A stretch of DNA of 64,000 nucleotides from a plasmid: the sequence record NZ_CP069678.1; one strand, written 5' to 3'. Made by a program: the position numbers and the translations under genes. The notes beneath the pieces were generated by a model, which saw only the letters and a list, made by a program, of their open reading frames with translations, was not told the DNA's origin and did not search any database. Positions 1 through 64,000 of the stretch are shown piece by piece. Positions within the stretch are counted from its first letter, which is position 1. The number at the start of each line of letters is the position of its first letter.

Positions 1-978
1 GTGGATAAGTCCTCCGGTGAGCTGGTGACACTGACACCAAACAATAACAACACCGTACAACCTGTGGCGCTGATGCGTCTGGGCGTTTTTGTACCGACCC
101 TTAAATCACTGAAGAACAGTAAAAAAAATACACTGTCACGTACTGATGCCACGGAAGAGCTGACACGTCTTTCCCTGGCCCGTGCTGAGGGATTCGATAA
201 GGTTGAGATCACCGGCCCCCGCCTGGATATGGATAATGATTTCAAGACCTGGGTGGGGATCATTCATTCCTTTGCCCGCCATAACGTGATTGGTGACAAA
301 GTTGAACTGCCTTTTGTTGAGTTTGCAAAACTGTGTGGTATACCTTCAAGCCAGTCATCCCGCAGGCTGCGTGAGCGCATCAGCCCTTCCCTGAAGCGCA
401 TTGCCGGTACCGTGATTTCGTTTTCCCGTACCGATGAGAAGCACACCCGGGAATATATCACCCATCTGGTACAGTCAGCTTACTACGATACTGAGCGGGA
501 TATTGTGCAGTTACAGGCCGATCCCCGCCTGTTTGAACTGTACCAGTTTGACAGAAAAGTCCTTCTCCAGCTTAAGGCGATTAATGCCCTGAAGCGACGG
601 GAGTCCGCCCAGGCACTCTACACCTTTATAGAGAGCCTGCCCCGGGATCCGGCACCGATATCGCTGGCGCGGCTGCGTGCACGCCTCAATCTGAAGTCTC
701 CTGTATTTTCCCAGAACCAGACGGTCAGACGGGCAATGGAGCAGTTGCGCGAGATTGGATATCTTGATTACACGGAGATCCAGCGGGGGCGGACAAAATT
801 CTTCTGTATTCACTACCGGCGTCCCCGGTTAAAAGCGCCGAATGACGAGAGTAAGGAAAATCCGTTGCAACCTTCACCTGCGGAAAAAGTCAGTCCGGAG
901 ATGGCGGAGAAGCTTGCCCTGCTTGAGAAACTGGGCATCACGCTGGATGACCTGGAAAAACTCTTCAAATCCCGCTGA
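1..978 (+). CDS. repA: RepFIB replication initiator RepA (325 aa, GTG start at window position 1)
   Basis: Full-length ORF whose protein I recognise as the RepFIB (P307/F-type) RepA. It is followed immediately by the characteristic iteron array. Confidence 0.85.
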
Positions 979-980
979 AC

Positions 981-1250
981 ATAAACTGTAGTCAGTGAAG
1001 AGCGCTCCTTTACTGACTACAGCTTATATTAACCGGCGCAGTGAGTGGTCTGCTCACTGCAGTTTATATTCTGTTTCCTGCAGTGCTGTCTGTAGCTGAG
1101 CTGCCATCTGCCTGTCCCTTACGTAAGTGATCCCGTAACCTGATCCTGAGGCATTGCTCCCTTCATAAAACATGACTTACTCACTACAGCTTATATACAT
1201 GCTCCAGCTTATGTTATGTCTGTTCTGCTGACCACAGCTTATATAAGGAA
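981..1250. repeat. RepFIB iteron cluster downstream of repA
   Basis: Repeated ~ACAGCTTATAT(T/A) motifs at ~1012-1030, 1053-1070, 1184-1200, 1231-1247, a partial copy at 1201-1218 and an inverted copy at 981-997. One more copy lies at 1628-1642. Confidence 0.7.
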
Positions 1251-1262
1251 GCGCGTATGCCG

Positions 1263-2003
1263 TCACCTCAGGGGAGGCAGTGTACGCAGGATCTCCGCAG
1301 CATCCCGCCCGTCACCTGTGAAAGGCACTGCCAGCGTGGCAGCCATATCCAGTGCAAACACTCTGGTATAAACCTCCATCGAACGTGGATCCCTGTGACC
1401 AACCAGTGCCTGGATGACTTTCCGGGGCTGGCGGTGATAGAGCATGTGCATGATATAGCTGTGCCGGAAGGTGTGTGGTGTGACCGGAATCGAAAAGTGT
1501 ACTCCGTCAGCTTCGGCCCGTCTGACAGCCTGCTTCAGCCAGTTGCGCATGGTTTCGTCGGTCACGGCCCATAATGGTTCACGACGACGGGGCCGGGTGG
1601 TGATCATCCAGCTTTCCATCTGCCTGACATAGCTTATATCTGTCAGCGGAACCAGGCGCACTTCATCTTTTGGCGGGCGTCCGCGTCGCGCACGCACTTT
1701 TTCGGACAGGATCCGCACAAACGGTCTTACTCCATTCAGGTCAAATGATTCCGGCGTCAGCATCCGGGCTTCGCCAATACGCATTCCGGTATTCCAGAGG
1801 GTGGCGAACAGCATATGGTGACGCTGATCCGGCATATAGAAGAGAAGGGCACTCACTTCCGGGGCCAGCAGGTAGGCCGGTGTGGCCCCCGTGGAAGTGG
1901 CCATTCTTCTCAGGGAGAGCGCTGTTGCAAAATCCACCCCCGGCGCAATGGGTAACAGGGAGACGCGTTCAGGTGAATTCTGCAGGGGAATGACATTGTT
2001 CAT
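1263..2003 (-). CDS. int: tyrosine site-specific recombinase (phage-integrase family) associated with RepFIB
   Basis: 246-aa ORF with a C-terminal HxxR ... H ... Y catalytic signature ([12 protein letters not shown]...[14 protein letters not shown]). Position next to the RepFIB repA is typical. Confidence 0.8.
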
Positions 2004-2685
2004 GAGTTATTTTTCACGTAGCACACGCACTGTTTATGGATACAGGTATTCTGACCTGAACGCCCGGATCCTTCCACGACAATAAATCGCAGCGCGCGGA
2101 TCCTTTTGTTTGATTATCACGCATTATTGCGGGTAAAACCAAATACATAAAGGCGCATTTTGCCGCTGGGATCCCGTCTTAAGCCAGTCATGGTGCGGGC
2201 TGAGGGCTGGTTTACCGTTTTTGGGAGAATTGGGGTAATGCCAGGACAGGCAGAAACGGAAAAAAAATCCTGCAGACGCCCTTAAAAGACAACTGAAAAT
2301 TTCTGACTCCATATTCCTCTGGTTTCAGACTGCTTAATCACATCATCAACCTGATACATAATAAACAGATTCTGTTCACAGAATGAACAATTAAGTAAAT
2401 AGTTAGATTATGCGAAAAAGTACAGATATTTCTCACCATCGTTATTGAATAATATGTCTTCACACAAACAATATTAATATTTTGAGTGTAAGCCCTGACT
2501 CAAAGAAAGAAATGTCTGTTTTCGGAATCAAAAATATATAGTTATCAAAATACATTAATTTCAAATTTGAAATTAATGTAAAACGATTTAGTAAATGTTA
2601 TGACATTATAAATCTACTCCTCCATGTTTAGAGGAGTATTTGCAGACTGGACACTCTTATATAGTTACTTACCTTTATACATATT

Positions 2686-3594
2686 CTAACATAAGCATTT
2701 ACCAACCTTACAGGGAACAGACCATAGTAGTTTATATTTCCATTCAGGTCTGAATGCACCGATAGAATATATCATCTTTTTATTATTATCCTGACAATAC
2801 CTTCGTGCTTTATCTATATTCAGCCACATAAGGACACTTCCCGGACTTAGTTTCATACAATTCTCATCATTCAGAACTGCACCATTTGGAACGTCATAAT
2901 AAACATTACATGAGCTTTCAGATTTCAGTACTATATCAATAGCACACGGTTTATTATCCCAGAATAGCACATGGCCAAACATAAGTTCTCGTAAGTGAGA
3001 AATAAACATTAACAGATTATCATATTCGTAGCAAGGTAGGGTACCTCCAAACCGGGAATGAAAAAGTGATATATAAGAGCTGGATATTTCTTTATCGGAT
3101 AACTGGCTTATACACTTAATCTCTCCGCCATTCCTGATAAATCTCTGGATTTCATTTCGGCGAGTTTTTTCAAATTTAGGTGAAAAAGATTCCTTTATAA
3201 TACAATTTTGTTTTTTTCTGGCTATTTTCCATGTTGCATTGATAATATTTTGTTTATTTATAATTGATAATTTATTAGTTTTATCCGGAAAAAAACATCT
3301 TGCATGTGGGGAAAAAGGAATTAATACCTCATCAGATGAAAGAGGATAAGACCTTCTTGCCATTATCCCAATTTGTTTTCCATTGCACAGAAAATATGAG
3401 CCTTTGATATCACCATCTTTTTCATAGTGAAAAAAATCAAACTTCCAGTCATGATGTATCATAAAGTATGAAACAACATCCGGATGCATGTTTACACTAC
3501 CACCGTATTTTTCAAAAGTTTTTTTGTACGTTTCGAATGTAGATGGTTTCCAGGCCGTAATAATGCGCTTTATATTTTTAATTGACAAAGTCAT
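2686..3594 (-). CDS. mig-14: Mig-14 family protein (mig-14-like)
   Basis: 302-aa ORF, visibly AT-rich. It sits 62 bp downstream of hlyF on the same strand, the arrangement known from ColV-type plasmids. Confidence 0.6.
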   Translation of the reverse strand: MTLSIKNIKRIITAWKPSTFETYKKTFEKYGGSVNMHPDVVSYFMIHHDWKFDFFHYEKDGDIKGSYFLCNGKQIGIMARRSYPLSSDEVLIPFSPHARCFFPDKTNKLSIINKQNIINATWKIARKKQNCIIKESFSPKFEKTRRNEIQRFIRNGGEIKCISQLSDKEISSSYISLFHSRFGGTLPCYEYDNLLMFISHLRELMFGHVLFWDNKPCAIDIVLKSESSCNVYYDVPNGAVLNDENCMKLSPGSVLMWLNIDKARRYCQDNNKKMIYSIGAFRPEWKYKLLWSVPCKVGKCLC

Positions 3595-3656
3595 ATCCTC
3601 GGCGTTTTTATATGTTATGAGTGCAACACCAACAATAATTCTGATTATGATAAATA

Positions 3657-4766
3657 TTATTTAAAATCAACTTCCATTTGTTGTTGAATTGAAAGGTGTT
3701 TTGTCGTTTCTATACAGTATTTAATATAATCAGTAAACTTTGGCGGTTTAGGCATTCCGATACTCAGTAGCTTGTCGTTACTGAAACAAACATTGAGCAT
3801 ACTGAACGCTCCATATAAACGAATGGCTTTTAACATAAGGCGTTCGTTACAGGGACCAAAAATATTTTTAAAATCATGACGGCTCATTGCCAGTATGTCA
3901 TAACTGACTTTAGTATATCTGTCTCCAACAGGATCACAGTTCAAAGCACGGGCTACAGCTTCGTCAATAGCAGAGAACGTCACACTACTTTCTTTACCTG
4001 CTGATATATGAACAATCTCACCATTAATTAACGAACTTTCAAGCAACATTAGCAATGCATCAGCACAATAATCTACAGGGATAACATCTATTTTATCATC
4101 CAGAGAGCACATAAATTTTTGCAACATTAACCCCATTCTGAATACCCAGAAAATACTGGTTGAAGGTAAGCACCCTAAACGACTGTGGCCAACAATAATT
4201 GATGGTCGGGCAACCAACAAAGGTAAATCAGGACACTGCTTACGCATCAGATATTCTATTGTTGCTTTTGAATGCGTATACTCCACTAAATGTTCACCTG
4301 TTTCTGATGAAGCAGACTCTTCCTTAACTAGCGACCCCGTATGAGGTGTACAAGACATAGCAGTACCAACATGAAGGAAGCGTTTCAGTCCTGCCACTTT
4401 TGCCATTCTTCTTGCAAAAGCAAGTGTACCTGTAACATTCACATTCCATATAAAAGGATTATTACCAAAAGAAGCTATAGCCGCACAGTTTATAACATGA
4501 GTGACTTCATCAAGACGAGGATCCATGAGAAAGGCTTCCGGATTATTTAGATCCCCAGGCAAGATGTTATCATTAGTTAATGCATGCAACCTTTCCTCAC
4601 AAACATTAAATTTACGCATATTTTCTTTAATTCTTTCCAGTCCCGCTTGTGGAGTAGGTGCTCGTACTAAAAGTAGCAAATTTATATTATTACAGTTATC
4701 CAGCAGCTTATCCAGGACCGCGCCACCAAGAAATCCTGTTGCACCTGTAAGTAATAACAATTTCAT
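3657..4766 (-). CDS. hlyF: HlyF, NAD(P)-dependent epimerase/dehydratase-family (extended SDR) protein
   Basis: 369-aa ORF with an N-terminal Rossmann motif (TGATGFLGG). Length and sequence match the plasmid HlyF. Visibly AT-rich. Confidence 0.8.
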   Translation of the reverse strand: MKLLLLTGATGFLGGAVLDKLLDNCNNINLLLLVRAPTPQAGLERIKENMRKFNVCEERLHALTNDNILPGDLNNPEAFLMDPRLDEVTHVINCAAIASFGNNPFIWNVNVTGTLAFARRMAKVAGLKRFLHVGTAMSCTPHTGSLVKEESASSETGEHLVEYTHSKATIEYLMRKQCPDLPLLVARPSIIVGHSRLGCLPSTSIFWVFRMGLMLQKFMCSLDDKIDVIPVDYCADALLMLLESSLINGEIVHISAGKESSVTFSAIDEAVARALNCDPVGDRYTKVSYDILAMSRHDFKNIFGPCNERLMLKAIRLYGAFSMLNVCFSNDKLLSIGMPKPPKFTDYIKYCIETTKHLSIQQQMEVDFK

Positions 4767-5198
4767 ATCTAACCTCTTTTGTTTTCATGTAATCATTATA
4801 AAAATAAATTATCTTACATAAACTATGATTAAACAAAATCAAGAGAGATTAAATGTAAAAACAATGTTTATTTTTATACGACAGGATCCTTCAGGTTATT
4901 GCGAGTGTTTTTATTGGATGGTCTTCTTATTATTGACGAGTAATAGAATTATAATAAAATTCATATTATTAACATCGCTTATCAATTATTTTTATGTCGA
5001 TAACACTGTGTCGTTATGCATGAAGAGTGGCAGAGCAGCATCTTTAAAAATACAAGAGTTAACAGAAACACTTTTATCGTTGAGCACATATACCCTCCAC
5101 ATATTATAAAAAATCAAAAGACCACCATCAGAAGTGCTGGCCTTTTGTTTATCATATTTAAAGTGTCATGAAAAAGTTAAAAACAGGCATGCTTCAGG

Positions 5199-6158
5199 TT
5201 AAAAATAATACTTCAGACCAGCTGTGGTCATAAAGTTATAGCTTTCAATGCCTGCACCATTTTTGGTGTGATCAGATATATTCAAATTTCTGGAGTACAG
5301 AGAAGTATCACCTTTCTTATTAGTAATACGGTTCCATGTTCCTTCGACATAAACTTTAGCTGCAGGTGTAATATAATAACCAGCATGTAGTGAGACAGAG
5401 TAATAGTTCTGATTATTTACATCGCTACGATAGGTGATCCTTTTCTCAGGGTTGTAATGCTCATCATTATCCGATGCCTTCACCCATCCGCTATATTTGA
5501 AACTCCCCCCGAACTCAAAGCTATCATACCGATAATTACCGGTTAACCCTATATAGGGCATTTTAAAGTGTTGTTTGTAGCCTATAGCTCTTTCACCATC
5601 TGGAAATGATCCCGTTTCATCCCGGAAGCCTCCCTCACTACTATAGATATAAGAGCCTCCTTTTGCTGTAAAGCTATAACGATTTTCCTGGTAACCAGCC
5701 ATAAGACCTAACTGATAGTCTGGTTGATTCAGGAGCCATCCCTTAATATTCAGGTCGAATTCATTAGCAAAATTTAGACGGGTATTCGGATGTTTACTCT
5801 CATCAGTCCAGGTTCCGGGATTGCTCGTATCCAGCCAGTCCCTGTCCACCATATTGCCTCCACGACCAGCTAATGTTGTCCACCCTGAGGCACCGACAGA
5901 TACTCTGGGTAACAGATCCCAGTTAAATGCCCCCTTGACAATTGGCGCATTACTGTATTTCCAGTCCAGCTGGCTGGCTTTGCGCCCTTTTTCTTCAGGC
6001 AGATAAACCCGTTCTTTGGCCTTGCCACTTAAAGTGCCAAAATCAATCTCCGTACTGATTTTCTCCGGTGTAAAAGAAAGCCCAGTATCAGAAGCCAGTG
6101 CAGCAAACGCTACAGGAGCTGAGAGTGCAGTAGCAAGAATCTTTAAGTACATAGACAA
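5199..6158 (-). CDS. ompT: plasmid-encoded omptin outer-membrane protease OmpT (ompTp)
   Basis: 319-aa ORF collinear with E. coli OmpT: signal peptide, conserved DWKY/NWDL/GYQESRYSF/DEHY blocks and a C-terminal aromatic residue. Confidence 0.85.
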   Translation of the reverse strand: MSMYLKILATALSAPVAFAALASDTGLSFTPEKISTEIDFGTLSGKAKERVYLPEEKGRKASQLDWKYSNAPIVKGAFNWDLLPRVSVGASGWTTLAGRGGNMVDRDWLDTSNPGTWTDESKHPNTRLNFANEFDLNIKGWLLNQPDYQLGLMAGYQENRYSFTAKGGSYIYSSEGGFRDETGSFPDGERAIGYKQHFKMPYIGLTGNYRYDSFEFGGSFKYSGWVKASDNDEHYNPEKRITYRSDVNNQNYYSVSLHAGYYITPAAKVYVEGTWNRITNKKGDTSLYSRNLNISDHTKNGAGIESYNFMTTAGLKYYF

Positions 6159-7399
6159 GTTAACTCCATTCCACTCGTTTGTTTTTGATAAATATTTTTT
6201 TATTTACTCGTAGTAGTCAACTGAAAAATGCTGTTTTGTTTAACGTTTGTTTACAATGTGGCCGCATGTCGCTTTATTTATTCCCTTTTATGTCAGAATA
6301 TCAGGGGAGTCAGTCAAACCCGGTATGATTACTGCCCCGGTCATCCATGTTCCAGGAAATATCAGGGCATACAGGGTGCTGGTAACTGCGAATAAGGCCC
6401 TGGTCGGACACTTTATGCCGGGAACGTCTGTAACATGGAAACCGGTACCTTCTTCCTGGGTTTATTTTGTTAACTCTTATCTAAAGGGAGACAAAATGGC
6501 CAAATCCTGCGATTATGAAGCAATCAGGGTTTTTATTAGCGTTAATGTCGGCAAATATACCAATAACGCCATTACAGTTAATTATTCAGATAGCGTTTGT
6601 GCGACAAGGCATTACCATTCGACGAAAATAAACTCAGGTGGTTGATATCAGAAATCAACCGTGGCTCCACCTACAAAAAAAGTTGCTGGTTTATAAATCC
6701 CTCCTTTCTGATTAATAAGAAAACTAATAACATATGAGTATAATTACTTGTTCAGATAGGTTAATTATCTTCGTGATTGATATTTATTTGGTTTCAGTAA
6801 AAATGATGTTTTTATTATAAAGTTTATAAATACCAAGTCGGTGGTGTTTATTAGTGTAATGGAGGGGAGTGCGTAAATCGTTACATGTAACACTTCCTTC
6901 CAATAATACTTTATAAATCAATAAATGTATGATTACTTATTTCCTGAAATATCACATATATTGCTATATTTCTTAACGAGATATTCTTATTTTATTGATG
7001 ATTGCATCTCTTTTATTTAATGTAAAGCTTTCTTATTAATCTTCTAATGTATTGCAAAATGGTAGATGCTGAGTAATCAACAGACTTGTATGTAAAGTCA
7101 AGATTAACGTTGCTAAAGCACGCATCAATTTTCTGATAAAAGGATGTGGTTGTTTTTTTCGATAAAAAAAATTCTTGTCTAACCGCTGGTGAAATAAGAT
7201 TATTATTACCCCGGATTAATACTGAGCCTAACAATAGAATACAAAAAAAACAAAATGCTTTAAATAAGGGGAGCACTATAAGTTATCCTCTTTACTTTAT
7301 GCTTACCAACTCATTTTGTTACTTTATAACATAACTCATCTTGCGTTGTAAACAGACTCGTTTTAGTTCCATGCACCTTTTGAGATCGTGACCAAATAA

Positions 7400-7650
7400 T
7401 GGCGTTAGTGATGTTCTTCCAGTGTCATATGGTTAAGTGGTTGATATGGCGTTCACTGTTATATTCTGACAACCAGTTTGCCGCCAGTTCCCGCTTTTCA
7501 TCCAGCGTTCTGAACAGACAAAAACCGAGTATTTTTGTTCGGTATGTCCGGTTAAAACTCTCGATAAAAGCGTTCTGCGCCAACTTACCTGATTGGGTAA
7601 TCTCCAGTTTTACTACATGTTTTTCTGCGCATTACGTCCGTGTTGGATAA
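7400..7650 (-). pseudogene. IS3-family transposase OrfB C-terminal remnant
   Basis: Minus-strand translation gives ...GKLAQNAFIESFNRTYRTKILGFCLFRTLDEKRELAANWLSEYNSERHI... (the DDE-integrase C-terminus). There is no start codon and the IS629-like element abuts it. Confidence 0.5.
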
Positions 7651-7711
7651 AAAAAATCCTGGCCATAATCTATGCGAATCATAGCTGGATAGACATGGTT
7701 TTCCGCAATCC

Positions 7712-9010
7712 TTGAACCGCCCCGGGAATCCTGGAGACTAAACTCCCTGAGAAAGAGGTAAACAGGATGACTAAAAATACTCGTTTTTCCCCCGAAGTCC
7801 GTCAGAGGGCGATTCGTATGGTTCTGGAAAGTCAGGGCGAATATGACTCACAGTGGGCGGCAATTTGTTCCATTGCCCCAAAGATTGGCTGTACACCGGA
7901 GACTCTGCGTGTCTGGGTACGCCAGCATGAGCGGGATACCGGAGGCGGTGATGGCGGGCTCACCACCGCTGAACGTCAGCGTCTGAAAGAGCTGGAACGT
8001 GAAAATCGTGAACTGCGCCGCAGTAACGATATCCTTCGCCAGGCTTCCGCTTATTTTGCGAAGGCGGAGTTCGACCGCCTCTGGAAAAAATGATGCCACT
8101 GCTGGATAAGCTGCGTGAGCAGTACGGGGTCGGACCGCTATGCAGCGAACTGCATATTGCCCCGTCAACGTATTACCACTGTCAGCAACAGCGACATCAT
8201 CCGGATAAACGCAGTGCCCGTGCGCAGCGCGATGACTGGCTGAAGAGAGAGATACAGCGCGTATACGATGTACGGTGTGCGTAAAGTCTGGCGTCAGTTG
8301 TTACGGGAAGGAATCAGGGTGGCCAGATGTACAGTGGCGCGCCTCATGGCGGTTATGGGACTTTCCGGTGTTCTCCGGGGTAAAAAGGTCCGCACTACCG
8401 TCAGCCGGAAAGCCGTTGTCGCAGGCGACCGCGTAAACCGTCAGTTCGTGGCAGAACGTCCTGACCAGTTGTGGGTGGCTGATTCTACTTACGTCAGCAC
8501 ATGGCAGGGGGTCGTCTATGTGGCGTTCATCATTGATGTGTTTGCCGGATACATCGTGGGGTGGCGGGTCTCATCGTCTATGGAAACGACATTTGTGCTG
8601 GATGCTCTGGAGCAGGCGTTATGGGCCCGTCGACCGTCCGGCACAGTCCATCACAGTGATAAAGGTTCTCAGTATGTATCGCTGGCCTACACACAGCGGC
8701 TTAAGGAAGCCGGATTACTGGCATCAACAGGAAGTACAGGCGACTCGTATGACAACGCGATGGCGGAGAGCATCAATGGCCTTTACAAAGCGGAGGTAAT
8801 ACACCGTAAGAGCTGGAAAAACCGTGCAGAAGTGGAACTGGCCACACTCACGTGGGTGGACTGGTATAACAATCGACGATTGCTGGAAAGGCTGGGCCAT
8901 ACTCCTCCGGCAGAAGCAGAAAAAGCTTATTATGCTTCCATCGGAAACGATGATCTGGCAGCCTGAGTTCACAGATAAAACACTCTCCAGGAAACCCGGG
9001 GCGGTTCACC
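7712..9010 (+). mobile_element. IS3-family insertion sequence, IS629/IS1203-like
   Basis: orfA lies at 7767-8093 and orfB at 8090-8966, split by a frameshift at ~8268-8284 (programmed -1 type). Terminal inverted repeats TGAACCGCCCCGGG... lie at both ends (7713 and 9008 reverse-complement). Confidence 0.75.
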
Positions 9011-9139
9011 TACAGAGTACCGCTACCACTTGTGAAGCTGGCAGATTCAGATTGTTTTCAATCGACAACGCCTCATAGTTAAAGTCATCAACGACATTGA
9101 ACGTGTGAAGTGGTCAACAAAAACTGGCCACCGAGTTAG

Positions 9140-9770
<631 letters not shown>

Positions 9771-10398
9771 TCAACAACTTGGAAGGAGTAAGACTACTCG
9801 TGGCGATTCAATATTAGATCATTGATGGAGATATAAATGGCTCACTTTTTATCGGTTGTTGACGATACGTTTATCAAGTATACATGAAAATTTCTTCATA
9901 CCAGCTATATGAGACGTTAAGACTAATAATCTTACTCCCAAAATGACTATGTTGTTGCAGTTTGGTTTATTGACTCTTGTCTATAGTTCACCGAATGCCA
10001 AGATGAGGGAGCGAGGAACTTTACTGTCTACGCCTCTCTTCCTGGTTACAAAGACAAGCGTAAAACTCACCATCCATTAGAACTAAAGGCACTTTCCTGA
10101 GCAGAGTTTTCATCTGCAAGATAAAAGCTATTTTACAGCCGTAAAGTCCAGTGAAACGAAAGAGAGGTTAGTGAATTAATTACTTGATGTATTAAAGTAT
10201 AATGGGCGTAGATAACACCTTAATACGAAATCTTGTCAGGCTTTCCCGGTAATTAGTAATACTGTTGAAACAAAGCGAGAGGGGGTTAGCCCAATTTACG
10301 CAAATAAATAATAATCTTGATTATGATTAATTCCAAATAAGTATATTTTTCCAGTAGATGCTGGGCATTAACTAAGAAAACCCAGAATACCACTTTCA

Positions 10399-11607
10399 TT
10401 GTTATGGAAAACATGGACAATGTTAATGAAATATATTTCTCACCGCGCCATCATTTGTACCTTGACACTGTTGATCATTATTATCACCGTTTTGTTCACC
10501 TTTCTGAGAAGCTCTGATGTGCCAGAATATATTACTGCCCCGGTGCGCAAAGGCGATATAGAAAATTCTGTTCTGGCGACAGGCCGTATTGATGCAATTG
10601 AACGGGTAAACGTAGGGGCACAGGTATCAGGGCAATTAAAATCACTGAAAGTGAAACAGGGCGACCATGTGACTAAAGGGCAGTTGATTGCCGAAATTGA
10701 CGACCTACCTCAGTGTAACGATTTGCGTAATGCCGAAGCTGCACTCAACGAAGTGAAAGCAGAACTTCAATCCAAGCAGGCGCTCCTGAAACAGGCTGAA
10801 CTGCGTTTTAAACGCCAGCTCCGGATGCTAAGAGAAAATGCCAGCTCACACGAAGATTTTGAGTCTGCGGAGGCAATGCTTGCGACCACTCGCGCTGAAT
10901 TACATTCTCTGAATGCCAAACTGGTCCAGGCACAGATAGAAGTAGATAAGAAAAAGCTTGCCCTTGAATATACGCGAGTCGTAGCGCCAATGGATGGAAT
11001 TGTTATTGCCATTGTCACTCAGCAAGGGCAAACCGTTAACTCAAACCAGAGTGCCCCAACAATTATTAAACTCGCTCGTCTGGATGTCATGACCATTAAA
11101 GCACAGATCTCCGAGGCTGATATAACCCGTATTTCTGTGGGGCAAAAAGCCCGCTTCTCTATCTTCTCCGAACCGGACAAGCACTACAGCGCAACACTGC
11201 GTGCCGTTGAACTGGCACCAGAATCGGTAATGAAAGATGACTCTCTCGCCAGCAACACTTCAGCATCAGGCTCCGGAACTTCAAATGCGTCCGTTTATTA
11301 CAATGCTCTATTCGATGTGCCTAACCCAGAAAATCGACTTCGTATTGCCATGACTGCTCAGGTTACCCTGATTACTGATGAAGCCCAAAATACACTGCTG
11401 GTACCCATTCAGGCAGTGCACAGAAATGAGGGGAAGAAGCAACAGGTCCTGGTGCTGGCAGCAGATGGCAGGCTGGAACCCCGGAATGTGAAAACTGGTA
11501 TCACGAACAGCGTGGATATTCAGATCCTCGAAGGTTTAAATGTCGGAGAAAATGTCGTGCTGTCGCTGCCGGATAAGAAAGAGCCCGAAGAAAGGATTAT
11601 GCTGTGA
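10399..11607 (+). CDS. etsA: EtsA, MacA-like periplasmic adaptor (HlyD/membrane-fusion family)
   Basis: Membrane anchor plus coiled-coil and beta-barrel MFP architecture. The stop overlaps the etsB start (ATGCTGTGA). The listed TTG start at 10399 is doubtful; the ATG at 10420 or 10426 is more likely. Confidence 0.75.
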   Translation: MLWKTWTMLMKYISHRAIICTLTLLIIIITVLFTFLRSSDVPEYITAPVRKGDIENSVLATGRIDAIERVNVGAQVSGQLKSLKVKQGDHVTKGQLIAEIDDLPQCNDLRNAEAALNEVKAELQSKQALLKQAELRFKRQLRMLRENASSHEDFESAEAMLATTRAELHSLNAKLVQAQIEVDKKKLALEYTRVVAPMDGIVIAIVTQQGQTVNSNQSAPTIIKLARLDVMTIKAQISEADITRISVGQKARFSIFSEPDKHYSATLRAVELAPESVMKDDSLASNTSASGSGTSNASVYYNALFDVPNPENRLRIAMTAQVTLITDEAQNTLLVPIQAVHRNEGKKQQVLVLAADGRLEPRNVKTGITNSVDIQILEGLNVGENVVLSLPDKKEPEERIML

Positions 11608-13544
11608 AAAAACTTATTGAGTTAAAAGGGGTTAGCCGAACTTATGGCAACGGAGATCAAACGCGGACCGTCCTGAAAAATGTCGATTTGACAATCGTTG
11701 CTGGAGAAATGGTGGCAATCATTGGAGCCTCTGGCTCAGGCAAATCAACCTTAATGAACATAATGGGTTGCCTTGACGTACCCAATAGAGGTGATTACTA
11801 CATCGACGGACAAAATGCCGCCTGTCTTTCACCCGATGAGCTGGCTAGAGTGCGCCGGGAACACATTGGCTTTATATTCCAGCGCTACCATTTGATACCT
11901 GATCTTAGCGCACTTGGTAACGTGGAGATCCCGGCCATTTACGCCAACAGCGAACGCGACAGCCGTCGGCAACGTGCAACGGCGTTGCTGGGCAGACTGG
12001 GACTGGAAGGACGTGAGCATCATAAACCTTGCGAACTTTCAGGCGGTCAGCAGCAACGCGTCAGTATTGCCCGAGCACTGATCAACGGTGGAAAGATAAT
12101 TTTGGCGGATGAGCCAACTGGTGCTCTGGATTCGCAATCCGGGCAAGAAGTGTTAGCCATTCTGAATGAACTTAATCGACGTGGTCATACTGTAGTAATG
12201 GTGACCCACGATATGAAGGTCGCCCGGCACGCAAAGCGAATCATTGAGCTGTGTGATGGCGAAATCATCGCTGATAGTGGAGGTTGCGTATCTGCGACGG
12301 AAACACTACCAAAAACCAACAGAATCCGGCAAAGCTATTGGAAAACACTGCTCGATCGAACGCGTGAATCGATGCAAATGGCGCTAAAAGCGATGAAGAC
12401 GCATCGCTTACGCACCACGCTTACCATGATCGGGATTGTTTTTGGTATCGCCTCCGTTGTCACTGTTGTGGCATTGGGTGAAGGAGCCAGGCAAGAAACA
12501 CTGGAAGAGATTAAAAGTCTGGGGACAAACGTGGTCAGCATTTATCCCGGGCAGGATTTGTTCGATGACAGCATTGAGAGTATTAGAACATTGGTACCTG
12601 CTGACGCAAATGCACTGGCGAAGCAAGGGTTTATCGATAGCGTCAGCCCGGAAGTTAGCGCTTCAGACAACATTCGTTTTCTGGGTAAATCTGCGATAGC
12701 GTCCATTAACGGCGTTGGGCGGGAACATTTCCGGGTAAAAGGTATTGAGTTGTTGCAAGGGACTACTTTTAGAGACGATCGCAACGCTCTACAGGAAGTT
12801 ATTATCGATGAGAATACTCGTAAGGCCATTTTCGACAACACAGGGTTACAGGCTCTGGGGCAAATAGTCTTTCTTGGTTCTGTACCAGCACGAGTGGTTG
12901 GCATCGCTAAAAGTAACAACCGTAGTGATGCATCAAATCGCATTACTGTGTGGATGCCTTACAGCACGGTGATGTACCGTATTGTGGGTAAACCAGTTCT
13001 GACCGGTATTAGCGTCAGGCTAAAAGACAATGTGGATAACGAGGCTGCAATCAGCGCTATCTCCCAACTATTAACCCGGCGTCACGGCATAAAAGACTTC
13101 CAGCTTTATAACTTTGAACAAATAAGAAAGTCTATCGAACACACCTCAATGACCTTCAGTATTTTAATTCTTATGGTCGCATGTATCTCACTAATGATCG
13201 GCAGTATCGGGGTGATGAACATCATGTTGATTTCTGTAACGGAACGAACTCATGAAATTGGCGTACGAATGGCGGTTGGCGCGAGACGCAGCGACATTAT
13301 GCAACAGTTTATTATTGAGGCCGTATTGGTTTGCCTGATTGGTGGCGCACTCGGTATTGCACTGTCGTATATCACAGGTGCGCTCTTTAACGCTCTGGCG
13401 GACGGGATATTCGCAGCTATATATTCGTGGCAGGCTGCTGTTGCTGCATTTTTTTGCTCAACCTTAATTGGCATAATCTTCGGGTATCTCCCAGCCCGCA
13501 AGGCAGCAAGGATGGACCCGGTTATTTCACTGGCCAGCGAATAA
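11604..13544 (+). CDS. etsB: EtsB, MacB-like ABC transporter (fused ATPase-permease)
   Basis: N-terminal Walker A (GASGSGKST), ABC signature (LSGGQQQRV), Walker B (ILADEPTGALD). A C-terminal FtsX-like permease with four TM segments and a large periplasmic loop. Confidence 0.8.
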   Translation: MKKLIELKGVSRTYGNGDQTRTVLKNVDLTIVAGEMVAIIGASGSGKSTLMNIMGCLDVPNRGDYYIDGQNAACLSPDELARVRREHIGFIFQRYHLIPDLSALGNVEIPAIYANSERDSRRQRATALLGRLGLEGREHHKPCELSGGQQQRVSIARALINGGKIILADEPTGALDSQSGQEVLAILNELNRRGHTVVMVTHDMKVARHAKRIIELCDGEIIADSGGCVSATETLPKTNRIRQSYWKTLLDRTRESMQMALKAMKTHRLRTTLTMIGIVFGIASVVTVVALGEGARQETLEEIKSLGTNVVSIYPGQDLFDDSIESIRTLVPADANALAKQGFIDSVSPEVSASDNIRFLGKSAIASINGVGREHFRVKGIELLQGTTFRDDRNALQEVIIDENTRKAIFDNTGLQALGQIVFLGSVPARVVGIAKSNNRSDASNRITVWMPYSTVMYRIVGKPVLTGISVRLKDNVDNEAAISAISQLLTRRHGIKDFQLYNFEQIRKSIEHTSMTFSILILMVACISLMIGSIGVMNIMLISVTERTHEIGVRMAVGARRSDIMQQFIIEAVLVCLIGGALGIALSYITGALFNALADGIFAAIYSWQAAVAAFFCSTLIGIIFGYLPARKAARMDPVISLASE

Positions 13545-13547
13545 TAT

Positions 13548-14918
13548 ATGAAAATTTTATCATCGTTGACTTTATGCCTTATCACCGCACTCTGTTCAGG
13601 TTGCACAAACGTGCTGAAAAGTGACTATCGCGCTCCCGAAGTGAACTATCCCATCAACTGGACCAAGGGCGATGTGGACGGAAATACATCCCCGTTTGAC
13701 TGGGAAGAATTTAACGATCCTAATCTCGATAACTGGCTTCACCTGGTGATGACAAGTAATAACGACATAGCTATAGCTGCACTGCGGATACATCGGGCGC
13801 AGCTGGATGCGGAAAGAACAGGTATCACCAATACTCCTGCACTAAAGGCGGCACTGAGTATGGACGGAAAAAAACAGCTGAATAACTCGTCCGGCTGGGC
13901 AAAAAGCGGTTCTGCCAGCCTTGGCACCAGCTATGAGCTGGATCTCTGGGGAAAAATTGCCCGTCAGCGTGATGTTGCTGAGTGGGCAGTCCATGCCAGT
14001 GAAGAAGATTTTCGCTCCGCGCGCCTGATGCTGCTTTCAGAGGCCAGCAATAATTACTGGCGTATCGGTTTTGTAAATCAACAAATTACCACCCTCCAGC
14101 AGAGTATTGACTATGCAAAAGAGACGCTGCGTCTGGCCGAGGTTCGCTATCGTGCAGGAAATATCTCGTCGCTGGATGTGATTGACGCGCAGCAAAACCT
14201 GCTCACGCAAGAGAACCAGCTTACAGGGCTACAACGAGAACATTCACAGCTACTCAATCAGCAGGCCGTTTTGCTCGGCACCGTGCCCGGTTGCCAGATA
14301 GTCGAGCCCACAACGCTGCCAAAAGGAAGCCTGCCTAAGGTCAATGCGAATATTCCTGCCAGCATACTGATGCGCCGGCCTGACATAAGTGCTAAAGAGT
14401 GGCAGTTGCGTGAGGCGCTAGCTACGGTTGATATCAAGCGTAGCGAATATTACCCCACCTTCAACCTGACAGGCGCTTTGGGTACCAGCAGCGCTTCGCT
14501 ACTGGCATTACTGCATAATCCGGTCGGTTCCGTAGGCGCTAACCTGACGCTACCGTTCCTGGAGTGGCGACAGCGGGACATAGAGGTAAAAATTGCCCGT
14601 AACGATTACGAACAGCGAGTGCTGGAGTTTAAACAGCTACTTTATAAGGCAATGAGCAGTATAGAGGACGCGCTTTCATTTCGTAACCAGTTGCTGCTTC
14701 AGGAGACAAGACTCAGGGAAGAACTGGAACTTGCACGTAAGTCAGAGTGGTTAAACGAAGTTCGTTACCGGCATGGTGCAGTACGTATTTCATTCTGGCT
14801 TGATGCTCAGGAAAAACGTCGTCAGGCGGAGCTGCGACTGGATGAAAACCGCTTCAATCAGTTGCAGAATCTAGCAAAAATTTATCTTGAGTTTGGCGGG
14901 GCATCAACCTTTCCTTAA
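13548..14918 (+). CDS. etsC: EtsC, outer-membrane efflux lipoprotein (TolC/NodT family)
   Basis: Lipoprotein signal (LCLITALCSGC) followed by an internal two-fold repeat typical of outer-membrane factors. It starts 4 bp after etsB. Confidence 0.75.
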   Translation: MKILSSLTLCLITALCSGCTNVLKSDYRAPEVNYPINWTKGDVDGNTSPFDWEEFNDPNLDNWLHLVMTSNNDIAIAALRIHRAQLDAERTGITNTPALKAALSMDGKKQLNNSSGWAKSGSASLGTSYELDLWGKIARQRDVAEWAVHASEEDFRSARLMLLSEASNNYWRIGFVNQQITTLQQSIDYAKETLRLAEVRYRAGNISSLDVIDAQQNLLTQENQLTGLQREHSQLLNQQAVLLGTVPGCQIVEPTTLPKGSLPKVNANIPASILMRRPDISAKEWQLREALATVDIKRSEYYPTFNLTGALGTSSASLLALLHNPVGSVGANLTLPFLEWRQRDIEVKIARNDYEQRVLEFKQLLYKAMSSIEDALSFRNQLLLQETRLREELELARKSEWLNEVRYRHGAVRISFWLDAQEKRRQAELRLDENRFNQLQNLAKIYLEFGGASTFP

Positions 14919-15235
14919 GTCTAATTGGGGACAACCAGGAGCAATAAGGAGTGAAAAATAGCCACAGCTGAAAACACCATAGCCATTGACATTTGAGCTT
15001 TACCTGCTCTTGAAAACAAAAAATCACTGTTAAGCGCAATGCTATTCACTTCAGCAGAGCAGTATTGCGTGTCACGAGCATGTTTACCATTCTGTGTAAA
15101 TATCTTTTCTTAAAAGTGATCATCAAAGCAGTCATCAAACTCGATAAATATCCACCGGCATAGCGTAATGCCGAGCAATTAAGGATCAATTGACCGCTCC
15201 TTAAACTGCGGCACTATAACGGCTTCTACAACAGG

Positions 15236-15619
15236 GAGCCGTTTTCTTGTGCATAGAAACCCCCCAGCTAGGCTGGGGGTTCCGGAAAGCTTTCAGCTTT
15301 GAGCCAGTTATTAAAACCCCTTTTGATTTATTAAAACACCTTGCGGTCTGGCAACTGCAAGTGTCAAACAAGAAATCAAAAGGGGGTCCCAATGGGGAAC
15401 GAAAAGAGCTTAGCGCACACCCGATGGAACTGTAAATATCACATAGTATTTGCGCCAAAATACCGAAGACAGGTGTTCTACAGAGAGAAGCGTAGAGCAA
15501 TAGGCTGTATTTTGAGAAAGCTGTGTGAGTGGAAAAGTGTACGGATTCTGGAAGCTGAATGCTGTGCAGATCATATCCATATGCTACAATGTTTGTCAAA
15601 GCTCAGTGAAAATGTCTAA
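15236..15619 (+). mobile_element. IS200 remnant (left-end hairpin plus truncated tnpA)
   Basis: A GC hairpin lies at 15256-15280 (CCCCCAGC tagg CTGGGGG). The Y1/HUH transposase reading frame MGNEKSLAHTRWNCKYHIVFAPKYRRQVFY... starts at ~15392 and diverges after ~75 codons. Confidence 0.65.
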
Positions 15620-15649
15620 TCACTGGCTCATTATAAATGTCCATATATT

Positions 15650-15692
15650 GAAAAGGCCGCTGCGAAAATCCCTCCCGCAGCGGCCTCTTTAG
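15650..15692 (-). terminator. intrinsic terminator downstream of the HEPN/Abi_C-like gene
   Basis: GC stem AGGCCGCTGCG/CGCAGCGGCCT, followed on the minus strand by a T-run (TTTTCAAT). Confidence 0.5.
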
Positions 15693-15714
15693 CATAACGT
15701 CATTATGCGAACCA

Positions 15715-16656
15715 TCACTTAATGTTCTTCTCGCATTTTAAGAGAAATAGTAAATTTGTAGCAGTAAGATGAAGCATATAGCTTACCAATTCTTCCGGAA
15801 CCTCTTTAATATCAGCTCCTTGCCCATGACCTGCATTTTTGTTTCTGATGGTTGGAATTCCTGTTTCCAGCATTGTTTTCAGACTTGTGAACTGGCTTTG
15901 TAAATATGCCGGAATTAAATTTTGACTTAAACAGCTATTTATTAGTTTTGATGCTGTATCATTAGGACTATATTTCCAGTTATTCTTATCATGTATTGCT
16001 TTCATTATACTTTCAAATGATTTCAGACAATCATTTAGACATTCTTTATAACGCTTATGCCTGTAATGCTCATGCGCAGCAAGGAATTCATCATTGGCGC
16101 CTTCAAACAAGGGTTCTCCACTTAAAAGAATCAGGGTTGGCTTTACGACATCAGCATGAATCAATTGAGAGTCTATCCTTATTATCTCTTCAGATTCAAA
16201 CTGATAACCAACCCCATGTTCTCTAAACCTTTCATTTAGTTCAATAACTGCATCTCCAGGACTTTGACTTGTTATGTCTTTGAATTCATAATGGTTTTTC
16301 GCAACGTGGCTCACTAGTATCTGGAAGCATATTTCTATGAAATCTAGGCATTTCTCTGTATTTCTCTCTTTAAGGAAAAAGTCGACAAGAGCGTCAAAGT
16401 CATTCTTTGCAAATTCCTTCAAAGAAAAAACACCATATTCCTTAGAAAGTATCTCATGGATATATGCATATACTTTGTCAGCTTCATTTCTATACGATGT
16501 GTAGCGTTCATTAGAAGAGGGGAAGCCGATAGAATCAGTTATTATTTTAATAATTTGCACCCTGAGTGCATGTGGAATATTGTTATATTGATATACGTCA
16601 TTTACTTCGCCACGAATTTTTCTTTGTCTCTTAGAATAAATATTAATAATTGCCAT
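15715..16656 (-). CDS. orphan HEPN/Abi_C-like (abortive-infection family) protein
   Basis: 313-aa ORF with an SD (GAGG) 8 nt upstream and visibly AT-rich. The C-terminal region carries the Rx4-6H HEPN signature (IRNKNAGHGQG). The N-terminal ~200 aa has no domain I recognise. It is flanked by IS remnants. Confidence 0.5.
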   Translation of the reverse strand: MAIINIYSKRQRKIRGEVNDVYQYNNIPHALRVQIIKIITDSIGFPSSNERYTSYRNEADKVYAYIHEILSKEYGVFSLKEFAKNDFDALVDFFLKERNTEKCLDFIEICFQILVSHVAKNHYEFKDITSQSPGDAVIELNERFREHGVGYQFESEEIIRIDSQLIHADVVKPTLILLSGEPLFEGANDEFLAAHEHYRHKRYKECLNDCLKSFESIMKAIHDKNNWKYSPNDTASKLINSCLSQNLIPAYLQSQFTSLKTMLETGIPTIRNKNAGHGQGADIKEVPEELVSYMLHLTATNLLFLLKCEKNIK

Positions 16657-16890
16657 GAAATAGCCTCAAGATTTTTTTACATGCTGTTCTGTGATACTTG
16701 CTGTTTGGCTCTTTGCACCGCGAAGCGGTTCGGGGTTCTGTGACACCCGAATTTTACCTCGGTTTCCTTTGTATATAATATCATTGAAGTTATTTGCATT
16801 TCTCAGAAATCTTCTCTGGCTTTGATTGCAATAGCCGAAAGATAGCGCACACATCGCCGTTGGTCAGTTAGTACGAGGTTTCCGCCAAGT

Positions 16891-18280
16891 TCACCTTTTA
16901 CCAAAGATGGCCTCAGAGCTTCCCTGAAGCTTTATCATGGCTTCAAGTAGGTCATCTTCGTTCAGTGAGCGCTGAGATTTGTTGATGCTAGGGGCGTGCC
17001 GTCTGCGGGAAGGCTCATCACCAGAACAAGGTAACGATTGTGAGCGATTATTGTCCCGTTTTCTCTGGACCTGACGGGCAACATCCAACACATGGCCAAG
17101 TCTCTTGTTATCTACAATGGCGACGGGATCAACCTCAGAAAGCCGGTCATAGGTGGAGTAGGGCAGCAGCACGCCATTTAGTCGCAGCTCCTTATGTCCG
17201 TCAGGATAATGCCAGACATCAATATACTTGCCGATGGCTCTTCGACTGTACTCGTTGTCCTCAATCAGATAGAGCATTTTATCGTATTGTACAGTCAGAT
17301 TTTTTGATACCCGGCGAGGCTCTCGCTAGGTAAATTCTGCATCAAGGTCATCGTCTAATGCCAGCGGCCGGTGCGCGTTAAAATCATGCAAGGGTTCTTT
17401 GGCAAAGCGCCGGTTATAATCCTTCTGCAAATGCATTGGCCGCTTCTATTGTACAGATCCCCTTAAGCCTGAGCTCCTTAACGAGTCGGTCCTGAAGTGT
17501 CAAATGAGCACGTTCAACGCGGCCTTTTGCCTGGCTGGTTTCAGCACACAAAGGAGTAATATTAAGGCAGCGCATGGCCCTGGCAAACTGGGTTTCGCCG
17601 GGGCCGGTGGTGGCGTGCTTATTATTGACTCTGAATACGCTGGCTTTATCGCTGTAGAGGATCATCGGTTTACCGTATTTCTCGATATAGCCACGTGTAG
17701 CTTCAAAATAGGTAAATGTGGACTCAGATTTCACAAACAGCAGGTGCATCAGGCGACTGGTGGCATCGTCAACATAGACCAGGGCAGAACAGGGTCGCCC
17801 CCGGTTTTCAAACCAGTGGTGGTCGCAGCCATCAATTTGTATCAGCTCGCCAGTACAAGGACGCCGGTAACGAGGCTGATGAATTTTCGGTGCGCGTTGT
17901 CTGCGGGGAATCCAGAGTCCGGCCTTTATCATGAGACGTCGGATGGTTTCCTTTCCAAGGACCAGACCGTGAACTTCCTCCAGCTTTTCCCGCGCTAGCG
18001 TGGGGCCAAAATCACGGTAGTGCTCCCGGATTATACTGAGTGCCTGATCTGTCAGTGACGCTGGCAACAGACGGTTACCAGTGCGGCCACGACTCTGGTT
18101 GTTCATGCCAAGCGGCCCATACTGGCGATAACGTTTGAGCAGACGGCTGCAATGACGTGGCGTGATGCCCAGCATTTCGGCAGCCTGTCCAGGACGGATA
18201 TTGCGATCGATGACATCCTGAAGGATTTTGAGGCGATTGATTTCTTTCACGGTGAACATTCCGGCGTCATTTATAGCCAT
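16891..18280 (-). pseudogene. IS481-family (rve/DDE) transposase, frameshifted into two ORFs
   Basis: The ORF at 17414-18280 has an HTH N-terminus and a DDE integrase core. The ORF at 16891-17277 continues the C-terminus in another frame. Confidence 0.6.
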
Positions 18281-18466
18281 AGAAAACTCCTCATCAGGAA
18301 AAAGTGAGTCGTTGTCTAGACATAGGGATCTGAGAAACTATAGCCTGGACATTCCTAATGAGCCACAAATAGACATTAGCATTGAGCCTCTACAATGTTT
18401 GTGCGCACAATCTATCTTATGTTAAATAACATTGAATATTAACTTACTTCATGAAGCTTACTGCTT

Positions 18467-18790
18467 CTATTTCCACTTCTTTTTCTTATTAATCGCTCCC
18501 CTAATCCACGCATTCATCTGCTCTACAGGCTCTAAAATATTTTTTCTGAGTACTGAGCACAAACTGCTCCATAAAAAACAGACCACAAGTTTGGGCATGA
18601 TACTGATGTAGTCACGTTTTATTGTTTTCATGAAGCTCTCTGCTATTCCATTACTCACCGGACTCCGCACCGCCGTGTTCTTCGATTTAAGTCCCAACAT
18701 CCGAGCGAACTGGCGTGTTTCATTAACCCGGTAGTCAGAGTCAGCGGTCGAAAGACCTCCCAGGTAGCTACTCTGCATACCCACTATAAT
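18467..18790 (-). pseudogene. IS2-like transposase (InsD-like) remnant
   Basis: ...[45 protein letters not shown]... aligns to the IS2 InsD C-terminal region and then diverges. The DNA resembles the IS2 right end. Confidence 0.55.
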
Positions 18791-18916
18791 GCAACTATTC
18801 TCGTGACGTGTGTTTCAGCTCTCCCCCGGCTATGATACGAGATGGTATGGAGAGCCCTTCTGGGGCCACTGCCTGCACCAGATGCAACAGGAAGCCTGAT
18901 ATGAATGCAATTTCTG

Positions 18917-20110
18917 TCAGGACAGGCGGGTAACTTTCTGTGGCCATGGATCAGGGAATACTCCACCCGACATCCACCACTGAATTTCTTCTTCAGTCAA
19001 CAAGCAAAGGGATAAGGCATGTGTAAAATCATTAACTTCAGTGGCATTGCCAATGATAGTCAACTGACAGCAGCGATCGCCAAATCGCCCAGAGGCTGTG
19101 TCGATGTGTCGCTGTAGCGCTGAACGTTCTTCACGAGTTAAATTATTGTCAGTATGTTCCAGTACTCCAGCTTTCCAGTAGCCAATGAGCGCCAGACTGA
19201 TGCTTCCTGCTGACTGATTCCAGAGCAGGGCAAGATCATCTCTCCCGGGGAGCCAAAAAAAACCTTTACTGCGATAAACGCCCATGCCCATAAAGCGGTG
19301 ACAGGTATCCCATAATCTTTGCGGATGGAATGGCCTGTCGTCCCTGATGACGCGCCATATAAGTTCCTCATTGTTGCACGGAGTATCCATGTTTCCTACA
19401 AGTGCTTCCAGTTCACTGATGAGTAACTCAACACGGTCAAAATTGTAGTCCGGGATCGCCAGTAATGTGCTCAGTTCAATATTTCCCCATGATACCGCGA
19501 GCACATCCACGGAGGGGTTAAGTGGGTGTATGGCTTTTGCCACAGCGGAGATAATGTCAAAGGGCAGGCGGTCATTTCTGGTCAGCAGCAGCCTGTTGCA
19601 GAACATGATTTGCTCGGCCAGCAAATTCTCCAGGCCGCGTTTGTTATGCCGGAGATTTTCCTGAAGAGTGGGGATCAGTTTTTTCCCATCATTGTAATCT
19701 TCATGGAGCATGACAGTATCAACGAGTGTTAAAAACGCCTTCAGGCGTACACGTGAATGGCGACGCAGGTATTTGACCAGAGGAAGCGGATGACTGCTTC
19801 CGGAGGTTTCAATCAGCATCACATCCGGCTTGTTGTGATCAAGCAGGTGGTTAATTGCGAGATCCATCTTTTTGAGGCCTGCGGGGCTGCTGATGCTGTC
19901 TGCGGTGATACTTACGAAATTATTGTCTTTTGCATCTACAATATCTGTGTTGGCGATCAGCACGCCGTCCACATCCAGTTCGCTCATGTCATTGACTATG
20001 ACAGAGACTGAAAGCTGTTTTTCGTGTGCCTGTATGAGCAGGTTTTTCAGCAGAGTGGTTTTCCCTGCGCCGAGGAAGCCATTGAGAATGATGACAGATG
20101 TTGTTTCCAT
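18917..20110 (-). CDS. COG0523 (CobW/YjiA/YeiR-type) G3E-family P-loop GTPase, putative metallochaperone
   Basis: GFLGAGKTTLL P-loop and the ETSG switch. A CobW_C-like C-terminal domain. The likely start is METTSV at 20110. The listed ORF extends to 20224 with no homology in the extension. Confidence 0.7.
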   Translation of the reverse strand: METTSVIILNGFLGAGKTTLLKNLLIQAHEKQLSVSVIVNDMSELDVDGVLIANTDIVDAKDNNFVSITADSISSPAGLKKMDLAINHLLDHNKPDVMLIETSGSSHPLPLVKYLRRHSRVRLKAFLTLVDTVMLHEDYNDGKKLIPTLQENLRHNKRGLENLLAEQIMFCNRLLLTRNDRLPFDIISAVAKAIHPLNPSVDVLAVSWGNIELSTLLAIPDYNFDRVELLISELEALVGNMDTPCNNEELIWRVIRDDRPFHPQRLWDTCHRFMGMGVYRSKGFFWLPGRDDLALLWNQSAGSISLALIGYWKAGVLEHTDNNLTREERSALQRHIDTASGRFGDRCCQLTIIGNATEVNDFTHALSLCLLTEEEIQWWMSGGVFPDPWPQKVTRLS

Positions 20111-20839
20111 ATCAGCAGTACACCAGTTAGTTAGCGAGGAAGGCGCTTGGTGGTACAAAGAGCATCCGGATTGAATCGCATAACGTCGACGGGAGTTGTT
20201 GTCGTTTTTCCTGTGAGGTCTCAACCTGCCACAGAACGCACCGGATTTATTGGTATTTAGTCTCCATCAGCATAATTATCACCATTTTTATCTCCGGGGG
20301 AAGATTTGTTCTGAACAGGAGTGGGAGGTGTGACCTCCTGAAAGTAATTACAGATTGCTAGTTGTTGTATTTTTATTCGAATATGTCTCTTCGTATCAGT
20401 GATAGCACCTAGATAAAGTATATTCCGGGAGCGTTATCTGTTCTAGATATCAGAGAGTCAGTCATTTGTAAAAAAGAGAGCTGCATCATTCTATTTTTCC
20501 TGTCTATTCACCCTGTTGTCGTATCTAAAAGACATCCGTTCCGAGGATGTCGGGCACCCGTTCTGTACTAAGATACATAGCTTTTGGGTCTGCACTATTT
20601 GGAACCGACAGAAGTCTGTCTGTGATATCCGCATTTTTCTGTGTGCGATATATTCCGAAAAACTTCAAACCACTTAAAAGAGGTGTTTCCGGAGGATAAG
20701 TTCGACCAGGGAATAGTGTTTCCTGGTAAGTGTGGCGGAGCCAGTTCACCAGGAGTATCTTTCTTATCCAGTTATACTGGATTTTATTAGATGATCACCC
20801 TACCCTGCAGCAGTACGCTGACGGTGTTTTTTTGGGAGA

Positions 20840-21340
20840 ACCATTATGAATAACGTCATCTTTGATTGGTATTTATCTAGGCAAAAATTCATTCAACGTC
20901 CACTGCCAAGATGCAACAGGCAGAGTCCTTAACTGTCAGAATCCAAGTGCTCGAAATTATTCGAATTCCTTACTAATTCCTCCTACACAACTATTGTTAT
21001 GGAAGCTTGCGAAGATGCTCACTATATGGCACGGAAATTTTCGGAAATGCGTCATAAAACAAAGCTAATACCTCCTCATTTTGTCCAACCCTTCGTTAAA
21101 ATTAATAAAAATGATTTCTTTGAGGCTGAAACCATATGTGAAGTTACATCAAGCCATCAATGAGATTTGTAGCATTAGGAGCTGAATCCCAGCAGAGGAT
21201 TCCACTTTTCATCCGTCGTTGACAATGGCCTTGAAAAACGCCGTTACTCACCGTTCTCCTTCACGGTAATACGCAGTTATAGTTGCAGAGCAATGTAATG
21301 GATCTTTTATATTAAGAAATTGTGTGAGTGGAGAGGTGCA
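20840..21340 (+). pseudogene. IS110-family transposase N-terminal remnant (frameshifted), truncated by IS2
   Basis: Frames give MNNVI.../...IGIYLGKNSFNVHCQDATGRVL.../...MEACEDAHYMARKFSEMRHKTKLIPPHFVQPFVKINKNDFFEAETICE..., a typical IS110/IS1111 N-terminus. It ends at the IS2 insertion. Confidence 0.5.
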
Positions 21341-23932
21341 TAGATTTGCCCCTATATTTCCAGACACCTGTTATCACTTAACCCATTACAAGCCCGCTGC
21401 CGTAGATATTCCCGTGGCGAGCGATAACCCAGTGCACTATGCGGATGCCATTCGTTATAATGCTCGAACGCCTCTGCAAGGTTCTTTGCTGCCGTTAACC
21501 CGTCTGGTTTGGGCATGACACTGATGTAGTCACGCTTTATCGTTTTCACGAAGCTCTCTGCTATGCCGTTACTCTCCGGACTCCGCACCGCCGTGCTCTT
21601 CGGTTCAAGCCCCAACATCCGGGCAAACTGCCGTGTTTCATTAGCCCGGTAGCATGAACCATTATCCGTCAGCCACTCCACTGGAGACGCCGGAAGCTCG
21701 TTGCCGAAGCGGCGTTCCACCGCTCCCAGCATGACGTCCTGTACTGTTTCACTGTTGAAGCCGCCGGTAGTGACCGCCCAGTGCAGTGCCTCACGATCAC
21801 AGCAGTCCAGCGCGAACGTGACACGCAGTCTCTCTCCGTTATCACAGCAGAACTCGAACCCGTCAGAGCACCATCGCTGATTGCTTTCTTTCACGGCCAC
21901 TCTGCCTGTATGTGCCCGTTTCGATGGCGGTACAGCAGGTTTTCGCTCAAGCAACAGCGCATTCTGGCGCATGATCCGGTAAACACGTTTGGCATTGATC
22001 GCAGGCATACCATCAAGTTTTGCCTGTCTGCGAAGCAGCGCCCATACCCGACGATAACCATACGTGGGCAGCTCTCTGAGCTTACCCAGCAATAGTGGAC
22101 ACGCGGCTAAGTGAGTAAACTCTCAGTCAGAGGTGACTCACATGACAAAAACAGTATCAACCAGTAAAAAACCCCGTAAACAGCATTCGCCTGAATTTCG
22201 CAGTGAAGCCCTGAAGCTTGCTGAACGCATCGGTGTTACTGCCGCAGCCCGTGAACTCAGCCTGTATGAATCACAGCTCTACAACTGGCGCAGTAAACAG
22301 CAAAATCAGCAGACGTCTTCTGAACGTGAACTGGAGATGTCTACCGAGATTGCACGTCTCAAACGCCAGCTGGCAGAACGGGATGAAGAGCTGGCTATCC
22401 TCCAAAAGGCCGCGACATACTTCGCGAAGCGCCTGAAATGAAGTATGTCTTTATTGAAAAACATCAGGCTGAGTTCAGCATCAAAGCAATGTGCCGCGTG
22501 CTCCGGGTGGCCCGCAGCGGCTGGTATACGTGGTGTCAGCGGCGGACAAGGATAAGCACGCGTCAGCAGTTCCGCCAACACTGCGACAGCGTTGTCCTCG
22601 CGGCTTTTACCCGGTCAAAACAGCGTTACGGTGCCCCACGCCTGACGGATGAACTGCGTGCTCAGGGTTACCCCTTTAACGTAAAAACCGTGGCGGCAAG
22701 CCTGCGCCGTCAGGGACTGATGGCAAAGGCCTCCCGGAAGTTCAGCCCGGTCAGCTACCGCGCACACGGCCTGCCTGTGTCAGAAAATCTGTTGGAGCAG
22801 GATTTTTACGCCAGTGGCCCGAACCAGAAGTGGGCAGGAGACATCACGTACTTACGTACAGATGAAGGCTGGCTGTATCTGGCAGTGGTCATTGACCTGT
22901 GGTCACGTGCCGTTATTGGCTGGTCAATGTCGCCACGCATGACGGCGCAACTGGCCTGCGATGCCCTGCAGATGGCGCTGTGGCGGCGTAAGAGGCCCCG
23001 GAACGTTATCGTTCACACGGACCGTGGAGGCCAGTACTGTTCAGCAGATTATCAGGCGCAACTGAAGCGGCATAATCTGCGTGGAAGTATGAGCGCAAAA
23101 GGTTGCTGCTACGATAATGCCTGCGTGGAAAGCTTCTTTCATTCGCTGAAAGTGGAATGTATCCATGGAGAACACTTTATCAGCCGGGAAATAATGCGGG
23201 CAACGGTGTTTAATTATATCGAATGTGATTACAATCGGTGGCGGCGGCACAGTTGGTGTGGCGGCCTCAGTCCGGAACAATTTGAAAACCAGAACCTCGC
23301 TTAGGCCTGTGTCCATATTACGTGGGTAGGATCACTCCGATAACATGGTGTATACGGAGAAGCACATCCGTATCATCAGTGTGACGACTGCGGCGGCCAT
23401 CCATCCAGTCATCGGTTCGTCTGAGAATGACGTGCAACTGCGCACGCGACACCCGGAGACAACGGCTGACTAAGCTTACTCCCCATCCCCGGGCAATAAG
23501 GGCGCGTGCGCTATCCACTTTTTTGCCCGTCCATATTCAACGGCTTCTTTGAGGAGTTCATTTTCCATCGTTTTCTTGCCGAGCAGGCGCTGGAGTTCTT
23601 TAATCTGCTTCATGGCGGCAGCAAGTTCAGAGGCAGGAACAACCTGTTCTCCGGCGGCGACAGCAGTAAGACTTCCTTCCTGGTATTGCTTACGCCAGAG
23701 AAATAACTGGCTGGCTGCTACACCATGTTGCCGGGCAACGAGGGAGACCGTCATCCCCGGTTCAAAGCTCTGCTGAACAATTGCGATCTTTTCCTGTGTG
23801 GTACGCCGTCTGCGTTTCTCCGGCCCTAAGGCATCAATCATCTGTTCTCCAATGACTAGTCTAAAAACTAGTATTAAGACTATCACTTATTTAAGTGATA
23901 CTGGTTGTCTGGAGATTCAGGGGGCCAGTCTA
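21341..23932 (-). mobile_element. IS2, interrupted by IS3
   Basis: InsC (orfA) lies at 23476-23841. InsD is split into 23318-23518 and 21352-22092 by the IS3 insertion. IS2 termini at both ends are flanked by the 5-bp direct repeat GTGCA (21336-21340 and 23933-23937). Confidence 0.8.
22077..23334 (+). mobile_element. IS3 (1258 bp) inserted into IS2 insD
   Basis: orfA at 22133-22441 and orfB at 22438-23304 match IS3. Terminal repeats TGAGCTTACCC.../...GGGTAGGATCA are flanked by the 3-bp duplication CTC. Confidence 0.85.
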
Positions 23933-24366
23933 GTGCACGAATCCTAGAGGCAGAATGTTTCTCCACATGCTTGTGGAGAAACCGCCGCATTTTGCCCGTT
24001 CTGTACGATACTCCGTAGCCAGAGATAAGATATTCTGTTGCTGTATGCTACATACATTACACTATACGAAATCAGGTCTGTTCAATCAGTAAGGAAATAA
24101 ACGGACAAACGTTATGTAACCCAGACAGAGATATATTGTCTGGGAAAATAGTGGCTTTTGTGGCGAAAACTAGTAAAACAGCAACCCGAACCACTTGATG
24201 TGCATCGTTTTTGATTATTCCCGTATACTCTTGCAGAAGGAGTTCTCCGTCGGGCTACTGTCATGGTTAATGCGGGGAATATGGCGACAATACAACACAC
24301 CTAAAAGAGTAATGGACAGATGAAGCGGTTTATTCATTTCCCATGATTCTGAGTACCTACCAAGTC

Positions 24367-25695
24367 CTGAGAGATCCCCTCATAATTTCCCCAAAACGTA
24401 ACCATGTGTGAATAGATTTTGAGTAAGCAGGGTTGCAGCCACGAGTGAGTCTTCCCTTGTTATTGTGTAGCCAGAATGCCGCAAAACTTCCATGCCTAAG
24501 CGAACTGTTGAGAGTACGTTTCGATTTCTGACTGTGTTAGCCTGGAAGTGCTTGTCCCAACCTTGTTTCTGAGCATGAACGCCCGCAAGCCAACATGTTA
24601 GTTGAAGCATCAGGGCGATTAGCAGCATGATATCAAAACGCTCTGAGCTGCTCGTTCGGCTATGGCGTAGGCCTAGTCCGTAGGCAGGACTTTTCAAGTC
24701 TCGGAAGGTTTCTTCAATCTGCATTCGCTTCGAATAGATATTAACAAGTTGTTTGGGTGTTCGAATTTCAACAGGTAAGTTAGTTGCTAGAATCCATGGC
24801 TCCTTTGCCGACGCTGAGTAGATTTTAGGTGACGGGTGGTGACAATGAGTCCGTGTCGAGCGCTGATTTTTTCGGCCTTTAGAGCGAGATTTATACAATA
24901 GAATTTGGCATGAGATTGGATTGCTTTTAGTCAGCCTCTTATAGCCTAAAGTCTTTGAGTGACTAGATGACATATCATGTAAGTTGCTGATAGGTTTCCA
25001 GTTTTCCGCTCCTAGGTCTGCATATTGTACTTTTCCTCTTACTCGACTTAACCAGTACCAACCCAGCTTCTCAACGGATTTATACCATGGCACTTTAAAG
25101 CCAGCATCACTGACAATGAGCGGTGTGGTGTTACTCGGTAGAATGCTCGCAAGGTCGGCTAGAAATTGGTCATGAGCTTTCTTTGAACATTGCTCTGAAA
25201 GCGGGAACGCTTTCTCATAAAGAGTAACAGAACGACCGTGTAGTGCGACTGAAGCTCGCAATACCATAAGCCGTTTTTGCTCACGGATATCAGACCAGTC
25301 AACAAGTACAATGGGCATCGTATTGCCCGAACAGATAAAGCTAGCATGCCAACGGTATACAGCGAGTCGCTCTTTGTGGAGGTGACGATTACCTAACAAT
25401 CGGTCGATTCGTTTGATGTTATGTTTTGTTCTCGCTTTGGTTGGCAGGTTACGGCCAAGTTCGGTAAGAGTGAGAGTTTTACAGTCAAGTAAGGCGTGGC
25501 AAGCCAACGTTAAGCTGTTGAGTCGTTTTAAGTGTAATTCGGGGCAGAATTGGTAAAGAGAGTCGTGTAAAATATCGAGTTCGCACATTTTGTTGTCTGA
25601 TTATTGATTTTTGGCGAAACCATTTGATCATATGACAAGATGTGTATCTACCTTAACTTAATGATTTTGATAAAAATCATTAGGGGATTCATCAG
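24367..25695 (-). mobile_element. IS10 (copy A, 1329 bp)
   Basis: 402-aa IS10 transposase at 24380-25588 (-). Outside-end sequence CTGATGAATCCCCTAATGATTTT (reverse complement) at 25695; inside end CTGAGAGATCCCC at 24367. 9-bp target duplication TACCAAGTC at 24358-24366 and 25696-25704. Confidence 0.9.
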
Positions 25696-25788
25696 TACCA
25701 AGTCTGAGTAACCACTTTTATACTTTTAATTTTCGTTCATTTAGCTATCGTTTAATTATTATCACATAGGATTCTGCCGTTTTTAACA

Positions 25789-26097
25789 ATGCAGGATAAT
25801 AAGATGAAAAAAATGTTATTTTCTGCCGCTCTGGCAATGCTTATTACAGGATGTGCTCAACAAACGTTTACTGTTGGAAACAAACCGACAGCAGTAACAC
25901 CAAAGGAAACCATCACTCATCATTTCTTCGTTTCGGGAATTGGACAAGAGAAAACTGTTGATGCAGCCAAAATTTGTGGCGGTGCAGAAAATGTTGTTAA
26001 AACAGAAACTCAGCAAACATTCGTAAATGGATTGCTCGGTTTTATCACTTTTGGCATCTATACTCCGCTGGAAGCCCGGGTATATTGCTCACAATAG
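25789..26097 (+). CDS. iss: Iss (increased serum survival) lipoprotein, lambda Bor homologue
   Basis: 102-aa ORF MQDNKMKKMLFSAALAMLITGCAQQ... with a lipobox (LITGC). The sequence matches Iss/Bor. Confidence 0.85.
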   Translation: MQDNKMKKMLFSAALAMLITGCAQQTFTVGNKPTAVTPKETITHHFFVSGIGQEKTVDAAKICGGAENVVKTETQQTFVNGLLGFITFGIYTPLEARVYCSQ

Positions 26098-26134
26098 TTG
26101 CCCATCGATATGGGGAGCTCATCTGCACTGTTCA

Positions 26135-26344
26135 TTAATATACTTCTGGGCTCCCTACAGTTGTTTTTGCATAGTGATAAGCCTCTCTCTGAGGGAGGAA
26201 ATAATCCTGTTCAGCGATGTCTGCCAGTCGGGGGGGCTGCATTATCCACGCCCGAGGCGGTGGTGGCTTCACGCGGGGATGGGCAGATTGATCTGATATG
26301 CAACCGACGACGACCAGCGGCAACATCATCACGCAGAGCTTCAT
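26135..26344 (-). CDS. lambda-like small lipoprotein remnant (p78-like) next to iss
   Basis: 69-aa ORF with a lipobox (VVVGC) and a PPPP tract. It lies next to the bor homologue, as in phage lambda. Confidence 0.35.
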   Translation of the reverse strand: MKLCVMMLPLVVVGCISDQSAHPRVKPPPPRAWIMQPPRLADIAEQDYFLPQREAYHYAKTTVGSPEVY

Positions 26345-26956
26345 TTTCAGATTTGGGCCACCTTTTGATTTCTCGTTTAACTTTTGCAGTCACCAGACTG
26401 TGATTTATTTTAACAAATCAATAGCTTTCATAAAATTCTCGAAGCTGAAAGCTTAACTGAACCAACCAGCCTGGCTGGTGTTTTCTAAAGACAAAAAGGC
26501 CATCAGCAAAACACTGATAGTCTGAATCACCTTTATCAATCATGTATGAAGAAAATATGCGCAATTAGTTGACAGTGATTATCATTTTCATTAAAAAGAG
26601 CGCGTAGCATTCTTATTTCATGAGGAAATTTACCCGCCAACAACCTGAGTAGCGAAAGCTGTTCATCCCCAATATTTTTGCTGGCGGGTTCTTTTTTCTA
26701 CTGTCCTCCTCCCCAGAGGAAGCATTCCCATTAATCATTACTGGCGAGGAGGCAAGAGAAAAAGTCGGTTCTTTGTCCCTAAATAACAGCATCATTTCAG
26801 TCCATGCAAAATCTGATTTACCAGCTCACATAATAACCTGATGATACACAGTGTAAGTTCACAGAGATATTGCAATTGCCTCCGGATAAGTAAGGGGAGA
26901 TTGCACTATGCAAATGCAGCACCTGAGGTTGGCTATCCTAAGCAGCCGATTATGCG

Positions 26957-28007
26957 TTGAGGCTTTCAGTGATGGCTGATATAGCAACAATGAGAATGAA
27001 GGCTCTGCACTTCTGGGATAAACACGGTATTTCTGCAGCTTCTGAAGCCTTTGGCGTATCCTGCCGCACGCTTTACTGGTGGCGTCAGTTACTGAACAAG
27101 GGAGGACCTGAGGGGCTAATCCCGCACAGTAAGGCACCTCTGGTGCGACGAAAAAAGCACTGGCATCCCGATGTGCTGAAAGAGATTCGACGCCTCAGGA
27201 CAGAGCTGCCGAACCTCGGTAAAGAGCAGATTTTTGTTCGCCTGAAGCCCTGGTGCGCATAACGCCATCAGACCTGCCCGAGTGTTTCCACCATCGGCAG
27301 AATGATCGCCACCGCACACGATAAAATGCGGATGATACCAGTACGTCTGAGCTCGCGGGGTAAGGCTCTGCTTGTCAAAAAGCGAACCACCAAACCCCCG
27401 CAGGCCAAAGCACTACCGTCCGGTAAAGACAGGAGAGCTCATTGGGATGGACGCCATTGAGCTCAGAATGGGTGAAATGCGTCGCTATATCATTACCATG
27501 ATCGACGAACACAGCGATTACGTACTGGCGCTGGCTGTGCCGTCGCTCAACAGTGATATCGTCAATCACTTTTTCAGCCGTGCAGCCCGGCTGTTCCCTG
27601 TCGGTATCAGCCAGATCATCACAGATAACGGGAAAGAGTTCCTGGGAAGCTTTGACAAAACGCTGCAGGAAGCCGCCATCAAACACCTCTGGACCTATCC
27701 CTACACGCCAAAAATGAACGCTATCTGTGAACGTTTTAACCGGGCATTAAGAGAGCAATTCATTGAATTTAATGAAATTTTACTCTTTGAGGATCTGGCG
27801 TTGTTTAACCTGAAACTGGCGGAATATCTGGCGCTGTATAACAGCAAAAGACTCCACAAGGCGCTCGCACTAACGACGCCCGTGGAATATATTTTAAAAG
27901 AGAACAAAAATTGCAATATGTGGTGGACCCATACACAGCAAACGCACAGGCCGCCCCGGTTGGGTAGATATGTGGGATGGCTGGTTCAGACTTCAGGATA
28001 TGGTTGA
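26957..28007 (+). pseudogene. IS481/IS3-like DDE transposase, split into two ORFs
   Basis: 26957-27262 encodes an HTH part. 27372-28007 encodes the rve core (...DNGKEF...YPYTPKMNAICERFNRALREQ...). Confidence 0.5.
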
Positions 28008-28773
28008 GGCTGGTGATGAAGTCTCTTTATCAGGAGATCTGATCAAGAGACAGCCGCGCAGGGGGATTCACTATGCTGGATTCTTTTAACAAATTCTCCG
28101 CTAACCAAAAAATAGACTTTTTGCATTCGTAAATGCGTTAAGAGATAATTTTTAAAGTTCCATCAATCTCCCGGCCAGTTCGTCTCGCGGCATTACTCAC
28201 TATCCGCACAACTTCAGTAAGATCATGACTTTTTCAATCGTTATCTGTTGACCAAGCTTTGAAACCACTAGCGTCCCGTCAACCTGACCTGGAATCGTCG
28301 AGAACCGCCCATAGTTGTGAATTGGCTAGAGTGTGATGGAAAGCAACGCTAAACGACCTAGTCACACATTCTCTTTTCCCTAACAATGACCATTTAGTGA
28401 AATAACGTATCCAAAATGATGACGTGAAAGCCTGACACTGGCAGCGAAAAGCCGAAAAAACTCACCTGGTCAGGAGCAAAAATCGGATTATTCGCCAACA
28501 GCGTAATATCAGCAGTAGTTCTCGACACGCTTGCGCTATAGACAGAGGATGAAACGCTGCTGGTCGGAGTTCTCTATACATTTTTGGCGACGGCAGAACC
28601 GCTCACCAATGCCTTAACGTCTATCAGCCTTCCGGTGAGTTGGAACAGCATGCTCAGCGTTTGCAAGATATTCTCCACGGTCTGTAGCAGCGTAGGTTTC
28701 AATTTAAATATCCCCAGATAGCCCTCTGGGAGCTTCCCTTTTTATTAAGTTTTAATTACCGTTGCAATAGTTA

Positions 28774-28798
28774 AATGATATTGGTAATTATTATCATT
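28774..28798. promoter_or_regulatory. Fur-box-like site upstream of iroB
   Basis: AATGATATTGGTAATTATTATCATT resembles the GATAATGATAATCATTATC consensus. It lies ~450 bp upstream of iroB. Confidence 0.35.
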
Positions 28799-29242
28799 AG
28801 CATTTGTGTCTGTGTTGTTTCTGGTAAGGCTGAAAGGGAACAAACATCGCCTGTACAACGGCGTTTTTACTTACAGACCAGCGAAGGCGAGACTATCAGG
28901 ATGATGCATCGTGTGTCTAAGAAATCACGGTTCTTTCCAGATTCGTTGTTCGGTCTAACACTGCACAAATGCGTCAGAACATCCCGGCGTAGCTGTCCGA
29001 CGCCATTTGGGCTGTTCAACAGGACAATGGCGCGTAAGCGTTAATGGAAGTGGGGATACGGAGTTCCCTGTTCACCTGTGTATGTCACGGAAAAGTCTCT
29101 GACTGAGCTGTCCATAACGCTGGTGAAGCACAAATGGCGCAGCATCTGGTAAAGCAGGTTTAACGAAAAGTCGTGTCCTGCTGCTGGCATATGAGTGCGT
29201 CGACTGCCTGATTTAGATCGTCAAGCGGAGAGGGATTTTCTC

Positions 29243-30358
29243 ATGCGTATTTTGTTTGTAGGCCCGCCTCTCTATGGGCTGTTGTATCCTGTGCTGTCTC
29301 TGGCGCAGGCATTTCGCGTTAACGGTCATGAAGTGCTGATCGCCAGTGGAGGACAATTCGCACAAAAAGCGGCAGAGGCCGGGTTGGTGGTGTTTGACGC
29401 CGCACCCGGTCTGGATTCCGAAGCTGGTTACCGCCACCATGAGGCACAGCGGAAAAAAAGTAATATCGGAACCCAAATGGGCAACTTCTCATTCTTCAGC
29501 GAAGAAATGGCCGACCATCTGGTGGAGTTTGCCGGACACTGGCGGCCTGACCTCATCATCTACCCTCCGCTCGGAGTCATCGGGCCGCTGATTGCCGCCA
29601 AATATGATATACCGGTCGTGATGCAAACCGTAGGCTTCGGCCATACCCCCTGGCATATCAAGGGTGTAACGCGTTCGCTCACGGACGCCTATCGTCGCCA
29701 CAATGTGGGGGCCACACCACGTGATATGGCCTGGATCGACGTAACACCGCCGAGTATGAGCATTCTGGAAAACGACGGTGAACCCATTATTCCGATGCAG
29801 TACGTCCCGTATAACGGTGGCGCGGTGTGGGAACCATGGTGGGAGAGAAGGCCCGAGCGTAAACGTCTGCTGGTGAGTCTCGGCACTGTCAAACCGATGG
29901 TTGACGGCCTTGATCTAATCGCCTGGGTTATGGATTCTGCCAGTGAGGTCGATGCCGAGATCATCCTGCATATTTCAGCCAATGCGCGGTCCGATTTGCG
30001 CTCGCTGCCGTCAAATGTTCGCCTGGTTGACTGGATACCCATGGGTGTCTTCCTCAACGGCGCAGATGGTTTCATTCATCATGGCGGAGCAGGCAATACC
30101 CTGACAGCGCTACACGCTGGTATTCCACAAATCGTCTTCGGCCAGGGAGCCGATCGCCCGGTAAATGCCCGCGTTGTTGCCGAACGCGGCTGCGGGATTA
30201 TCCCTGGCGACGTCGGCCTGTCGAGTAACATGATCAATGCTTTCCTCAACAATCGCTCACTTCGCAAAGCCTCTGAAGAGGTAGCAGCGGAAATGGCGGC
30301 GCAACCCTGCCCAGGTGAAGTGGCGAAAAGCCTGATCACAATGGTACAGAAAGGGTAA
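29243..30358 (+). CDS. iroB: IroB, enterobactin C-glucosyltransferase
   Basis: 371 aa from MRILFVGPP. A GT1/MGT-family glycosyltransferase. First gene of a collinear iroBCDE cluster. Confidence 0.9.
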   Translation: MRILFVGPPLYGLLYPVLSLAQAFRVNGHEVLIASGGQFAQKAAEAGLVVFDAAPGLDSEAGYRHHEAQRKKSNIGTQMGNFSFFSEEMADHLVEFAGHWRPDLIIYPPLGVIGPLIAAKYDIPVVMQTVGFGHTPWHIKGVTRSLTDAYRRHNVGATPRDMAWIDVTPPSMSILENDGEPIIPMQYVPYNGGAVWEPWWERRPERKRLLVSLGTVKPMVDGLDLIAWVMDSASEVDAEIILHISANARSDLRSLPSNVRLVDWIPMGVFLNGADGFIHHGGAGNTLTALHAGIPQIVFGQGADRPVNARVVAERGCGIIPGDVGLSSNMINAFLNNRSLRKASEEVAAEMAAQPCPGEVAKSLITMVQKG

Positions 30359-30497
30359 CCACTACACCTTCATGATAATCATATGCCAGCACCCATCCAG
30401 GAGTCATGCATCCATAACAATGCGGGACCGGAGCGTGCTGGCTTTTTTGCGGAACGATCCGGCCAGTGGATCGTATTTTACAGACGGAGGAGGCTTA

Positions 30498-33400
30498 ATG
30501 CCTGCGAATCACACTCCCACACCGGCTCAGTCATGGATAGTTCGCCTAGCGCGCGTGTGCTGGGAAAGTAAGAAACTTAGTGTCATCGTGGTGGTAGCGT
30601 CAGTATCGACTATTTTGCTGGCTGCGCTGACGCCACTGCTGACAAGACAGGCTGTGAATGACGCACTGGCGGGCAATCCGGCCCGCCTGCCGTGGCTGGC
30701 CTGCGGGTTACTGTTGATCGCTTTTTTTGATTTCATCGGTAACTATGTGCGCCGTGGTTATGCCGGGATGCTCTCACTCTGGGTGCAGCATACCCTCAGA
30801 GGACGGGTATTCGACAGTATTCAGAAACTTGACGGCGCAGGCCAGGATGCGCTGCGCACCGGGCAGGTGATTTCACGGACCAACAGCGATCTGCAGCAGG
30901 TGCATACCCTGCTGCAGATGTGCCCGGTGCCGCTGGCAGTGTTCACTTATTACATTGCCGGCATTGCCGTGATGCTGTGGATGTCCCCTGCCATGACGCT
31001 TATCGTCGTGTGCGTACTGGTATGCCTGGCGATCACCGCGCTTCGTGCGCGTCGTAGGGTCTTCGCGCAAACCGGGCTGGCCTCGGACCAACTGGCGAAT
31101 CTCACCGAACATATACGCGAGGTGCTGGCACAGATCTCAGTGGTAAAATCCTGTGTGGCAGAGATGCGTGAAACGCACTGGCTCGATAGGCAGTCGCGGC
31201 AGATTGTGCGTGTACGCATCGGTGCGGTTATCTCGCAGGCGATGCCTGGGGCCACCATGCTGGCGCTACCGGTGCTCGGGCAAATCGTCCTGCTGTGCTA
31301 CGGCGGGTGGTCGGTCATGCACGGGCGGATCGATCTCGGTACCTTCGTTGCATTCGCCAGCTTCCTCGCGATGCTGACCGGGCCAACCCGCGTACTGGCA
31401 TCGTTTCTGGTTATCGCACAGCGCACTCAGGCGTCCGTGGAGCGGGTGTTTGCACTGATCGACACCCGTTCACAGATGGAGGACGGGACGGAGTCGATTA
31501 ACAGTCAGGTTGTCGGACTGGAACTGGAGAATATGAGCTTTGACTACCACCATGGCGACAGACATATCCTCAGCGATATCTCCTTTTCCCTGCGCGCCGG
31601 TGAAACCGTGGCGGTGGTGGGCGCATCGGGTTCAGGAAAATCGACCCTGTTGATGCTGCTGGCGCGTTTTTATGATCCCTGCTCCGGAAAGATATGGCTC
31701 AACACCAGCGAAGGCCGACAAAATCTTCGCGATATCAGACTGGAGGCGCTTCGTCGCCGGGTAGGCATCGTATTTGAAGATGCTTTTCTGTTTGCCGGTA
31801 CGGTGGCGGAAAATATCGCCTATGGCCACCCTCAGGCAACGGCGGACGACATTCGCCGTGCGGCAGCTGCTGCAGGAGCCAGCGATTTTATCAACGCCCT
31901 GCCGAAAGGCTTCGATAGCCTGTTAACCGAACGGGGTACGAATCTTTCCGGCGGGCAGAGGCAGCGAATAGCGCTGGCGCGGGCGCTCATTACTGCACCG
32001 GACGTGTTAATCCTGGATGATACCACCTCAGCGGTTGATGCTGTTACGGAAGCGGAGATTAATACCGCGCTGGGTCGCTATGCTGACGAAGGGCATATGC
32101 TGCTGGTGATTGCCCGACGGCGTTCAACACTTCAGCTAGCCAGCCGGGTTGTGGTGCTGGATAAGGGCCGTATGGTGGATACCGGAACCCCGGCAGAACT
32201 TGAAGCGCGCTGTCCGGCGTTCCGCGCACTGATGACCGGCGACAGCGATTTTCTGGCCACGTCCCACAATAGCCACAACGAATTGTGGCCGGCTGAACCA
32301 GCGACACAAGACGATGTAACGGATACGGGGGATAAAGGTTTTGTCGCCCGTATGACCCGCGTACCGGAAAATGCAGTACAGCAGGCGCTGGCCGGTAAAG
32401 GCCGCAAAGTCACGTCACTACTGAAGCCTGTGGCGTGGATGTTCGTCATCGCCGCTCTGCTGATCGCACTCGATTCTGCGGCAGGCGTAGGGGTGCTGAT
32501 ACTGTTGCAGCACGGCATTGACTCCGGTGTCGCCGCAGGCGATATGTCGACCATCGGCCTCTGTGCCCTGCTCGCCCTGAGCCTGGTCATTGTGGGCTGG
32601 TGCAGTTATTCTCTGCAGACGGTCTTCGCCGCCAGAGCGGCGGAATCAGTTCAGCATTCGGTGCGCTTGCGCAGCTTCGGCCATATGCTGCGTCTTGGAC
32701 TCCCCTGGCATGAAAAGCATGCCGATTCGCGTCTTACCCGCATGACCGTTGATGTGGACTCTCTCGCCCGCTTTCTGCAAAACGGCCTTGCCGGTGCGGC
32801 CACCAGTCTGGTGACGATGTTCGCAATCGCCGCCACCATGTTCTGGCTCGACCCGTTCCTGGCGCTGACGGCATTAAGCGCAGTGCCAGTGGCCGCACTG
32901 GCAACCATGATTTATCGCCGCCTCAGTACCCCTGCTTATGCACAGGCACGGCTGGAAATAGGCAAAGTCAACAGCACCCTGCAGGAAAAAGTCTCTGGCA
33001 TGCGTGTCGTGCAATCGCATGGTCAGCAGGAACTGGAGGGCGCCCGGCTGCGCGCGTTATCGGAGCGTTTCCGCGCAACCCGTGTGCGAGCACAAAAATA
33101 CCTTGCAGTCTATTTTCCGTTCCTGACATTCTGCACCGAGGCCTCCTATGCCGCTGTTCTGTTAGTGGGAGCTTCGCAGGTCGCCGCTGGAGAAATGACT
33201 GCCGGGGTACTGGCGGCTTTCTTCCTGTTGCTGGGGCAATTCTATGGGCCAGTGCAGCAGTTATCAGGGATTGTCGACGCCTGGCAGCAGGCGACAGCCA
33301 GCGGCAAACATATTGATGAACTACTGGCGACAGAAGGCACTGAGAACCTCGGCTCCTCTTCGGTCCTCCCTGTCACCGGTGCACTGCATCTTGATGAGGT

Positions 33401-34157
33401 CACGTTCAGTTATCCCGACAGTCACGAGCCAGCTCTGAACAAACTTACCCTGACGATCCCAGAGGGAATGGTTGTTGCGGTCGTCGGTCGCAGCGGTGCG
33501 GGTAAGTCGACGCTGATTAAGCTGATTGCCGGGTTGTATTTCCCCACGCACGGCAACATCAGAATCGGTGTGCAAATGCTCGATGATGCCTCGCTCGCTG
33601 AGTATCGTCGCCAGATTGGGCTTGTCGATCAGGATGTAGCACTGTTTAGTAGTGATATTGCAGAAAACATTCGTTATTCACGGCCATCCGCCACCAATGA
33701 AGACGTTGAAATTGCCTCACAGCGGGCAGGGCTGTATGAGATGGTGTGCAATCTGCCGCAGGGATTCCGGACACCAGTGAATAACGGCGGAGCCGATCTG
33801 TCCGCAGGTCAGCGCCAGTTGATTGCGCTGTCCCGCGCGCAACTGGCTAATGCTCACATCCTGCTGCTCGACGAAGCCACGTCATGTCTGGATCGCACAT
33901 CCGAAGAACGACTGATGTCATCGTTAACAGATGTCGTGCATGCCGGGAAGCACTCGGCGCTGATTGTTGCACATCGTCTGACCACCGCGCAACGCTGCGA
34001 TCTGATTGCCGTTATTGATAAGGGGTTACTTGCGGAATACGGAACCCACGAACAGCTGTTATCTGCGGGCGGCCTCTATACCCGCTTATGGCATGACAGC
34101 GTCAGCAGTACTGCGCTCCATCGCCAGCACAACATGAAGGAGGAAACCCCGGGATAG
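30498..34157 (+). CDS. iroC: IroC, ABC exporter (tandem TMD-NBD) for salmochelin
   Basis: Two six-TM domains and two NBDs (GASGSGKST/LSGGQRQR and GRSGAGKST/LSAGQRQL). Start chosen at MPANHT; the ORF opens at 30372. Confidence 0.85.
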   Translation: MPANHTPTPAQSWIVRLARVCWESKKLSVIVVVASVSTILLAALTPLLTRQAVNDALAGNPARLPWLACGLLLIAFFDFIGNYVRRGYAGMLSLWVQHTLRGRVFDSIQKLDGAGQDALRTGQVISRTNSDLQQVHTLLQMCPVPLAVFTYYIAGIAVMLWMSPAMTLIVVCVLVCLAITALRARRRVFAQTGLASDQLANLTEHIREVLAQISVVKSCVAEMRETHWLDRQSRQIVRVRIGAVISQAMPGATMLALPVLGQIVLLCYGGWSVMHGRIDLGTFVAFASFLAMLTGPTRVLASFLVIAQRTQASVERVFALIDTRSQMEDGTESINSQVVGLELENMSFDYHHGDRHILSDISFSLRAGETVAVVGASGSGKSTLLMLLARFYDPCSGKIWLNTSEGRQNLRDIRLEALRRRVGIVFEDAFLFAGTVAENIAYGHPQATADDIRRAAAAAGASDFINALPKGFDSLLTERGTNLSGGQRQRIALARALITAPDVLILDDTTSAVDAVTEAEINTALGRYADEGHMLLVIARRRSTLQLASRVVVLDKGRMVDTGTPAELEARCPAFRALMTGDSDFLATSHNSHNELWPAEPATQDDVTDTGDKGFVARMTRVPENAVQQALAGKGRKVTSLLKPVAWMFVIAALLIALDSAAGVGVLILLQHGIDSGVAAGDMSTIGLCALLALSLVIVGWCSYSLQTVFAARAAESVQHSVRLRSFGHMLRLGLPWHEKHADSRLTRMTVDVDSLARFLQNGLAGAATSLVTMFAIAATMFWLDPFLALTALSAVPVAALATMIYRRLSTPAYAQARLEIGKVNSTLQEKVSGMRVVQSHGQQELEGARLRALSERFRATRVRAQKYLAVYFPFLTFCTEASYAAVLLVGASQVAAGEMTAGVLAAFFLLLGQFYGPVQQLSGIVDAWQQATASGKHIDELLATEGTENLGSSSVLPVTGALHLDEVTFSYPDSHEPALNKLTLTIPEGMVVAVVGRSGAGKSTLIKLIAGLYFPTHGNIRIGVQMLDDASLAEYRRQIGLVDQDVALFSSDIAENIRYSRPSATNEDVEIASQRAGLYEMVCNLPQGFRTPVNNGGADLSAGQRQLIALSRAQLANAHILLLDEATSCLDRTSEERLMSSLTDVVHAGKHSALIVAHRLTTAQRCDLIAVIDKGLLAEYGTHEQLLSAGGLYTRLWHDSVSSTALHRQHNMKEETPG

Positions 34158-34260
34158 TTACTGGACACGTAATGTATTAAAAACACAGTCAGAAGCGGCG
34201 GTACCGTGAATAGCCGCTTTAATTATTTATACTGACATCCTTAATTTTTAAAGAGTATGA

Positions 34261-35490
34261 ATGCTGAACATGCAACAACATCCCTCTGCTATCGCCAGCC
34301 TGCGCAACCAACTGGCAGCGGGCCACATTGCTAACCTTACTGACTTCTGGCGCGAAGCTGAGTCGCTGAATGTTCCTCTTGTGACGCCAGTCGAAGGAGC
34401 GGAAGATGAGCGAGAAGTTACCTTTCTGTGGCGCGCCCGACATCCTCTGCAGGGCGTTTATCTGCGTCTGAACCGGGTGACGGATAAAGAGCACGTAGAA
34501 AAAGGAATGATGAGCGCCCTTCCCGAAACGGATATCTGGACACTGACACTGCGTTTACCCGCAAGTTACTGCGGCTCCTATTCGCTGCTGGAAATCCCCC
34601 CCGGCACTACGGCTGAGACGATTGCACTGTCCGGAGGCCGTTTTTCCACCCTCGCCGGAAAAGCCGATCCGCTAAACAAAATGCCGGAGATCAACGTTCG
34701 GGGGAACGCAAAGGAATCAGTGCTGACACTTGATAAAGCTCCCGCCCTGTCGGAATGGAACGGCGGCTTCCACACCGGACAACTGCTTACCTCCATGCGC
34801 ATTATCGCCGGGAAATCTCGCCAGATTCGGCTCTATATTCCGGATGTTGATATTTCTCAGCCCCTCGGGCTGGTCGTGCTGCCCGATGGTGAAACCTGGT
34901 TTGATCACCTTGGCGTATGCGCGGCAATTGACGCCGCCATAAATAACGGGCGCATCGTGCCCGTGGCTGTACTGGGCATTGACAACATTAATGAACATGA
35001 ACGCACTGAGATACTCGGCGGGCGCAGCAAACTGATAAAGGATATCGCCGGACATCTGCTGCCGATGATTCGCGCTGAACAACCGCAGCGTCAGTGGGCA
35101 GACCGTTCGCGCACAGTGCTGGCCGGGCAGAGCCTCGGCGGGATCAGTGCGCTAATGGGGGCTCGTTACGCACCGGAAACGTTCGGTCTGGTGCTCAGCC
35201 ACTCTCCTTCAATGTGGTGGACGCCAGAAAGAACCAGTCGACCAGGCTTGTTCAGCGAAACCGATACCTCATGGGTGAGTGAGCATCTGCTTTCTGCCCC
35301 ACCGCAGGGCGTACGTATCAGCCTGTGCGTGGGATCGCTGGAAGGTTCGACAGTGCCTCACGTTCAGCAGCTTCACCAGCGGCTGATTACCGCTGGCGTC
35401 GAAAGCCATTGCGCAATTTACACCGGTGGTCACGATTACGCATGGTGGCGCGGTGCACTGATTGACGGGATTGGTTTACTACAGGGTTGA
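34261..35490 (+). CDS. iroD: IroD, Fes-like salmochelin/enterobactin esterase
   Basis: 409-aa alpha/beta hydrolase with GQSLGG around the nucleophile. Position in the iro cluster. Confidence 0.85.
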   Translation: MLNMQQHPSAIASLRNQLAAGHIANLTDFWREAESLNVPLVTPVEGAEDEREVTFLWRARHPLQGVYLRLNRVTDKEHVEKGMMSALPETDIWTLTLRLPASYCGSYSLLEIPPGTTAETIALSGGRFSTLAGKADPLNKMPEINVRGNAKESVLTLDKAPALSEWNGGFHTGQLLTSMRIIAGKSRQIRLYIPDVDISQPLGLVVLPDGETWFDHLGVCAAIDAAINNGRIVPVAVLGIDNINEHERTEILGGRSKLIKDIAGHLLPMIRAEQPQRQWADRSRTVLAGQSLGGISALMGARYAPETFGLVLSHSPSMWWTPERTSRPGLFSETDTSWVSEHLLSAPPQGVRISLCVGSLEGSTVPHVQQLHQRLITAGVESHCAIYTGGHDYAWWRGALIDGIGLLQG

Positions 35491-35574
35491 GTTGACCCAC
35501 AAACACTTTCAGGAAACGGTACAGACTTCCCGAATAAATCAAATTGTCACCTGCGGAAAAGGAATAATCATCAG

Positions 35575-36531
35575 ATGTATGCCCGCGAGTATCGCTCAAC
35601 ACGCCCGCATAAAGCGATTTTCTTTCATCTTTCTTGCCTCACCCTTATCTGTAGTGCGCAAGTTTATGCGAAGCCGGATATGCGGCCACTGGGGCCGAAT
35701 ATAGCCGATAAAGGCTCCGTGTTTTACCATTTCAGCACCACCTCTTTCGACTCTGTCGATGGCACACGCCATTATCGGGTATGGACGGCCGTGCCGAATA
35801 CAACCGCACCGGCATCGGGTTACCCGATTTTATATATGCTTGACGGTAACGCAGTTATGGACCGCCTGGATGACGAACTGCTCAAACAATTGTCAGAAAA
35901 AACACCGCCAGTGATCGTGGCTGTCGGGTATCAGACCAACCTCCCTTTCGATCTCAACAGCAGGGCTTACGACTATACGCCAGCAGCAGAAAGCAGAAAA
36001 ACAGATCTCCACTCAGGGCGTTTTAGCCGTAAGAGTGGTGGCAGCAACAACTTCCGCCAGTTACTGGAAACGCGTATTGCCCCAAAAGTGGAACAGGGAC
36101 TGAATATCGATCGGCAACGCCGCGGCTTATGGGGGCACTCCTACGGCGGCCTCTTCGTGCTGGATTCCTGGCTGTCCTCCTCTTACTTCCGGTCGTACTA
36201 CAGTGCCAGCCCGTCGTTGGGCAGAGGTTATGATGCTTTGCTAAGCCGCGTTACGGCGGTTGAGCCTCTGCAATTCTGCGCCAAACACCTGGCGATAATG
36301 GAAGGCTCGGCGACACAGGGTGATAACCGGGAAACGCATGCTGTCGGGGTGCTGTCGAAAATTCATACCACCCTCACTATACTGAAAGATAAAGGCGTCA
36401 ATGTCGTATTTTGGGATTTCCCCAACTTGGGACACGGGCCGATGTTCAATGCCTCCTTTCGCCAGGCACTGTTAGATATCAGTGGTGAAAACGCAAATTA
36501 CACAGCAGGTTGTCATGAGTTAAGCCACTAA
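35575..36531 (+). CDS. iroE: IroE, periplasmic trilactone hydrolase
   Basis: 318 aa with a signal/anchor, GHSYGG around the nucleophile. Confidence 0.85.
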   Translation: MYAREYRSTRPHKAIFFHLSCLTLICSAQVYAKPDMRPLGPNIADKGSVFYHFSTTSFDSVDGTRHYRVWTAVPNTTAPASGYPILYMLDGNAVMDRLDDELLKQLSEKTPPVIVAVGYQTNLPFDLNSRAYDYTPAAESRKTDLHSGRFSRKSGGSNNFRQLLETRIAPKVEQGLNIDRQRRGLWGHSYGGLFVLDSWLSSSYFRSYYSASPSLGRGYDALLSRVTAVEPLQFCAKHLAIMEGSATQGDNRETHAVGVLSKIHTTLTILKDKGVNVVFWDFPNLGHGPMFNASFRQALLDISGENANYTAGCHELSH

Positions 36532-36575
36532 ACACTGCCCGCTTTTACGCGGGCAGTACGCCTGAAACACTACGA

Positions 36576-38753
36576 TCAGAATGATGCGGTAACTCCGGCA
36601 TAGTAAGCCCGGCCTGGCTCGTTATAGGTATTCGCCCCTTCAGAAGATCGGAAGATCTGTTTATTGAGGATATTACTGACGCCGACATTAAGACGCAGAT
36701 TTTTATTAATATCGTAATTGAAGTTCGTCCCCACCAGTGAATAAGCGCCCAGCTCTTTACCTGACAGACCGCCAGTATCTTCACTGCGGGTTTCCGCATG
36801 AGTACGCGGTTTTTGTCTGCCATATAACGTCCAGTTGACGCTGGCAGAAAACGCCTGGGTGATGGTCCAGTTAAGCGAGTTATTGATAGTATATTTCGGG
36901 ATGACCGACAGAGGATTACCGGTGTCTTTTTGCTCCGAAGTGATCATCCATGTGGCATTGGTATTCCAGTTCAGACGATCTTTCACCAGTGGGAAAGACA
37001 TACTGGCTTCGATACCGTCCACCAGAGCTTTCCCGCCATTCTGCCACTTGAGGATATATGCGCCTGAAGCGGTTTGCCCGATAACGTTATCCCCGGCCAC
37101 GATCTTATTCTGGTAATCATTGCGGAAGTAGGTCACACTTGCGTGGTAATCTTCCCAGGTGAACTCCAGCCCAATTTCTTTATTGACGCTGATTTCCGGA
37201 TCGAGATCTTTATTACCGATCAGGTAGCACCCGCCTGATGTAATATCTTTTGGACAGCCATTGCCTTTCGAGTAGAGCAGATAGCCTTCACTGGATTGAT
37301 ACAGGTTTGGGGCTTTAAAGGTTCGGGCAACCCCTGCTTTGACTTTGAAATAATCGCCCAATTCCTGCGAAAGATTCAGACTGGGGCTGAAGTTCCCGCC
37401 GGAGTCGCTGAGATAATCAAAGCGCAGGCCGGGAATGATATTCGTGCCAGGAACCGGCTCAATGTTATCTTCAATATACAGCGCACTGATTTGAGAATGA
37501 TTTTTACTGCTGCGATCCGCAGCAGAGCCAGAAATACCGCTGATATCACTGTCATTCACCGTCAGGCTGGTAGAGGAAGGATCATCGAGCTTATCGCGGT
37601 TCCACTCTGCACCAACGGTCAGCGTTTGATCAACCATCACATTCAAAGGAATATTAAGCTCGCCGCTGGTTCGCCAGGAACTCAGGCGATTGGTCGTAAA
37701 CTTTTCACCCGCTAAAATACGCCCTTCACCACCGCCGGATAATCCTTCATTCATGCGGGTATTATTGGTTTTCTCGTAATAAACACCAAAGCGACTTTGT
37801 CCCCAGTCCCAGATACCATTATGCGTAATGCCATAATTCTGTCGGTACAGGCGGTTCGTCTCTTTGCCGGATTTTGCCAGGCTTTCGGTAACTGCACTGG
37901 AAGAACTGTTTTGCGTATCGCCCGCATAGATATTCCCCTGGCGGCTATATCCGGCTTCGAAATCGAGAATCTGCTGCGGATTTAATTTCCACGAGACAAC
38001 GCCGTTAATATCTTTGTTACGTACCCCTTCATGCCCGGCTGCGTTTTTCGTACCGACCGGAGAATTAATATCCCAACTGTCAGCATCCGTTTTATTCAGG
38101 TTACCATACAAACGCGTGGTAAGAGCATTACCAGCCAGAGGCCCACTAAGGCTGAAATTGGCGCGACGCGTAGCGCCCTCATCGCTACTTTCCGGCTGAT
38201 TGGTGTATAACGACAGCGAACCGTGCCAGTCGTTGGTGGGACGTTTGGTAATGATGTTCACCACCCCCCCGGCTGCCCCCGAACCGTAGCGCGCCGCCGC
38301 AGGGCCGCGGATCACTTCAATACGCTCAACCTGTTCCGGTGGCACCCAGTTGGTGTCACCGCGGGTATCACGCTCTCCACGCCAGCTATAACGCACGGAG
38401 TTACGTGACGTCACCGGTACACCATCAATTAAAATTAAGGTGTTTTCCGGCCCCATACCACGAATATCGATCTGGCGGTTGTTACCGCGTGTGCCCGAGG
38501 CGCTATTGCCGGTAAGATTGACGCCAGGCATTTTACGAATAATATCTGAAAGGTCGTTTACCGGAGGGGTCTTTTTAATATCCTCGCTGGTAATAACCGA
38601 CACGCCCGGCTGCTGTTTTAATACCTGCTCAGCGGTGGCTTCCACCACCAGAGTCTCGTCATTATCATCGTCGGAGGATTTGGCTACTGATACCTGGCTA
38701 TTCAACCCAACCAGGAGCACAGTTAGCGACCAGAGGATTTTGTTAATTCTCAT
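36576..38753 (-). CDS. iroN: IroN, TonB-dependent salmochelin receptor
   Basis: 725 aa with a signal peptide, TonB box (ETLVVEA), plug and 22-strand barrel, and a C-terminal F. Convergent with iroBCDE. Confidence 0.9.
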   Translation of the reverse strand: MRINKILWSLTVLLVGLNSQVSVAKSSDDDNDETLVVEATAEQVLKQQPGVSVITSEDIKKTPPVNDLSDIIRKMPGVNLTGNSASGTRGNNRQIDIRGMGPENTLILIDGVPVTSRNSVRYSWRGERDTRGDTNWVPPEQVERIEVIRGPAAARYGSGAAGGVVNIITKRPTNDWHGSLSLYTNQPESSDEGATRRANFSLSGPLAGNALTTRLYGNLNKTDADSWDINSPVGTKNAAGHEGVRNKDINGVVSWKLNPQQILDFEAGYSRQGNIYAGDTQNSSSSAVTESLAKSGKETNRLYRQNYGITHNGIWDWGQSRFGVYYEKTNNTRMNEGLSGGGEGRILAGEKFTTNRLSSWRTSGELNIPLNVMVDQTLTVGAEWNRDKLDDPSSTSLTVNDSDISGISGSAADRSSKNHSQISALYIEDNIEPVPGTNIIPGLRFDYLSDSGGNFSPSLNLSQELGDYFKVKAGVARTFKAPNLYQSSEGYLLYSKGNGCPKDITSGGCYLIGNKDLDPEISVNKEIGLEFTWEDYHASVTYFRNDYQNKIVAGDNVIGQTASGAYILKWQNGGKALVDGIEASMSFPLVKDRLNWNTNATWMITSEQKDTGNPLSVIPKYTINNSLNWTITQAFSASVNWTLYGRQKPRTHAETRSEDTGGLSGKELGAYSLVGTNFNYDINKNLRLNVGVSNILNKQIFRSSEGANTYNEPGRAYYAGVTASF

Positions 38754-38848
38754 ACCTATTCCCTAATAAATGCCTAACTTAAAATGTTTGATCGTTAAGC
38801 TCACATCCTTGCCAGATATTTCTTACTGCCATTATTGTTTTTATATAA

Positions 38849-38868
38849 GAATGATAATTAATATCATT
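38849..38868. promoter_or_regulatory. Fur box in the iroN promoter region
   Basis: GAATGATAATTAATATCATT lies ~95 bp upstream of the iroN start. Confidence 0.45.
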
Positions 38869-39618
38869 TAGTAAAAGAAAAAGCAATCCCTCACAAGATA
38901 CATATATTGATTTTTCATAAATATCAAATTGATATATAACATATGTTTTTTATTTCATTGCACTTGTCGATCATCGGGAATTTTGTCACAATTTCTCACG
39001 GATAGTGTTCACATTGTTTCTGACCTGCATTTCAGGCGCGGGCGCTGCTTATGTATATAAGGGCCTGTGGTCGACGAATCAGCATAATCAGATCTTCCTG
39101 CGAACAATTTCTTTCAGCGTATCAGGCAGCACTATCGGATTATCTACGAGCGTTTTTGATTCACATTGTGTGTGAAACTTCATACATCATGATTCGCTTT
39201 CCCTACTCAGTTCTGATGATTGTTTTTTATTCTATTAACACGGAGTTAAGATTCTACCCTCGGTGTCCTCATTATTAATGAGGAATGCTACCTATCTAAA
39301 AACTGACCGAAACTTTGGGGCATCCCTGGAGGTTTCCAAGGAGAAAAAGGTGACAGTGATAGTGCCACATTGTGAGGAAATTCCTGAGAAACTCCTGAGA
39401 AACTCCTGGTTCACACACATAATTCAGGAGCTTGCCATAGATAGTAACCAATTGTTTTATATTTTAAGACCATTAAATACGCGGCTACGATAGCGCTTTA
39501 TATAATCATAAACTGTAGAGATAAAATATCTGCTTCTCTGATAACACTAATTGAGTGTCTTAAACTAAGTAATTTCATTTTTCCCCCTTTAAAAGCAATA
39601 TATGTGCAATAGTTGAAG

Positions 39619-40653
39619 TTAAAGCTGTGCTGCCAGAGTTGATAATAATTGTTCTGTCTGTTGCCATGATATGCATTCATCAGTAACAGACTGACCATAC
39701 TCTAGCGGAAAACTATCGGATTGTTTTCCATCTTGTAAAAAGCTTTCCACCATAATGCCAGCTACATATCCTGGTATTTTTTTCCGATTATCTATAACTT
39801 GACGTGCAACGGAAATTTGCCGTTTAGCCACTTTACCGCTATTACCATGGCTACAATCAATTATCAGACGATGGTTAATGCCCTCATCATGCATTAATTT
39901 CACTGCCTTAGTTATATCAGACAAACCATAGTTAGGTTCTCTACCTCCACGTAATATTAGATGTCCATGTGGATTGCCATCGGTTAATAGTGTAGATATA
40001 CTATTTGTTAAAGATGTCATATATACAATATGTTGTTCACGGGCTGCAATAATAGCGTCAATAGCTAAGTTAATATTTCCATCAGTACTGTTTTTAAATC
40101 CAACTGGACAATGTAAACCAGACGCAAGTTGACGATGCGTTTGTGATTCAGTGGTTCTGGCACCAATAGCACCCCAACATATTAAATCAGCAATATAGGG
40201 AGTAAGAAAAGGATCGAGGAATTCTGTAGCGGTTGCGACACGCATCGTTGTGATTGAAGACAAACACTGGCGAGCATATCGTATCCCTTTCTCAACATCA
40301 TAACTTCCATTTAGATCAGGATCGTGCATTATTCCCTTCCAGCCTTTACGGGTTCGAGGTTTCTCAAAATAAGTGCGCATTACAATGTACATTTTCGATA
40401 AGTACTTATTCTGTAATACGAACAATCGCTTCGCATAATCAACTGCGGCCTGAACGTCATGGATTGAGCATGGACCAACAATCACAAGTAAGCGAGGATC
40501 TTTTCCCAGCAAAATATTCGCTATAATATCTCGTTGCAGAGAGATCCATGTTACGGTTTCTTCCGATACTGCGATTTCTTTATGAATCTCGCCCACAGTG
40601 GGTAAACTGCCAAGCAACTTCCCGCGGTAGATTAATTTACTAGCTGACTGCAT
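39619..40653 (-). CDS. class I-alpha (AroG/F/H-type) DAHP synthase
   Basis: 344 aa, collinear with E. coli AroG (VIVGPCSIHD, KPRT, GARTTESQ). SD AGGAG 7 nt upstream. Confidence 0.85.
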   Translation of the reverse strand: MQSASKLIYRGKLLGSLPTVGEIHKEIAVSEETVTWISLQRDIIANILLGKDPRLLVIVGPCSIHDVQAAVDYAKRLFVLQNKYLSKMYIVMRTYFEKPRTRKGWKGIMHDPDLNGSYDVEKGIRYARQCLSSITTMRVATATEFLDPFLTPYIADLICWGAIGARTTESQTHRQLASGLHCPVGFKNSTDGNINLAIDAIIAAREQHIVYMTSLTNSISTLLTDGNPHGHLILRGGREPNYGLSDITKAVKLMHDEGINHRLIIDCSHGNSGKVAKRQISVARQVIDNRKKIPGYVAGIMVESFLQDGKQSDSFPLEYGQSVTDECISWQQTEQLLSTLAAQL

Positions 40654-40699
40654 CTTGTCTCCTAAAAGCGCTATTTCAGACCATCAGTTGCACACAGTA

Positions 40700-40721
40700 G
40701 ATGATAATGATAATCATTTAC
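40700..40721. promoter_or_regulatory. near-consensus Fur box overlapping the -10 of the DAHP synthase promoter
   Basis: GATGATAATGATAATCATTTAC matches 17/19 of GATAATGATAATCATTATC. On the gene strand it lies between TTGCCA (-35) and TATCAT (-10), ~50 nt upstream of the ATG. Confidence 0.55.
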
Positions 40722-41212
40722 TGTATAATTGGCAATATATGGGGATTCATAGTCATTTCTGAGATAATATACGTTAGGCCTTCTCTCCCGTACGGAAATC
40801 ACTTGTTTTCCGTAAATTACCTGAATCTTAATCCCTGAGCTGCGGCTAGCTGTGGAACTCACAAAAGCTGACCGGGCCGTGGCACAGCCTCTCTGCTGGC
40901 AGAACAGCGTACTGCAGAAGTCGTCGTACTGCCGCTGGTCCCGGCATCAGGTCTGCCCGCAGATGGCACTTCTGCCACTGATCTGCCGGTGGAGCTGAAC
41001 GGCATGACATATCAGGCCTGCCGTGGGGATTTTGTGGTGCGCCTCGACGGCAGCACCTGTCTGCAGTTATAGAATAAAGAAGGCGGGGAGGTACGCCGGG
41101 AGGGCGATCCGCTGGAAGTGGCGTAGTGGCTGTAGGCCTGTAATGATGCAGGAATAGAAGTTCGTGTACAGGTTAATGAAAGCATCACCCCGTAAAAACA
41201 TGCCGGCACGGT

Positions 41213-41521
41213 TTACACATCATTCCATGGTGGCAGCCGGTTAACTTTCCTGCGCCACCAGTGGAAAGAGGCCATGAGCAGTCCGAACAAAAAACCACTC
41301 GTGATACTTATAATAATGGCCTCACCTGCTACCATTCCTGACGGCCCCCAGTACATAAACCACATTGCACATCCCCAGGAAATACCCCATAAGCCCCCCA
41401 TCAGCAGCGTAACCTGCCAGAACGGCATAAAGGGCAATGGCGGAAGCCGGATACCCAGCCGCCAGAGAATACGCAGCAGAGGAGGAGCATAATTACTCCG
41501 CCACATCTTTTTGCTGTCCAT
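41213..41521 (-). CDS. hypothetical small membrane protein
   Basis: 102-aa ORF with two or three hydrophobic, Trp-rich segments. No recognised family. Confidence 0.3.
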   Translation of the reverse strand: MDSKKMWRSNYAPPLLRILWRLGIRLPPLPFMPFWQVTLLMGGLWGISWGCAMWFMYWGPSGMVAGEAIIISITSGFLFGLLMASFHWWRRKVNRLPPWNDV

Positions 41522-41619
41522 CAGGGCAATTGCCCGGGCTTTTTTTGCTCAAAAGTCACAGGAGCACCTCCGTTCCATGATGTAAACGTGACACAACTTA
41601 TTGTTATTGATTATTATTA

Positions 41620-42059
41620 TCATACCGTGATTATGTTGTCATGCACCTGTACACTGATAAAAGAAAGGGAGAACAGGAGGCTGGCTGAACAACCAATCCG
41701 TTCGTCCAGTTCAATGGCGGCTATCAGGTTCTGCTCCGCAATGTACTCACGAATGCGCTTCCTGTCCTGGCTGGCCAGCATGGTCCAGAATATCTCCATC
41801 ATTTACCGGCGACTTTCCTGCTCATTTCATCCCGCCATGCAGCAGCGGAAGATTCGACCATGTCATGGGGAAGCACATCGCCGCGCTCGAGTTGCTGACG
41901 TCCTGCCTCAACCTGGTCACGGAACCAGGTATTATGCTGCCGTTCCACGGTCTGGCGCATAAAATCCCGGATTAACTGAGAGCCATTACGGTCCATGCTT
42001 TTTGCAGGGCCATAAAAGCATCCTTCAGTTCAGCGTCAATTCTTAAACTCATATTAACC
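41620..42059 (-). pseudogene. decayed type II toxin-antitoxin pair (RHH/ParD-like antitoxin, frameshifted; RelE/ParE-like toxin, truncated)
   Basis: Minus strand MSLRIDAELKDAF... (RHH) shifts frame into ...MDRNGSQLIRDFMRQTVERQ... The downstream ORF 41620-41802 begins MMEIFWTMLASQDRKRIREYIAEQNL... (ParE-like) and then degenerates. Confidence 0.4.
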
Positions 42060-42677
42060 TGTGCCATTTATCACCCCGTCATTACCACGTATATACACAG
42101 TATATAACGATTCAGATATCGTCACTAGGATATGCCGCGCCAGCGGCATGGAAGGCGGCACTCCGCTGTTTCATATGATACCGCCGAAGCCCGATGTAAG
42201 CCGCTACAGTCGTCCGAAAGTCACCAGCCTCCTCCCCCCTGCCGTCATCCGTGCATCAGCTATGCACTGAGTATGCCTGCCCTTCCCTAGAGAATCCTGC
42301 CAGGCTTGCCACACTGATATATCTTGACTTTATGTAAACGATATGACACTTTAACATGATAATGATTACCATTCTCTTTTAATATACAGAGAAACTAGGA
42401 AATAGATGAATGAGTTATGTTACTTTAATATTCTCTGACAATAACCTAAATCAGTTAGATTATTGTCATTTAATAAATAATGACATTCTTTCATCATAAA
42501 TAAAAAGACTATTGTTTATAATATTGTTCTCAGCATTATATGATTATTTATCCTGATAACTCTCCTATGTTGTATGTTTATATGATTTTCCTTGAAACAT
42601 ATAATGCAAATTTTCGATTTATTTTCCATCATTAATCCAGATAAACAACAAACTAATAGTATGCAAGGAGACATTAT

Positions 42678-43952
42678 TTGTTTCGCCAGGATGCTTTAGA
42701 AAACAGAAAAATGAAGTGGCAGGGACGGGCAATATTACTTCCCGGAATACCACTGTGGTTAATCATGCTGGGAAGCATTGTGTTTATTACGGCATTTCTG
42801 ATGTTCATTATTGTTGGTACCTATAGCCGCCGTGTTAATGTCAGTGGTGAGGTCACAACCTGGCCAAGAGCTGTCAATATATATTCAGGTGTACAGGGAT
42901 TTGTTGTCAGGCAGTTTGTTCATGAAGGGCAGTTGATAAAAAAAGGGGATCCTGTTTATCTGATTGACATCAGTAAAAGTACACGCAATGGTATTGTCAC
43001 TGATAATCATCGCCGGGATATAGAAAACCAGCTGGTTCGTGTGAACAACATTATTTCCCGTCTGGAAGAAAGTAAAAAAATAACGCTAGATACCCTGGAA
43101 AAACAACGTCTGCAATACACAGATGCGTTCCGTCGCTCATCAGACATTATACAGCGTGCAGAGGAAGGGATAAAAATAATGAAAAATAATATGGAGAATT
43201 ACAGATACTATCAGTCAAAAGGACTGATTAATAAAGATCAATTAACTAACCAAGTTGCATTATATTATCAACAACAAAACAACCTTCTCAGTCTGAGCGG
43301 ACAAAATGAACAAAATGCCCTGCAGATAACCACTCTGGAGAGTCAGATTCAGACTCAGGCAGCAGATTTTGATAATCGTATCTATCAGATGGAACTGCAA
43401 CGACTCGAATTGCAGAAAGAACTGGTTAACACTGATGTGGAAGGCGAAATCATTATCCGGGCGTTGTCTGACGGGAAAGTTGACTCCCTGAGTGTCACTG
43501 TAGGGCAAATGGTCAATACCGGAGACAGCCTTCTGCAGGTTATTCCTGAGAACATTGAAAACTATTATCTTATTCTCTGGGTCCCGAATGATGCTGTTCC
43601 TTATATTTCGGCTGGTGACAAAGTGAATATTCGTTATGAAGCCTTCCCCTCAGAAAAATTTGGGCAGTTCTCTGCTACGGTTAAAACTATATCCAGGACT
43701 CCTGCGTCAACACAGGAAATGTTGACCTATAAGGGCGCACCTCAAAATACGCCGGGTGCCTCTGTTCCCTGGTATAAAGTCATTGCGACGCCTGAAAAGC
43801 AGATAATCAGGTATGACGAAAAATACCTCCCTCTGGAAAATGGAATGAAAGCCGAAAGTACACTATTTCTGGAAAAAAGGCGTATTTACCAGTGGATGCT
43901 TTCTCCTTTCTATGACATGAAACACAGTGCAACAGGACCGATCAATGACTAA
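42678..43952 (+). CDS. cvaA: CvaA, colicin V secretion membrane-fusion protein (HlyD family)
   Basis: Matches CvaA. An alternative in-frame start lies at 42711 (MKWQG). The 3' end overlaps cvaB by 8 nt. Confidence 0.85.
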
Positions 43953-46041
43953 CAGGAATTTCAGACAAATTATAAATCTGCTTGATTTGCGCTGGCAACG
44001 TCGTGTTCCGGTTATTCATCAGACGGAGACCGCTGAATGTGGACTGGCCTGCCTAGCAATGATATGCGGTCATTTTGGTAAGAATATTGACCTGATATAT
44101 CTTCGCCGGAAGTTTAATCTCTCTGCCCGTGGAGCAACCCTTGCAGGAATCAATGGAATAGCGGAGCAACTGGGGATGGCCACCCGGGCTCTTTCACTGG
44201 AGTTGGATGAACTTCGAGTCCTCAAAACGCCGTGTATTCTCCACTGGGATTTCAGTCACTTCGTCGTTCTGGTCAGCGTAAAGCGTAACCGTTATGTACT
44301 GCATGATCCGGCCAGGGGCATAAGATATATCAGCCGGGAGGAAATGAGCCGATATTTTACAGGCGTTGCACTTGAGGTCTGGCCCGGAAGTGAATTCCAG
44401 TCGGAAACCCTGCAGACCCGCATAAGTCTTCGTTCACTGATTAACAGTATTTACGGTATTAAAAGAACGCTGGCGAAAATTTTCTGTCTGTCAGTTGTAA
44501 TTGAAGCAATCAATCTGCTAATGCCGGTGGGGACACAGCTGGTTATGGATCATGCTATTCCTGCGGGGGACAGAGGGCTACTGACGCTAATTTCTGCTGC
44601 TCTTATGTTTTTTATATTACTCAAAGCTGCAACGAGTACGCTGCGCGCATGGTCTTCACTGGTTATGAGCACGCTCATCAATGTACAGTGGCAGTCGGGG
44701 CTGTTCGATCATCTTCTCAGACTACCGCTGGCGTTTTTTGAACGCCGAAAATTAGGTGATATCCAGTCACGTTTTGACTCCCTTGACACATTGAGGGCCA
44801 CATTTACCACCAGTGTGATCGGGTTCATAATGGACAGCATTATGGTTGTCGGTGTTTGTGTGATGATGCTGTTATACGGAGGATATCTCACCTGGATAGT
44901 TCTCTGCTTTACCACAATTTACATTTTTATTCGACTGGTGACATACGGCAATTACCGACAGATATCAGAAGAATGTCTTGTCAGGGAGGCCCGTGCCGCC
45001 TCCTATTTTATGGAAACATTATATGGTATTGCCACGGTAAAAATCCAGGGGATGGTCGGAATTCGGGGAGCACACTGGCTTAATATGAAAATAGATGCGA
45101 TAAATTCGGGTATTAAGCTAACCAGGATGGATTTGCTCTTCGGAGGAATAAATACCTTTGTTACCGCCTGTGATCAGATTGTAATTTTATGGCTGGGAGC
45201 AGGCCTTGTGATCGATAATCAGATGACAATAGGAATGTTTGTAGCGTTTAGTTCTTTTCGTGGGCAGTTTTCGGAAAGAGTTGCCTCTCTGACCAGTTTT
45301 CTTCTTCAGCTAAGAATAATGAGTCTGCACAATGAGCGCATTGCAGATATTGCATTACATGAAAAGGAGGAAAAGAAACCTGAAATTGAAATCGTTGCTG
45401 ATATGGGGCCAATATCCCTGGAAACCAATGGTTTAAGCTATCGTTATGACAGTCAGTCAGCACCGATATTCAGTGCTCTGAGTTTATCTGTAGCTCCGGG
45501 GGAAAGTGTGGCTATAACTGGTGCTTCCGGTGCGGGAAAAACCACATTAATGAAAGTACTATGTGGACTATTTGAACCTGATAGCGGGAGGGTACTGATA
45601 AATGGTATAGATATACGCCAAATTGGAATAAATAATTATCACCGGATGATAGCCTGTGTTATGCAGGATGACCGGCTATTTTCAGGCTCAATTCGTGAAA
45701 ATATCTGTGGTTTTGCAGAGGAAATGGATGAAGAGTGGATGGTAGAATGTGCCAGAGCAAGTCATATTCATGATGTTATAATGAATATGCCAATGGGATA
45801 TGAAACATTAATAGGTGAACTTGGGGAAGGTCTTTCTGGCGGTCAAAAACAGCGTATATTTATTGCACGAGCCTTATACCGGAAACCAGGAATATTATTT
45901 ATGGATGAGGCAACCAGTGCTCTTGATTCAGAGAGTGAACATTTCGTGAATGTTGCCATAAAAAACATGAATATCACCAGGGTAATTATTGCACACAGAG
46001 AAACAACGTTGAGAACTGTTGATAGAGTTATTTCTATTTAA
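43945..46041 (+). CDS. cvaB: CvaB, colicin V ABC exporter with N-terminal C39 peptidase domain
   Basis: 698 aa from MTNRNF. C39 catalytic Cys ([13 protein letters not shown]), six TM segments, NBD ([17 protein letters not shown]). Confidence 0.9.
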
Positions 46042-46166
46042 ACCATAGAGGAATTACAAGCGTATGAGGAATATTTCTTCCTGTTATAATTCCTCGTTAT
46101 GCTCAGATATCTGTTGGAGGTGGAATGGAAGATAGACAATCCACCAAGAAGAAATATCATTCTGTG

Positions 46167-47495
46167 CTGATGAATCCCCTAATGATTTTTATCAAAATCA
46201 TTAAGTTAAGGTAGATACACATCTTGTCATATGATCAAATGGTTTCGCCAAAAATCAATAATCAGACAACAAAATGTGCGAACTCGATATTTTACACGAC
46301 TCTCTTTACCAATTCTGCCCCGAATTACACTTAAAACGACTCAACAGCTTAACGTTGGCTTGCCACGCCTTACTTGACTGTAAAACTCTCACTCTTACCG
46401 AACTTGGCCGTAACCTGCCAACCAAAGCGAGAACAAAACATAACATCAAACGAATCGACCGATTGTTAGGTAATCGTCACCTCCACAAAGAGCGACTCGC
46501 TGTATACCGTTGGCATGCTAGCTTTATCTGTTCGGGCAATACGATGCCCATTGTACTTGTTGACTGGTCTGATATCCGTGAGCAAAAACGGCTTATGGTA
46601 TTGCGAGCTTCAGTCGCACTACACGGTCGTTCTGTTACTCTTTATGAGAAAGCGTTCCCGCTTTCAGAGCAATGTTCAAAGAAAGCTCATGACCAATTTC
46701 TAGCCGACCTTGCGAGCATTCTACCGAGTAACACCACACCGCTCATTGTCAGTGATGCTGGCTTTAAAGTGCCATGGTATAAATCCGTTGAGAAGCTGGG
46801 TTGGTACTGGTTAAGTCGAGTAAGAGGAAAAGTACAATATGCAGACCTAGGAGCGGAAAACTGGAAACCTATCAGCAACTTACATGATATGTCATCTAGT
46901 CACTCAAAGACTTTAGGCTATAAGAGGCTGACTAAAAGCAATCCAATCTCATGCCAAATTCTATTGTATAAATCTCGCTCTAAAGGCCGAAAAAATCAGC
47001 GCTCGACACGGACTCATTGTCACCACCCGTCACCTAAAATCTACTCAGCGTCGGCAAAGGAGCCATGGATTCTAGCAACTAACTTACCTGTTGAAATTCG
47101 AACACCCAAACAACTTGTTAATATCTATTCGAAGCGAATGCAGATTGAAGAAACCTTCCGAGACTTGAAAAGTCCTGCCTACGGACTAGGCCTACGCCAT
47201 AGCCGAACGAGCAGCTCAGAGCGTTTTGATATCATGCTGCTAATCGCCCTGATGCTTCAACTAACATGTTGGCTTGCGGGCGTTCATGCTCAGAAACAAG
47301 GTTGGGACAAGCACTTCCAGGCTAACACAGTCAGAAATCGAAACGTACTCTCAACAGTTCGCTTAGGCATGGAAGTTTTGCGGCATTCTGGCTACACAAT
47401 AACAAGGGAAGACTCACTCGTGGCTGCAACCCTGCTTACTCAAAATCTATTCACACATGGTTACGTTTTGGGGAAATTATGAGGGGATCTCTCAG
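46167..47495 (+). mobile_element. IS10 (copy B, 1329 bp), inverted relative to copy A
   Basis: Identical 402-aa transposase at 46274-47482. Outside end at 46167, inside end at 47495. 9-bp duplication CATTCTGTG at 46158-46166 and 47496-47504. It is inserted between the 3' ends of cvaB and cvaC. Confidence 0.9.
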
Positions 47496-47548
47496 CATTC
47501 TGTGTGGATTGTCCAATAACTGTTCTTTCTTATATTAAATAATACTAT

Positions 47549-47860
47549 TTATAAACAAACATCACTAAGATTATTTGGACTCCAATTACACAATCTTCCC
47601 GCAGCATAGTTCCATGCTTCTGAAGGTATCCCTTCGGGTTTTTGCTTAATTGTTCCCCCTAAACCGGATGGAGACATTGCAGGATTAGGTTTGTGAGTGG
47701 ATGCATAGTCATATATTGCACCTCCAGCCACACCCCCAGCAGCTGCTCCAATTCCTCCTGCAACAAATTGCCCGGATAGTGTTCCTATAGCCATCGCAAT
47801 ATCACGCCCTGAAGCACCACCAGAAACAGAATCTAATTCATTTAGAGTCAGAGTTCTCAT
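47549..47860 (-). CDS. cvaC: CvaC, colicin V (microcin V) precursor with double-glycine leader
   Basis: 103 aa: MRTLTLNELDSVSGG-ASGRD... Glycine-rich core and a C-terminal Cys pair. Confidence 0.9.
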   Translation of the reverse strand: MRTLTLNELDSVSGGASGRDIAMAIGTLSGQFVAGGIGAAAGGVAGGAIYDYASTHKPNPAMSPSGLGGTIKQKPEGIPSEAWNYAAGRLCNWSPNNLSDVCL

Positions 47861-48074
47861 ATGATCTCCTTTTTATCTTATCGGATATTGAATAATAATT
47901 ATCACCAACAAAGTAACATATTGCAGACATTAATGCAGAGAAGCAAAATGTATGCATGGATAAAAAGTCCTTTCCTCTAAAAACACAATCATATATAGCT
48001 AATGCAATATATATTGCGGTGGCATTTATTATAAATGCAAATAACAACTCTAATTTTGTTCTTTTTCTATCCAT
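47838..48074 (-). CDS. cvi: Cvi, colicin V immunity protein
   Basis: 78-aa membrane protein MDRKRTKLELLFAFIINATAIYIALAIY... It lies upstream of cvaC and overlaps it. Confidence 0.9.
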   Translation of the reverse strand: MDRKRTKLELLFAFIINATAIYIALAIYDCVFRGKDFLSMHTFCFSALMSAICYFVGDNYYSISDKIKRRSYENSDSK

Positions 48075-48119
48075 TACTTTTTATCCCATTACTTTCTATC
48101 CCATTACCACACAAACACT

Positions 48120-48139
48120 AACGATAATGATTATCGTTA
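48120..48139. promoter_or_regulatory. Fur box of the cvi-cvaC promoter
   Basis: AACGATAATGATTATCGTT is a near-perfect palindrome ~50 bp upstream of cvi. Two direct copies of TATCCCATTAC lie just downstream, at 48074-48100. Confidence 0.5.
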
Positions 48140-48192
48140 ACATAGTCAAGAGTGAAGGGTAGGAGGCCCTCAACCCCCTATAAGGGGTCCGC

Positions 48193-49012
48193 TTGGAAAA
48201 CGGATTTCCCCACGTCAAGAGAATTGATTTGAACGAGTGGCTTCGCTACAAACAGCTCCCGTTTGTGTGTGAAAAACCCCTCTCAACAGATCTCAACTCT
48301 GCACGATATCTACAGGAGATTGCTCCAAAAGGCAGTATCGTGTCTTTTAACTACCGATATAACCCCGTCATCGACATGATAATGCGTCTGAGAAATGAGA
48401 AGAAATTAGGTGAACTGCATTTCTTCTCAGCAGAATTTAATAAAAATTCTGCACTGACCCGCCATCACCTGACCTGGCGAGACTCCGCACAACAGAGCAA
48501 AAGCAGCGGTGCTCTGGGCGATCTATCCTGTCATCTGCTTGATTTATTTTGTTTTATAGGGGAAAGCCCGGTAGTGGTTCATGGGATCAAAACGGTAAAG
48601 GGGACACGTGGGTACAAAATCAGATGGTCAGGTTGAAGTGGATGATAACGGCTATGTAATGGGCAGTTCAGAAAAGGGAGCTTATTTCAGAGTTCATGCC
48701 AGTAAATCGGAAACAGATCATAATTTGGGACTGCATATACAGCTTGTATTTGAAAATGGTGAAATCAGATATTCAACCCACCATGAAAATCGCCTGCTCC
48801 TGATTCTATTTAATGATACGAATACGGAAACAATTGGCTTCGACGCTCTGAAACGCTTGCCTGATCCACCACGGGAGCTTCCATTCTGGTCTGATTCGTT
48901 TATTCATCTTCATGACGACTGGTGTGCTCTTATTAAATATGGTCACTCGTCTCCTAAGCTAGCGGACCTGTCATCCGGCCTTCATATACAGGAAATAATT
49001 GAGGCATTCTGA
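48193..49012 (+). pseudogene. Gfo/Idh/MocA-family oxidoreductase, 5'-truncated and frameshifted
   Basis: Begins inside the protein at the conserved EKP motif (CEKPLSTDL), with no Rossmann N-terminus. A frameshift at ~48610 splits the C-terminal domain into two ORFs. Confidence 0.55.
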
Positions 49013-49013
49013 T

Positions 49014-49283
49014 ATGGATACCATTCTTTTAACCGGGCTGTTTGCTGCATTTTTCACAACGTTTGCGTTCGCTCCCCAGAGCATAAAAACTATCAGGACA
49101 CGCAATACCGAAGGTATCTCCGTTGTTATGTATATCATGTTCCTGACAGGTGTAATCTCATGGATAGCGTATGGCATTATGCGATCTGATTTTGCCGTAC
49201 TGATCGCCAATATTGTCACACTGTTTCTGGCTGCACCAGTGCTTGTAATAACACTTATCAACCGCAGGAAAAAACACGTATGA
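49014..49283 (+). CDS. SemiSWEET (single PQ-loop, 3-TM sugar-transporter family) protein
   Basis: 89 aa from MDTILLTG, with three TM helices and a PQ motif in TM1 (FAFAPQ). It resembles bacterial SemiSWEETs. The stop overlaps the next gene (ATGA). Confidence 0.7.
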   Translation: MDTILLTGLFAAFFTTFAFAPQSIKTIRTRNTEGISVVMYIMFLTGVISWIAYGIMRSDFAVLIANIVTLFLAAPVLVITLINRRKKHV

Positions 49284-50260
49284 ATATTGCAATCATCGGC
49301 GCGGGTCCTGCCGGCATCATTTCTGCCCGTAATGCGATTAAAGCAGGTCACTCCGTGGTTCTGTTTGAGAAGAATACCCGAATTGGGGAGATCTGGAACC
49401 CCTGGAGTGGTGGCGCTTACCGTAATGCCTGTATGCAGAACTCTCGTTATACATTTCATTATACTGGCTTTCCCCCTGGCGATATCGATGAATTTCTAGG
49501 AGTGGAACAGGTATTCAGATATCTTTCGGCCGTGGCCGGAGAGGATGCCCTCCGTGAGTCGATCCGACTGAATACTGAAGTTGTTTCACTCAGAAAAGAC
49601 GCCGGACACCGGGTGATCCGCTGCGCTTCTGAAGGAAAAGACACGGAAGACATTTTTGACCGGGTCATCATTGCAACAGGTGAACTCTGGCAACCCCGCC
49701 GGCCCCCCCTGCCAGGTGAGGAAAACTTCTCCGGAACGTTGATCACGTCGAGAGATTATCAGGAGCCAGAGGCATTTAAAGGAAAAAATATCCTCATCAT
49801 TGGCGGCGGTGTCAGCGGTGCGGATATTGCCTCAGACCTTGTTCCCTTTGCCAGAAGCGTAAGTCTGTCCGTCAAAAAGATGGGACTTTATCTGCCGAGA
49901 CAATTCCCGACTGGCCCGAATGACATGATGCACTCCTATCTGGGCAGGTGTCTGCTGAGCCAAATGAATTATGAAGATTTTATCGGTTATCTCGACACCA
50001 TGATGCCTGACTACATGCAGGCCTACCGAGCATCCAGTCTGTTGCCCGACATGGCGAACAATAACGCGGTGCATGTTAACGAAAAAATCATACCGAATGT
50101 GGCCGCCGGTCTGATAAAAGTTAAACCCCAGGCAGAGCGTTTCACCGGAGAAGGCGCTATTAAGTTCGTCGACGCATCTCAGGAAAAATATGATGTAATA
50201 ATAACCTGTACAGGCTATGAAATGCCTGATTACTCGTTCATTCGTAAGCGTACAGCCTGA
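49280..50260 (+). CDS. FAD/NAD(P)-binding flavin-monooxygenase-like oxidoreductase, C-terminally truncated by IS66
   Basis: Two dinucleotide-binding motifs (IIGAGPAG; IIGGGVSGADIA) and an FMO-like FSGTLITSRDY motif. The final codons read into the IS66 terminal repeat (GTAAGCG...). Confidence 0.6.
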   Translation: MNIAIIGAGPAGIISARNAIKAGHSVVLFEKNTRIGEIWNPWSGGAYRNACMQNSRYTFHYTGFPPGDIDEFLGVEQVFRYLSAVAGEDALRESIRLNTEVVSLRKDAGHRVIRCASEGKDTEDIFDRVIIATGELWQPRRPPLPGEENFSGTLITSRDYQEPEAFKGKNILIIGGGVSGADIASDLVPFARSVSLSVKKMGLYLPRQFPTGPNDMMHSYLGRCLLSQMNYEDFIGYLDTMMPDYMQAYRASSLLPDMANNNAVHVNEKIIPNVAAGLIKVKPQAERFTGEGAIKFVDASQEKYDVIITCTGYEMPDYSFIRKRTA

Positions 50261-51970
50261 ACCGTCTGGTCAGAATCTGACGAATTAGACAAAGTGGTGT
50301 CCACCAAATAAGTAGTGGGAACCAAAGTGTCAGATATGCAGAAAAATGTGACTCCCGGCAGGCGAAAAGGCTGCCCTAATTATCCTCCCGAATTTAAACA
50401 GCTGCTCGTTGCTGCCTCCTGTGAACCCGGGATATCCATCTCAAAACTTGCTCTTGAAAATGGCATTAACGCCAATCTGTTGTTCAAATGGCGACAACAA
50501 TGGCGCGAGGGAAAGCTGCTATTACCTTCTTCAGAGAGCCCCCAGCTACTTCCTGTGACTCTCGATGCAGCTGCCGAACAGCCAGAATCGCTTGCAGAGG
50601 ACCCGGAAACCCTCAGTATCAGCTGTGAGGTAACGTTCCGGCACGGGACGCTCCGCTTCAATGGCAATGTCAGCGAAAAGCTCCTGACTCTGCTGATACA
50701 GGAACTGAAGCGATGATCCCGTTACCTTCCGGGACCAAAATTTGGCTGGTTGCCGGTATCACCGATATGAGAAATGGCTTCAACGGCCTGGCTGCGAAAG
50801 TACAGACGGCGCTGAAAGACGATCCCATGTCCGGCCATGTTTTCATTTTCCGGGGCCGCAGCGGCAGTCAGGTTAAACTGCTGTGGTCCACCGGTGACGG
50901 GCTGTGCCTCCTGACCAAACGGCTGGAGCGTGGGCGCTTCGCCTGGCCGTCAGCCCGTGATGGCAAAGTGTTCCTTACGCAGGCGCAGCTGGCGATGCTG
51001 CTGGAAGGTATCGACTGGCGACAGCCCAAGCGGCTGCTGACCTCCCTGACCATGCTGTAAATCTCTTTATCCTGGTTGTCACAGAATAAGCCCGGTAAAA
51101 TACGGGCTTATGAACGACATCTCTTCTGACGACATCTTCCTGCTGAAACAGCGCCTGGCCGAACAGGAAGCGCTGATCCACGCCCTGCAGGAAAAGCTGA
51201 GCAACCGGGAGCGCGAAATAGACCATCTGCAGGCGCAGCTGGATAAACTCCGCCGGATGAACTTCGGCAGTCGTTCCGAAAAAGTCTCCCGCCGTATCGC
51301 ACAAATGGAAGCCGATCTGAACCGGCTTCAGAAAGAGAGCGATACGCTGACTGGTAGGGTGTATGACCCGGCAGTACAGCGTCCGTTGCGTCAGACCCGC
51401 ACCCGTAAGCCGTTCCCTGAATCACTACCCCGTGACGAAAAGCGACTGTTGCCTGCGGCGCCGTGCTGCCCGAACTGCGGCGGTTCACTGAGCTATCTGG
51501 GCGAGGATACCGCCGAACAGCTGGAGTTGATGCGTAGCGCCTTCCGGGTTATCCGGACGGTACGGGAAAAACATGCCTGTACTCAGTGCGATGCCATCGT
51601 GCAGGCACCTGCACCTTCGCGGCCCATCGAGCGGGGTATCGCCGGACCGGGGCTGCTGGCCCGCGTGCTGACCTCGAAGTATGCAGAGCACACCCCGCTG
51701 TATCGCCAGTCAGAAATATACGGCCGGCAAGGTGTGGAGCTGAGCCGTTCACTGCTGTCGGGCTGGGTGGATGCATGCTGCCGGCTGCTGTCTCCGCTGG
51801 AAGAGGCGCTTCATGGCTATGTCATGACTGACGGCAAACTCCATGCCGATGATACCCCGGTCCAGGTACTGCTGCCGGGTAATAAGAAGACGAAGACCGG
51901 GCGGTTGTGGGCGTATGTTCGTGATGACCGCAATGCCGGGTCAGCGTTGGCACCTGCAGTGTGGTTCGCT
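50245..51970 (+). mobile_element. IS66-family element (tnpA, tnpB, truncated tnpC), cut by Tn2
   Basis: GTAAGCG terminal repeat. orfs at 50315-50716 and 50713-51060 (the IS66 TnpB motif MIPLPSGTKIWL...). TnpC at 51110-51973 is cut at the Tn2 IR. Confidence 0.7.
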
Positions 51971-52005
51971 TAGGGGTCTGACGCTCAGTGGAACGAAAAC
52001 TCACG

Positions 52006-55000
52006 TTAAGCAACGTTTTCTGCCTCTGACGCCTCTTTTAATGGTCTCAGATGTCCTTTGGTCACCAGTTCTGCCAGCGTGAAGGAATAATGGCCGAGCA
52101 TATTGATATGTCCGTGGCAAAGCGGGGAGAGGCGTGCGATATCTTCATCATTCAGTGTTTCACCCTGCGCCCGGAGATGATCCAGGGCTGCCTGCATATA
52201 AATAGTGTTCCATAACACGACGGCGTTAGTGACCAGCCCCAGTGTGCCCAGTTGATCTTCCTGACCGTCGGTATATCGTTTTCTTATCTCACCTTTTTGA
52301 CCGTGACAGATGGCTCTGGCAACGGCATGGCGACTTTCTCCCCGATTAAGCTGGGTCAGAATGCGCCGGCGGTAATCTTCATCATCAATATAATTAAGCA
52401 GATACAGCGTTTTGTTGATGCGCCCCACTTCAATGATTGCCTGAGTCAGTCCGGAAGGACGTTCACTTTTCAGCAATGAACGGACCAGCACTGAAACCTG
52501 TACTTTGCCCAGCTTCAGGGAGCCAGCGGTCCGGATCATTTCGTCCCACTGAAGGACTATTTTTCGGGGATCTGATTGCCCTCTGGCAATATCATTCAGC
52601 ACGCCATAGTCGGCATCATGGTCCATTCGCCAGAAAACCGAAGCACCGGCATCAGCCAGGCGTGGAGAAAACTGGTATCCCAGCAGCCAGAAAAGGCCAA
52701 AGACAAGTTCGCTGGCACCTGCTGTATCGGTCATAATTTCGGTTGGATTCAGCCCGGTCTCCTGTTCCAGAAGACCTTCCAGCACAAAGATAGAGTCCCT
52801 CAGCGTCCCCGGTATAACGATGCCATGAAAGCCGGAATACTGATCGGACACAAAGTTGTACCAGGTGATCCCTCTGTTATTACCAAAGTATTTGCGGTTC
52901 GGTCCGGCATTGATTGTTCTGACTGGCGTAACAAAGCGCATTCCATCTGCAGATGCCACTTCTCCTCCACCCCATATCTGTGCCAGTGGCAGCGTTGCCT
53001 GAAAATCAACCAGTCTGGCATTAGCGCTGGTGATAGTTTCAGCCCGCAGATAGTTCGCTTTTGTCCAGTTCAGCCGGTGTCGGGTCAGTGCAGGAACATT
53101 TGATCTGATCAGTGGTTCCAGACCGATATTGCAGGCTTCAGCCATCAGCACGGCGCTGATGCTGACGGGCAGATCATCAACTCTGGCACTGGCTTCACTA
53201 GCATGGAAAAACTCATCAGCAAATCCGGTATGGGCGTTAATTTCGAGCAGCAACTCCGTTAAATCCACCGGAGGGAGTAGATCACTGATCATTTTGCTCA
53301 GTCGTTTCAGACTGTCCGGCTCATCAAGACTGGCGAGGGGAGAAATTGTCAACCGGGGCTTCGGGCCAGAAACATCGAGTTCGACAGCCTCATTTTCGCA
53401 AAGACGTGCAGCAACCTGTCTGTAACGACTATCAAGCTGATGACCCAGAGATTTTATTGCTTCCTGCGGGTCTGTCGGGTGCCCCAAAGAACGATAAACC
53501 TTAATCCGGTTTGCCTGCCAGTCAGCACCCTGTAGTAATCTTGCACGAGGATCTCCCCACCGGTTACTGCCGGTAACGTAGACATCCCTCCGCCTCAGAC
53601 TATCCTGCAGTTTACTGAGAAAGCAGAGCGTGTATCCCCTGCGGGTGATATGTTTTTCCTTGTTAATCACCAGCCGTTTCCATGACCGACTGATAATTTC
53701 CGTTGGTGCGTCGTCAAAAAACTGCCGCCGTGAGCTGAACTCCCGGCTGAGGTAGTCACAGGCATTCAGAGTGGTAACCCCGGCAGGTGCGGATGAAAAT
53801 TTAACGGTATTCAGCAGATGGGGCAGGAAACGACGAACGCGCCCGTACTGCTCCACCATTTCTTCATGAAAATTATCGTCTGAGGGCCGGGCAATTTCAC
53901 GGACAAGCGTGATGATTTCAGCCAGCTTTTGCCTTGGGATGTAGCTGAACACCTCAGCACGAATCGATTCGTCCGGTGTTTCTTCTTTCAGCAGGTACGA
54001 ACATGCGCTGGCGAGCGCCAATGCAGATTTATCCAGATCCTTCAGCGAGCGGAGCCGTTTTTTCTGCCCAATCTTTCTGGCGTCACGGATGATAACGGCC
54101 AGCATGGCGTCCAGAACGTCCAATGCATCATCCAGCGCCAGCGTTTCCCATGCAAGGACAAAGGCAACCAGAACCGCCATCCTTTTCTGCGGTGACATCC
54201 TGGCAATATTGAACACCGAAGTCATACCAGCATAACGTGCGAGATTTTTCAGGCGCACAGCCGGGAGTGTACTCAGGTTTTCAGCATGCAGGCCAAAATC
54301 GTTCAGAGTTTTCCAGCGTTCAATTGCTTCATTAAACGCCGGACCACTGATGGTCACAGGGCCCTTTTTCAGTGATTCCAGTAAAGACAGGCGGCTGCAA
54401 TCAGTTGGCCCCAGCAGCATCTCCAGCTGTGAACGCTGTTCGGCTGACGGTATCAGTGCCAGTTTGTTCCACAGGCGCAACGTCGCCTTTTCCCTTACCT
54501 CTGAAATCAACCGGGTCAGCGTAGTGGCTCCGGGGAGAATAATACGATGTTGCATAAGCCACCCTGTCGCCAGATCGAAAAGCAGGCCAGGACGTTCGTT
54601 GCTTATCCAGCTCCGGGTATATAAAAGACGGGTAAGGCGAAATGTCCAGGGCCAGGCAAATTCACGATACTGATAGTGCTGACGTATCAGCGCTGCATGC
54701 TCACGGCGGGTATTTTCCCTCTGACCGTATTCTGCAAGAACGGTGATATCACGAATCCCGAGCTGTCTGGCGGTAAAATGCCGGACGCCGGAAGGAATAT
54801 GATTCATATCGGTGAGGAAGGTGCCCAGAAAACGGACACATCCAATTTGCAGGGCAATGCCCAGACGGTTGTGATCACCTCTGCTTTTTCCGATAAATTC
54901 CTTGTCTGCTTCATCAAGGTGAAAATATCGTGCCAGCTGAAGCTCATCCGGTTCACCGGTGAATCTGCCATAGCTTTCAGTCTGCTCAGTGGTCAGAAAG

Positions 55001-55011
55001 TCAACGGGCAT
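52006..55011 (-). CDS. tnpA: Tn2/Tn3 transposase TnpA (1001 aa from MPVDFLTT)
   Basis: Matches the Tn3-family TnpA. The listed ORF extends 53 codons further upstream, through the res region. Confidence 0.9.
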   Translation of the reverse strand: MPVDFLTTEQTESYGRFTGEPDELQLARYFHLDEADKEFIGKSRGDHNRLGIALQIGCVRFLGTFLTDMNHIPSGVRHFTARQLGIRDITVLAEYGQRENTRREHAALIRQHYQYREFAWPWTFRLTRLLYTRSWISNERPGLLFDLATGWLMQHRIILPGATTLTRLISEVREKATLRLWNKLALIPSAEQRSQLEMLLGPTDCSRLSLLESLKKGPVTISGPAFNEAIERWKTLNDFGLHAENLSTLPAVRLKNLARYAGMTSVFNIARMSPQKRMAVLVAFVLAWETLALDDALDVLDAMLAVIIRDARKIGQKKRLRSLKDLDKSALALASACSYLLKEETPDESIRAEVFSYIPRQKLAEIITLVREIARPSDDNFHEEMVEQYGRVRRFLPHLLNTVKFSSAPAGVTTLNACDYLSREFSSRRQFFDDAPTEIISRSWKRLVINKEKHITRRGYTLCFLSKLQDSLRRRDVYVTGSNRWGDPRARLLQGADWQANRIKVYRSLGHPTDPQEAIKSLGHQLDSRYRQVAARLCENEAVELDVSGPKPRLTISPLASLDEPDSLKRLSKMISDLLPPVDLTELLLEINAHTGFADEFFHASEASARVDDLPVSISAVLMAEACNIGLEPLIRSNVPALTRHRLNWTKANYLRAETITSANARLVDFQATLPLAQIWGGGEVASADGMRFVTPVRTINAGPNRKYFGNNRGITWYNFVSDQYSGFHGIVIPGTLRDSIFVLEGLLEQETGLNPTEIMTDTAGASELVFGLFWLLGYQFSPRLADAGASVFWRMDHDADYGVLNDIARGQSDPRKIVLQWDEMIRTAGSLKLGKVQVSVLVRSLLKSERPSGLTQAIIEVGRINKTLYLLNYIDDEDYRRRILTQLNRGESRHAVARAICHGQKGEIRKRYTDGQEDQLGTLGLVTNAVVLWNTIYMQAALDHLRAQGETLNDEDIARLSPLCHGHINMLGHYSFTLAELVTKGHLRPLKEASEAENVA

Positions 55012-55072
55012 ATCGGCCTCCCTGCCTGACGGGCATTTAGTAACATTTTTCCAACCGTACGAAATGTTATAA

Positions 55073-55732
<660 letters not shown>

Positions 55733-55902
55733 TACGCCTATTTTTATAGGTTAATGTCATGATAATAATGGTTTCTTAGACGTCAGGTGGCACTTTTCGG
55801 GGAAATGTGCGCGGAACCCCTATTTGTTTATTTTTCTAAATACATTCAAATATGTATCCGCTCATGAGACAATAACCCTGGTAAATGCTTCAATAATATT
55901 GA

Positions 55903-56775
<873 letters not shown>

Positions 56776-56875
56776 CTGTCAGACCAAGTTTACTCATATA
56801 TACTTTAGATTGATTTAAAACTTCATTTTTAATTTAAAAGGATCTAGGTGAAGATCCTTTTTGATAATCTCATGA

Positions 56876-57433
<558 letters not shown>

Positions 57434-57450
57434 GGACAAGGAGGTGTGCG

Positions 57451-57813
57451 ATGAGCGCCTACACGGTATCGCAACTGGCCCATAACGCTGGGGTGAGCGT
57501 ACATATCGTGCGCGACTACCTGGTGCGCGGCTTGTTACGGCCGGTGGCCTGCACCACGGGCGGCTACGGCGTGTTCGACGATGCGGCCTTGCAACGGCTG
57601 TGCTTCGTGCGCGCGGCCTTCGAGGCGGGTATCGGCCTGGATGCCCTGGCGCGGCTGTGCCGTGCGCTCGACGCAGCGGACGGCGCACAAGCCGCAGCGC
57701 AGCTTGCCGTGCTGCGCCAGTTGGTCGAGCGGCGGCGCGCGGCGTTGGCCCATCTGGACGCGCAACTGGCCTCCATGCCAGCCGAGCGGGCGCACGAGGA
57801 GGCATTGCCGTGA
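57451..57813 (+). CDS. merD: MerD, mer operon co-regulator
   Basis: 120 aa [29 protein letters not shown]... (MerR-like HTH). Confidence 0.8.
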
Positions 57814-58046
57814 ACGCCCCTGACAAACTGCCGCCCGAGACGCGCCAACCCGTTTCCGGCTACCTGTGGGGTGCGCTGGCCGTGTTGACCTGCCCCTGCC
57901 ATCTGCCGATTCTCGCCGCCGTGCTGGCCGGGACGACCGCCGGTGCCTTCCTTGGCGAGCATTGGGGTGTTGCCGCGCTCGCGCTGACCGGCTTGTTCGT
58001 TCTGGCCGTAACGCGGCTGCTGCGCGCCTTCCGGGGCGGATCATGA
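57810..58046 (+). CDS. merE: MerE, small mercury transport protein (GTG start)
   Basis: 78 aa [33 protein letters not shown]... with a CPC motif. It overlaps the merD stop. Confidence 0.75.
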
Positions 58047-58690
58047 CGAGTTCGCAGCCCGCCGGATGGACGGCGGCCGAGTTGGCGCAGGCGGCGGCGC
58101 GCGGACAGCTTGACCTGCATTACCAGCCGCTGGTCGATCTGCGCGATCACCGGATCGCTGGCGCGGAAGCGTTGATGCGCTGGCGGCATCCGAGGCTTGG
58201 CCTGTTGCCGCCCGGCCAGTTCCTGCCGCTGGCCGAGTCGTTCGGCCTGATGCCGGAAATAGGCGCGTGGGTGCTGGGCGAGGCCTGTCGCCAGATGCAC
58301 AAGTGGCAAGGACCGGCATGGCAACCGTTCCGTCTTGCCATCAATGTGTCCGCCAGCCAGGTTGGGCCAACGTTCGACGACGAGGTAAAGCGGGTGCTGG
58401 CCGATATGGCCCTGCCCGCCGAGCTTCTGGAGATCGAACTGACCGAATCGGTCGCATTCGGCAATCCAGCCCTGTTCGCCAGTTTCGACGCCTTGCGCGC
58501 CATCGGCGTGCGCTTCGCCGCCGACGACTTCGGCACCGGCTATTCCTGCCTGCAACATCTGAAATGCTGCCCCATCACCACATTGAAAATCGACCAATCC
58601 TTTGTCGCCAGGCTCCCGGATGATGCCCGTGACCAAACTATCGTGCGGGCGGTGATCCAGCTCGCGCACGGGCTGGGCATGGATGTCATT
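58044..58690 (+). pseudogene. urf2: urf2 (EAL-domain protein of Tn21), 3' end displaced at IRt
   Basis: [33 protein letters not shown]... (EAL). The reading frame runs into IRt at 58684. Confidence 0.65.
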
Positions 58691-58708
58691 TTCAGAAGAC
58701 GACTGCAC
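58684..58708. repeat. IRt, 25-bp terminal inverted repeat of the Tn402-type class 1 integron tni module
   Basis: TGTCATTTTCAGAAGACGACTGCAC lies immediately before tniA. Confidence 0.7.
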
Positions 58709-58824
58709 CAGTTGATTGGGCGTAATGGCTGTTGTGCAGCCAGCTCCTGACAGTTCAATATCAGAAGTGATCTGCACCAATCTCGACTATGCTCAATACT
58801 CGTGTGCACCAAAGCGAGGTGAGC

Positions 58825-60076
58825 ATGGCGGCGGACACCCCACGGATTCCAGAACAAGGCGTGGCCACTCTGCCTGATGAGGCTTGGGAGCGTGCGCGCC
58901 GTCGTGCGGAGATCATCAGTCCGTTGGCGCAGTCGGAGACGGTCGGGCACGAAGCGGCCGATATGGCGGCTCAGGCGCTGGGCTTGTCTCGGCGCCAGGT
59001 ATACGTTCTGATCCGGCGTGCCCGGCAAGGCAGCGGCCTCGTGACGGATCTGGTGCCCGGCCAGTCCGGTGGAGGTAAAGGTAAGGGGCGCTTGCCGGAA
59101 CCGGTCGAGCGCGTCATCCACGAGCTACTGCAAAAGCGGTTCCTGACCAAGCAGAAGCGCAGCCTAGCGGCCTTTCACCGCGAAGTCACTCAGGTGTGCA
59201 AGGCTCAAAAACTGCGAGTGCCGGCGCGCAATACCGTGGCCTTACGGATCGCTAGCCTTGACCCGCGCAAGGTCATCCGCCGGCGGGAAGGCCAGGATGC
59301 CGCTCGTGACCTACAAGGTGTGGGCGGCGAGCCTCCTGCCGTGACCGCGCCGCTGGAGCAGGTGCAGATAGACCATACGGTCATCGACCTGATCGTGGTC
59401 GATGACCGCGACCGGCAACCTATTGGCCGCCCGTACCTGACCCTCGCCATCGACGTGTTCACCCGCTGCGTGCTCGGCATGGTCGTCACGCTGGAAGCGC
59501 CGTCTGCCGTTTCGGTTGGCCTGTGCCTCGTGCATGTCGCCTGCGACAAGCGCCCTTGGCTGGAAGGACTGAACGTGGAAATGGATTGGCAGATGAGCGG
59601 CAAGCCCTTGCTGCTCTACCTAGACAACGCGGCCGAGTTCAAGAGCGAGGCCCTGCGCCGGGGTTGCGAGCAGCATGGCATCCGGCTGGACTATCGCCCG
59701 CTGGGACAGCCGCACTATGGCGGCATCGTGGAACGGATCATCGGCACGGCGATGCAGATGATTCACGACGAACTGCCGGGAACGACCTTCTCCAACCCTG
59801 ACCAGCGCGGCGACTACGATTCCGAAAACAAGGCCGCCCTGACGCTGCGCGAGCTAGAGCGCTGGCTCACATTGGCGGTCGGCACCTACCACGGTTCGGT
59901 GCACAACGGCCTGCTCCAACCGCCGGCCGCGCGCTGGGCCGAGGCCGTGGCGCGTGTCGGCGTACCGGCCGTCGTCACACGCGCTACTTCGTTCCTGGTC
60001 GATTTTCTGCCGATCCTCCGGCGCACGCTGACCCGCACCGGCTTTGTCATCGACCACATCCACTACTACGCCGATG
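58825..60076 (+). pseudogene. tniA: tniA (Tn402/Tn5053 transposase), truncated by IS26
   Basis: MAADTPRIPEQGVATLPDEAWERARRR... DDE transposase. The last ~140 codons are missing. IS26 IRL begins at 60077. Confidence 0.8.
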
Positions 60077-60896
60077 GGCACTGTTGCAAATAGTCGGTGG
60101 TGATAAACTTATCATCCCCTTTTGCTGATGGAGCTGCACATGAACCCATTCAAAGGCCGGCATTTTCAGCGTGACATCATTCTGTGGGCCGTACGCTGGT
60201 ACTGCAAATACGGCATCAGTTACCGTGAGCTGCAGGAGATGCTGGCTGAACGCGGAGTGAATGTCGATCACTCCACGATTTACCGCTGGGTTCAGCGTTA
60301 TGCGCCTGAAATGGAAAAACGGCTGCGCTGGTACTGGCGTAACCCTTCCGATCTTTGCCCGTGGCACATGGATGAAACCTACGTGAAGGTCAATGGCCGC
60401 TGGGCGTATCTGTACCGGGCCGTCGACAGCCGGGGCCGCACTGTCGATTTTTATCTCTCCTCCCGTCGTAACAGCAAAGCTGCATACCGGTTTCTGGGTA
60501 AAATCCTCAACAACGTGAAGAAGTGGCAGATCCCGCGATTCATCAACACGGATAAAGCGCCCGCCTATGGTCGCGCGCTTGCTCTGCTCAAACGCGAAGG
60601 CCGGTGCCCGTCTGACGTTGAACACCGACAGATTAAGTACCGGAACAACGTGATTGAATGCGATCATGGCAAACTGAAACGGATAATCGGCGCCACGCTG
60701 GGATTTAAATCCATGAAGACGGCTTACGCCACCATCAAAGGTATTGAGGTGATGCGTGCACTACGCAAAGGCCAGGCCTCAGCATTTTATTATGGTGATC
60801 CCCTGGGCGAAATGCGCCTGGTAAGCAGAGTTTTTGAAATGTAAGGCCTTTGAATAAGACAAAAGGCTGCCTCATCGCTAACTTTGCAACAGTGCC
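60077..60896 (+). mobile_element. IS26 (820 bp)
   Basis: 14-bp IRs GGCACTGTTGCAAA at 60077 and reverse-complemented at 60883-60896. Tnp26 at 60140-60844. Confidence 0.9.
60140..60844 (+). CDS. tnpA: IS26 transposase Tnp26 (234 aa)
   Basis: MNPFKGRHFQRDIILWAVRWYCKYGISYREL... matches Tnp26. Confidence 0.9.
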   Translation: MNPFKGRHFQRDIILWAVRWYCKYGISYRELQEMLAERGVNVDHSTIYRWVQRYAPEMEKRLRWYWRNPSDLCPWHMDETYVKVNGRWAYLYRAVDSRGRTVDFYLSSRRNSKAAYRFLGKILNNVKKWQIPRFINTDKAPAYGRALALLKREGRCPSDVEHRQIKYRNNVIECDHGKLKRIIGATLGFKSMKTAYATIKGIEVMRALRKGQASAFYYGDPLGEMRLVSRVFEM

Positions 60897-60901
60897 CATT
60901 T

Positions 60902-61057
60902 ATGAATGTTCCTGTTATGGCTTATGTTCAAGAAAGCATTGCCCCTGAAATGATGGGCAAGGTGTTTTCCCTTTTGATGACCGCCATGACTCTTTCTATG
61001 CCGATAGGCTTACTTGTTGCAGGTCCGGTTGTTGAGGTTATAGGTGTTAATACATGA
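60902..61057 (+). pseudogene. mef(B): 3' fragment of an MFS macrolide-efflux gene (mef(B)-like), cut by IS26
   Basis: 51 C-terminal codons ...MGKVFSLLMTAMTLSMPIGLLVAGPVVEVIGVNT* directly abut the IS26 IRR. Confidence 0.5.
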
Positions 61058-61301
61058 TTTTTCTGGTCTGGTGTTGCGTTGATAGTAAACGCTGTTCTCT
61101 GCCGCATTCTGACACGACGCTATGACAAAGTAACAATGAAACCGCAAGTGGACTGAAAAAAGGACCGGGTTGATGATAATTTGTAGTGGTGAGCTTCTGG
61201 GAGTACAAAACAAAGTGCTCAAAATTGTCGGGCTCATGGCGTTTAACGGTATTAATTTCGCTTATAATAATCTTTCTATAATAGCCTAAAGGAGAATATC
61301 T

Positions 61302-62165
61302 ATGATACCTAATAGCGAAAATAAAAGAGTATGGTTTATTACCGGAGCAAGCAAGGGGCTTGGCTATGCTTTTACATGCGCCGCCTTGAAAGCCGGGGAT
61401 AAAGTTGTTGCAGTTGCAAGGACTATCGATAATTTGGCGAAGCTAGAAGAAACATATCAAGAGAGCTTACTGCCATTAAACCTCGATGTTACAGATAGGG
61501 AGGCTGTTTTTTCTACGGTTGAAACAGCAGTTAAACATTTCGGTAGGCTTGATATTGTTGTTAATAATGCGGGTATCATGACTATGGGTATGATTGAAGA
61601 ACTAAACGAATCCGATGCTCGGAAACTAATGGACACAAACTTTTTTGGAGCTCTTTGGGTTTGTCAGGCAGTGATGCCCTATTTGAGGTCGCAGCGTTCT
61701 GGACATATCATACAGATTACAAGCATTGGCGCTATTATCTCGGGTCCGATGTCTGGTATTTACAGTGCAAGTAAATTTGCGCTGGAAGGAATGAGTGAAG
61801 CCTTAGCAAAAGAAGCGGAACATTTCGGAGTGAAACTCACTATGGTGGAACCAGGAGGATATTGGACAGATTTATACACTTCGATGAGTTACAGCAATCC
61901 ATTAGATTCATACGGTACACTGCGCGATGAGCTGGCGAAACAGTATTCCGAAGATTCGGTCGATAGTGATCCTTCCTTGGCAGCGGAAGCCCTTATGAAA
62001 TTAGTAGCCAGCAATAATCCGCCTTTGAGGCTTATCCTTGGCAGCATGGTATACGATTTGGCGATGGATACCTTAAAAGCACGGATGGCTACCTGGGAAG
62101 AATGGGAAGCTGTTAGCCGTGCATCAGAAAAGGCTATTCCTGCACCGGAGAGATATGGAGTATAA
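61302..62165 (+). CDS. short-chain dehydrogenase/reductase (yusZ-like) of the sul3 context
   Basis: 287 aa with TGASKGLG (a TGxxxGxG-type motif), NNAG, and the S...YxxxK catalytic triad (SIGAI...YSASK). Confidence 0.7.
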   Translation: MIPNSENKRVWFITGASKGLGYAFTCAALKAGDKVVAVARTIDNLAKLEETYQESLLPLNLDVTDREAVFSTVETAVKHFGRLDIVVNNAGIMTMGMIEELNESDARKLMDTNFFGALWVCQAVMPYLRSQRSGHIIQITSIGAIISGPMSGIYSASKFALEGMSEALAKEAEHFGVKLTMVEPGGYWTDLYTSMSYSNPLDSYGTLRDELAKQYSEDSVDSDPSLAAEALMKLVASNNPPLRLILGSMVYDLAMDTLKARMATWEEWEAVSRASEKAIPAPERYGV

Positions 62166-62202
62166 TACCAAACATGGTTTTTGAGGCAAGGACGAAACTA
62201 TC

Positions 62203-62448
62203 ATGAAAATTGAAATTATGGAATATAACCCGGATTGGACAAAGAATTTTGAAGAAGAGAAAATAAAATTGCTCCATTTTTTCGGTTCTCATGCCGTAGC
62301 CATTGAACATATCGGAAGCACGGCGATACCCAATCAACGGGCGAAACCGGTTATAGATATATTTATTGGCGTTTCGCCTTTTGCTGAACTACCTTTTATC
62401 AGCGCATTTTTAATGCAAAGGAGTATCACCACACTCCGACAGATATGA
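62203..62448 (+). pseudogene. GrpB/nucleotidyltransferase-like fragment (yqkA-like) of the sul3 context
   Basis: 81 aa MKIEIMEYNPDWTKNFEEEKIKLLHFFGSHAVAIEHIGSTAIP... The GrpB N-terminal region is followed by a premature end. Confidence 0.45.
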
Positions 62449-62916
62449 CAGGCAGATATTTGTTTGCAAAATATACAAATGAAGTTTGGACCCATAATCT
62501 TCTTGCTTTGGTGTAGGTATAATACCCAAAAACGAAGTTTATGCGGAACAGGATAACACCTCGAAATCGGAGTTTATATGGCTTCGTGGGGGAGTTATGT
62601 GTTTGAGCTTTGTCGCATTAACGCGAATCAGGGGTTGACGGCAGAAATAGACTGGAATTACACTTCTTGGAGTCGGCGTTGCCGGAAAATTCTGATTGGA
62701 TTAGTTGTTCGGGGTGCGAAAACAGTCGTAGTTCGGGGAAAAAACCGAATTTTGACCCAAAACCGCGAAAAACTCGAAATGACAGTTCCTATCAGTTTTC
62801 ATAATGAATTAAAACAAAAAAATTAGGCTGCAAAGATAGGGAAAATGTGTCAATTTGCGTAAGTGATAATTAGTCAATTAAGATAAATGCTACTTTTGTA
62901 ATCAAAGCAAAATGAT

Positions 62917-63708
62917 ATGAGCAAGATTTTTGGAATCGTAAATATAACCACCGATAGTTTTTCCGATGGAGGACTTTATTTAGATACAGATAAGGCAATT
63001 GAGCATGCTCTGCATTTGGTTGAAGATGGAGCAGATGTGATTGATTTGGGAGCCGCTTCCAGTAATCCTGATACAACTGAAGTGGGCGTTGTGGAAGAAA
63101 TCAAAAGACTCAAACCTGTCATTAAGGCTTTAAAAGAAAAAGGCATTTCTATTTCTGTTGATACATTTAAACCTGAGGTTCAGAGTTTTTGCATAGAACA
63201 AAAGGTTGATTTTATTAATGATATTCAAGGTTTTCCTTATCCTGAGATTTATTCAGGCTTGGCAAAGTCAGATTGCAAACTTGTGTTGATGCACTCCGTT
63301 CAGCGAATTGGTGCAGCTACTAAAGTTGAAACGAATCCGGAAGAGGTTTTTACTTCCATGATGGAATTTTTTAAAGAAAGAATTGCTGCTTTAGTTGAGG
63401 CTGGTGTAAAGCGTGAACGAATTATTCTTGATCCGGGTATGGGCTTCTTTTTAGGCTCTAATCCAGAAACATCTATTCTTGTTTTGAAGCGTTTCCCTGA
63501 AATTCAAGAAGCTTTTAATTTGCAAGTAATGATTGCAGTGTCACGGAAATCATTCTTAGGTAAAATAACTGGAACCGATGTGAAATCTCGTTTAGCACCA
63601 ACTCTTGCAGCAGAAATGTATGCATACAAAAAAGGTGCAGATTATCTCCGCACCCATGATGTTAAGTCTTTATCAGATGCCTTGAAAATATCCAAAGCCC
63701 TAGGTTAG
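62917..63708 (+). CDS. sul3: Sul3, sulfonamide-resistant dihydropteroate synthase
   Basis: 263 aa MSKIFGIVNITTDSFSDGGLYLDTDKAIEHALHLVEDGADVIDLGAASSNP... Pterin-binding DHPS fold, visibly AT-rich. Confidence 0.9.
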   Translation: MSKIFGIVNITTDSFSDGGLYLDTDKAIEHALHLVEDGADVIDLGAASSNPDTTEVGVVEEIKRLKPVIKALKEKGISISVDTFKPEVQSFCIEQKVDFINDIQGFPYPEIYSGLAKSDCKLVLMHSVQRIGAATKVETNPEEVFTSMMEFFKERIAALVEAGVKRERIILDPGMGFFLGSNPETSILVLKRFPEIQEAFNLQVMIAVSRKSFLGKITGTDVKSRLAPTLAAEMYAYKKGADYLRTHDVKSLSDALKISKALG

Positions 63709-63710
63709 TT

Positions 63711-63986
63711 TTATTTTTTTAGCTTTCTAAATGAATATGCTATACTTGCTCTGAAGTTGTGTTGGCGTACTTGACTTAGGTCTGGATCTTTCGAACTGTT
63801 ACTAAGAGGGTAATCATAGCCAAACATAAACTGGAAATGTCCTAATTCTAAACCTGTTCCAATACCTACACTATAATCAAGAGGACTTAAACTTCCATCA
63901 CTTCCAAAAGGTTTTGTGTACTTCTCTTGAGTTTTCGTAGCTAAATAGTAGTGTTTGTTGGTAAATCCAAATAATCCAATATTCAA
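63711..63986 (-). CDS. hypothetical ORF downstream of sul3 (partial, runs off the window)
   Basis: 91 C-terminal codons. Position corresponds to the orf that follows sul3 in the known sul3 context. Confidence 0.3.
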   Translation of the reverse strand: MNIGLFGFTNKHYYLATKTQEKYTKPFGSDGSLSPLDYSVGIGTGLELGHFQFMFGYDYPLSNSSKDPDLSQVRQHNFRASIAYSFRKLKK

Positions 63987-64000
63987 TCTTGCGACCGGGA

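Follow-up and report, generated by a model that had tools for sequence, protein, structure and literature searches.

The bracketed virulence region

We analyzed a 64,000-nucleotide stretch of the plasmid NZ_CP069678.1 (referred to here as the window), in which two copies of the insertion sequence IS10, A and B, bracket a block of virulence genes. The block contains iss, the salmochelin genes iroBCDEN, a DAHP synthase gene, and the colicin V export genes cvaAB. The features of the region are as follows.

24358..24366, no strand: left 9-bp target duplication of copy A, TACCAAGTC (one copy in the uninterrupted site of pS138-1 and of 554 plasmids)
24367..25695, minus strand: IS10 copy A, an IS10-Left allele of 1329 bp (24367 is the inside end, 25695 the outside end)
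24380..25588, minus strand: transposase gene of copy A, 402 amino acids (open reading frame list; D97, D161, E292, Y285, R288, and K299 present)
25581..25650, plus strand: RNA-OUT of copy A (Rfam RF00240, 97.3 bits; transcribed from pOUT in the direction of the outside end, hence toward iss)
25696..25704, no strand: right 9-bp target duplication of copy A, TACCAAGTC (direct reading and script)
25804..26097, plus strand: iss, increased serum survival lipoprotein (positions carried over from the annotation of pS138-1)
29243..36531, plus strand: iroB, iroC, iroD, and iroE, salmochelin synthesis, export, and esterases (open reading frames and pS138-1 annotation)
36576..38753, minus strand: iroN, salmochelin receptor (open reading frames and pS138-1 annotation)
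39619..40653, minus strand: 3-deoxy-7-phosphoheptulonate (DAHP) synthase gene (open reading frames and pS138-1 annotation)
42678..46041, plus strand: cvaA (HlyD family) and cvaB (peptidase/ABC exporter), colicin V export, intact (open reading frames and pS138-1 annotation)
46158..46166, no strand: left 9-bp target duplication of copy B, CATTCTGTG (single occurrence at the empty site in 350 plasmids)
46167..47495, plus strand: IS10 copy B, an IS10-Left allele of 1329 bp (46167 is the outside end, 47495 the inside end)
46212..46281, minus strand: RNA-OUT of copy B (Rfam RF00240, 97.3 bits; leftward, antisense to the cvaB 3' end)
46274..47482, plus strand: transposase gene of copy B, 402 amino acids (open reading frame list; same protein as in copy A)
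47496..47504, no strand: right 9-bp target duplication of copy B, CATTCTGTG (direct reading and script)
47549..48074, minus strand: cvaC (colicin V precursor, 103 amino acids) and cvi (immunity, 78 amino acids), intact and outside the bracketed segment (open reading frame translations)

Direct reading and a script showed that copy A is the exact reverse complement of copy B over the 1329 bp of each, with the same translations, in agreement with a first-pass annotation of this DNA that had described two full-length elements with identical 402-amino-acid transposases. A repeat search returned them as the single long inverted pair of the window (24367-25698 and 46164-47495), with arms of 1332 nt that overrun each copy by 3 nt and are 20,465 bp apart, while the spacing between the IS10 copies themselves is 20,471 bp (25696-46166). 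The inside end (CTGAGAGATCCCC, bearing a GATC) lies at 24367 in copy A and at 47495 in copy B, and the outside end (CTGATGAATCCCC) at 25695 and 46167, respectively. The enclosed segment is thus faced by the outside ends of both copies, as had been noted at first pass.

The terminal inverted repeats, read at both ends, are imperfect in both copies, as is typical of IS10. They are intact, together with both GATC sites (nt 67 and 1320), which are the Dam sites of pIN and of the inside end. The 402-amino-acid transposase (scanned as the copy B protein) matched the IS4-family profile NCBIfam NF033591 with 402 bits against a cutoff of 152, and the residues of its DDE and Y-x2-R-x3-E-x6-K motifs are intact (D97/D161/E292/Y285/R288/K299 in the numbering of Tn10 transposase). 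A check of the ends, the DDE residues, and the open reading frame found no inactivating changes. Both RNA-OUT matches lie well above the gathering score of 41 of the Rfam model. In their size (∼1.33 kb), ends, 9-bp duplications, 402-amino-acid DDE transposase, and RNA-OUT, both copies agree with IS10 of the IS4 family. In the NCBI annotation, the element carries the name “ISVsa5 family” transposase.

The distance from the outside end of copy A to the iss ATG is 108 bp, and a promoter scan between the two found no strong sigma-70 match. At the other end of the block, the gap between cvaB and cvaC, first put at 126 bp, is corrected to 169 bp for the spacer before insertion: 116 bp separate the cvaB stop (46041) from the duplication, the 9-mer itself follows, and a further 44 bp lead to the cvaC stop (47549). 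A stretch of ∼125 bp reaches only from the cvaB stop to where IS10 starts. The two genes are convergent and neither is interrupted by copy B, and a terminator scan found no terminator-like hairpin broken by the insertion; around both sites, the promoter and terminator scans were of little information.

Origin of the two insertions

PLSDB contains 554 plasmids with an uninterrupted site A and 350 with an uninterrupted site B. Given that each 9-mer is present in single copy at the uninterrupted site in sibling plasmids, both 9-mers (TACCAAGTC twice and CATTCTGTG twice) are true target site duplications, with one pair belonging to each IS10 copy, as first described; the expected chance of an exact 9-mer repeat is ∼4e-6 per site. 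The two target sites match the IS10 hotspot consensus, NGCTNAGCN, poorly (3/6 and 2/6 positions).

As the reference for the uninterrupted arrangement, we used pS138-1 (OY754448.1; IncFIB/IncFIC), which represents the ColV/ColBM IncF virulence region of avian and extraintestinal pathogenic E. coli and shares gene order and orientation with the window, yet lacks the two IS10 insertions, which are private to the window's plasmid. Three stretches of the window are collinear with it: 1-24366 (aligned as a single piece, with 100.0% identity as printed), 25696-46166 (1 mismatch in 20,471 bp), and 47496-56925 (1 gap in 9,431 bp). A separate alignment of positions 21858-24371 showed 1 mismatch and 1 gap, which gives a total of 4 differences over positions 1-56925 when the IS10 copies and the second 9-mers are left out. 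This comparison and the pS138-1 annotation also confirm the gene content assigned earlier to the block (iss-iroBCDEN-DAHP synthase-cvaAB) and place it in the standard ColV order of iss, iroBCDEN, cvaA, cvaB, cvaC, and cvi on an IncF backbone. Outside this region, the siblings carry a Tn10 remnant after blaTEM-1, where the window's plasmid instead has a mer/IS26/sul3 region.

IS10 was found at site B in 0 of 72,556 plasmids and 0 of 5,426 complete E. coli genomes, and exact-match scans of GTDB representative genomes and JGI metagenomes returned neither the junction between cvaB and the outside end nor that between the outside end and iss. Four candidate matches were inspected and rejected. Strain 2196 (NZ_CM142896.1) appeared to have kept the right junction of site B, but its annotation shows another arrangement, in which IS10 adjoins iroN and is followed by a truncated DAHP synthase gene, IS1A, and a truncated cvaC. 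Two of the site A candidates have IS10 downstream of iss, and in another, which has a prophage iss, it lies farther upstream within a phage tail gene.

We consider it very probable that two IS10-Left copies inserted separately and recently, by cut-and-paste transposition, into a standard ColV region and that the pair is not a working virulence transposon. One IS10 would have landed 108 bp upstream of iss and the other in the 169 bp that separated the convergent cvaB and cvaC. Separate simple insertions, as proposed at first pass, follow from the duplication that each copy has of its own and from the presence of both empty sites in hundreds of plasmids. The accompanying claim that no inversion or deletion has occurred since is likewise borne out, because the interior is collinear with pS138-1. 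The 100% identity between the copies would also be expected if the arrangement were an artefact or the product of a single rearrangement, i.e., an assembly error, an intramolecular replicative transposition, or the arrival of one preformed transposon. Yet an assembly error would not create perfect 9-bp duplications of sequences that are single copy at the empty sites, and had a replicative intramolecular inversion made the second copy, a single duplication would be shared out over both IS10 copies and the interior, which is collinear, would be reversed. A unit that arrived preformed would have the same 9-mer at both outer ends, where two different ones are found, and would not leave interior and flanks contiguous in hundreds of IS10-free plasmids. 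The duplications, the collinearity, and the contiguous empty sites thus already refute these scenarios, to which we attach next to no probability. The separate insertions are ordinary insertion sequence traffic.

To assign the allele, we relied on the gene order of Tn10 in R100 and on the published order IS10L...tetR, tetB, IS10R (PMC2258188). Both window copies are identical over 1329/1329 nt to the IS10 on the gltS/tetR side of the R100 Tn10 (R100 36132-37460) and differ by 15 nt and 4 amino acids from that on the tetD side (43950-45278), which is IS10-Right. The element itself is therefore identical to IS10-Left of Tn10 (R100/NR1), although here it is present as two solitary copies outside Tn10; a search of the window for a Tn10 core as donor found none, the R100 Tn10 matches being the two IS10 copies only. 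The first-pass term transposase proficient stands insofar as ends, DDE residues, and open reading frame are intact, but calls for qualification with respect to the allele, since IS10-Left, 4 amino acids off IS10-Right, is weak or inactive according to the literature (inactive in PMC11148124). The allele is nevertheless widespread in nature and clearly does move, as indicated by the two fresh insertions described here, an IS10L insertion observed in NEB5alpha (PMC11481808), and the presence of the exact 402-amino-acid protein on at least 1000 contigs. The likely source of both insertions is a resident IS10-Left, because the only intact IS10 of the sibling Tn10 remnant is this exact allele: pS138-1 has one intact IS10, 100% identical to the window copies, and an IS10-Right reduced to nt 638-1329.

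Mobility of the block compared with Tn10

The likeness to Tn10 that was drawn at first pass holds for one feature, namely, that two inverted IS10 copies surround passenger genes, but the ends are the other way around. Tn10 has outside ends as its termini and inside ends next to its cargo, whereas the unit that carries the virulence genes terminates in inside ends (24367 and 47495). Tn10 also relies on IS10-Right, in contrast to the two IS10-Left copies in the window, and is found in many contexts with one shared 9-bp duplication, whereas the window unit has TACCAAGTC on its left and CATTCTGTG on its right in a single known context. Of what marks a Tn10-type composite, we thus found the inverted IS10 pair and neither terminal outside ends, nor a shared duplication, nor multiple contexts. 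Tn10 is 9.3 kb long versus 23.1 kb for the window unit. The unit that is bounded by outside ends, and hence truly Tn10-like, is the rest of the plasmid.

Formally, the 23.1-kb virulence unit may be regarded as a composite, an “inside-out” Tn10: with both outside ends turned toward the cargo, its own termini would be two inside ends. Given that it is bounded by inside ends, it is equivalent to what would be the inverse transposon in a replicon that carries Tn10; for DNA flanked by Tn10, inverse transposition was reportedly described by Harayama et al. in 1984. There is a parallel to Tn10-promoted deletion and inversion as well, in that an inward-facing pair of ends could target the remainder of the molecule, with loss of the DNA between them. 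In Tn10, these are the inside ends and the DNA lost is tet, whereas in the window they are the outside ends and the DNA at risk is iss-iro-cvaAB.

Several known properties of IS10 bear on whether such a unit could move. [quoted passage not shown] In the window, the inside ends would need an outside-end partner to form a synaptic complex, and their Dam-methylated GATC would count against movement of the unit. The transposase, expected to act chiefly on close ends, would face inside ends ∼23 kb apart. Given these traits of the inside ends and the distance between them, solitary IS10 movement would be expected to be many orders of magnitude more frequent than that of the entire unit, and movement of the block as a unit is unlikely. 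A search for relocated copies also went against the earlier suggestion that the block may be mobilizable as a unit, since none at a new location was found in PLSDB, complete E. coli genomes, GTDB representatives, or JGI metagenomes.

A working composite would require that paired inside ends carry iss-iro-cvaAB to other replicons, chiefly after conjugation, when the DNA is hemimethylated. The completeness of both IS10 copies, with intact ends, DDE residues, and open reading frames, speaks for it, and so does the plasmid family, which is conjugative (siblings typed MOBF/MPF_F): hemimethylation after transfer could raise inside-end activity, in line with the documented Dam control. Against it stand the geometry inverse to that of Tn10, inside ends that do not pair with each other in vitro, a length of 23 kb, and an allele reported to be inactive. 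Moreover, the two different outer 9-mers imply that the unit never inserted here as a unit, neither a relocated copy nor the site B junction was seen in the four collections, and cvaC and cvi would stay behind. We consider a working composite very improbable and retain the reading of two separate insertions.

Likelier consequences and the probable repeated use of site A

Judging from the arrangement of the two copies, the block is likelier to be inverted or lost than to move as a unit, and transcription from pOUT outward into iss is a likelier consequence as well. RecA-dependent recombination between the 1.3-kb inverted repeats could flip the 20.5-kb block, and transposase pairing of the inward-facing outside ends could result in deletion or inversion. 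Since a deletion of this type would remove the DNA between the ends, the virulence block would be lost, not spread. For comparison, Tn10-promoted rearrangements occur at ∼1e-5 versus ∼1e-7 for transposition (PMC1676026). Transcription from pOUT would leave copy A toward iss and, from copy B, could enter the cvaB 3' end in antisense orientation.

Site A has probably been used by IS10 more than once. The ColBM-type plasmid pN17EC0320-2 (CP043741.1), from ground turkey, has two identical IS10 copies with a duplication each, which bracket iss-iro-DAHP synthase and colicin V genes as in the window, and one of them lies exactly at site A with the same duplication and orientation as copy A. The two plasmids differ in the allele, which is IS10-Right plus C203A in pN17EC0320-2 and IS10-Left in the window, and in the orientation of the pair, with direct repeats in the former and inverted copies in the latter. 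The second copy of pN17EC0320-2 lies beyond cvi (duplication GACTCTATA), in contrast to copy B between cvaB and cvaC, and cvaAB, intact in the window, is mostly missing there. A further case is an O111:H11 prophage with IS10-Right at about the same place upstream of the iss/bor homologue and in the same orientation. Compared with common ancestry of the site A IS10 and that of CP043741.1 and later allele conversion, independent insertion is the more parsimonious account, because the site A copy of each plasmid is identical to the second IS10 of the same plasmid.

This raises the question of whether copy A is a regulatory insertion under selection, with copy B as a bystander, in which repeated landing and pOUT transcription toward iss would raise expression and serum resistance. 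Pointing in this direction are the different allele at exactly site A in CP043741.1, where the allele shared with its second IS10 argues for an independent hit, and the prophage insertion near the equivalent place in the same orientation. The RNA-OUT/pOUT of copy A is aimed at iss from 108 bp upstream of the ATG, and outward read-through from IS10 has been documented to drive the expression of adjacent genes (PMC11481808). On the other hand, there are three cases only, whose agreement in orientation would arise by chance in about 1 in 4. The prophage site matches the IS10 hotspot perfectly (GGCTGAGCA, 6/6), so that target preference alone explains that case, other plasmids carry IS10 downstream of iss, and the site has been kept empty in 554 plasmids. 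RNA-OUT, in addition, has been reported to end at nt 47, within IS10 (PMC5006887). Taken together, we find selection on copy A unlikely, and just as doubtful is the corresponding view of site A as a recurrent, selected landing site at which IS10 serves as a portable promoter that raises expression of the serum survival lipoprotein. The reuse of this nonconsensus site is the one mild surprise of the region and the only element that might repay a small experiment.

If the block did move as a unit, this would open an exit route for iss and the salmochelin genes from ColV plasmids, but the evidence argues against it. Under the favored reading of two separate insertions, the block may instead invert or be lost in this plasmid lineage, for which the two private insertions can be used as a marker. 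The insertions also add one more case in which the supposedly defective IS10-Left is mobile in nature.

Structure and plasmid context of the IS10 pair

When the entire window was searched for repeats, a single long one emerged, with inverted arms spanning 24367-25698 and 46164-47495. It comprises two IS10 copies, copy A upstream of iss and copy B in the cvaB-cvaC spacer, and a script comparison showed copy A to be the exact reverse complement of copy B.

IS10 insertions and surrounding features in window coordinates (IS10 limits from reading of the junctions and script)
24367-25695, minus strand: IS10 copy A, 1329 bp
46167-47495, plus strand: IS10 copy B, 1329 bp
24358-24366 and 25696-25704: 9-bp duplication of copy A, TACCAAGTC
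46158-46166 and 47496-47504: 9-bp duplication of copy B, CATTCTGTG
24380-25588, minus strand: transposase ORF of copy A, 402 aa
46274-47482, plus strand: transposase ORF of copy B, 402 aa
24367 (copy A) and 47495 (copy B): GATC-bearing inside end, CTGAGAGATCCCC
25695 (copy A) and 46167 (copy B): outside end, CTGATGAATCCCC
25581-25650, plus strand: RNA-OUT of copy A (Rfam)
46212-46281, minus strand: RNA-OUT of copy B (Rfam)
47549-47860, minus strand: cvaC, intact, just outside the bracketed segment
47838-48074, minus strand: cvi, intact, just outside the bracketed segment
1-24366: pS138-1 positions 1-24366, in one piece, 100.0% as printed
25696-46166: collinear with pS138-1, 1 mismatch in 20,471 bp
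47496-56925: collinear with pS138-1, 1 gap in 9,431 bp

Given the positions of the outside ends (25695 and 46167), both face the enclosed 20.5 kb. The copies, duplications, ORFs, and end orientation described in the first-pass annotation are all present, and the elements are intact, as it had claimed: the ORFs are unbroken, as are the terminal 23 bp at both IS10 ends, both Dam sites (the pIN site at nt 67 and the inside-end site at nt 1320), and the catalytic transposase residues D97, D161, and E292, together with the Y285/R288/K299 motif. One figure had to be corrected, in that the cvaB-cvaC gap, given as 126 bp, was a spacer of 169 bp (116 + 9 + 44) before insertion.

The window covers the initial 64 kb of an IncF ColV plasmid, whose closest relative found is pS138-1 (OY754448.1). 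According to the annotation of this sibling plasmid, the bracketed segment contains iss, IS481-family remnants, iroBCDE, iroN, a DAHP synthase gene, three small genes, cvaA, and cvaB. Alignment of 21858-24371 with pS138-1 gave 1 mismatch and 1 gap. The interior and both flanks have the same orientation relative to pS138-1, in agreement with the earlier claim of no rearrangement since insertion; no inversion between the IS10 copies has become fixed in this plasmid sequence.

Past blaTEM-1/Tn2, the window (56926-64000) carries a truncated merA, an EAL-domain gene, a transposase-like ORF, IS26, an SDR oxidoreductase gene, and sul3. In sibling plasmids, a remnant of Tn10 (tetB) occupies this region instead; the break near 56926 lies within ~3 bp of the start of the truncated IS10-Right in pS138-1. 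Rfam also matched the Hfq-binding small RNA STnc490 at 15259-15382 (plus strand, 135 bits) and at 26362-26483 (minus strand, 90.8 bits), the latter directly downstream of iss within the bracketed segment, and the ALIL pseudoknot, classed as a cis-regulatory element, at 8048-8164 (plus strand, 120 bits). An "AL1L pseudoknot" is annotated in another record inside a programmed-frameshift IS3-family transposase gene, and we take the ALIL match to be probably the same kind of signal.

Allele and distribution of the insertions

Both copies are identical (1329/1329) to the gltS/tetR-side IS10 of Tn10 in R100 and differ from the tetD-side copy at 15 nucleotides, four of which alter the protein (window to right copy: I266V, S381L, T389A, and V398A). 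Given the published Tn10 order of IS10L...tetR, tetB, IS10R (PMC2258188), the window allele is IS10-Left. Published work assigns function to IS10-Right (PMC5006887) and describes IS10-Left as inactive (PMC11148124). That the IS10-Left allele does move in nature is shown by the two fresh insertions here, by an IS10L jump onto a plasmid seen in NEB5alpha (PMC11481808), by solitary IS10 copies at unrelated sites that encode the protein of the IS10-Left type (WP_001352368.1, the accession also assigned to the R100 left copy), and by the presence of the exact window transposase in at least 1000 contigs. Queried with copy B, the 5426 complete E. coli genomes yielded IS10 in 2347 cases, at up to 45 places per genome; 2910 records matched, and the best copy in 1857 of them was ≥99% identical to the window IS10-Left (IS10-Right, 98.9%). 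The supposedly defective IS10-Left thus appears to be the commoner allele among these genomes. The exact IS10-Right transposase bears the UniRef name "Uncharacterized protein DKFZp686P13170 ... Q6AW98_HUMAN," which evidently reflects contaminating bacterial IS10 that was submitted as the product of a human cDNA.

No Tn10 core is present within the 64-kb window. In pS138-1, a Tn10 remnant retains an intact IS10 that is 100% identical to the window copies, with IS10-Right reduced to nt 638-1329, and the IS10-Left of such a remnant is a plausible donor.

To search PLSDB for empty target sites, we rebuilt each from 250 bp on either side of one copy of the 9-mer. Uninterrupted site A (the target of copy A) was found in 554 plasmids and site B (the target of copy B) in 350, which, together with a separate duplication around each copy, upholds the claim of two independent insertions. 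A 24.9-kb query found many ColV plasmids with three segments of 100% identity that together extend over 22,271 bp, the length left once two IS10 copies and two 9-mers are subtracted from the query. Filled site B occurred in none of 72,556 plasmids and none of 5,426 complete E. coli genomes, and its left (cvaB-outside end) junction had 0 exact matches in GTDB representative genomes and JGI metagenomes. Site A filled by the IS10-Left allele was likewise absent from the plasmids and the complete E. coli genomes, and its outside end-iss junction had no exact match in the GTDB representatives and the JGI metagenomes. Judged by these comparisons, both insertions are recent and private to this plasmid.

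Insertion upstream of iss and possible local effects

The ColBM-type plasmid pN17EC0320-2 (CP043741.1), from ground turkey, has site A occupied by an IS10 at exactly the position, and with the duplication TACCAAGTC and the orientation, seen in the window; all 16 differences between the two plasmids at this site lie inside IS10. Its second IS10 is located beyond cvi, with the duplication GACTCTATA.

IS10 copies of pN17EC0320-2 (CP043741.1 coordinates)
33858-35186 and 15185-16513: in direct orientation

These two copies are mutually identical and represent IS10-Right plus C203A. Since the site-A copy matches the second copy of its own plasmid in each case, the simplest reading is that site A was entered independently in the two plasmids. 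Site A, which agrees at only 3/6 positions with the IS10 hotspot consensus (NGCTNAGCN), would then have been used twice. An IS10-Right in an O111:H11 lambdoid prophage (NZ_CP077491.1, 2683-4011) occupies roughly the equivalent position upstream of an iss/bor homologue, again with the outside end toward iss.

Such recurrence could reflect selection for iss expression driven by pOUT, the outward promoter of IS10, as two different alleles occupy site A in identical orientation and the prophage copy agrees with them. However, the prophage target is a perfect hotspot, with GGCTGAGCA duplicated, and a sample of three is too small to distinguish selection from target preference; we consider selected insertion unlikely. 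In a further record, NZ_CM142896.1 (E. coli strain 2196, a 3.46-Mb "chromosome"), positions 1-42753 form a ColBM-plasmid-like block, the product of plasmid integration or of a mis-join, with iss, iro, truncated DAHP synthase and cvaC genes, colicin B/M/Ia genes, a class 1 integron, and, downstream of iroN, an IS10 encoding the IS10-Left-type protein.

In the window, pOUT of copy A is directed at iss, whose ATG lies 108 bp past the IS10 end, and that of copy B is directed antisense into the cvaB 3' end. Outward IS10 read-through that switches on adjacent genes is documented (references gathered in PMC11481808), but the antisense RNA-OUT itself is said to stop at nt 47 (PMC5006887). In simple scans, no terminator-like hairpin was broken by the site-B insertion, and the stretch from copy A to iss gave no strong match to a promoter. 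It is possible that the IS10 copies alter expression of nearby genes. A terminator-like hairpin with a T-run is located at 47619-47638 (plus strand), within cvaC and in antisense to it; if its usual role is to halt cvaAB read-through, copy B now intervenes and has placed it 1.34 kb further from cvaB.

End geometry and mobility of the enclosed block

In Tn10, the outside ends are the transposon termini and the inside ends adjoin the cargo, whereas the window pair is reversed. Both termini of the virulence-block unit (24367-47495; 23,129 bp) are inside ends, and it is the remainder of the plasmid that the outside ends delimit. The "Tn10-like geometry" proposed earlier is therefore the inverse, an "inside-out" arrangement. 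The inside end carries a Dam site, and methylation of its GATC reportedly blocks transposase action (Roberts et al., 1985); for distance, Morisato et al. in 1983 are said to have reported ~40% loss per kb. It is established that Dam methylation keeps IS10 activity low (PMC5006887; PMC5371812), that the IHF site sits on the outside end (PMC3159471), and that the transposase favors nearby ends, with success dropping steeply with the distance between them (PMC1676026). For these reasons, the inside-out unit makes a poor transposon. With its own second end 1.3 kb off and its partner ~23 kb away, each IS10 should move singly far more often than the pair moves jointly.

A relocated composite would retain both junctions between outside end and cargo, and neither was found in any new context in the searched collections, which thus offer no indication of past movement of the block with IS10 ends. 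In Tn10, transposase-promoted rearrangements are ~100-fold more frequent than transposition (PMC1676026). Going beyond the sequence itself, we infer that, by analogy, the two inward-facing outside ends could pair and attack the plasmid backbone, discarding the iss-iro-cvaAB block, and that homologous recombination across the 1.3-kb inverted repeats could flip it.

The composite-transposon interpretation of the first-pass annotation thus stands for independent insertion, intact elements, and lack of later rearrangement, and is not supported for the Tn10-like geometry or for the mobility it implies for the block, given its inside-end termini, the distance, and the lack of a relocated copy in the searched collections. 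The arrangement amounts to routine IS10 traffic within a familiar virulence region, a kind of system already known, and its value is as a lineage marker for, and a minor source of instability in, this plasmid.

Follow-up and report, generated by a model that had tools for sequence, protein, structure and literature searches.

The DAHP synthase gene found in the plasmid DNA that we analysed (64,000 nucleotides of sequence record NZ_CP069678.1, hereafter the window) is ssbL, a named gene that ColV-type plasmids carry next to iroBCDEN. With a probability of roughly 0.92, it provides extraintestinal pathogenic E. coli (ExPEC) with a fourth isozyme of DAHP synthase and acts as an iron-switched booster of siderophore production. 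This finding is a rediscovery, as the reading offered by the original prediction is essentially the one already published for ssbL. Since all of the booster role is in the literature, the window brings no new biology on that point. Only the pattern seen across a clade of related enzymes and the regulation of the enzyme itself may include unpublished parts, and neither of them would surprise a specialist.

The ssbL coding sequence occupies positions 39619..40653 on the minus strand, starts with ATG and codes for 344 amino acids, which the list of open reading frames, Pfam and NCBIfam identify as a type I-alpha DAHP synthase (3-deoxy-7-phosphoheptulonate synthase). Direct reading of the sequence also reveals a Shine-Dalgarno motif, AGGAG, at 40659..40663 on the same strand, 5 nt before the start codon. 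By curated thresholds, SsbL is a member of the AroFGH family of type I-alpha enzymes: it matches PF00793 (DAHP_synth_1) in Pfam with an E-value of 7.6e-76 and 255 bits (threshold, 25.5), and TIGR00034 (aroFGH) in NCBIfam with 420 bits (cutoff, 173). The three isozyme-specific NCBIfam models are all missed; for instance, SsbL scores 362 bits versus the 568 required by the AroG equivalog model (NF006723) and 442 bits versus the 463 of the AroH subfamily model (NF009396). Its identity to the enzymes of E. coli K-12 is 43% for AroG, 44% for AroF and 49% for AroH, and it is a fourth isozyme class and no copy of any of these three. The original prediction had described a complete AroG-type DAHP synthase gene between iroN and the cva genes; the gene is indeed complete and lies at that place, but the term AroG-type was too specific, given the modest identity to AroG and the missed AroG model.

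In the alignment, SsbL and all aligned members of the clade described below retain each of the ten AroG residues checked for catalytic, metal-binding or PEP-binding roles. These residues are the metal ligands C61, H268, E302 and D326 and the PEP/phosphate-binding residues R92, K97, R99, R165, K186 and R234. The AlphaFold model of SsbL (pLDDT 93.3, pTM 0.92) superposes on NmeDAH7PS and AroG (1KFL, 4HSN and related entries) with a TM of about 0.94, and the fold that it predicts is a TIM barrel with an N-terminal extension and a beta6a/6b hairpin, whose strands would span residues 209-213 and 219-223. The conversion of phosphoenolpyruvate (PEP) and erythrose-4-phosphate (E4P) into DAHP by SsbL is suggested by the genetics of Lemaitre et al. 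(2014), as later papers summarise it; the literature searched yielded no enzyme assay of SsbL. Regarding base composition, the GC content of ssbL is 40% and that of the surrounding region 36-47%; the 40% of the gene, in a window that averages 48%, fits a foreign origin.

SsbL is identical at 344 of 344 amino acids to the product of ORF 123 of pS88 (pECOS88; WP_001190234.1), and the 207 nt upstream of the gene, which include the promoter and the Fur box, match pS88 at all 207 positions. In a study of that plasmid, Lemaitre et al. (2012; PMC3438092) observed that ORF 123 showed the strongest induction of any pS88 gene, with increases of 354.6-fold in LB with dipyridyl, 190.9-fold in human serum and 109.6-fold in urine, together with an in vivo increase of 144.7-fold on a related plasmid. 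The idea that the gene of the window is induced by iron starvation is borne out by these results, as the 354.6-fold induction with dipyridyl was obtained with a sequence identical to that of the window. The same authors described a Fur-box-like sequence preceding ORF 123 and proposed that a boost in chorismate would lead to enterobactin and salmochelin (Lemaitre et al. 2012; PMC3438092). The name ssbL was later given by Lemaitre et al. (2014; J Bacteriol 196:1343), a work that, according to the summaries in later papers, describes how ssbL increases, by way of the shikimate pathway, the production of siderophores of the catecholate and phenolate types, and regards the gene as an auxiliary virulence factor. 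The increased siderophore output that those summaries report agrees with the earlier proposal that an extra DAHP synthase would raise the supply of precursors for catecholate siderophores. Additionally, in a TraDIS analysis of systemic infection, the chromosomal allele, c1220, was the top fitness factor (12.92), and a defined mutant was at a competitive disadvantage in spleen and liver (PMC3855560). In ExPEC, ssbL plays a part in bacteraemia and in systemic fitness, and it is an example of an acquired virulence locus that brings its own metabolic booster, directing carbon towards chorismate when siderophores are needed. Lemaitre and co-workers reportedly also observed, in 2014, lower growth in low iron and its rescue by chorismate.

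In the mechanism that we propose, under iron-sufficient conditions Fe2+-Fur would sit on the operator that covers the -10 element and block RNA polymerase. When iron becomes scarce, Fur would leave and ssbL would be derepressed more than 100-fold, which would place it among the most strongly induced genes of the plasmid. SsbL would then condense PEP and E4P into DAHP, adding capacity at the step that commits carbon to the shikimate pathway, and the larger shikimate flux would yield more chorismate and, from it, more isochorismate, 2,3-dihydroxybenzoate and salicylate. The supply of the last two compounds would finally favour the production of enterobactin, salmochelin and yersiniabactin. The identity of the gene, its intact catalytic residues, the geometry of promoter and operator and their conservation were all observed here, and it is the literature that shows the response of expression to iron, the dependence of the chromosomal allele on Fur and the effects on siderophore output and virulence. 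The kinetics or the regulation of SsbL would be expected to differ from those of AroF, AroG and AroH.

The geometry of the regulatory region is the one that the original prediction had reported. A sigma-70-type promoter is present on the minus strand at 40707..40735, with TTGCCA as its -35 element (40735-40730), a 17-nt spacer and TATCAT as its -10 element (40712-40707), so that the hexamers agree with the consensus at 10 of 12 positions. This match alone is not significant, since the promoter scan found 17 such sites in 4 kb versus 11.7 expected. A Fur box, GATAATGATAATCATTTAC, is found on the plus strand at 40703..40721, where it matches the 19-mer consensus at 17 of 19 positions and covers the -10 element of ssbL; the 22-mer originally noticed corresponds to 40700-40721. 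Matches to the Fur consensus with up to three mismatches number 10 in the window versus 0.00 expected from dinucleotide shuffles, and several of the others are located at known iron-regulated promoters, namely those of iroB (28777/28783), cvaA (42358) and cvi/cvaC (48123). The plasmid and the chromosomal alleles of ssbL share the same operator core, TAAATGATTATCATTATCA, within flanks that diverge. From this identity of the core amid diverged surroundings, we infer that Fur probably occupies the plasmid operator as well. The Fur ChIP evidence comes from the chromosomal allele, as c1220 of strain CFT073 is among the genes that Fur regulates directly (PMC7157518), and the literature searched contained no experiment that measured Fur binding directly on the plasmid operator.

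The closest relatives of SsbL, at about 70% identity, come from Citrobacter amalonaticus and Morganellaceae, and the next, at 50-55%, from Veronia, Vibrio, Shimwellia and Psychromonas; in a neighbour-joining tree, SsbL and these relatives form a branch apart from AroF, AroG and AroH and from the AroH orthologues. Inspection of the flanks revealed NRPS, FecCD and TonB-receptor genes around the Citrobacter gene, TonB-receptor and NRPS genes around that of Morganellaceae, a full entA/C/E/B-like and NRPS cluster in V. vulnificus, and entA- and entC-like genes in Veronia. In fact, wherever the surroundings of a clade member were examined, a siderophore cluster contains or adjoins the gene, and a Fur-like box precedes it, located 40-95 nt before the start codon in the ssbL homologues. 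Relative to the 17/19 of the plasmid ssbL, the match to the 19-mer is 18/19 in Veronia, 17/19 in V. vulnificus, 16/19 in the chromosomal ssbL of E. coli and 14/19 in both Citrobacter and Morganellaceae. The two boxes with 14/19 derive from a best-match scan, in which they appear at a position equivalent to that of the ssbL box, and a strict search (at most three mismatches) found no box directly upstream of these two homologues; as a control, 14/19 or better was reached in only 2 of 300 shuffled 400-nt windows.

Among these relatives, the DAHP synthase of a vulnibactin-type locus of V. vulnificus (P0030; 356 amino acids) is about 50% identical to SsbL and belongs to its clade, sharing with it both the change of Q151 to Pro in the effector pocket and a strong upstream Fur box (17/19). 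The two differ in their setting, as the Vibrio genes are found inside the biosynthetic cluster, whereas ssbL is a stand-alone module of 1.3 kb beside the iro locus for tailoring and uptake. The V. vulnificus cluster (positions 10001-11071 of stretch L009 and their flanks) comprises entA/C/E/B-like genes, NRPS genes, a protein with a CM_2 domain and a SIP reductase, with Fur boxes of 17/19 and 16/19 upstream. Our literature searches found neither a publication describing a siderophore-linked clade of DAHP synthases nor work on a DAHP synthase within Vibrio siderophore clusters. Given that its relatives lie at siderophore loci and are preceded by Fur-like boxes, ssbL looks like one of a broader set of DAHP synthases that would be regulated by iron and linked to siderophores.

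An alternative explanation of what ssbL provides, and the one that survives best, is that SsbL is mainly a feedback-escape isozyme, whose value would lie less in the amount of enzyme than in its insensitivity to Phe, Tyr and Trp and in its freedom from repression by TyrR or TrpR, so that chorismate would still be made in host fluids rich in amino acids, in which AroF, AroG and AroH would be switched off. We regard this as a tentative possibility, somewhat short of even odds. The enzyme shares with AroG, AroF and AroH (sensitive to Phe, Tyr and Trp, respectively) the fold, the length class, the catalytic residues, the N-terminal extension and the beta6a/6b hairpin, but it differs from them in its 43-49% identity, its separate branch in the tree, the residues of its pocket and its control by Fur rather than by TyrR or TrpR. 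At the positions of the AroG effector pocket, SsbL carries T instead of P150, P instead of Q151, H instead of S180, V instead of F209 and M instead of S211, and it has no acidic residue at AroG D6/D7. These AroG positions line the Phe site (1KFL) or give feedback-resistant mutants. Similar changes occur throughout the siderophore-linked clade, with Q151 changed to Pro in all members and the catalytic residues intact, and the PDB titles of solved variants from N. meningitidis, at the corresponding residues F211, S213 and V223, describe them as regulatory-site variants. The failure of SsbL to reach any of the isozyme-specific models also points in this direction, as does the outcome of the operator scans: of 35 matches to the TyrR box (31 expected), none was in the ssbL promoter, and no TrpR operator was matched in the window, although both scans use consensus sequences that make them weak tests.

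By contrast, the pocket positions vary widely among type I-alpha DAHP synthases, as, among 120 cluster representatives, only 47 have Q151 and 27 have Pro at this position, and the pocket changes are consequently not diagnostic of lost regulation. After this survey, the argument that loss of feedback follows from the pocket residues was downgraded to a hypothesis. Additionally, the model of SsbL retains the N-terminal extension and the beta6a/6b hairpin, a regulatory element, and this predicted structure would be compatible with some allostery. Judging by titles and abstracts, the literature searched contained nothing relevant on the feedback properties of siderophore-linked DAHP synthases. The suggestion of the original prediction that the extra copy could bypass the feedback exerted by aromatic amino acids is, then, only weakly supported by the sequence and is best taken as a sensible hypothesis. 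If SsbL or its clade did escape feedback, this would bear on siderophore output in amino-acid-rich host fluids, and SsbL could serve metabolic engineering as a naturally deregulated DAHP synthase.

Combining both lines, it is conceivable, with odds that we put a little below one half, that SsbL is the E. coli representative of a siderophore-dedicated and Fur-controlled clade, spread over Enterobacterales and Vibrionaceae, that would have been recruited repeatedly to catechol/NRPS loci and whose remodelled pocket would perhaps no longer sense Phe, Tyr and Trp or would respond to another ligand. In such a case, the supply of siderophore precursors would be uncoupled from the homeostasis of aromatic amino acids.

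The chromosomal ssbL is known as c1220 in the uropathogenic strain CFT073 and as ECP_0281 in strain 536, and it is found in the serX pathogenicity island. Like the plasmid gene, c1220 codes for a Fur-regulated fourth isozyme of DAHP synthase that is a fitness factor in infection. The chromosomal copy of strain EcPF5, taken as a representative, is 94% identical to the plasmid SsbL in protein and 91% in DNA; the operator core and the -10 element are the same in both alleles, but the -35 element differs, being TTGTCA in the chromosome. The location also differs, as the chromosomal gene is 20-30 kb from iro, whereas the plasmid gene adjoins iroN. When both loci were compared by blastn (plasmid versus the EcPF5 stretch L002), the full homology at ssbL covered 39508..40815, with 89.6% identity over 1309 nt; these limits define the ssbL module on the minus strand, comprising promoter, gene and 111 nt downstream. 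The only other block common to the two loci is formed by the exporter genes, cvaAB versus mchEF, which are 92% identical. In EcPF5, the distance from ssbL to mchI/mchB is about 3 kb and that to mchEF about 6 kb, these genes belonging to a cluster that also contains mcmA (L002 10168-21035). As the chromosomal ssbL is beside the genes for microcins H47 and M, ssbL neighbours the exporter locus of a class II microcin in both settings, which hints at an old linkage with class II microcin islands.

This linkage could be taken further, to propose that ssbL originally served siderophore-microcins modified with catechol, of the MccH47/MccM type, instead of salmochelin, and that its place beside cvaAB on ColV plasmids is left over from a microcin island. 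The short distances to mchI/mchB and mchEF in the serX island would agree with this proposal, as would the fact that the module and the exporter genes are all that the two loci have in common, and Fur also acts directly on the microcin H47 genes (PMC7157518). We nevertheless consider such an origin improbable: the relatives from Citrobacter, Morganellaceae and Vibrio adjoin siderophore NRPS clusters, with no microcin genes in the flanks examined, and the published phenotype of ssbL, as far as later summaries convey it, concerns free siderophores. Moreover, the two roles are not mutually exclusive. Microcin V itself is not known to carry a catechol modification, which also speaks against the proposal. 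Even less credible, to the point of being nearly discarded, is that the match to the Fur box arises from the AT-richness of promoter sequence and that ssbL is a passenger without any iron-specific role, since, although the ssbL region is AT-rich (36-47% GC) and promoter-like hexamers are about as frequent there as in shuffled sequence, this notion is already contradicted by the published induction of more than 100-fold upon iron depletion and by the membership of c1220 in the direct Fur regulon (PMC7157518), and it also has against it the excess of Fur matches over shuffled sequence, their presence at the iroB, cvaA and cvi promoters, and the persistence of the operator core across diverged alleles and across genera.

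The distribution of ssbL follows that of the salmochelin genes in one direction. The 2 kb around the gene (39300-41300) are 100% identical in many ColV-type plasmids and are covered to at least 80% in 352 plasmids. Among 5426 complete E. coli genomes, ssbL with its promoter is present in 622, with 450 plasmid locations of at least 99% identity and 188 chromosomal locations of about 91%, and iroB is present in 873. According to published work, the gene occurs only together with iro and the reverse does not hold, and the larger number of genomes with iroB (873 versus 622) fits this one-way co-occurrence.

Within the window, iroN, which codes for the salmochelin receptor, follows ssbL downstream on the minus strand (36576..38753), and the microcin V export genes cvaA and cvaB are divergent from it (42678..46041, plus). 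The Fur consensus scan placed the cvaA-side box at 42358-42376, with 17/19. A weaker Fur-like box (15/19) was also seen at 38847-38865, 94-112 nt upstream of the iroN start, and another, with three mismatches, at 26571-26589, near an open reading frame that is a remnant of an integrase core (27372-28007). The order of genes is like that of pS88, where iroN is on one side of ssbL, and a DUF6404 gene, yacAB remnants and cvaA are on the other.

Directly after ssbL, and within the conserved module, there is a 26-codon open reading frame (39578-39498, minus) with a strong Shine-Dalgarno sequence, AAGGGGG. It was rejected as a real gene because a 1-nt indel puts it out of frame after about 10 codons in the chromosomal allele and because it gave no Pfam match when searched as part of a 66-amino-acid open reading frame; it is probably a remnant of a lost downstream gene of the operon.

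On the other side, a gene for a DUF6404 membrane protein occupies 41213-41521 on the minus strand (Pfam E-value, 4.5e-31). Upstream of it there is a promoter-like sequence, ATGACA-18-AATAAT, with a Fur-like box of 16/19, GATAATAATAATCAATAAC, over its -10 element (41603-41642). In the pS88 table, a 'conserved hypothetical' open reading frame located between cvaA and ORF 123, pS88118, is induced about 3-7-fold in iron-poor conditions. This may be the DUF6404 gene, which may in that case be a further iron-regulated gene. Between it and cvaA, at 41620-41996 on the minus strand, short open reading frames are weakly similar to a ParE toxin and a RelB antitoxin, and their pS88 counterpart is annotated as yacA and a truncated yacB; the segment looks like a decayed toxin-antitoxin pair. 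Finally, an open reading frame of 402 amino acids for a DDE_Tnp_1 transposase (46274-47482, plus) separates cvaB from cvaC, whereas in pAPEC-1 these two genes are directly adjacent, with no IS transposase between them. This insertion may affect the structure of the microcin V operon in the plasmid analysed here.

Follow-up and report, generated by a model that had tools for sequence, protein, structure and literature searches.

Downstream of the colicin V immunity gene, the stretch of plasmid DNA that we analysed (the window, 64,000 nucleotides of NZ_CP069678.1) carries three adjoining genes on the + strand, of which only the middle one is intact. Their left neighbour, cvi, is a 78-aa ORF on the - strand (47838-48074); NZ_CP074681.1 has a gene annotated as colicin V immunity protein at the corresponding place. 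The colicin V side of the junction extends to about 48240, and cassette homology begins only there. There follow a pseudogene for an NtdC-like Gfo/Idh/MocA dehydrogenase (48241-49012), an 89-aa SemiSWEET gene (49014-49283) and a truncated class B flavin monooxygenase gene of the FMO type (49280-50243, with the ORF running on to 50260). To the right lies an ISEc8-like element of the IS66 family on the + strand (50244-51972), itself cut on its right side by a Tn3-family inverted repeat, GGGGTCTGACGCTCAGTGGAACGAAAACTCACGTTAAG (51973-52010). The 2.15-kb relic stretch, with both of its junctions, is at least 80% covered in 227 PLSDB plasmids, and the arrangement is therefore no chance juxtaposition. 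Positions 48241-50243 are almost certainly a relic, without function, of a six-gene cassette capable of horizontal transfer. An initial annotation of the locus had already described a decaying module, and the junctions, a 2-bp deletion and the truncated monooxygenase all bear out its relic status. Intact cassettes were found in the E. coli plasmid contigs L002 and L003, and L002 and L088 served as intact references for the relic.

The dehydrogenase remnant is 99% identical at the nucleotide level to L002 (8960-9733) and to L088. Homology to the intact gene starts at 48240/48241, which corresponds to codon 82 of 338, so that codons 1-81 are missing; the listed ORF opens with a TTG at 48193, and its first 16 or so codons are non-Gfo sequence. 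The initial annotation was right that the gene starts mid-protein, but not that it starts at the EKP motif, which occupies residues 92-94 and lies 10 codons inside the homology. The frameshift that it reported is a deletion of two bases (GG) at 48608 relative to L002 9327-9328; it splits the remnant into two ORFs, and putting the GG back yields an open frame up to the native stop at 49012. Pfam recognises only the C-terminal domain; the Rossmann domain (PF01408) with which the intact 338-aa orthologues bind NAD(P) at their N-terminus is absent from the window. Changes specific to the window lineage are R135K, Q242H and one synonymous substitution.

The SemiSWEET protein (WP_000379710.1) is identical at 89 of 89 positions to EcSemiSWEET, whose structure has been solved in inward-open (4X5M) and outward-open (4X5N) states (Lee et al. 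2015, PMC4309421). The assignment as an intact SemiSWEET also holds in Pfam (PF04193, 44.6 bits for a cutoff of 22; PF03083, 39.4 for a cutoff of 23.7) and, for the identical L002 protein, in NCBIfam (NF037968 SemiSWEET_2, 96.9 against a threshold of 80). The length agrees with that of a SemiSWEET, about 90 residues forming one triple-helix bundle. The motifs FAPQS (P21, Q22), SWIAYG (W50) and IANIV (N66) are invariant in five cassette orthologues; the roles of the PQ motif and of the pocket Trp and Asn are described in PMC4309421. The start is preceded at a distance of 9 nt by a GAGG Shine-Dalgarno sequence, and the predicted ATGA overlap is found at 49280-49283, joining the SemiSWEET stop to the monooxygenase start. 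The same protein is encoded in the intact cassettes of L002 and L088. It had been presented as obscure; it is in fact the crystallised EcSemiSWEET, and its RefSeq name is already "SemiSWEET transporter". From the arithmetic of the identifiers, WP_000379710.1 is presumably the GI 446301855 cited in the EcSemiSWEET paper. The window protein does not differ from EcSemiSWEET, and what is new is its genomic context, as the fourth gene of a putative kanosamine-type cassette. The gene is plasmid-borne at 411 of 415 places, and its ORF is intact and at least 99% identical in all 409 matching records, which fall in 403 of 5426 complete E. coli genomes. PMC4309421 names K-12 genomic DNA as the template from which the EcSemiSWEET gene was amplified; the F plasmid, checked as a possible K-12 source, gave no match in its first 50 kb.

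The monooxygenase stub keeps codons 1-321 of 510, residues 322-510 having been replaced by the end of the ISEc8-like element, as the initial annotation had proposed for an IS66-family terminus. It matches positions 3-337 of the 532 in the PF00743 profile (E=6e-39, 134 bits) and tracks the intact 510-aa orthologues through ...PDYSFI before reading RKRTA*. The point of divergence is exactly the first base of the element (50244, GTAAGCG...), whose first 17 nt supply the last five codons of the ORF and its stop (to 50260); the R of the terminal RKRTA is completed from the final cassette base, and K-R-T-A follow. Like the class B enzymes IucD, PvdA and SidA, the protein has a GG motif and two GxGxxG motifs for FAD and NADPH, GAGPAG at residue 7 and GGGVSG at residue 175, which the 321-residue stub keeps. 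Its FMO-type motif is a variant of the family signature FxGxxxHxxxY, reading FSGTLITSRDY with Thr where FMOs have His. The protein of the window ends at residue 321 and shows three substitutions, G37E (within the GG motif), W111R and G253S, all at columns invariant in nine intact orthologues. Lineage-specific changes in the stub number five nonsynonymous and two synonymous. Its best solved relative is 8ODW (7e-65), a PKS-associated monooxygenase that we suspect to be a PKS-embedded N-oxygenating domain, followed by reconstructed animal FMOs.

The insertion element is 99.4% identical to the ISEc8 of pAPEC-O1-ColBM, and shares with ISEc8 the order tnpA (50315-50716), tnpB (50713-51060), tnpC (51110-51973, truncated) and a terminal repeat starting GTAAGCG. 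The window copy differs in being cut inside tnpC, at 51972, by the Tn3-family inverted repeat.

Intact cassettes in other replicons

The three genes do occur together elsewhere, in intact cassettes of several hosts, but the ancestral unit has six genes rather than the three originally proposed. An NtdA/KabA-like PLP aminotransferase, an NtdB-like HAD-IIB phosphatase and the NtdC-like Gfo/Idh/MocA dehydrogenase are followed by SemiSWEET, by the 510-aa FMO-type monooxygenase and, convergently on the opposite strand, by a left-handed-beta-helix sugar N-acetyltransferase. A whole-window blastn search found the aminotransferase and phosphatase genes both absent from the window. Besides L002 and L003, the intact cassette is present at positions 69980-75332 of pAPEC-O1-ColBM (NC_009837.1), on the Erwinia amylovora chromosome, in Photobacterium damselae, in Pantoea ananatis and in Rodentibacter, where integrase and TraI genes flank it. 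Its 5.6 kb are at least 80% covered in 59 PLSDB plasmids, and the carriers include IncF plasmids of E. coli and Salmonella as well as Pasteurellaceae. The flanking genes are different in every host. The six proteins diverge in step with one another, their identity falling from 86-93% to 55-78%, and SemiSWEET is the most conserved of them.

A scan with a SemiSWEET alignment retrieved metagenome loci holding a close relative, and in these a monooxygenase gene lies directly downstream in 15/15 cases and a dehydrogenase gene upstream in 14/15. A contig scan with the monooxygenase alignment, run on the generic Rossmann motif A[IV]IGAGPAG, gave only one real orthologue among the matches listed, in Streptomyces (L004). 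Against the pathway proposed below, orthologues of the monooxygenase also stand alone in Yersinia canariae and, in actinomycetes, belong to a sugar cluster of another kind. A soil cluster with a rearranged order (AT-Gfo-FMO-HAD-GT2-Gfo-MFS) ties the monooxygenase to the pathway independently, and has an MFS gene where the cassette has SemiSWEET. An MFS gene also follows the dehydrogenase in Staphylococcus and in Bacillus, and Elizabethkingia possesses the same enzyme set without any transporter.

Proposed pathway and transporter cargo

The pathway of kanosamine synthesis by the Bacillus Ntd/Kab enzymes has been defined (PMC8788734). The best solved relatives of the cassette aminotransferase are 7KZ3 (4e-91) and NtdA (4K2B, 2e-88), the next standing at 1e-50. 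The PDB name of 7KZ3 is generic, and we take it to be KabA. The phosphatase matches NtdB (3GYG, 7e-47; next best, 1e-6). For the dehydrogenase, homologues bear the source names NtdC or glucose-6-phosphate 3-dehydrogenase, with a score gap to generic Gfo proteins; among its PDB matches no NtdC structure was found. A Bacillus ntdR-ntdABC-MFS locus encodes, in the NtdC position, a protein with which the cassette dehydrogenase shares 30% identity (4e-36); this comparator stands in for the characterised NtdC. In the intact relatives, the three enzyme families and their order match those of ntdABC(-glcP) of B. subtilis and kabABC of B. cereus, and a sugar-transporter gene comes directly after them. 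They differ from the Bacillus operons in their level of identity (about 30-45%), in having SemiSWEET for the MFS protein, an additional monooxygenase and a convergent N-acetyltransferase, in lacking a LacI-type regulator, and in being mobile and hosted by Gram-negative bacteria; the window itself keeps only the NtdC-like codons 82-338, frameshifted. From these similarities, the intact cassette probably encodes a kanosamine-type pathway, and at 30-45% identity its substrate specificity may differ from that of the Bacillus enzymes.

The ancestral function was most likely the synthesis, N-oxygenation and export of a kanosamine-type aminosugar. As with Bacillus NtdABC/KabABC, glucose-6-phosphate would be oxidised at C3, transaminated and dephosphorylated to kanosamine (3-amino-3-deoxy-D-glucose). 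The monooxygenase could then oxygenate the new amine, a step that is purely our inference, and the N-acetyltransferase would either protect the producer or complete a hydroxamate-type product. SemiSWEET, a uniporter, would let the product leave the cytoplasm down its own gradient. That it exports the cassette product is a serious possibility, to which we give a little less than an even chance. Somewhat more tentatively still, the cargo of EcSemiSWEET might be kanosamine or an N-oxygenated or N-acetylated derivative, and the cassette an undescribed Gram-negative unit for a secreted N-oxidised aminosugar. In proteoliposomes, EcSemiSWEET takes up sucrose slowly and without saturation up to 300 mM, and its authors question whether this sugar is the one transported in nature; uptake is higher in W50A, which they attribute to a larger binding pocket (PMC4309421). 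A smaller native cargo fits both the slow, unsaturated uptake and the gain in W50A. Against such a cargo, a reading of the sequence showed no acidic residue in the transmembrane stretches that might pair with a protonated amine. The literature searched contained no paper linking SemiSWEET with kanosamine.

Other functions can be envisaged for the unit. The initial annotation saw in it an uptake-plus-oxidation system, in which SemiSWEET imports a sugar-like substrate that the Gfo/Idh/MocA enzyme and the monooxygenase oxidise. Gfo/Idh/MocA enzymes do often open sugar catabolism, the best relatives of the dehydrogenase outside the Ntd group are levoglucosan and inositol dehydrogenases, and SemiSWEETs are bidirectional uniporters (PMC4309421). 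The first three enzymes of the cassette, however, appear to form the NtdA/NtdB/NtdC (KabA/B/C) triad, and the intact unit opens with close homologues of the biosynthetic NtdA/KabA and NtdB; it includes a phosphatase and no kinase, so that an imported sugar could not enter a phosphorylated pathway, and Elizabethkingia has the same enzymes without a transporter. The presence of a phosphatase and absence of a kinase point to biosynthesis and export, and we regard a catabolic unit as highly improbable. An alternative closer to the Bacillus systems accepts the synthetic pathway and has SemiSWEET import glucose to feed or regulate it, with no export of product. The GlcP protein encoded downstream of ntdABC in B. 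subtilis is reportedly a glucose/mannose symporter that imports glucose, and in Bacillus and Staphylococcus the place after the NtdC-like gene is taken by an MFS gene; work cited in PMC4309421 has moreover examined the SemiSWEET of L. biflexa as a glucose transporter. Against this, an aminosugar antibiotic made in the cytoplasm needs an exit, and no other cassette protein is as well conserved as SemiSWEET, whose stop overlaps the start of a monooxygenase that would act after kanosamine has formed. Enterobacteria also make glucose-6-phosphate directly through the PTS, and a low-affinity uniporter would add little to that supply. Glucose import is accordingly judged unlikely. To the same degree we doubt that the intact cassette makes some other aminosugar, its NtdABC-like enzymes acting on another sugar phosphate or another carbon. 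An identity of only about 30-45% to the Bacillus enzymes and the varied sugars handled by other relatives of the dehydrogenase leave room for this, but all three enzymes have their best relatives among Ntd/Kab proteins or occupy the equivalent operon position, in the order ntdA-ntdB-ntdC.

Decay of the cassette in ColV plasmids

In the ColV plasmid the pathway is dead. Joining of the colicin V locus to codon 82 of the dehydrogenase cost the cassette its promoter, its aminotransferase and phosphatase genes and the NAD-binding domain of the dehydrogenase. After this junction, the 2-bp deletion arose in the dehydrogenase stub, and the ISEc8 end took away monooxygenase codons 322-510 together with the acetyltransferase; the monooxygenase stub has drifted neutrally since. 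An internal deletion in the monooxygenase gene also belongs to the decay of the relic among ColV plasmids. The cva operon did not simply insert into a plasmid like L002, since the matching segments are permuted relative to L002. Three different relic states exist, which share one cvi junction, and the SemiSWEET protein is 100% identical across all three. Lineage-specific substitutions in the two stubs together come to ten, seven nonsynonymous and three synonymous, and three of the ten fall on monooxygenase columns that are otherwise invariant.

The initial annotation had singled out SemiSWEET as the only intact member. Intact it is, but as evidence of a retained function this does not stand, since chance suffices to explain it. 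Selection in ColV plasmids for a function of its own, such as a sugar uniport useful to ExPEC/APEC, could be read into the retained GAGG ribosome-binding site, into the high identity of the intact ORF over the 409 records and into the invariance of the protein across relic states. At the rate of the stubs, however (10 changes in 1735 nt), about 1.6 changes are expected in 270 nt, and the probability of seeing none is about 0.2; likewise, the three disabling events that followed the junction would all miss a gene making up about 13% of the relic with a probability of about 0.66. The native promoter region is deleted, and promoter-like matches on the + strand, scored as a count of consensus matches, are no commoner than in shuffled sequence, a result that tells neither for nor against transcription of the gene in the relic. 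The intactness of the gene is thus at chance level and no evidence of selection; selection as its cause is rejected, supported neither by the substitution nor by the disabling-event numbers, and a selected function in these plasmids is improbable. With no pathway left to serve and no recognisable promoter, the SemiSWEET gene of the relic is most likely a passenger.

Significance for SemiSWEET transporters and virulence plasmids

Taken as a whole, the locus is best explained, with good likelihood, as the relic of a kanosamine-type synthesis and export cassette in which SemiSWEET is now a passenger. Alternating access in SWEET and PQ-loop transporters is widely explained with the help of EcSemiSWEET, one of the main structural models of the superfamily. 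The conserved gene neighbourhood supplies a concrete candidate for its native substrate, kanosamine or a derivative; if this is true, the first defined native role of a bacterial SemiSWEET would be that of a secondary-metabolite exporter.

As to the plasmids, two ColV ORFs, one of 147 aa annotated as "Gfo/Idh/MocA family oxidoreductase" and one of 326 aa annotated as "FAD-dependent oxidoreductase", are fragments of pseudogenes and should not be counted among the metabolic or fitness traits of APEC/ExPEC virulence plasmids. The common cvi junction and the differing states of later decay are usable markers of plasmid history, and at the cassette locus the ancestral, intact arrangement survives in pAPEC-O1-ColBM, a plasmid of the ColBM type. 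Where it is intact, the cassette may encode an unrecognised secreted metabolite, both in the fire-blight pathogen and in animal-associated bacteria.

A cassette relic beside the colicin V genes

The window derives from a ColV-type IncF plasmid, and the relic occupies 2 kb to the right of cvi (47838-48074, minus strand), which is preceded by cvaB (43927-46041) and cvaC (47549-47860, minus strand); NZ_CP074681.1 is annotated with the same colicin V layout. For the ORF at the left of the relic (48193-48636), Pfam matches are confined to C-terminal domains of Gfo/Idh/MocA, and a Pfam search with the ORF at 48608-49012 gave zero matches. A SemiSWEET gene of 89 aa (49014-49283; PQ-loop, 1.2e-11; MtN3_slv, 6e-10) overlaps, at an ATGA seen directly in the sequence, an FMO-like gene of 326 aa (49280-50260; 6e-39) that matches only positions 3-337 of the 532 in the FMO-like profile. 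In a megablast search against plasmids, 227 records cover at least 80% of the 2.15-kb relic stretch including both junctions, with 100% identity in most of the matches listed. The arrangement described in the initial annotation is thus real and reproducible. RefSeq names for the genes are 'SemiSWEET transporter', 'FAD-dependent oxidoreductase' and 'Gfo/Idh/MocA family oxidoreductase', and hundreds of records annotate the relic, often listing its genes as normal coding sequences instead of pseudogenes. For the stretch at L001 6044-8111 (window 48193-50260), the pseudogene pieces entered in this way in some RefSeq records are WP_001323891.1 ('Gfo/Idh/MocA family oxidoreductase'), WP_001389361.1 ('hypothetical protein') and WP_001017346.1 ('FAD-dependent oxidoreductase').

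Nucleotide homology with the intact cassette, at 99%, extends from 48240 to 50243. At the left junction, dehydrogenase codon 82 is fused to the colicin V segment, with loss of two upstream genes (for aminotransferase and phosphatase), of the Rossmann domain and of any promoter ahead of the operon; the frameshift in the remaining dehydrogenase stub is a 2-bp deletion at 48608. At the right junction FMO codon 321 is the last one retained, and the end of an ISEc8 element follows. The ISEc8 tnpC gene is itself cut by an inverted repeat of the Tn3 family, GGGGTCTGACGCTCAGTGGAACGAAAACTCACGTTAAG (51973-52010), together with a Tn2/Tn3-like tnpA (ORF 52006-55170, minus strand), so that the right flank is a stack of nested mobile elements. 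Substitutions specific to the window lineage were polarised with the intact copies of L002 (an E. coli plasmid contig) and pAPEC-O1-ColBM and with outgroups: five are nonsynonymous and two synonymous in the FMO stub, against two and one in the dehydrogenase stub, and G37E, W111R and G253S fall in columns invariant among nine intact FMO orthologues. Such a pattern is that of neutral decay. The junctions, the deletion, the FMO truncation and these substitutions all bear out the initial description of a decaying module.

Two further relic states, on metagenome contigs, share a cvi junction identical to that of the window. One has no 2-bp deletion, retains the FMO gene only to codon 71 and has kept the acyltransferase gene; the other combines the 2-bp deletion with the same FMO deletion. 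When the metagenome contigs L098, L099 and L100 are compared with window 48240-50243, the 2-bp deletion and the two FMO truncations occur in combinations that no simple tree fits, and recombination among ColV plasmids or recurrent deletion at ACGGGTGGG must therefore be involved. An unrelated locus, L111, holds an independent IS-eroded version of the cassette.

Elsewhere in the window, an IS10 copy of 1329 bp (46167-47495; transposase ORF 46274-47482, plus strand) sits between cvaB and cvaC, where it has duplicated a 9-bp target, CATTCTGTG. This site carries no insertion in the reference ColV plasmid NZ_CP074681.1. Window 1-4258 matches the RepFIB-side region of L002 (99%), and 40898-41688 matches its DUF6404 gene segment (94%). 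The DUF6404 and cassette segments are permuted relative to L002, which rules out a simple insertion of the colicin V locus into an L002-like backbone.

The intact six-gene cassette and its spread

The truncated FMO has full-length homologues of 510 aa in E. coli (97% identity), Photobacterium, Plesiomonas, Erwinia, Pantoea and others, and the contigs encoding them share a constant block: a DegT-family aminotransferase (408-412 aa), an HAD-IIB phosphatase (276-282 aa), a Gfo/Idh/MocA dehydrogenase (338 aa), SemiSWEET (89 aa), FMO (510-511 aa) and a convergent hexapeptide acyltransferase (150 aa). When the SemiSWEET alignment was used to scan metagenomes, 15 loci came up; the FMO gene is directly downstream in all 15 and the dehydrogenase gene upstream in 14, and aminotransferase and phosphatase genes are also present where the contig reaches. 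The initial annotation had proposed a three-gene unit. These genes clearly do co-occur elsewhere, in several hosts and in the metagenome loci, contrary to the outcome that would have refuted the proposal, but the intact unit has six genes, with aminotransferase, phosphatase and acyltransferase in addition.

The block is found on E. coli plasmid contigs and pAPEC-O1-ColBM, on the E. amylovora chromosome with housekeeping genes on either side, and in Ph. damselae and P. ananatis; in Rodentibacter ratti it lacks the acyltransferase and adjoins integrase and TraI genes. From flanks that differ from host to host, and from six proteins that diverge in step, we infer that the cassette is a discrete, horizontally moving unit. 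Its 5' part is present in only 66-92 complete E. coli genomes, compared with about 400 that carry the SemiSWEET gene, and on some plasmids the cassette is interrupted by IS2, IS3 or ISCro1. A Salmonella protein of 481 aa (P0011), whose name is 'Tn3 family transposase', shares 86% identity with the FMO query over 77% of the query, and probably marks another, Tn3-mediated truncation on Salmonella plasmids.

A stretch of 0.8-0.9 kb in which no gene is called precedes intact cassettes in the E. coli plasmid contig (L002 5845-6664) and E. amylovora (L084 5770-6663), and one of about 0.4 kb that of P. ananatis; absent from the window, this stretch could be regulatory or a leader. P. ananatis has a second small-molecule cluster some 3 kb from its cassette (L086 15372-21536), comprising Lyase_1, two ATP-grasp ligases, an MFS transporter, a PhyH dioxygenase and a second Lyase_1, which resembles dapdiamide/PNP-type antibiotic clusters.

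A probable kanosamine-type pathway and its transporter slot

The best solved relatives of the aminotransferase are 7KZ3 (4e-91), which has a generic PDB name and which we take to be KabA, and NtdA (2e-88), both aligned almost end to end, with the next family at 1e-50. For the phosphatase the best is NtdB (7e-47; next 1e-6). Homologues of the dehydrogenase bear the source names NtdC or glucose-6-phosphate 3-dehydrogenase, with a score gap to generic Gfo proteins. A Bacillus locus laid out as LacI regulator, NtdA (with an NtdA_N domain), HAD, Gfo and MFS encodes, in the NtdC place, a protein that shares 30% identity (4e-36) with the dehydrogenase. Kanosamine is made from glucose-6-phosphate in three steps, by KabC/NtdC, KabA/NtdA and KabB/NtdB (PMC8788734). 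With such enzymes, and with first three genes that equal the ntdA-ntdB-ntdC order, the cassette probably encodes a kanosamine-type pathway, as a variant of the Ntd/Kab operons.

An MFS transporter gene follows the dehydrogenase gene in Staphylococcus and Bacillus versions, and in a rearranged soil cluster (AT-Gfo-FMO-HAD-GT2-Gfo-MFS) an MFS gene stands in for SemiSWEET; this recurrence points to a role of the transporter slot in the pathway. Since SemiSWEETs act as uniporters and the sugar would be a cytoplasmic product, its export would be the simplest role for SemiSWEET, and we propose it tentatively. The main rival, import of glucose by SemiSWEET, is less likely. 'Uptake plus oxidation', the function first proposed for the genes, gives way, in light of the NtdABC-like enzymes, to a proposed function in aminosugar synthesis plus export.

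The soil cluster, with its different gene order, also gives the FMO an independent tie to the pathway. This protein has the two dinucleotide motifs together with a variant of the FMO motif, and its best solved relative is the PKS-associated monooxygenase 8ODW, followed by animal-type FMOs; it may oxygenate the new C3 amine. Actinomycete orthologues (about 45% identity) lie in another conserved sugar cluster, GH1-radical SAM-FMO-MFS-GT2-PIG-L deacetylase-GH3, in Streptomyces (L004 4150-16982) and Actinokineospora (L090 7436-16725). This cluster shows that the FMO is not tied to Ntd genes alone, and agrees with a sugar or aminosugar as its putative substrate; Yersinia canariae has the FMO by itself. 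The best solved relatives of the acyltransferase are mostly sugar N-acetyltransferases, such as WxcM-like, QdtC and a lipopolysaccharide-biosynthesis acetyltransferase, the last two presumably acting on 3-amino sugars. These relatives would fit a part in either self-protection or hydroxamate formation.

EcSemiSWEET and its gene in the relic

The 89-aa protein is indeed a SemiSWEET, as initially annotated: beyond its two Pfam matches, it is identical over 89/89 residues to PDB 4X5M/4X5N, the E. coli SemiSWEET in inward-open and outward-open states (PMC4309421), and so is already known at atomic resolution. Its sucrose uptake is slow and unsaturated up to 300 mM, and is raised by W50A, which the authors explained by an enlarged binding pocket; they question sucrose as its physiological substrate (PMC4309421). 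The gene occurs in 403 of 5426 complete E. coli genomes and is plasmid-borne at 411 of 415 places. According to the Methods of PMC4309421, it was amplified from K-12 genomic DNA; positions 1-50000 of the K-12 F plasmid (L096) contain no match.

The initial annotation singled out this gene as the only intact member of the module. It has zero changes on the window lineage; at the substitution rate of the stubs, about 1.6 would be expected in its 270 nt, giving P(0) of about 0.2. As it makes up about 13% of the relic, all three later disabling events would miss it with a probability of about 0.66, and no plus-strand promoter-like site stands out upstream. Its intactness is thus not evidence of function. 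The gene is most likely a passenger, and the locus, judged from its sequence, is biologically inert.

The relic has an ordinary IS and ordinary FMO and Gfo folds. We found no paper in which 'SemiSWEET' and 'kanosamine' appear together, and nothing relevant on kanosamine with ColV or on SemiSWEET with 'biosynthetic gene cluster'; as far as the literature searched shows, the proposed place of EcSemiSWEET in a conserved kanosamine-type cassette with FMO and acetyltransferase is undescribed. The interest of this inert locus is indirect and moderate: it points to a candidate native substrate, open to testing, of a transporter that has been studied in depth.
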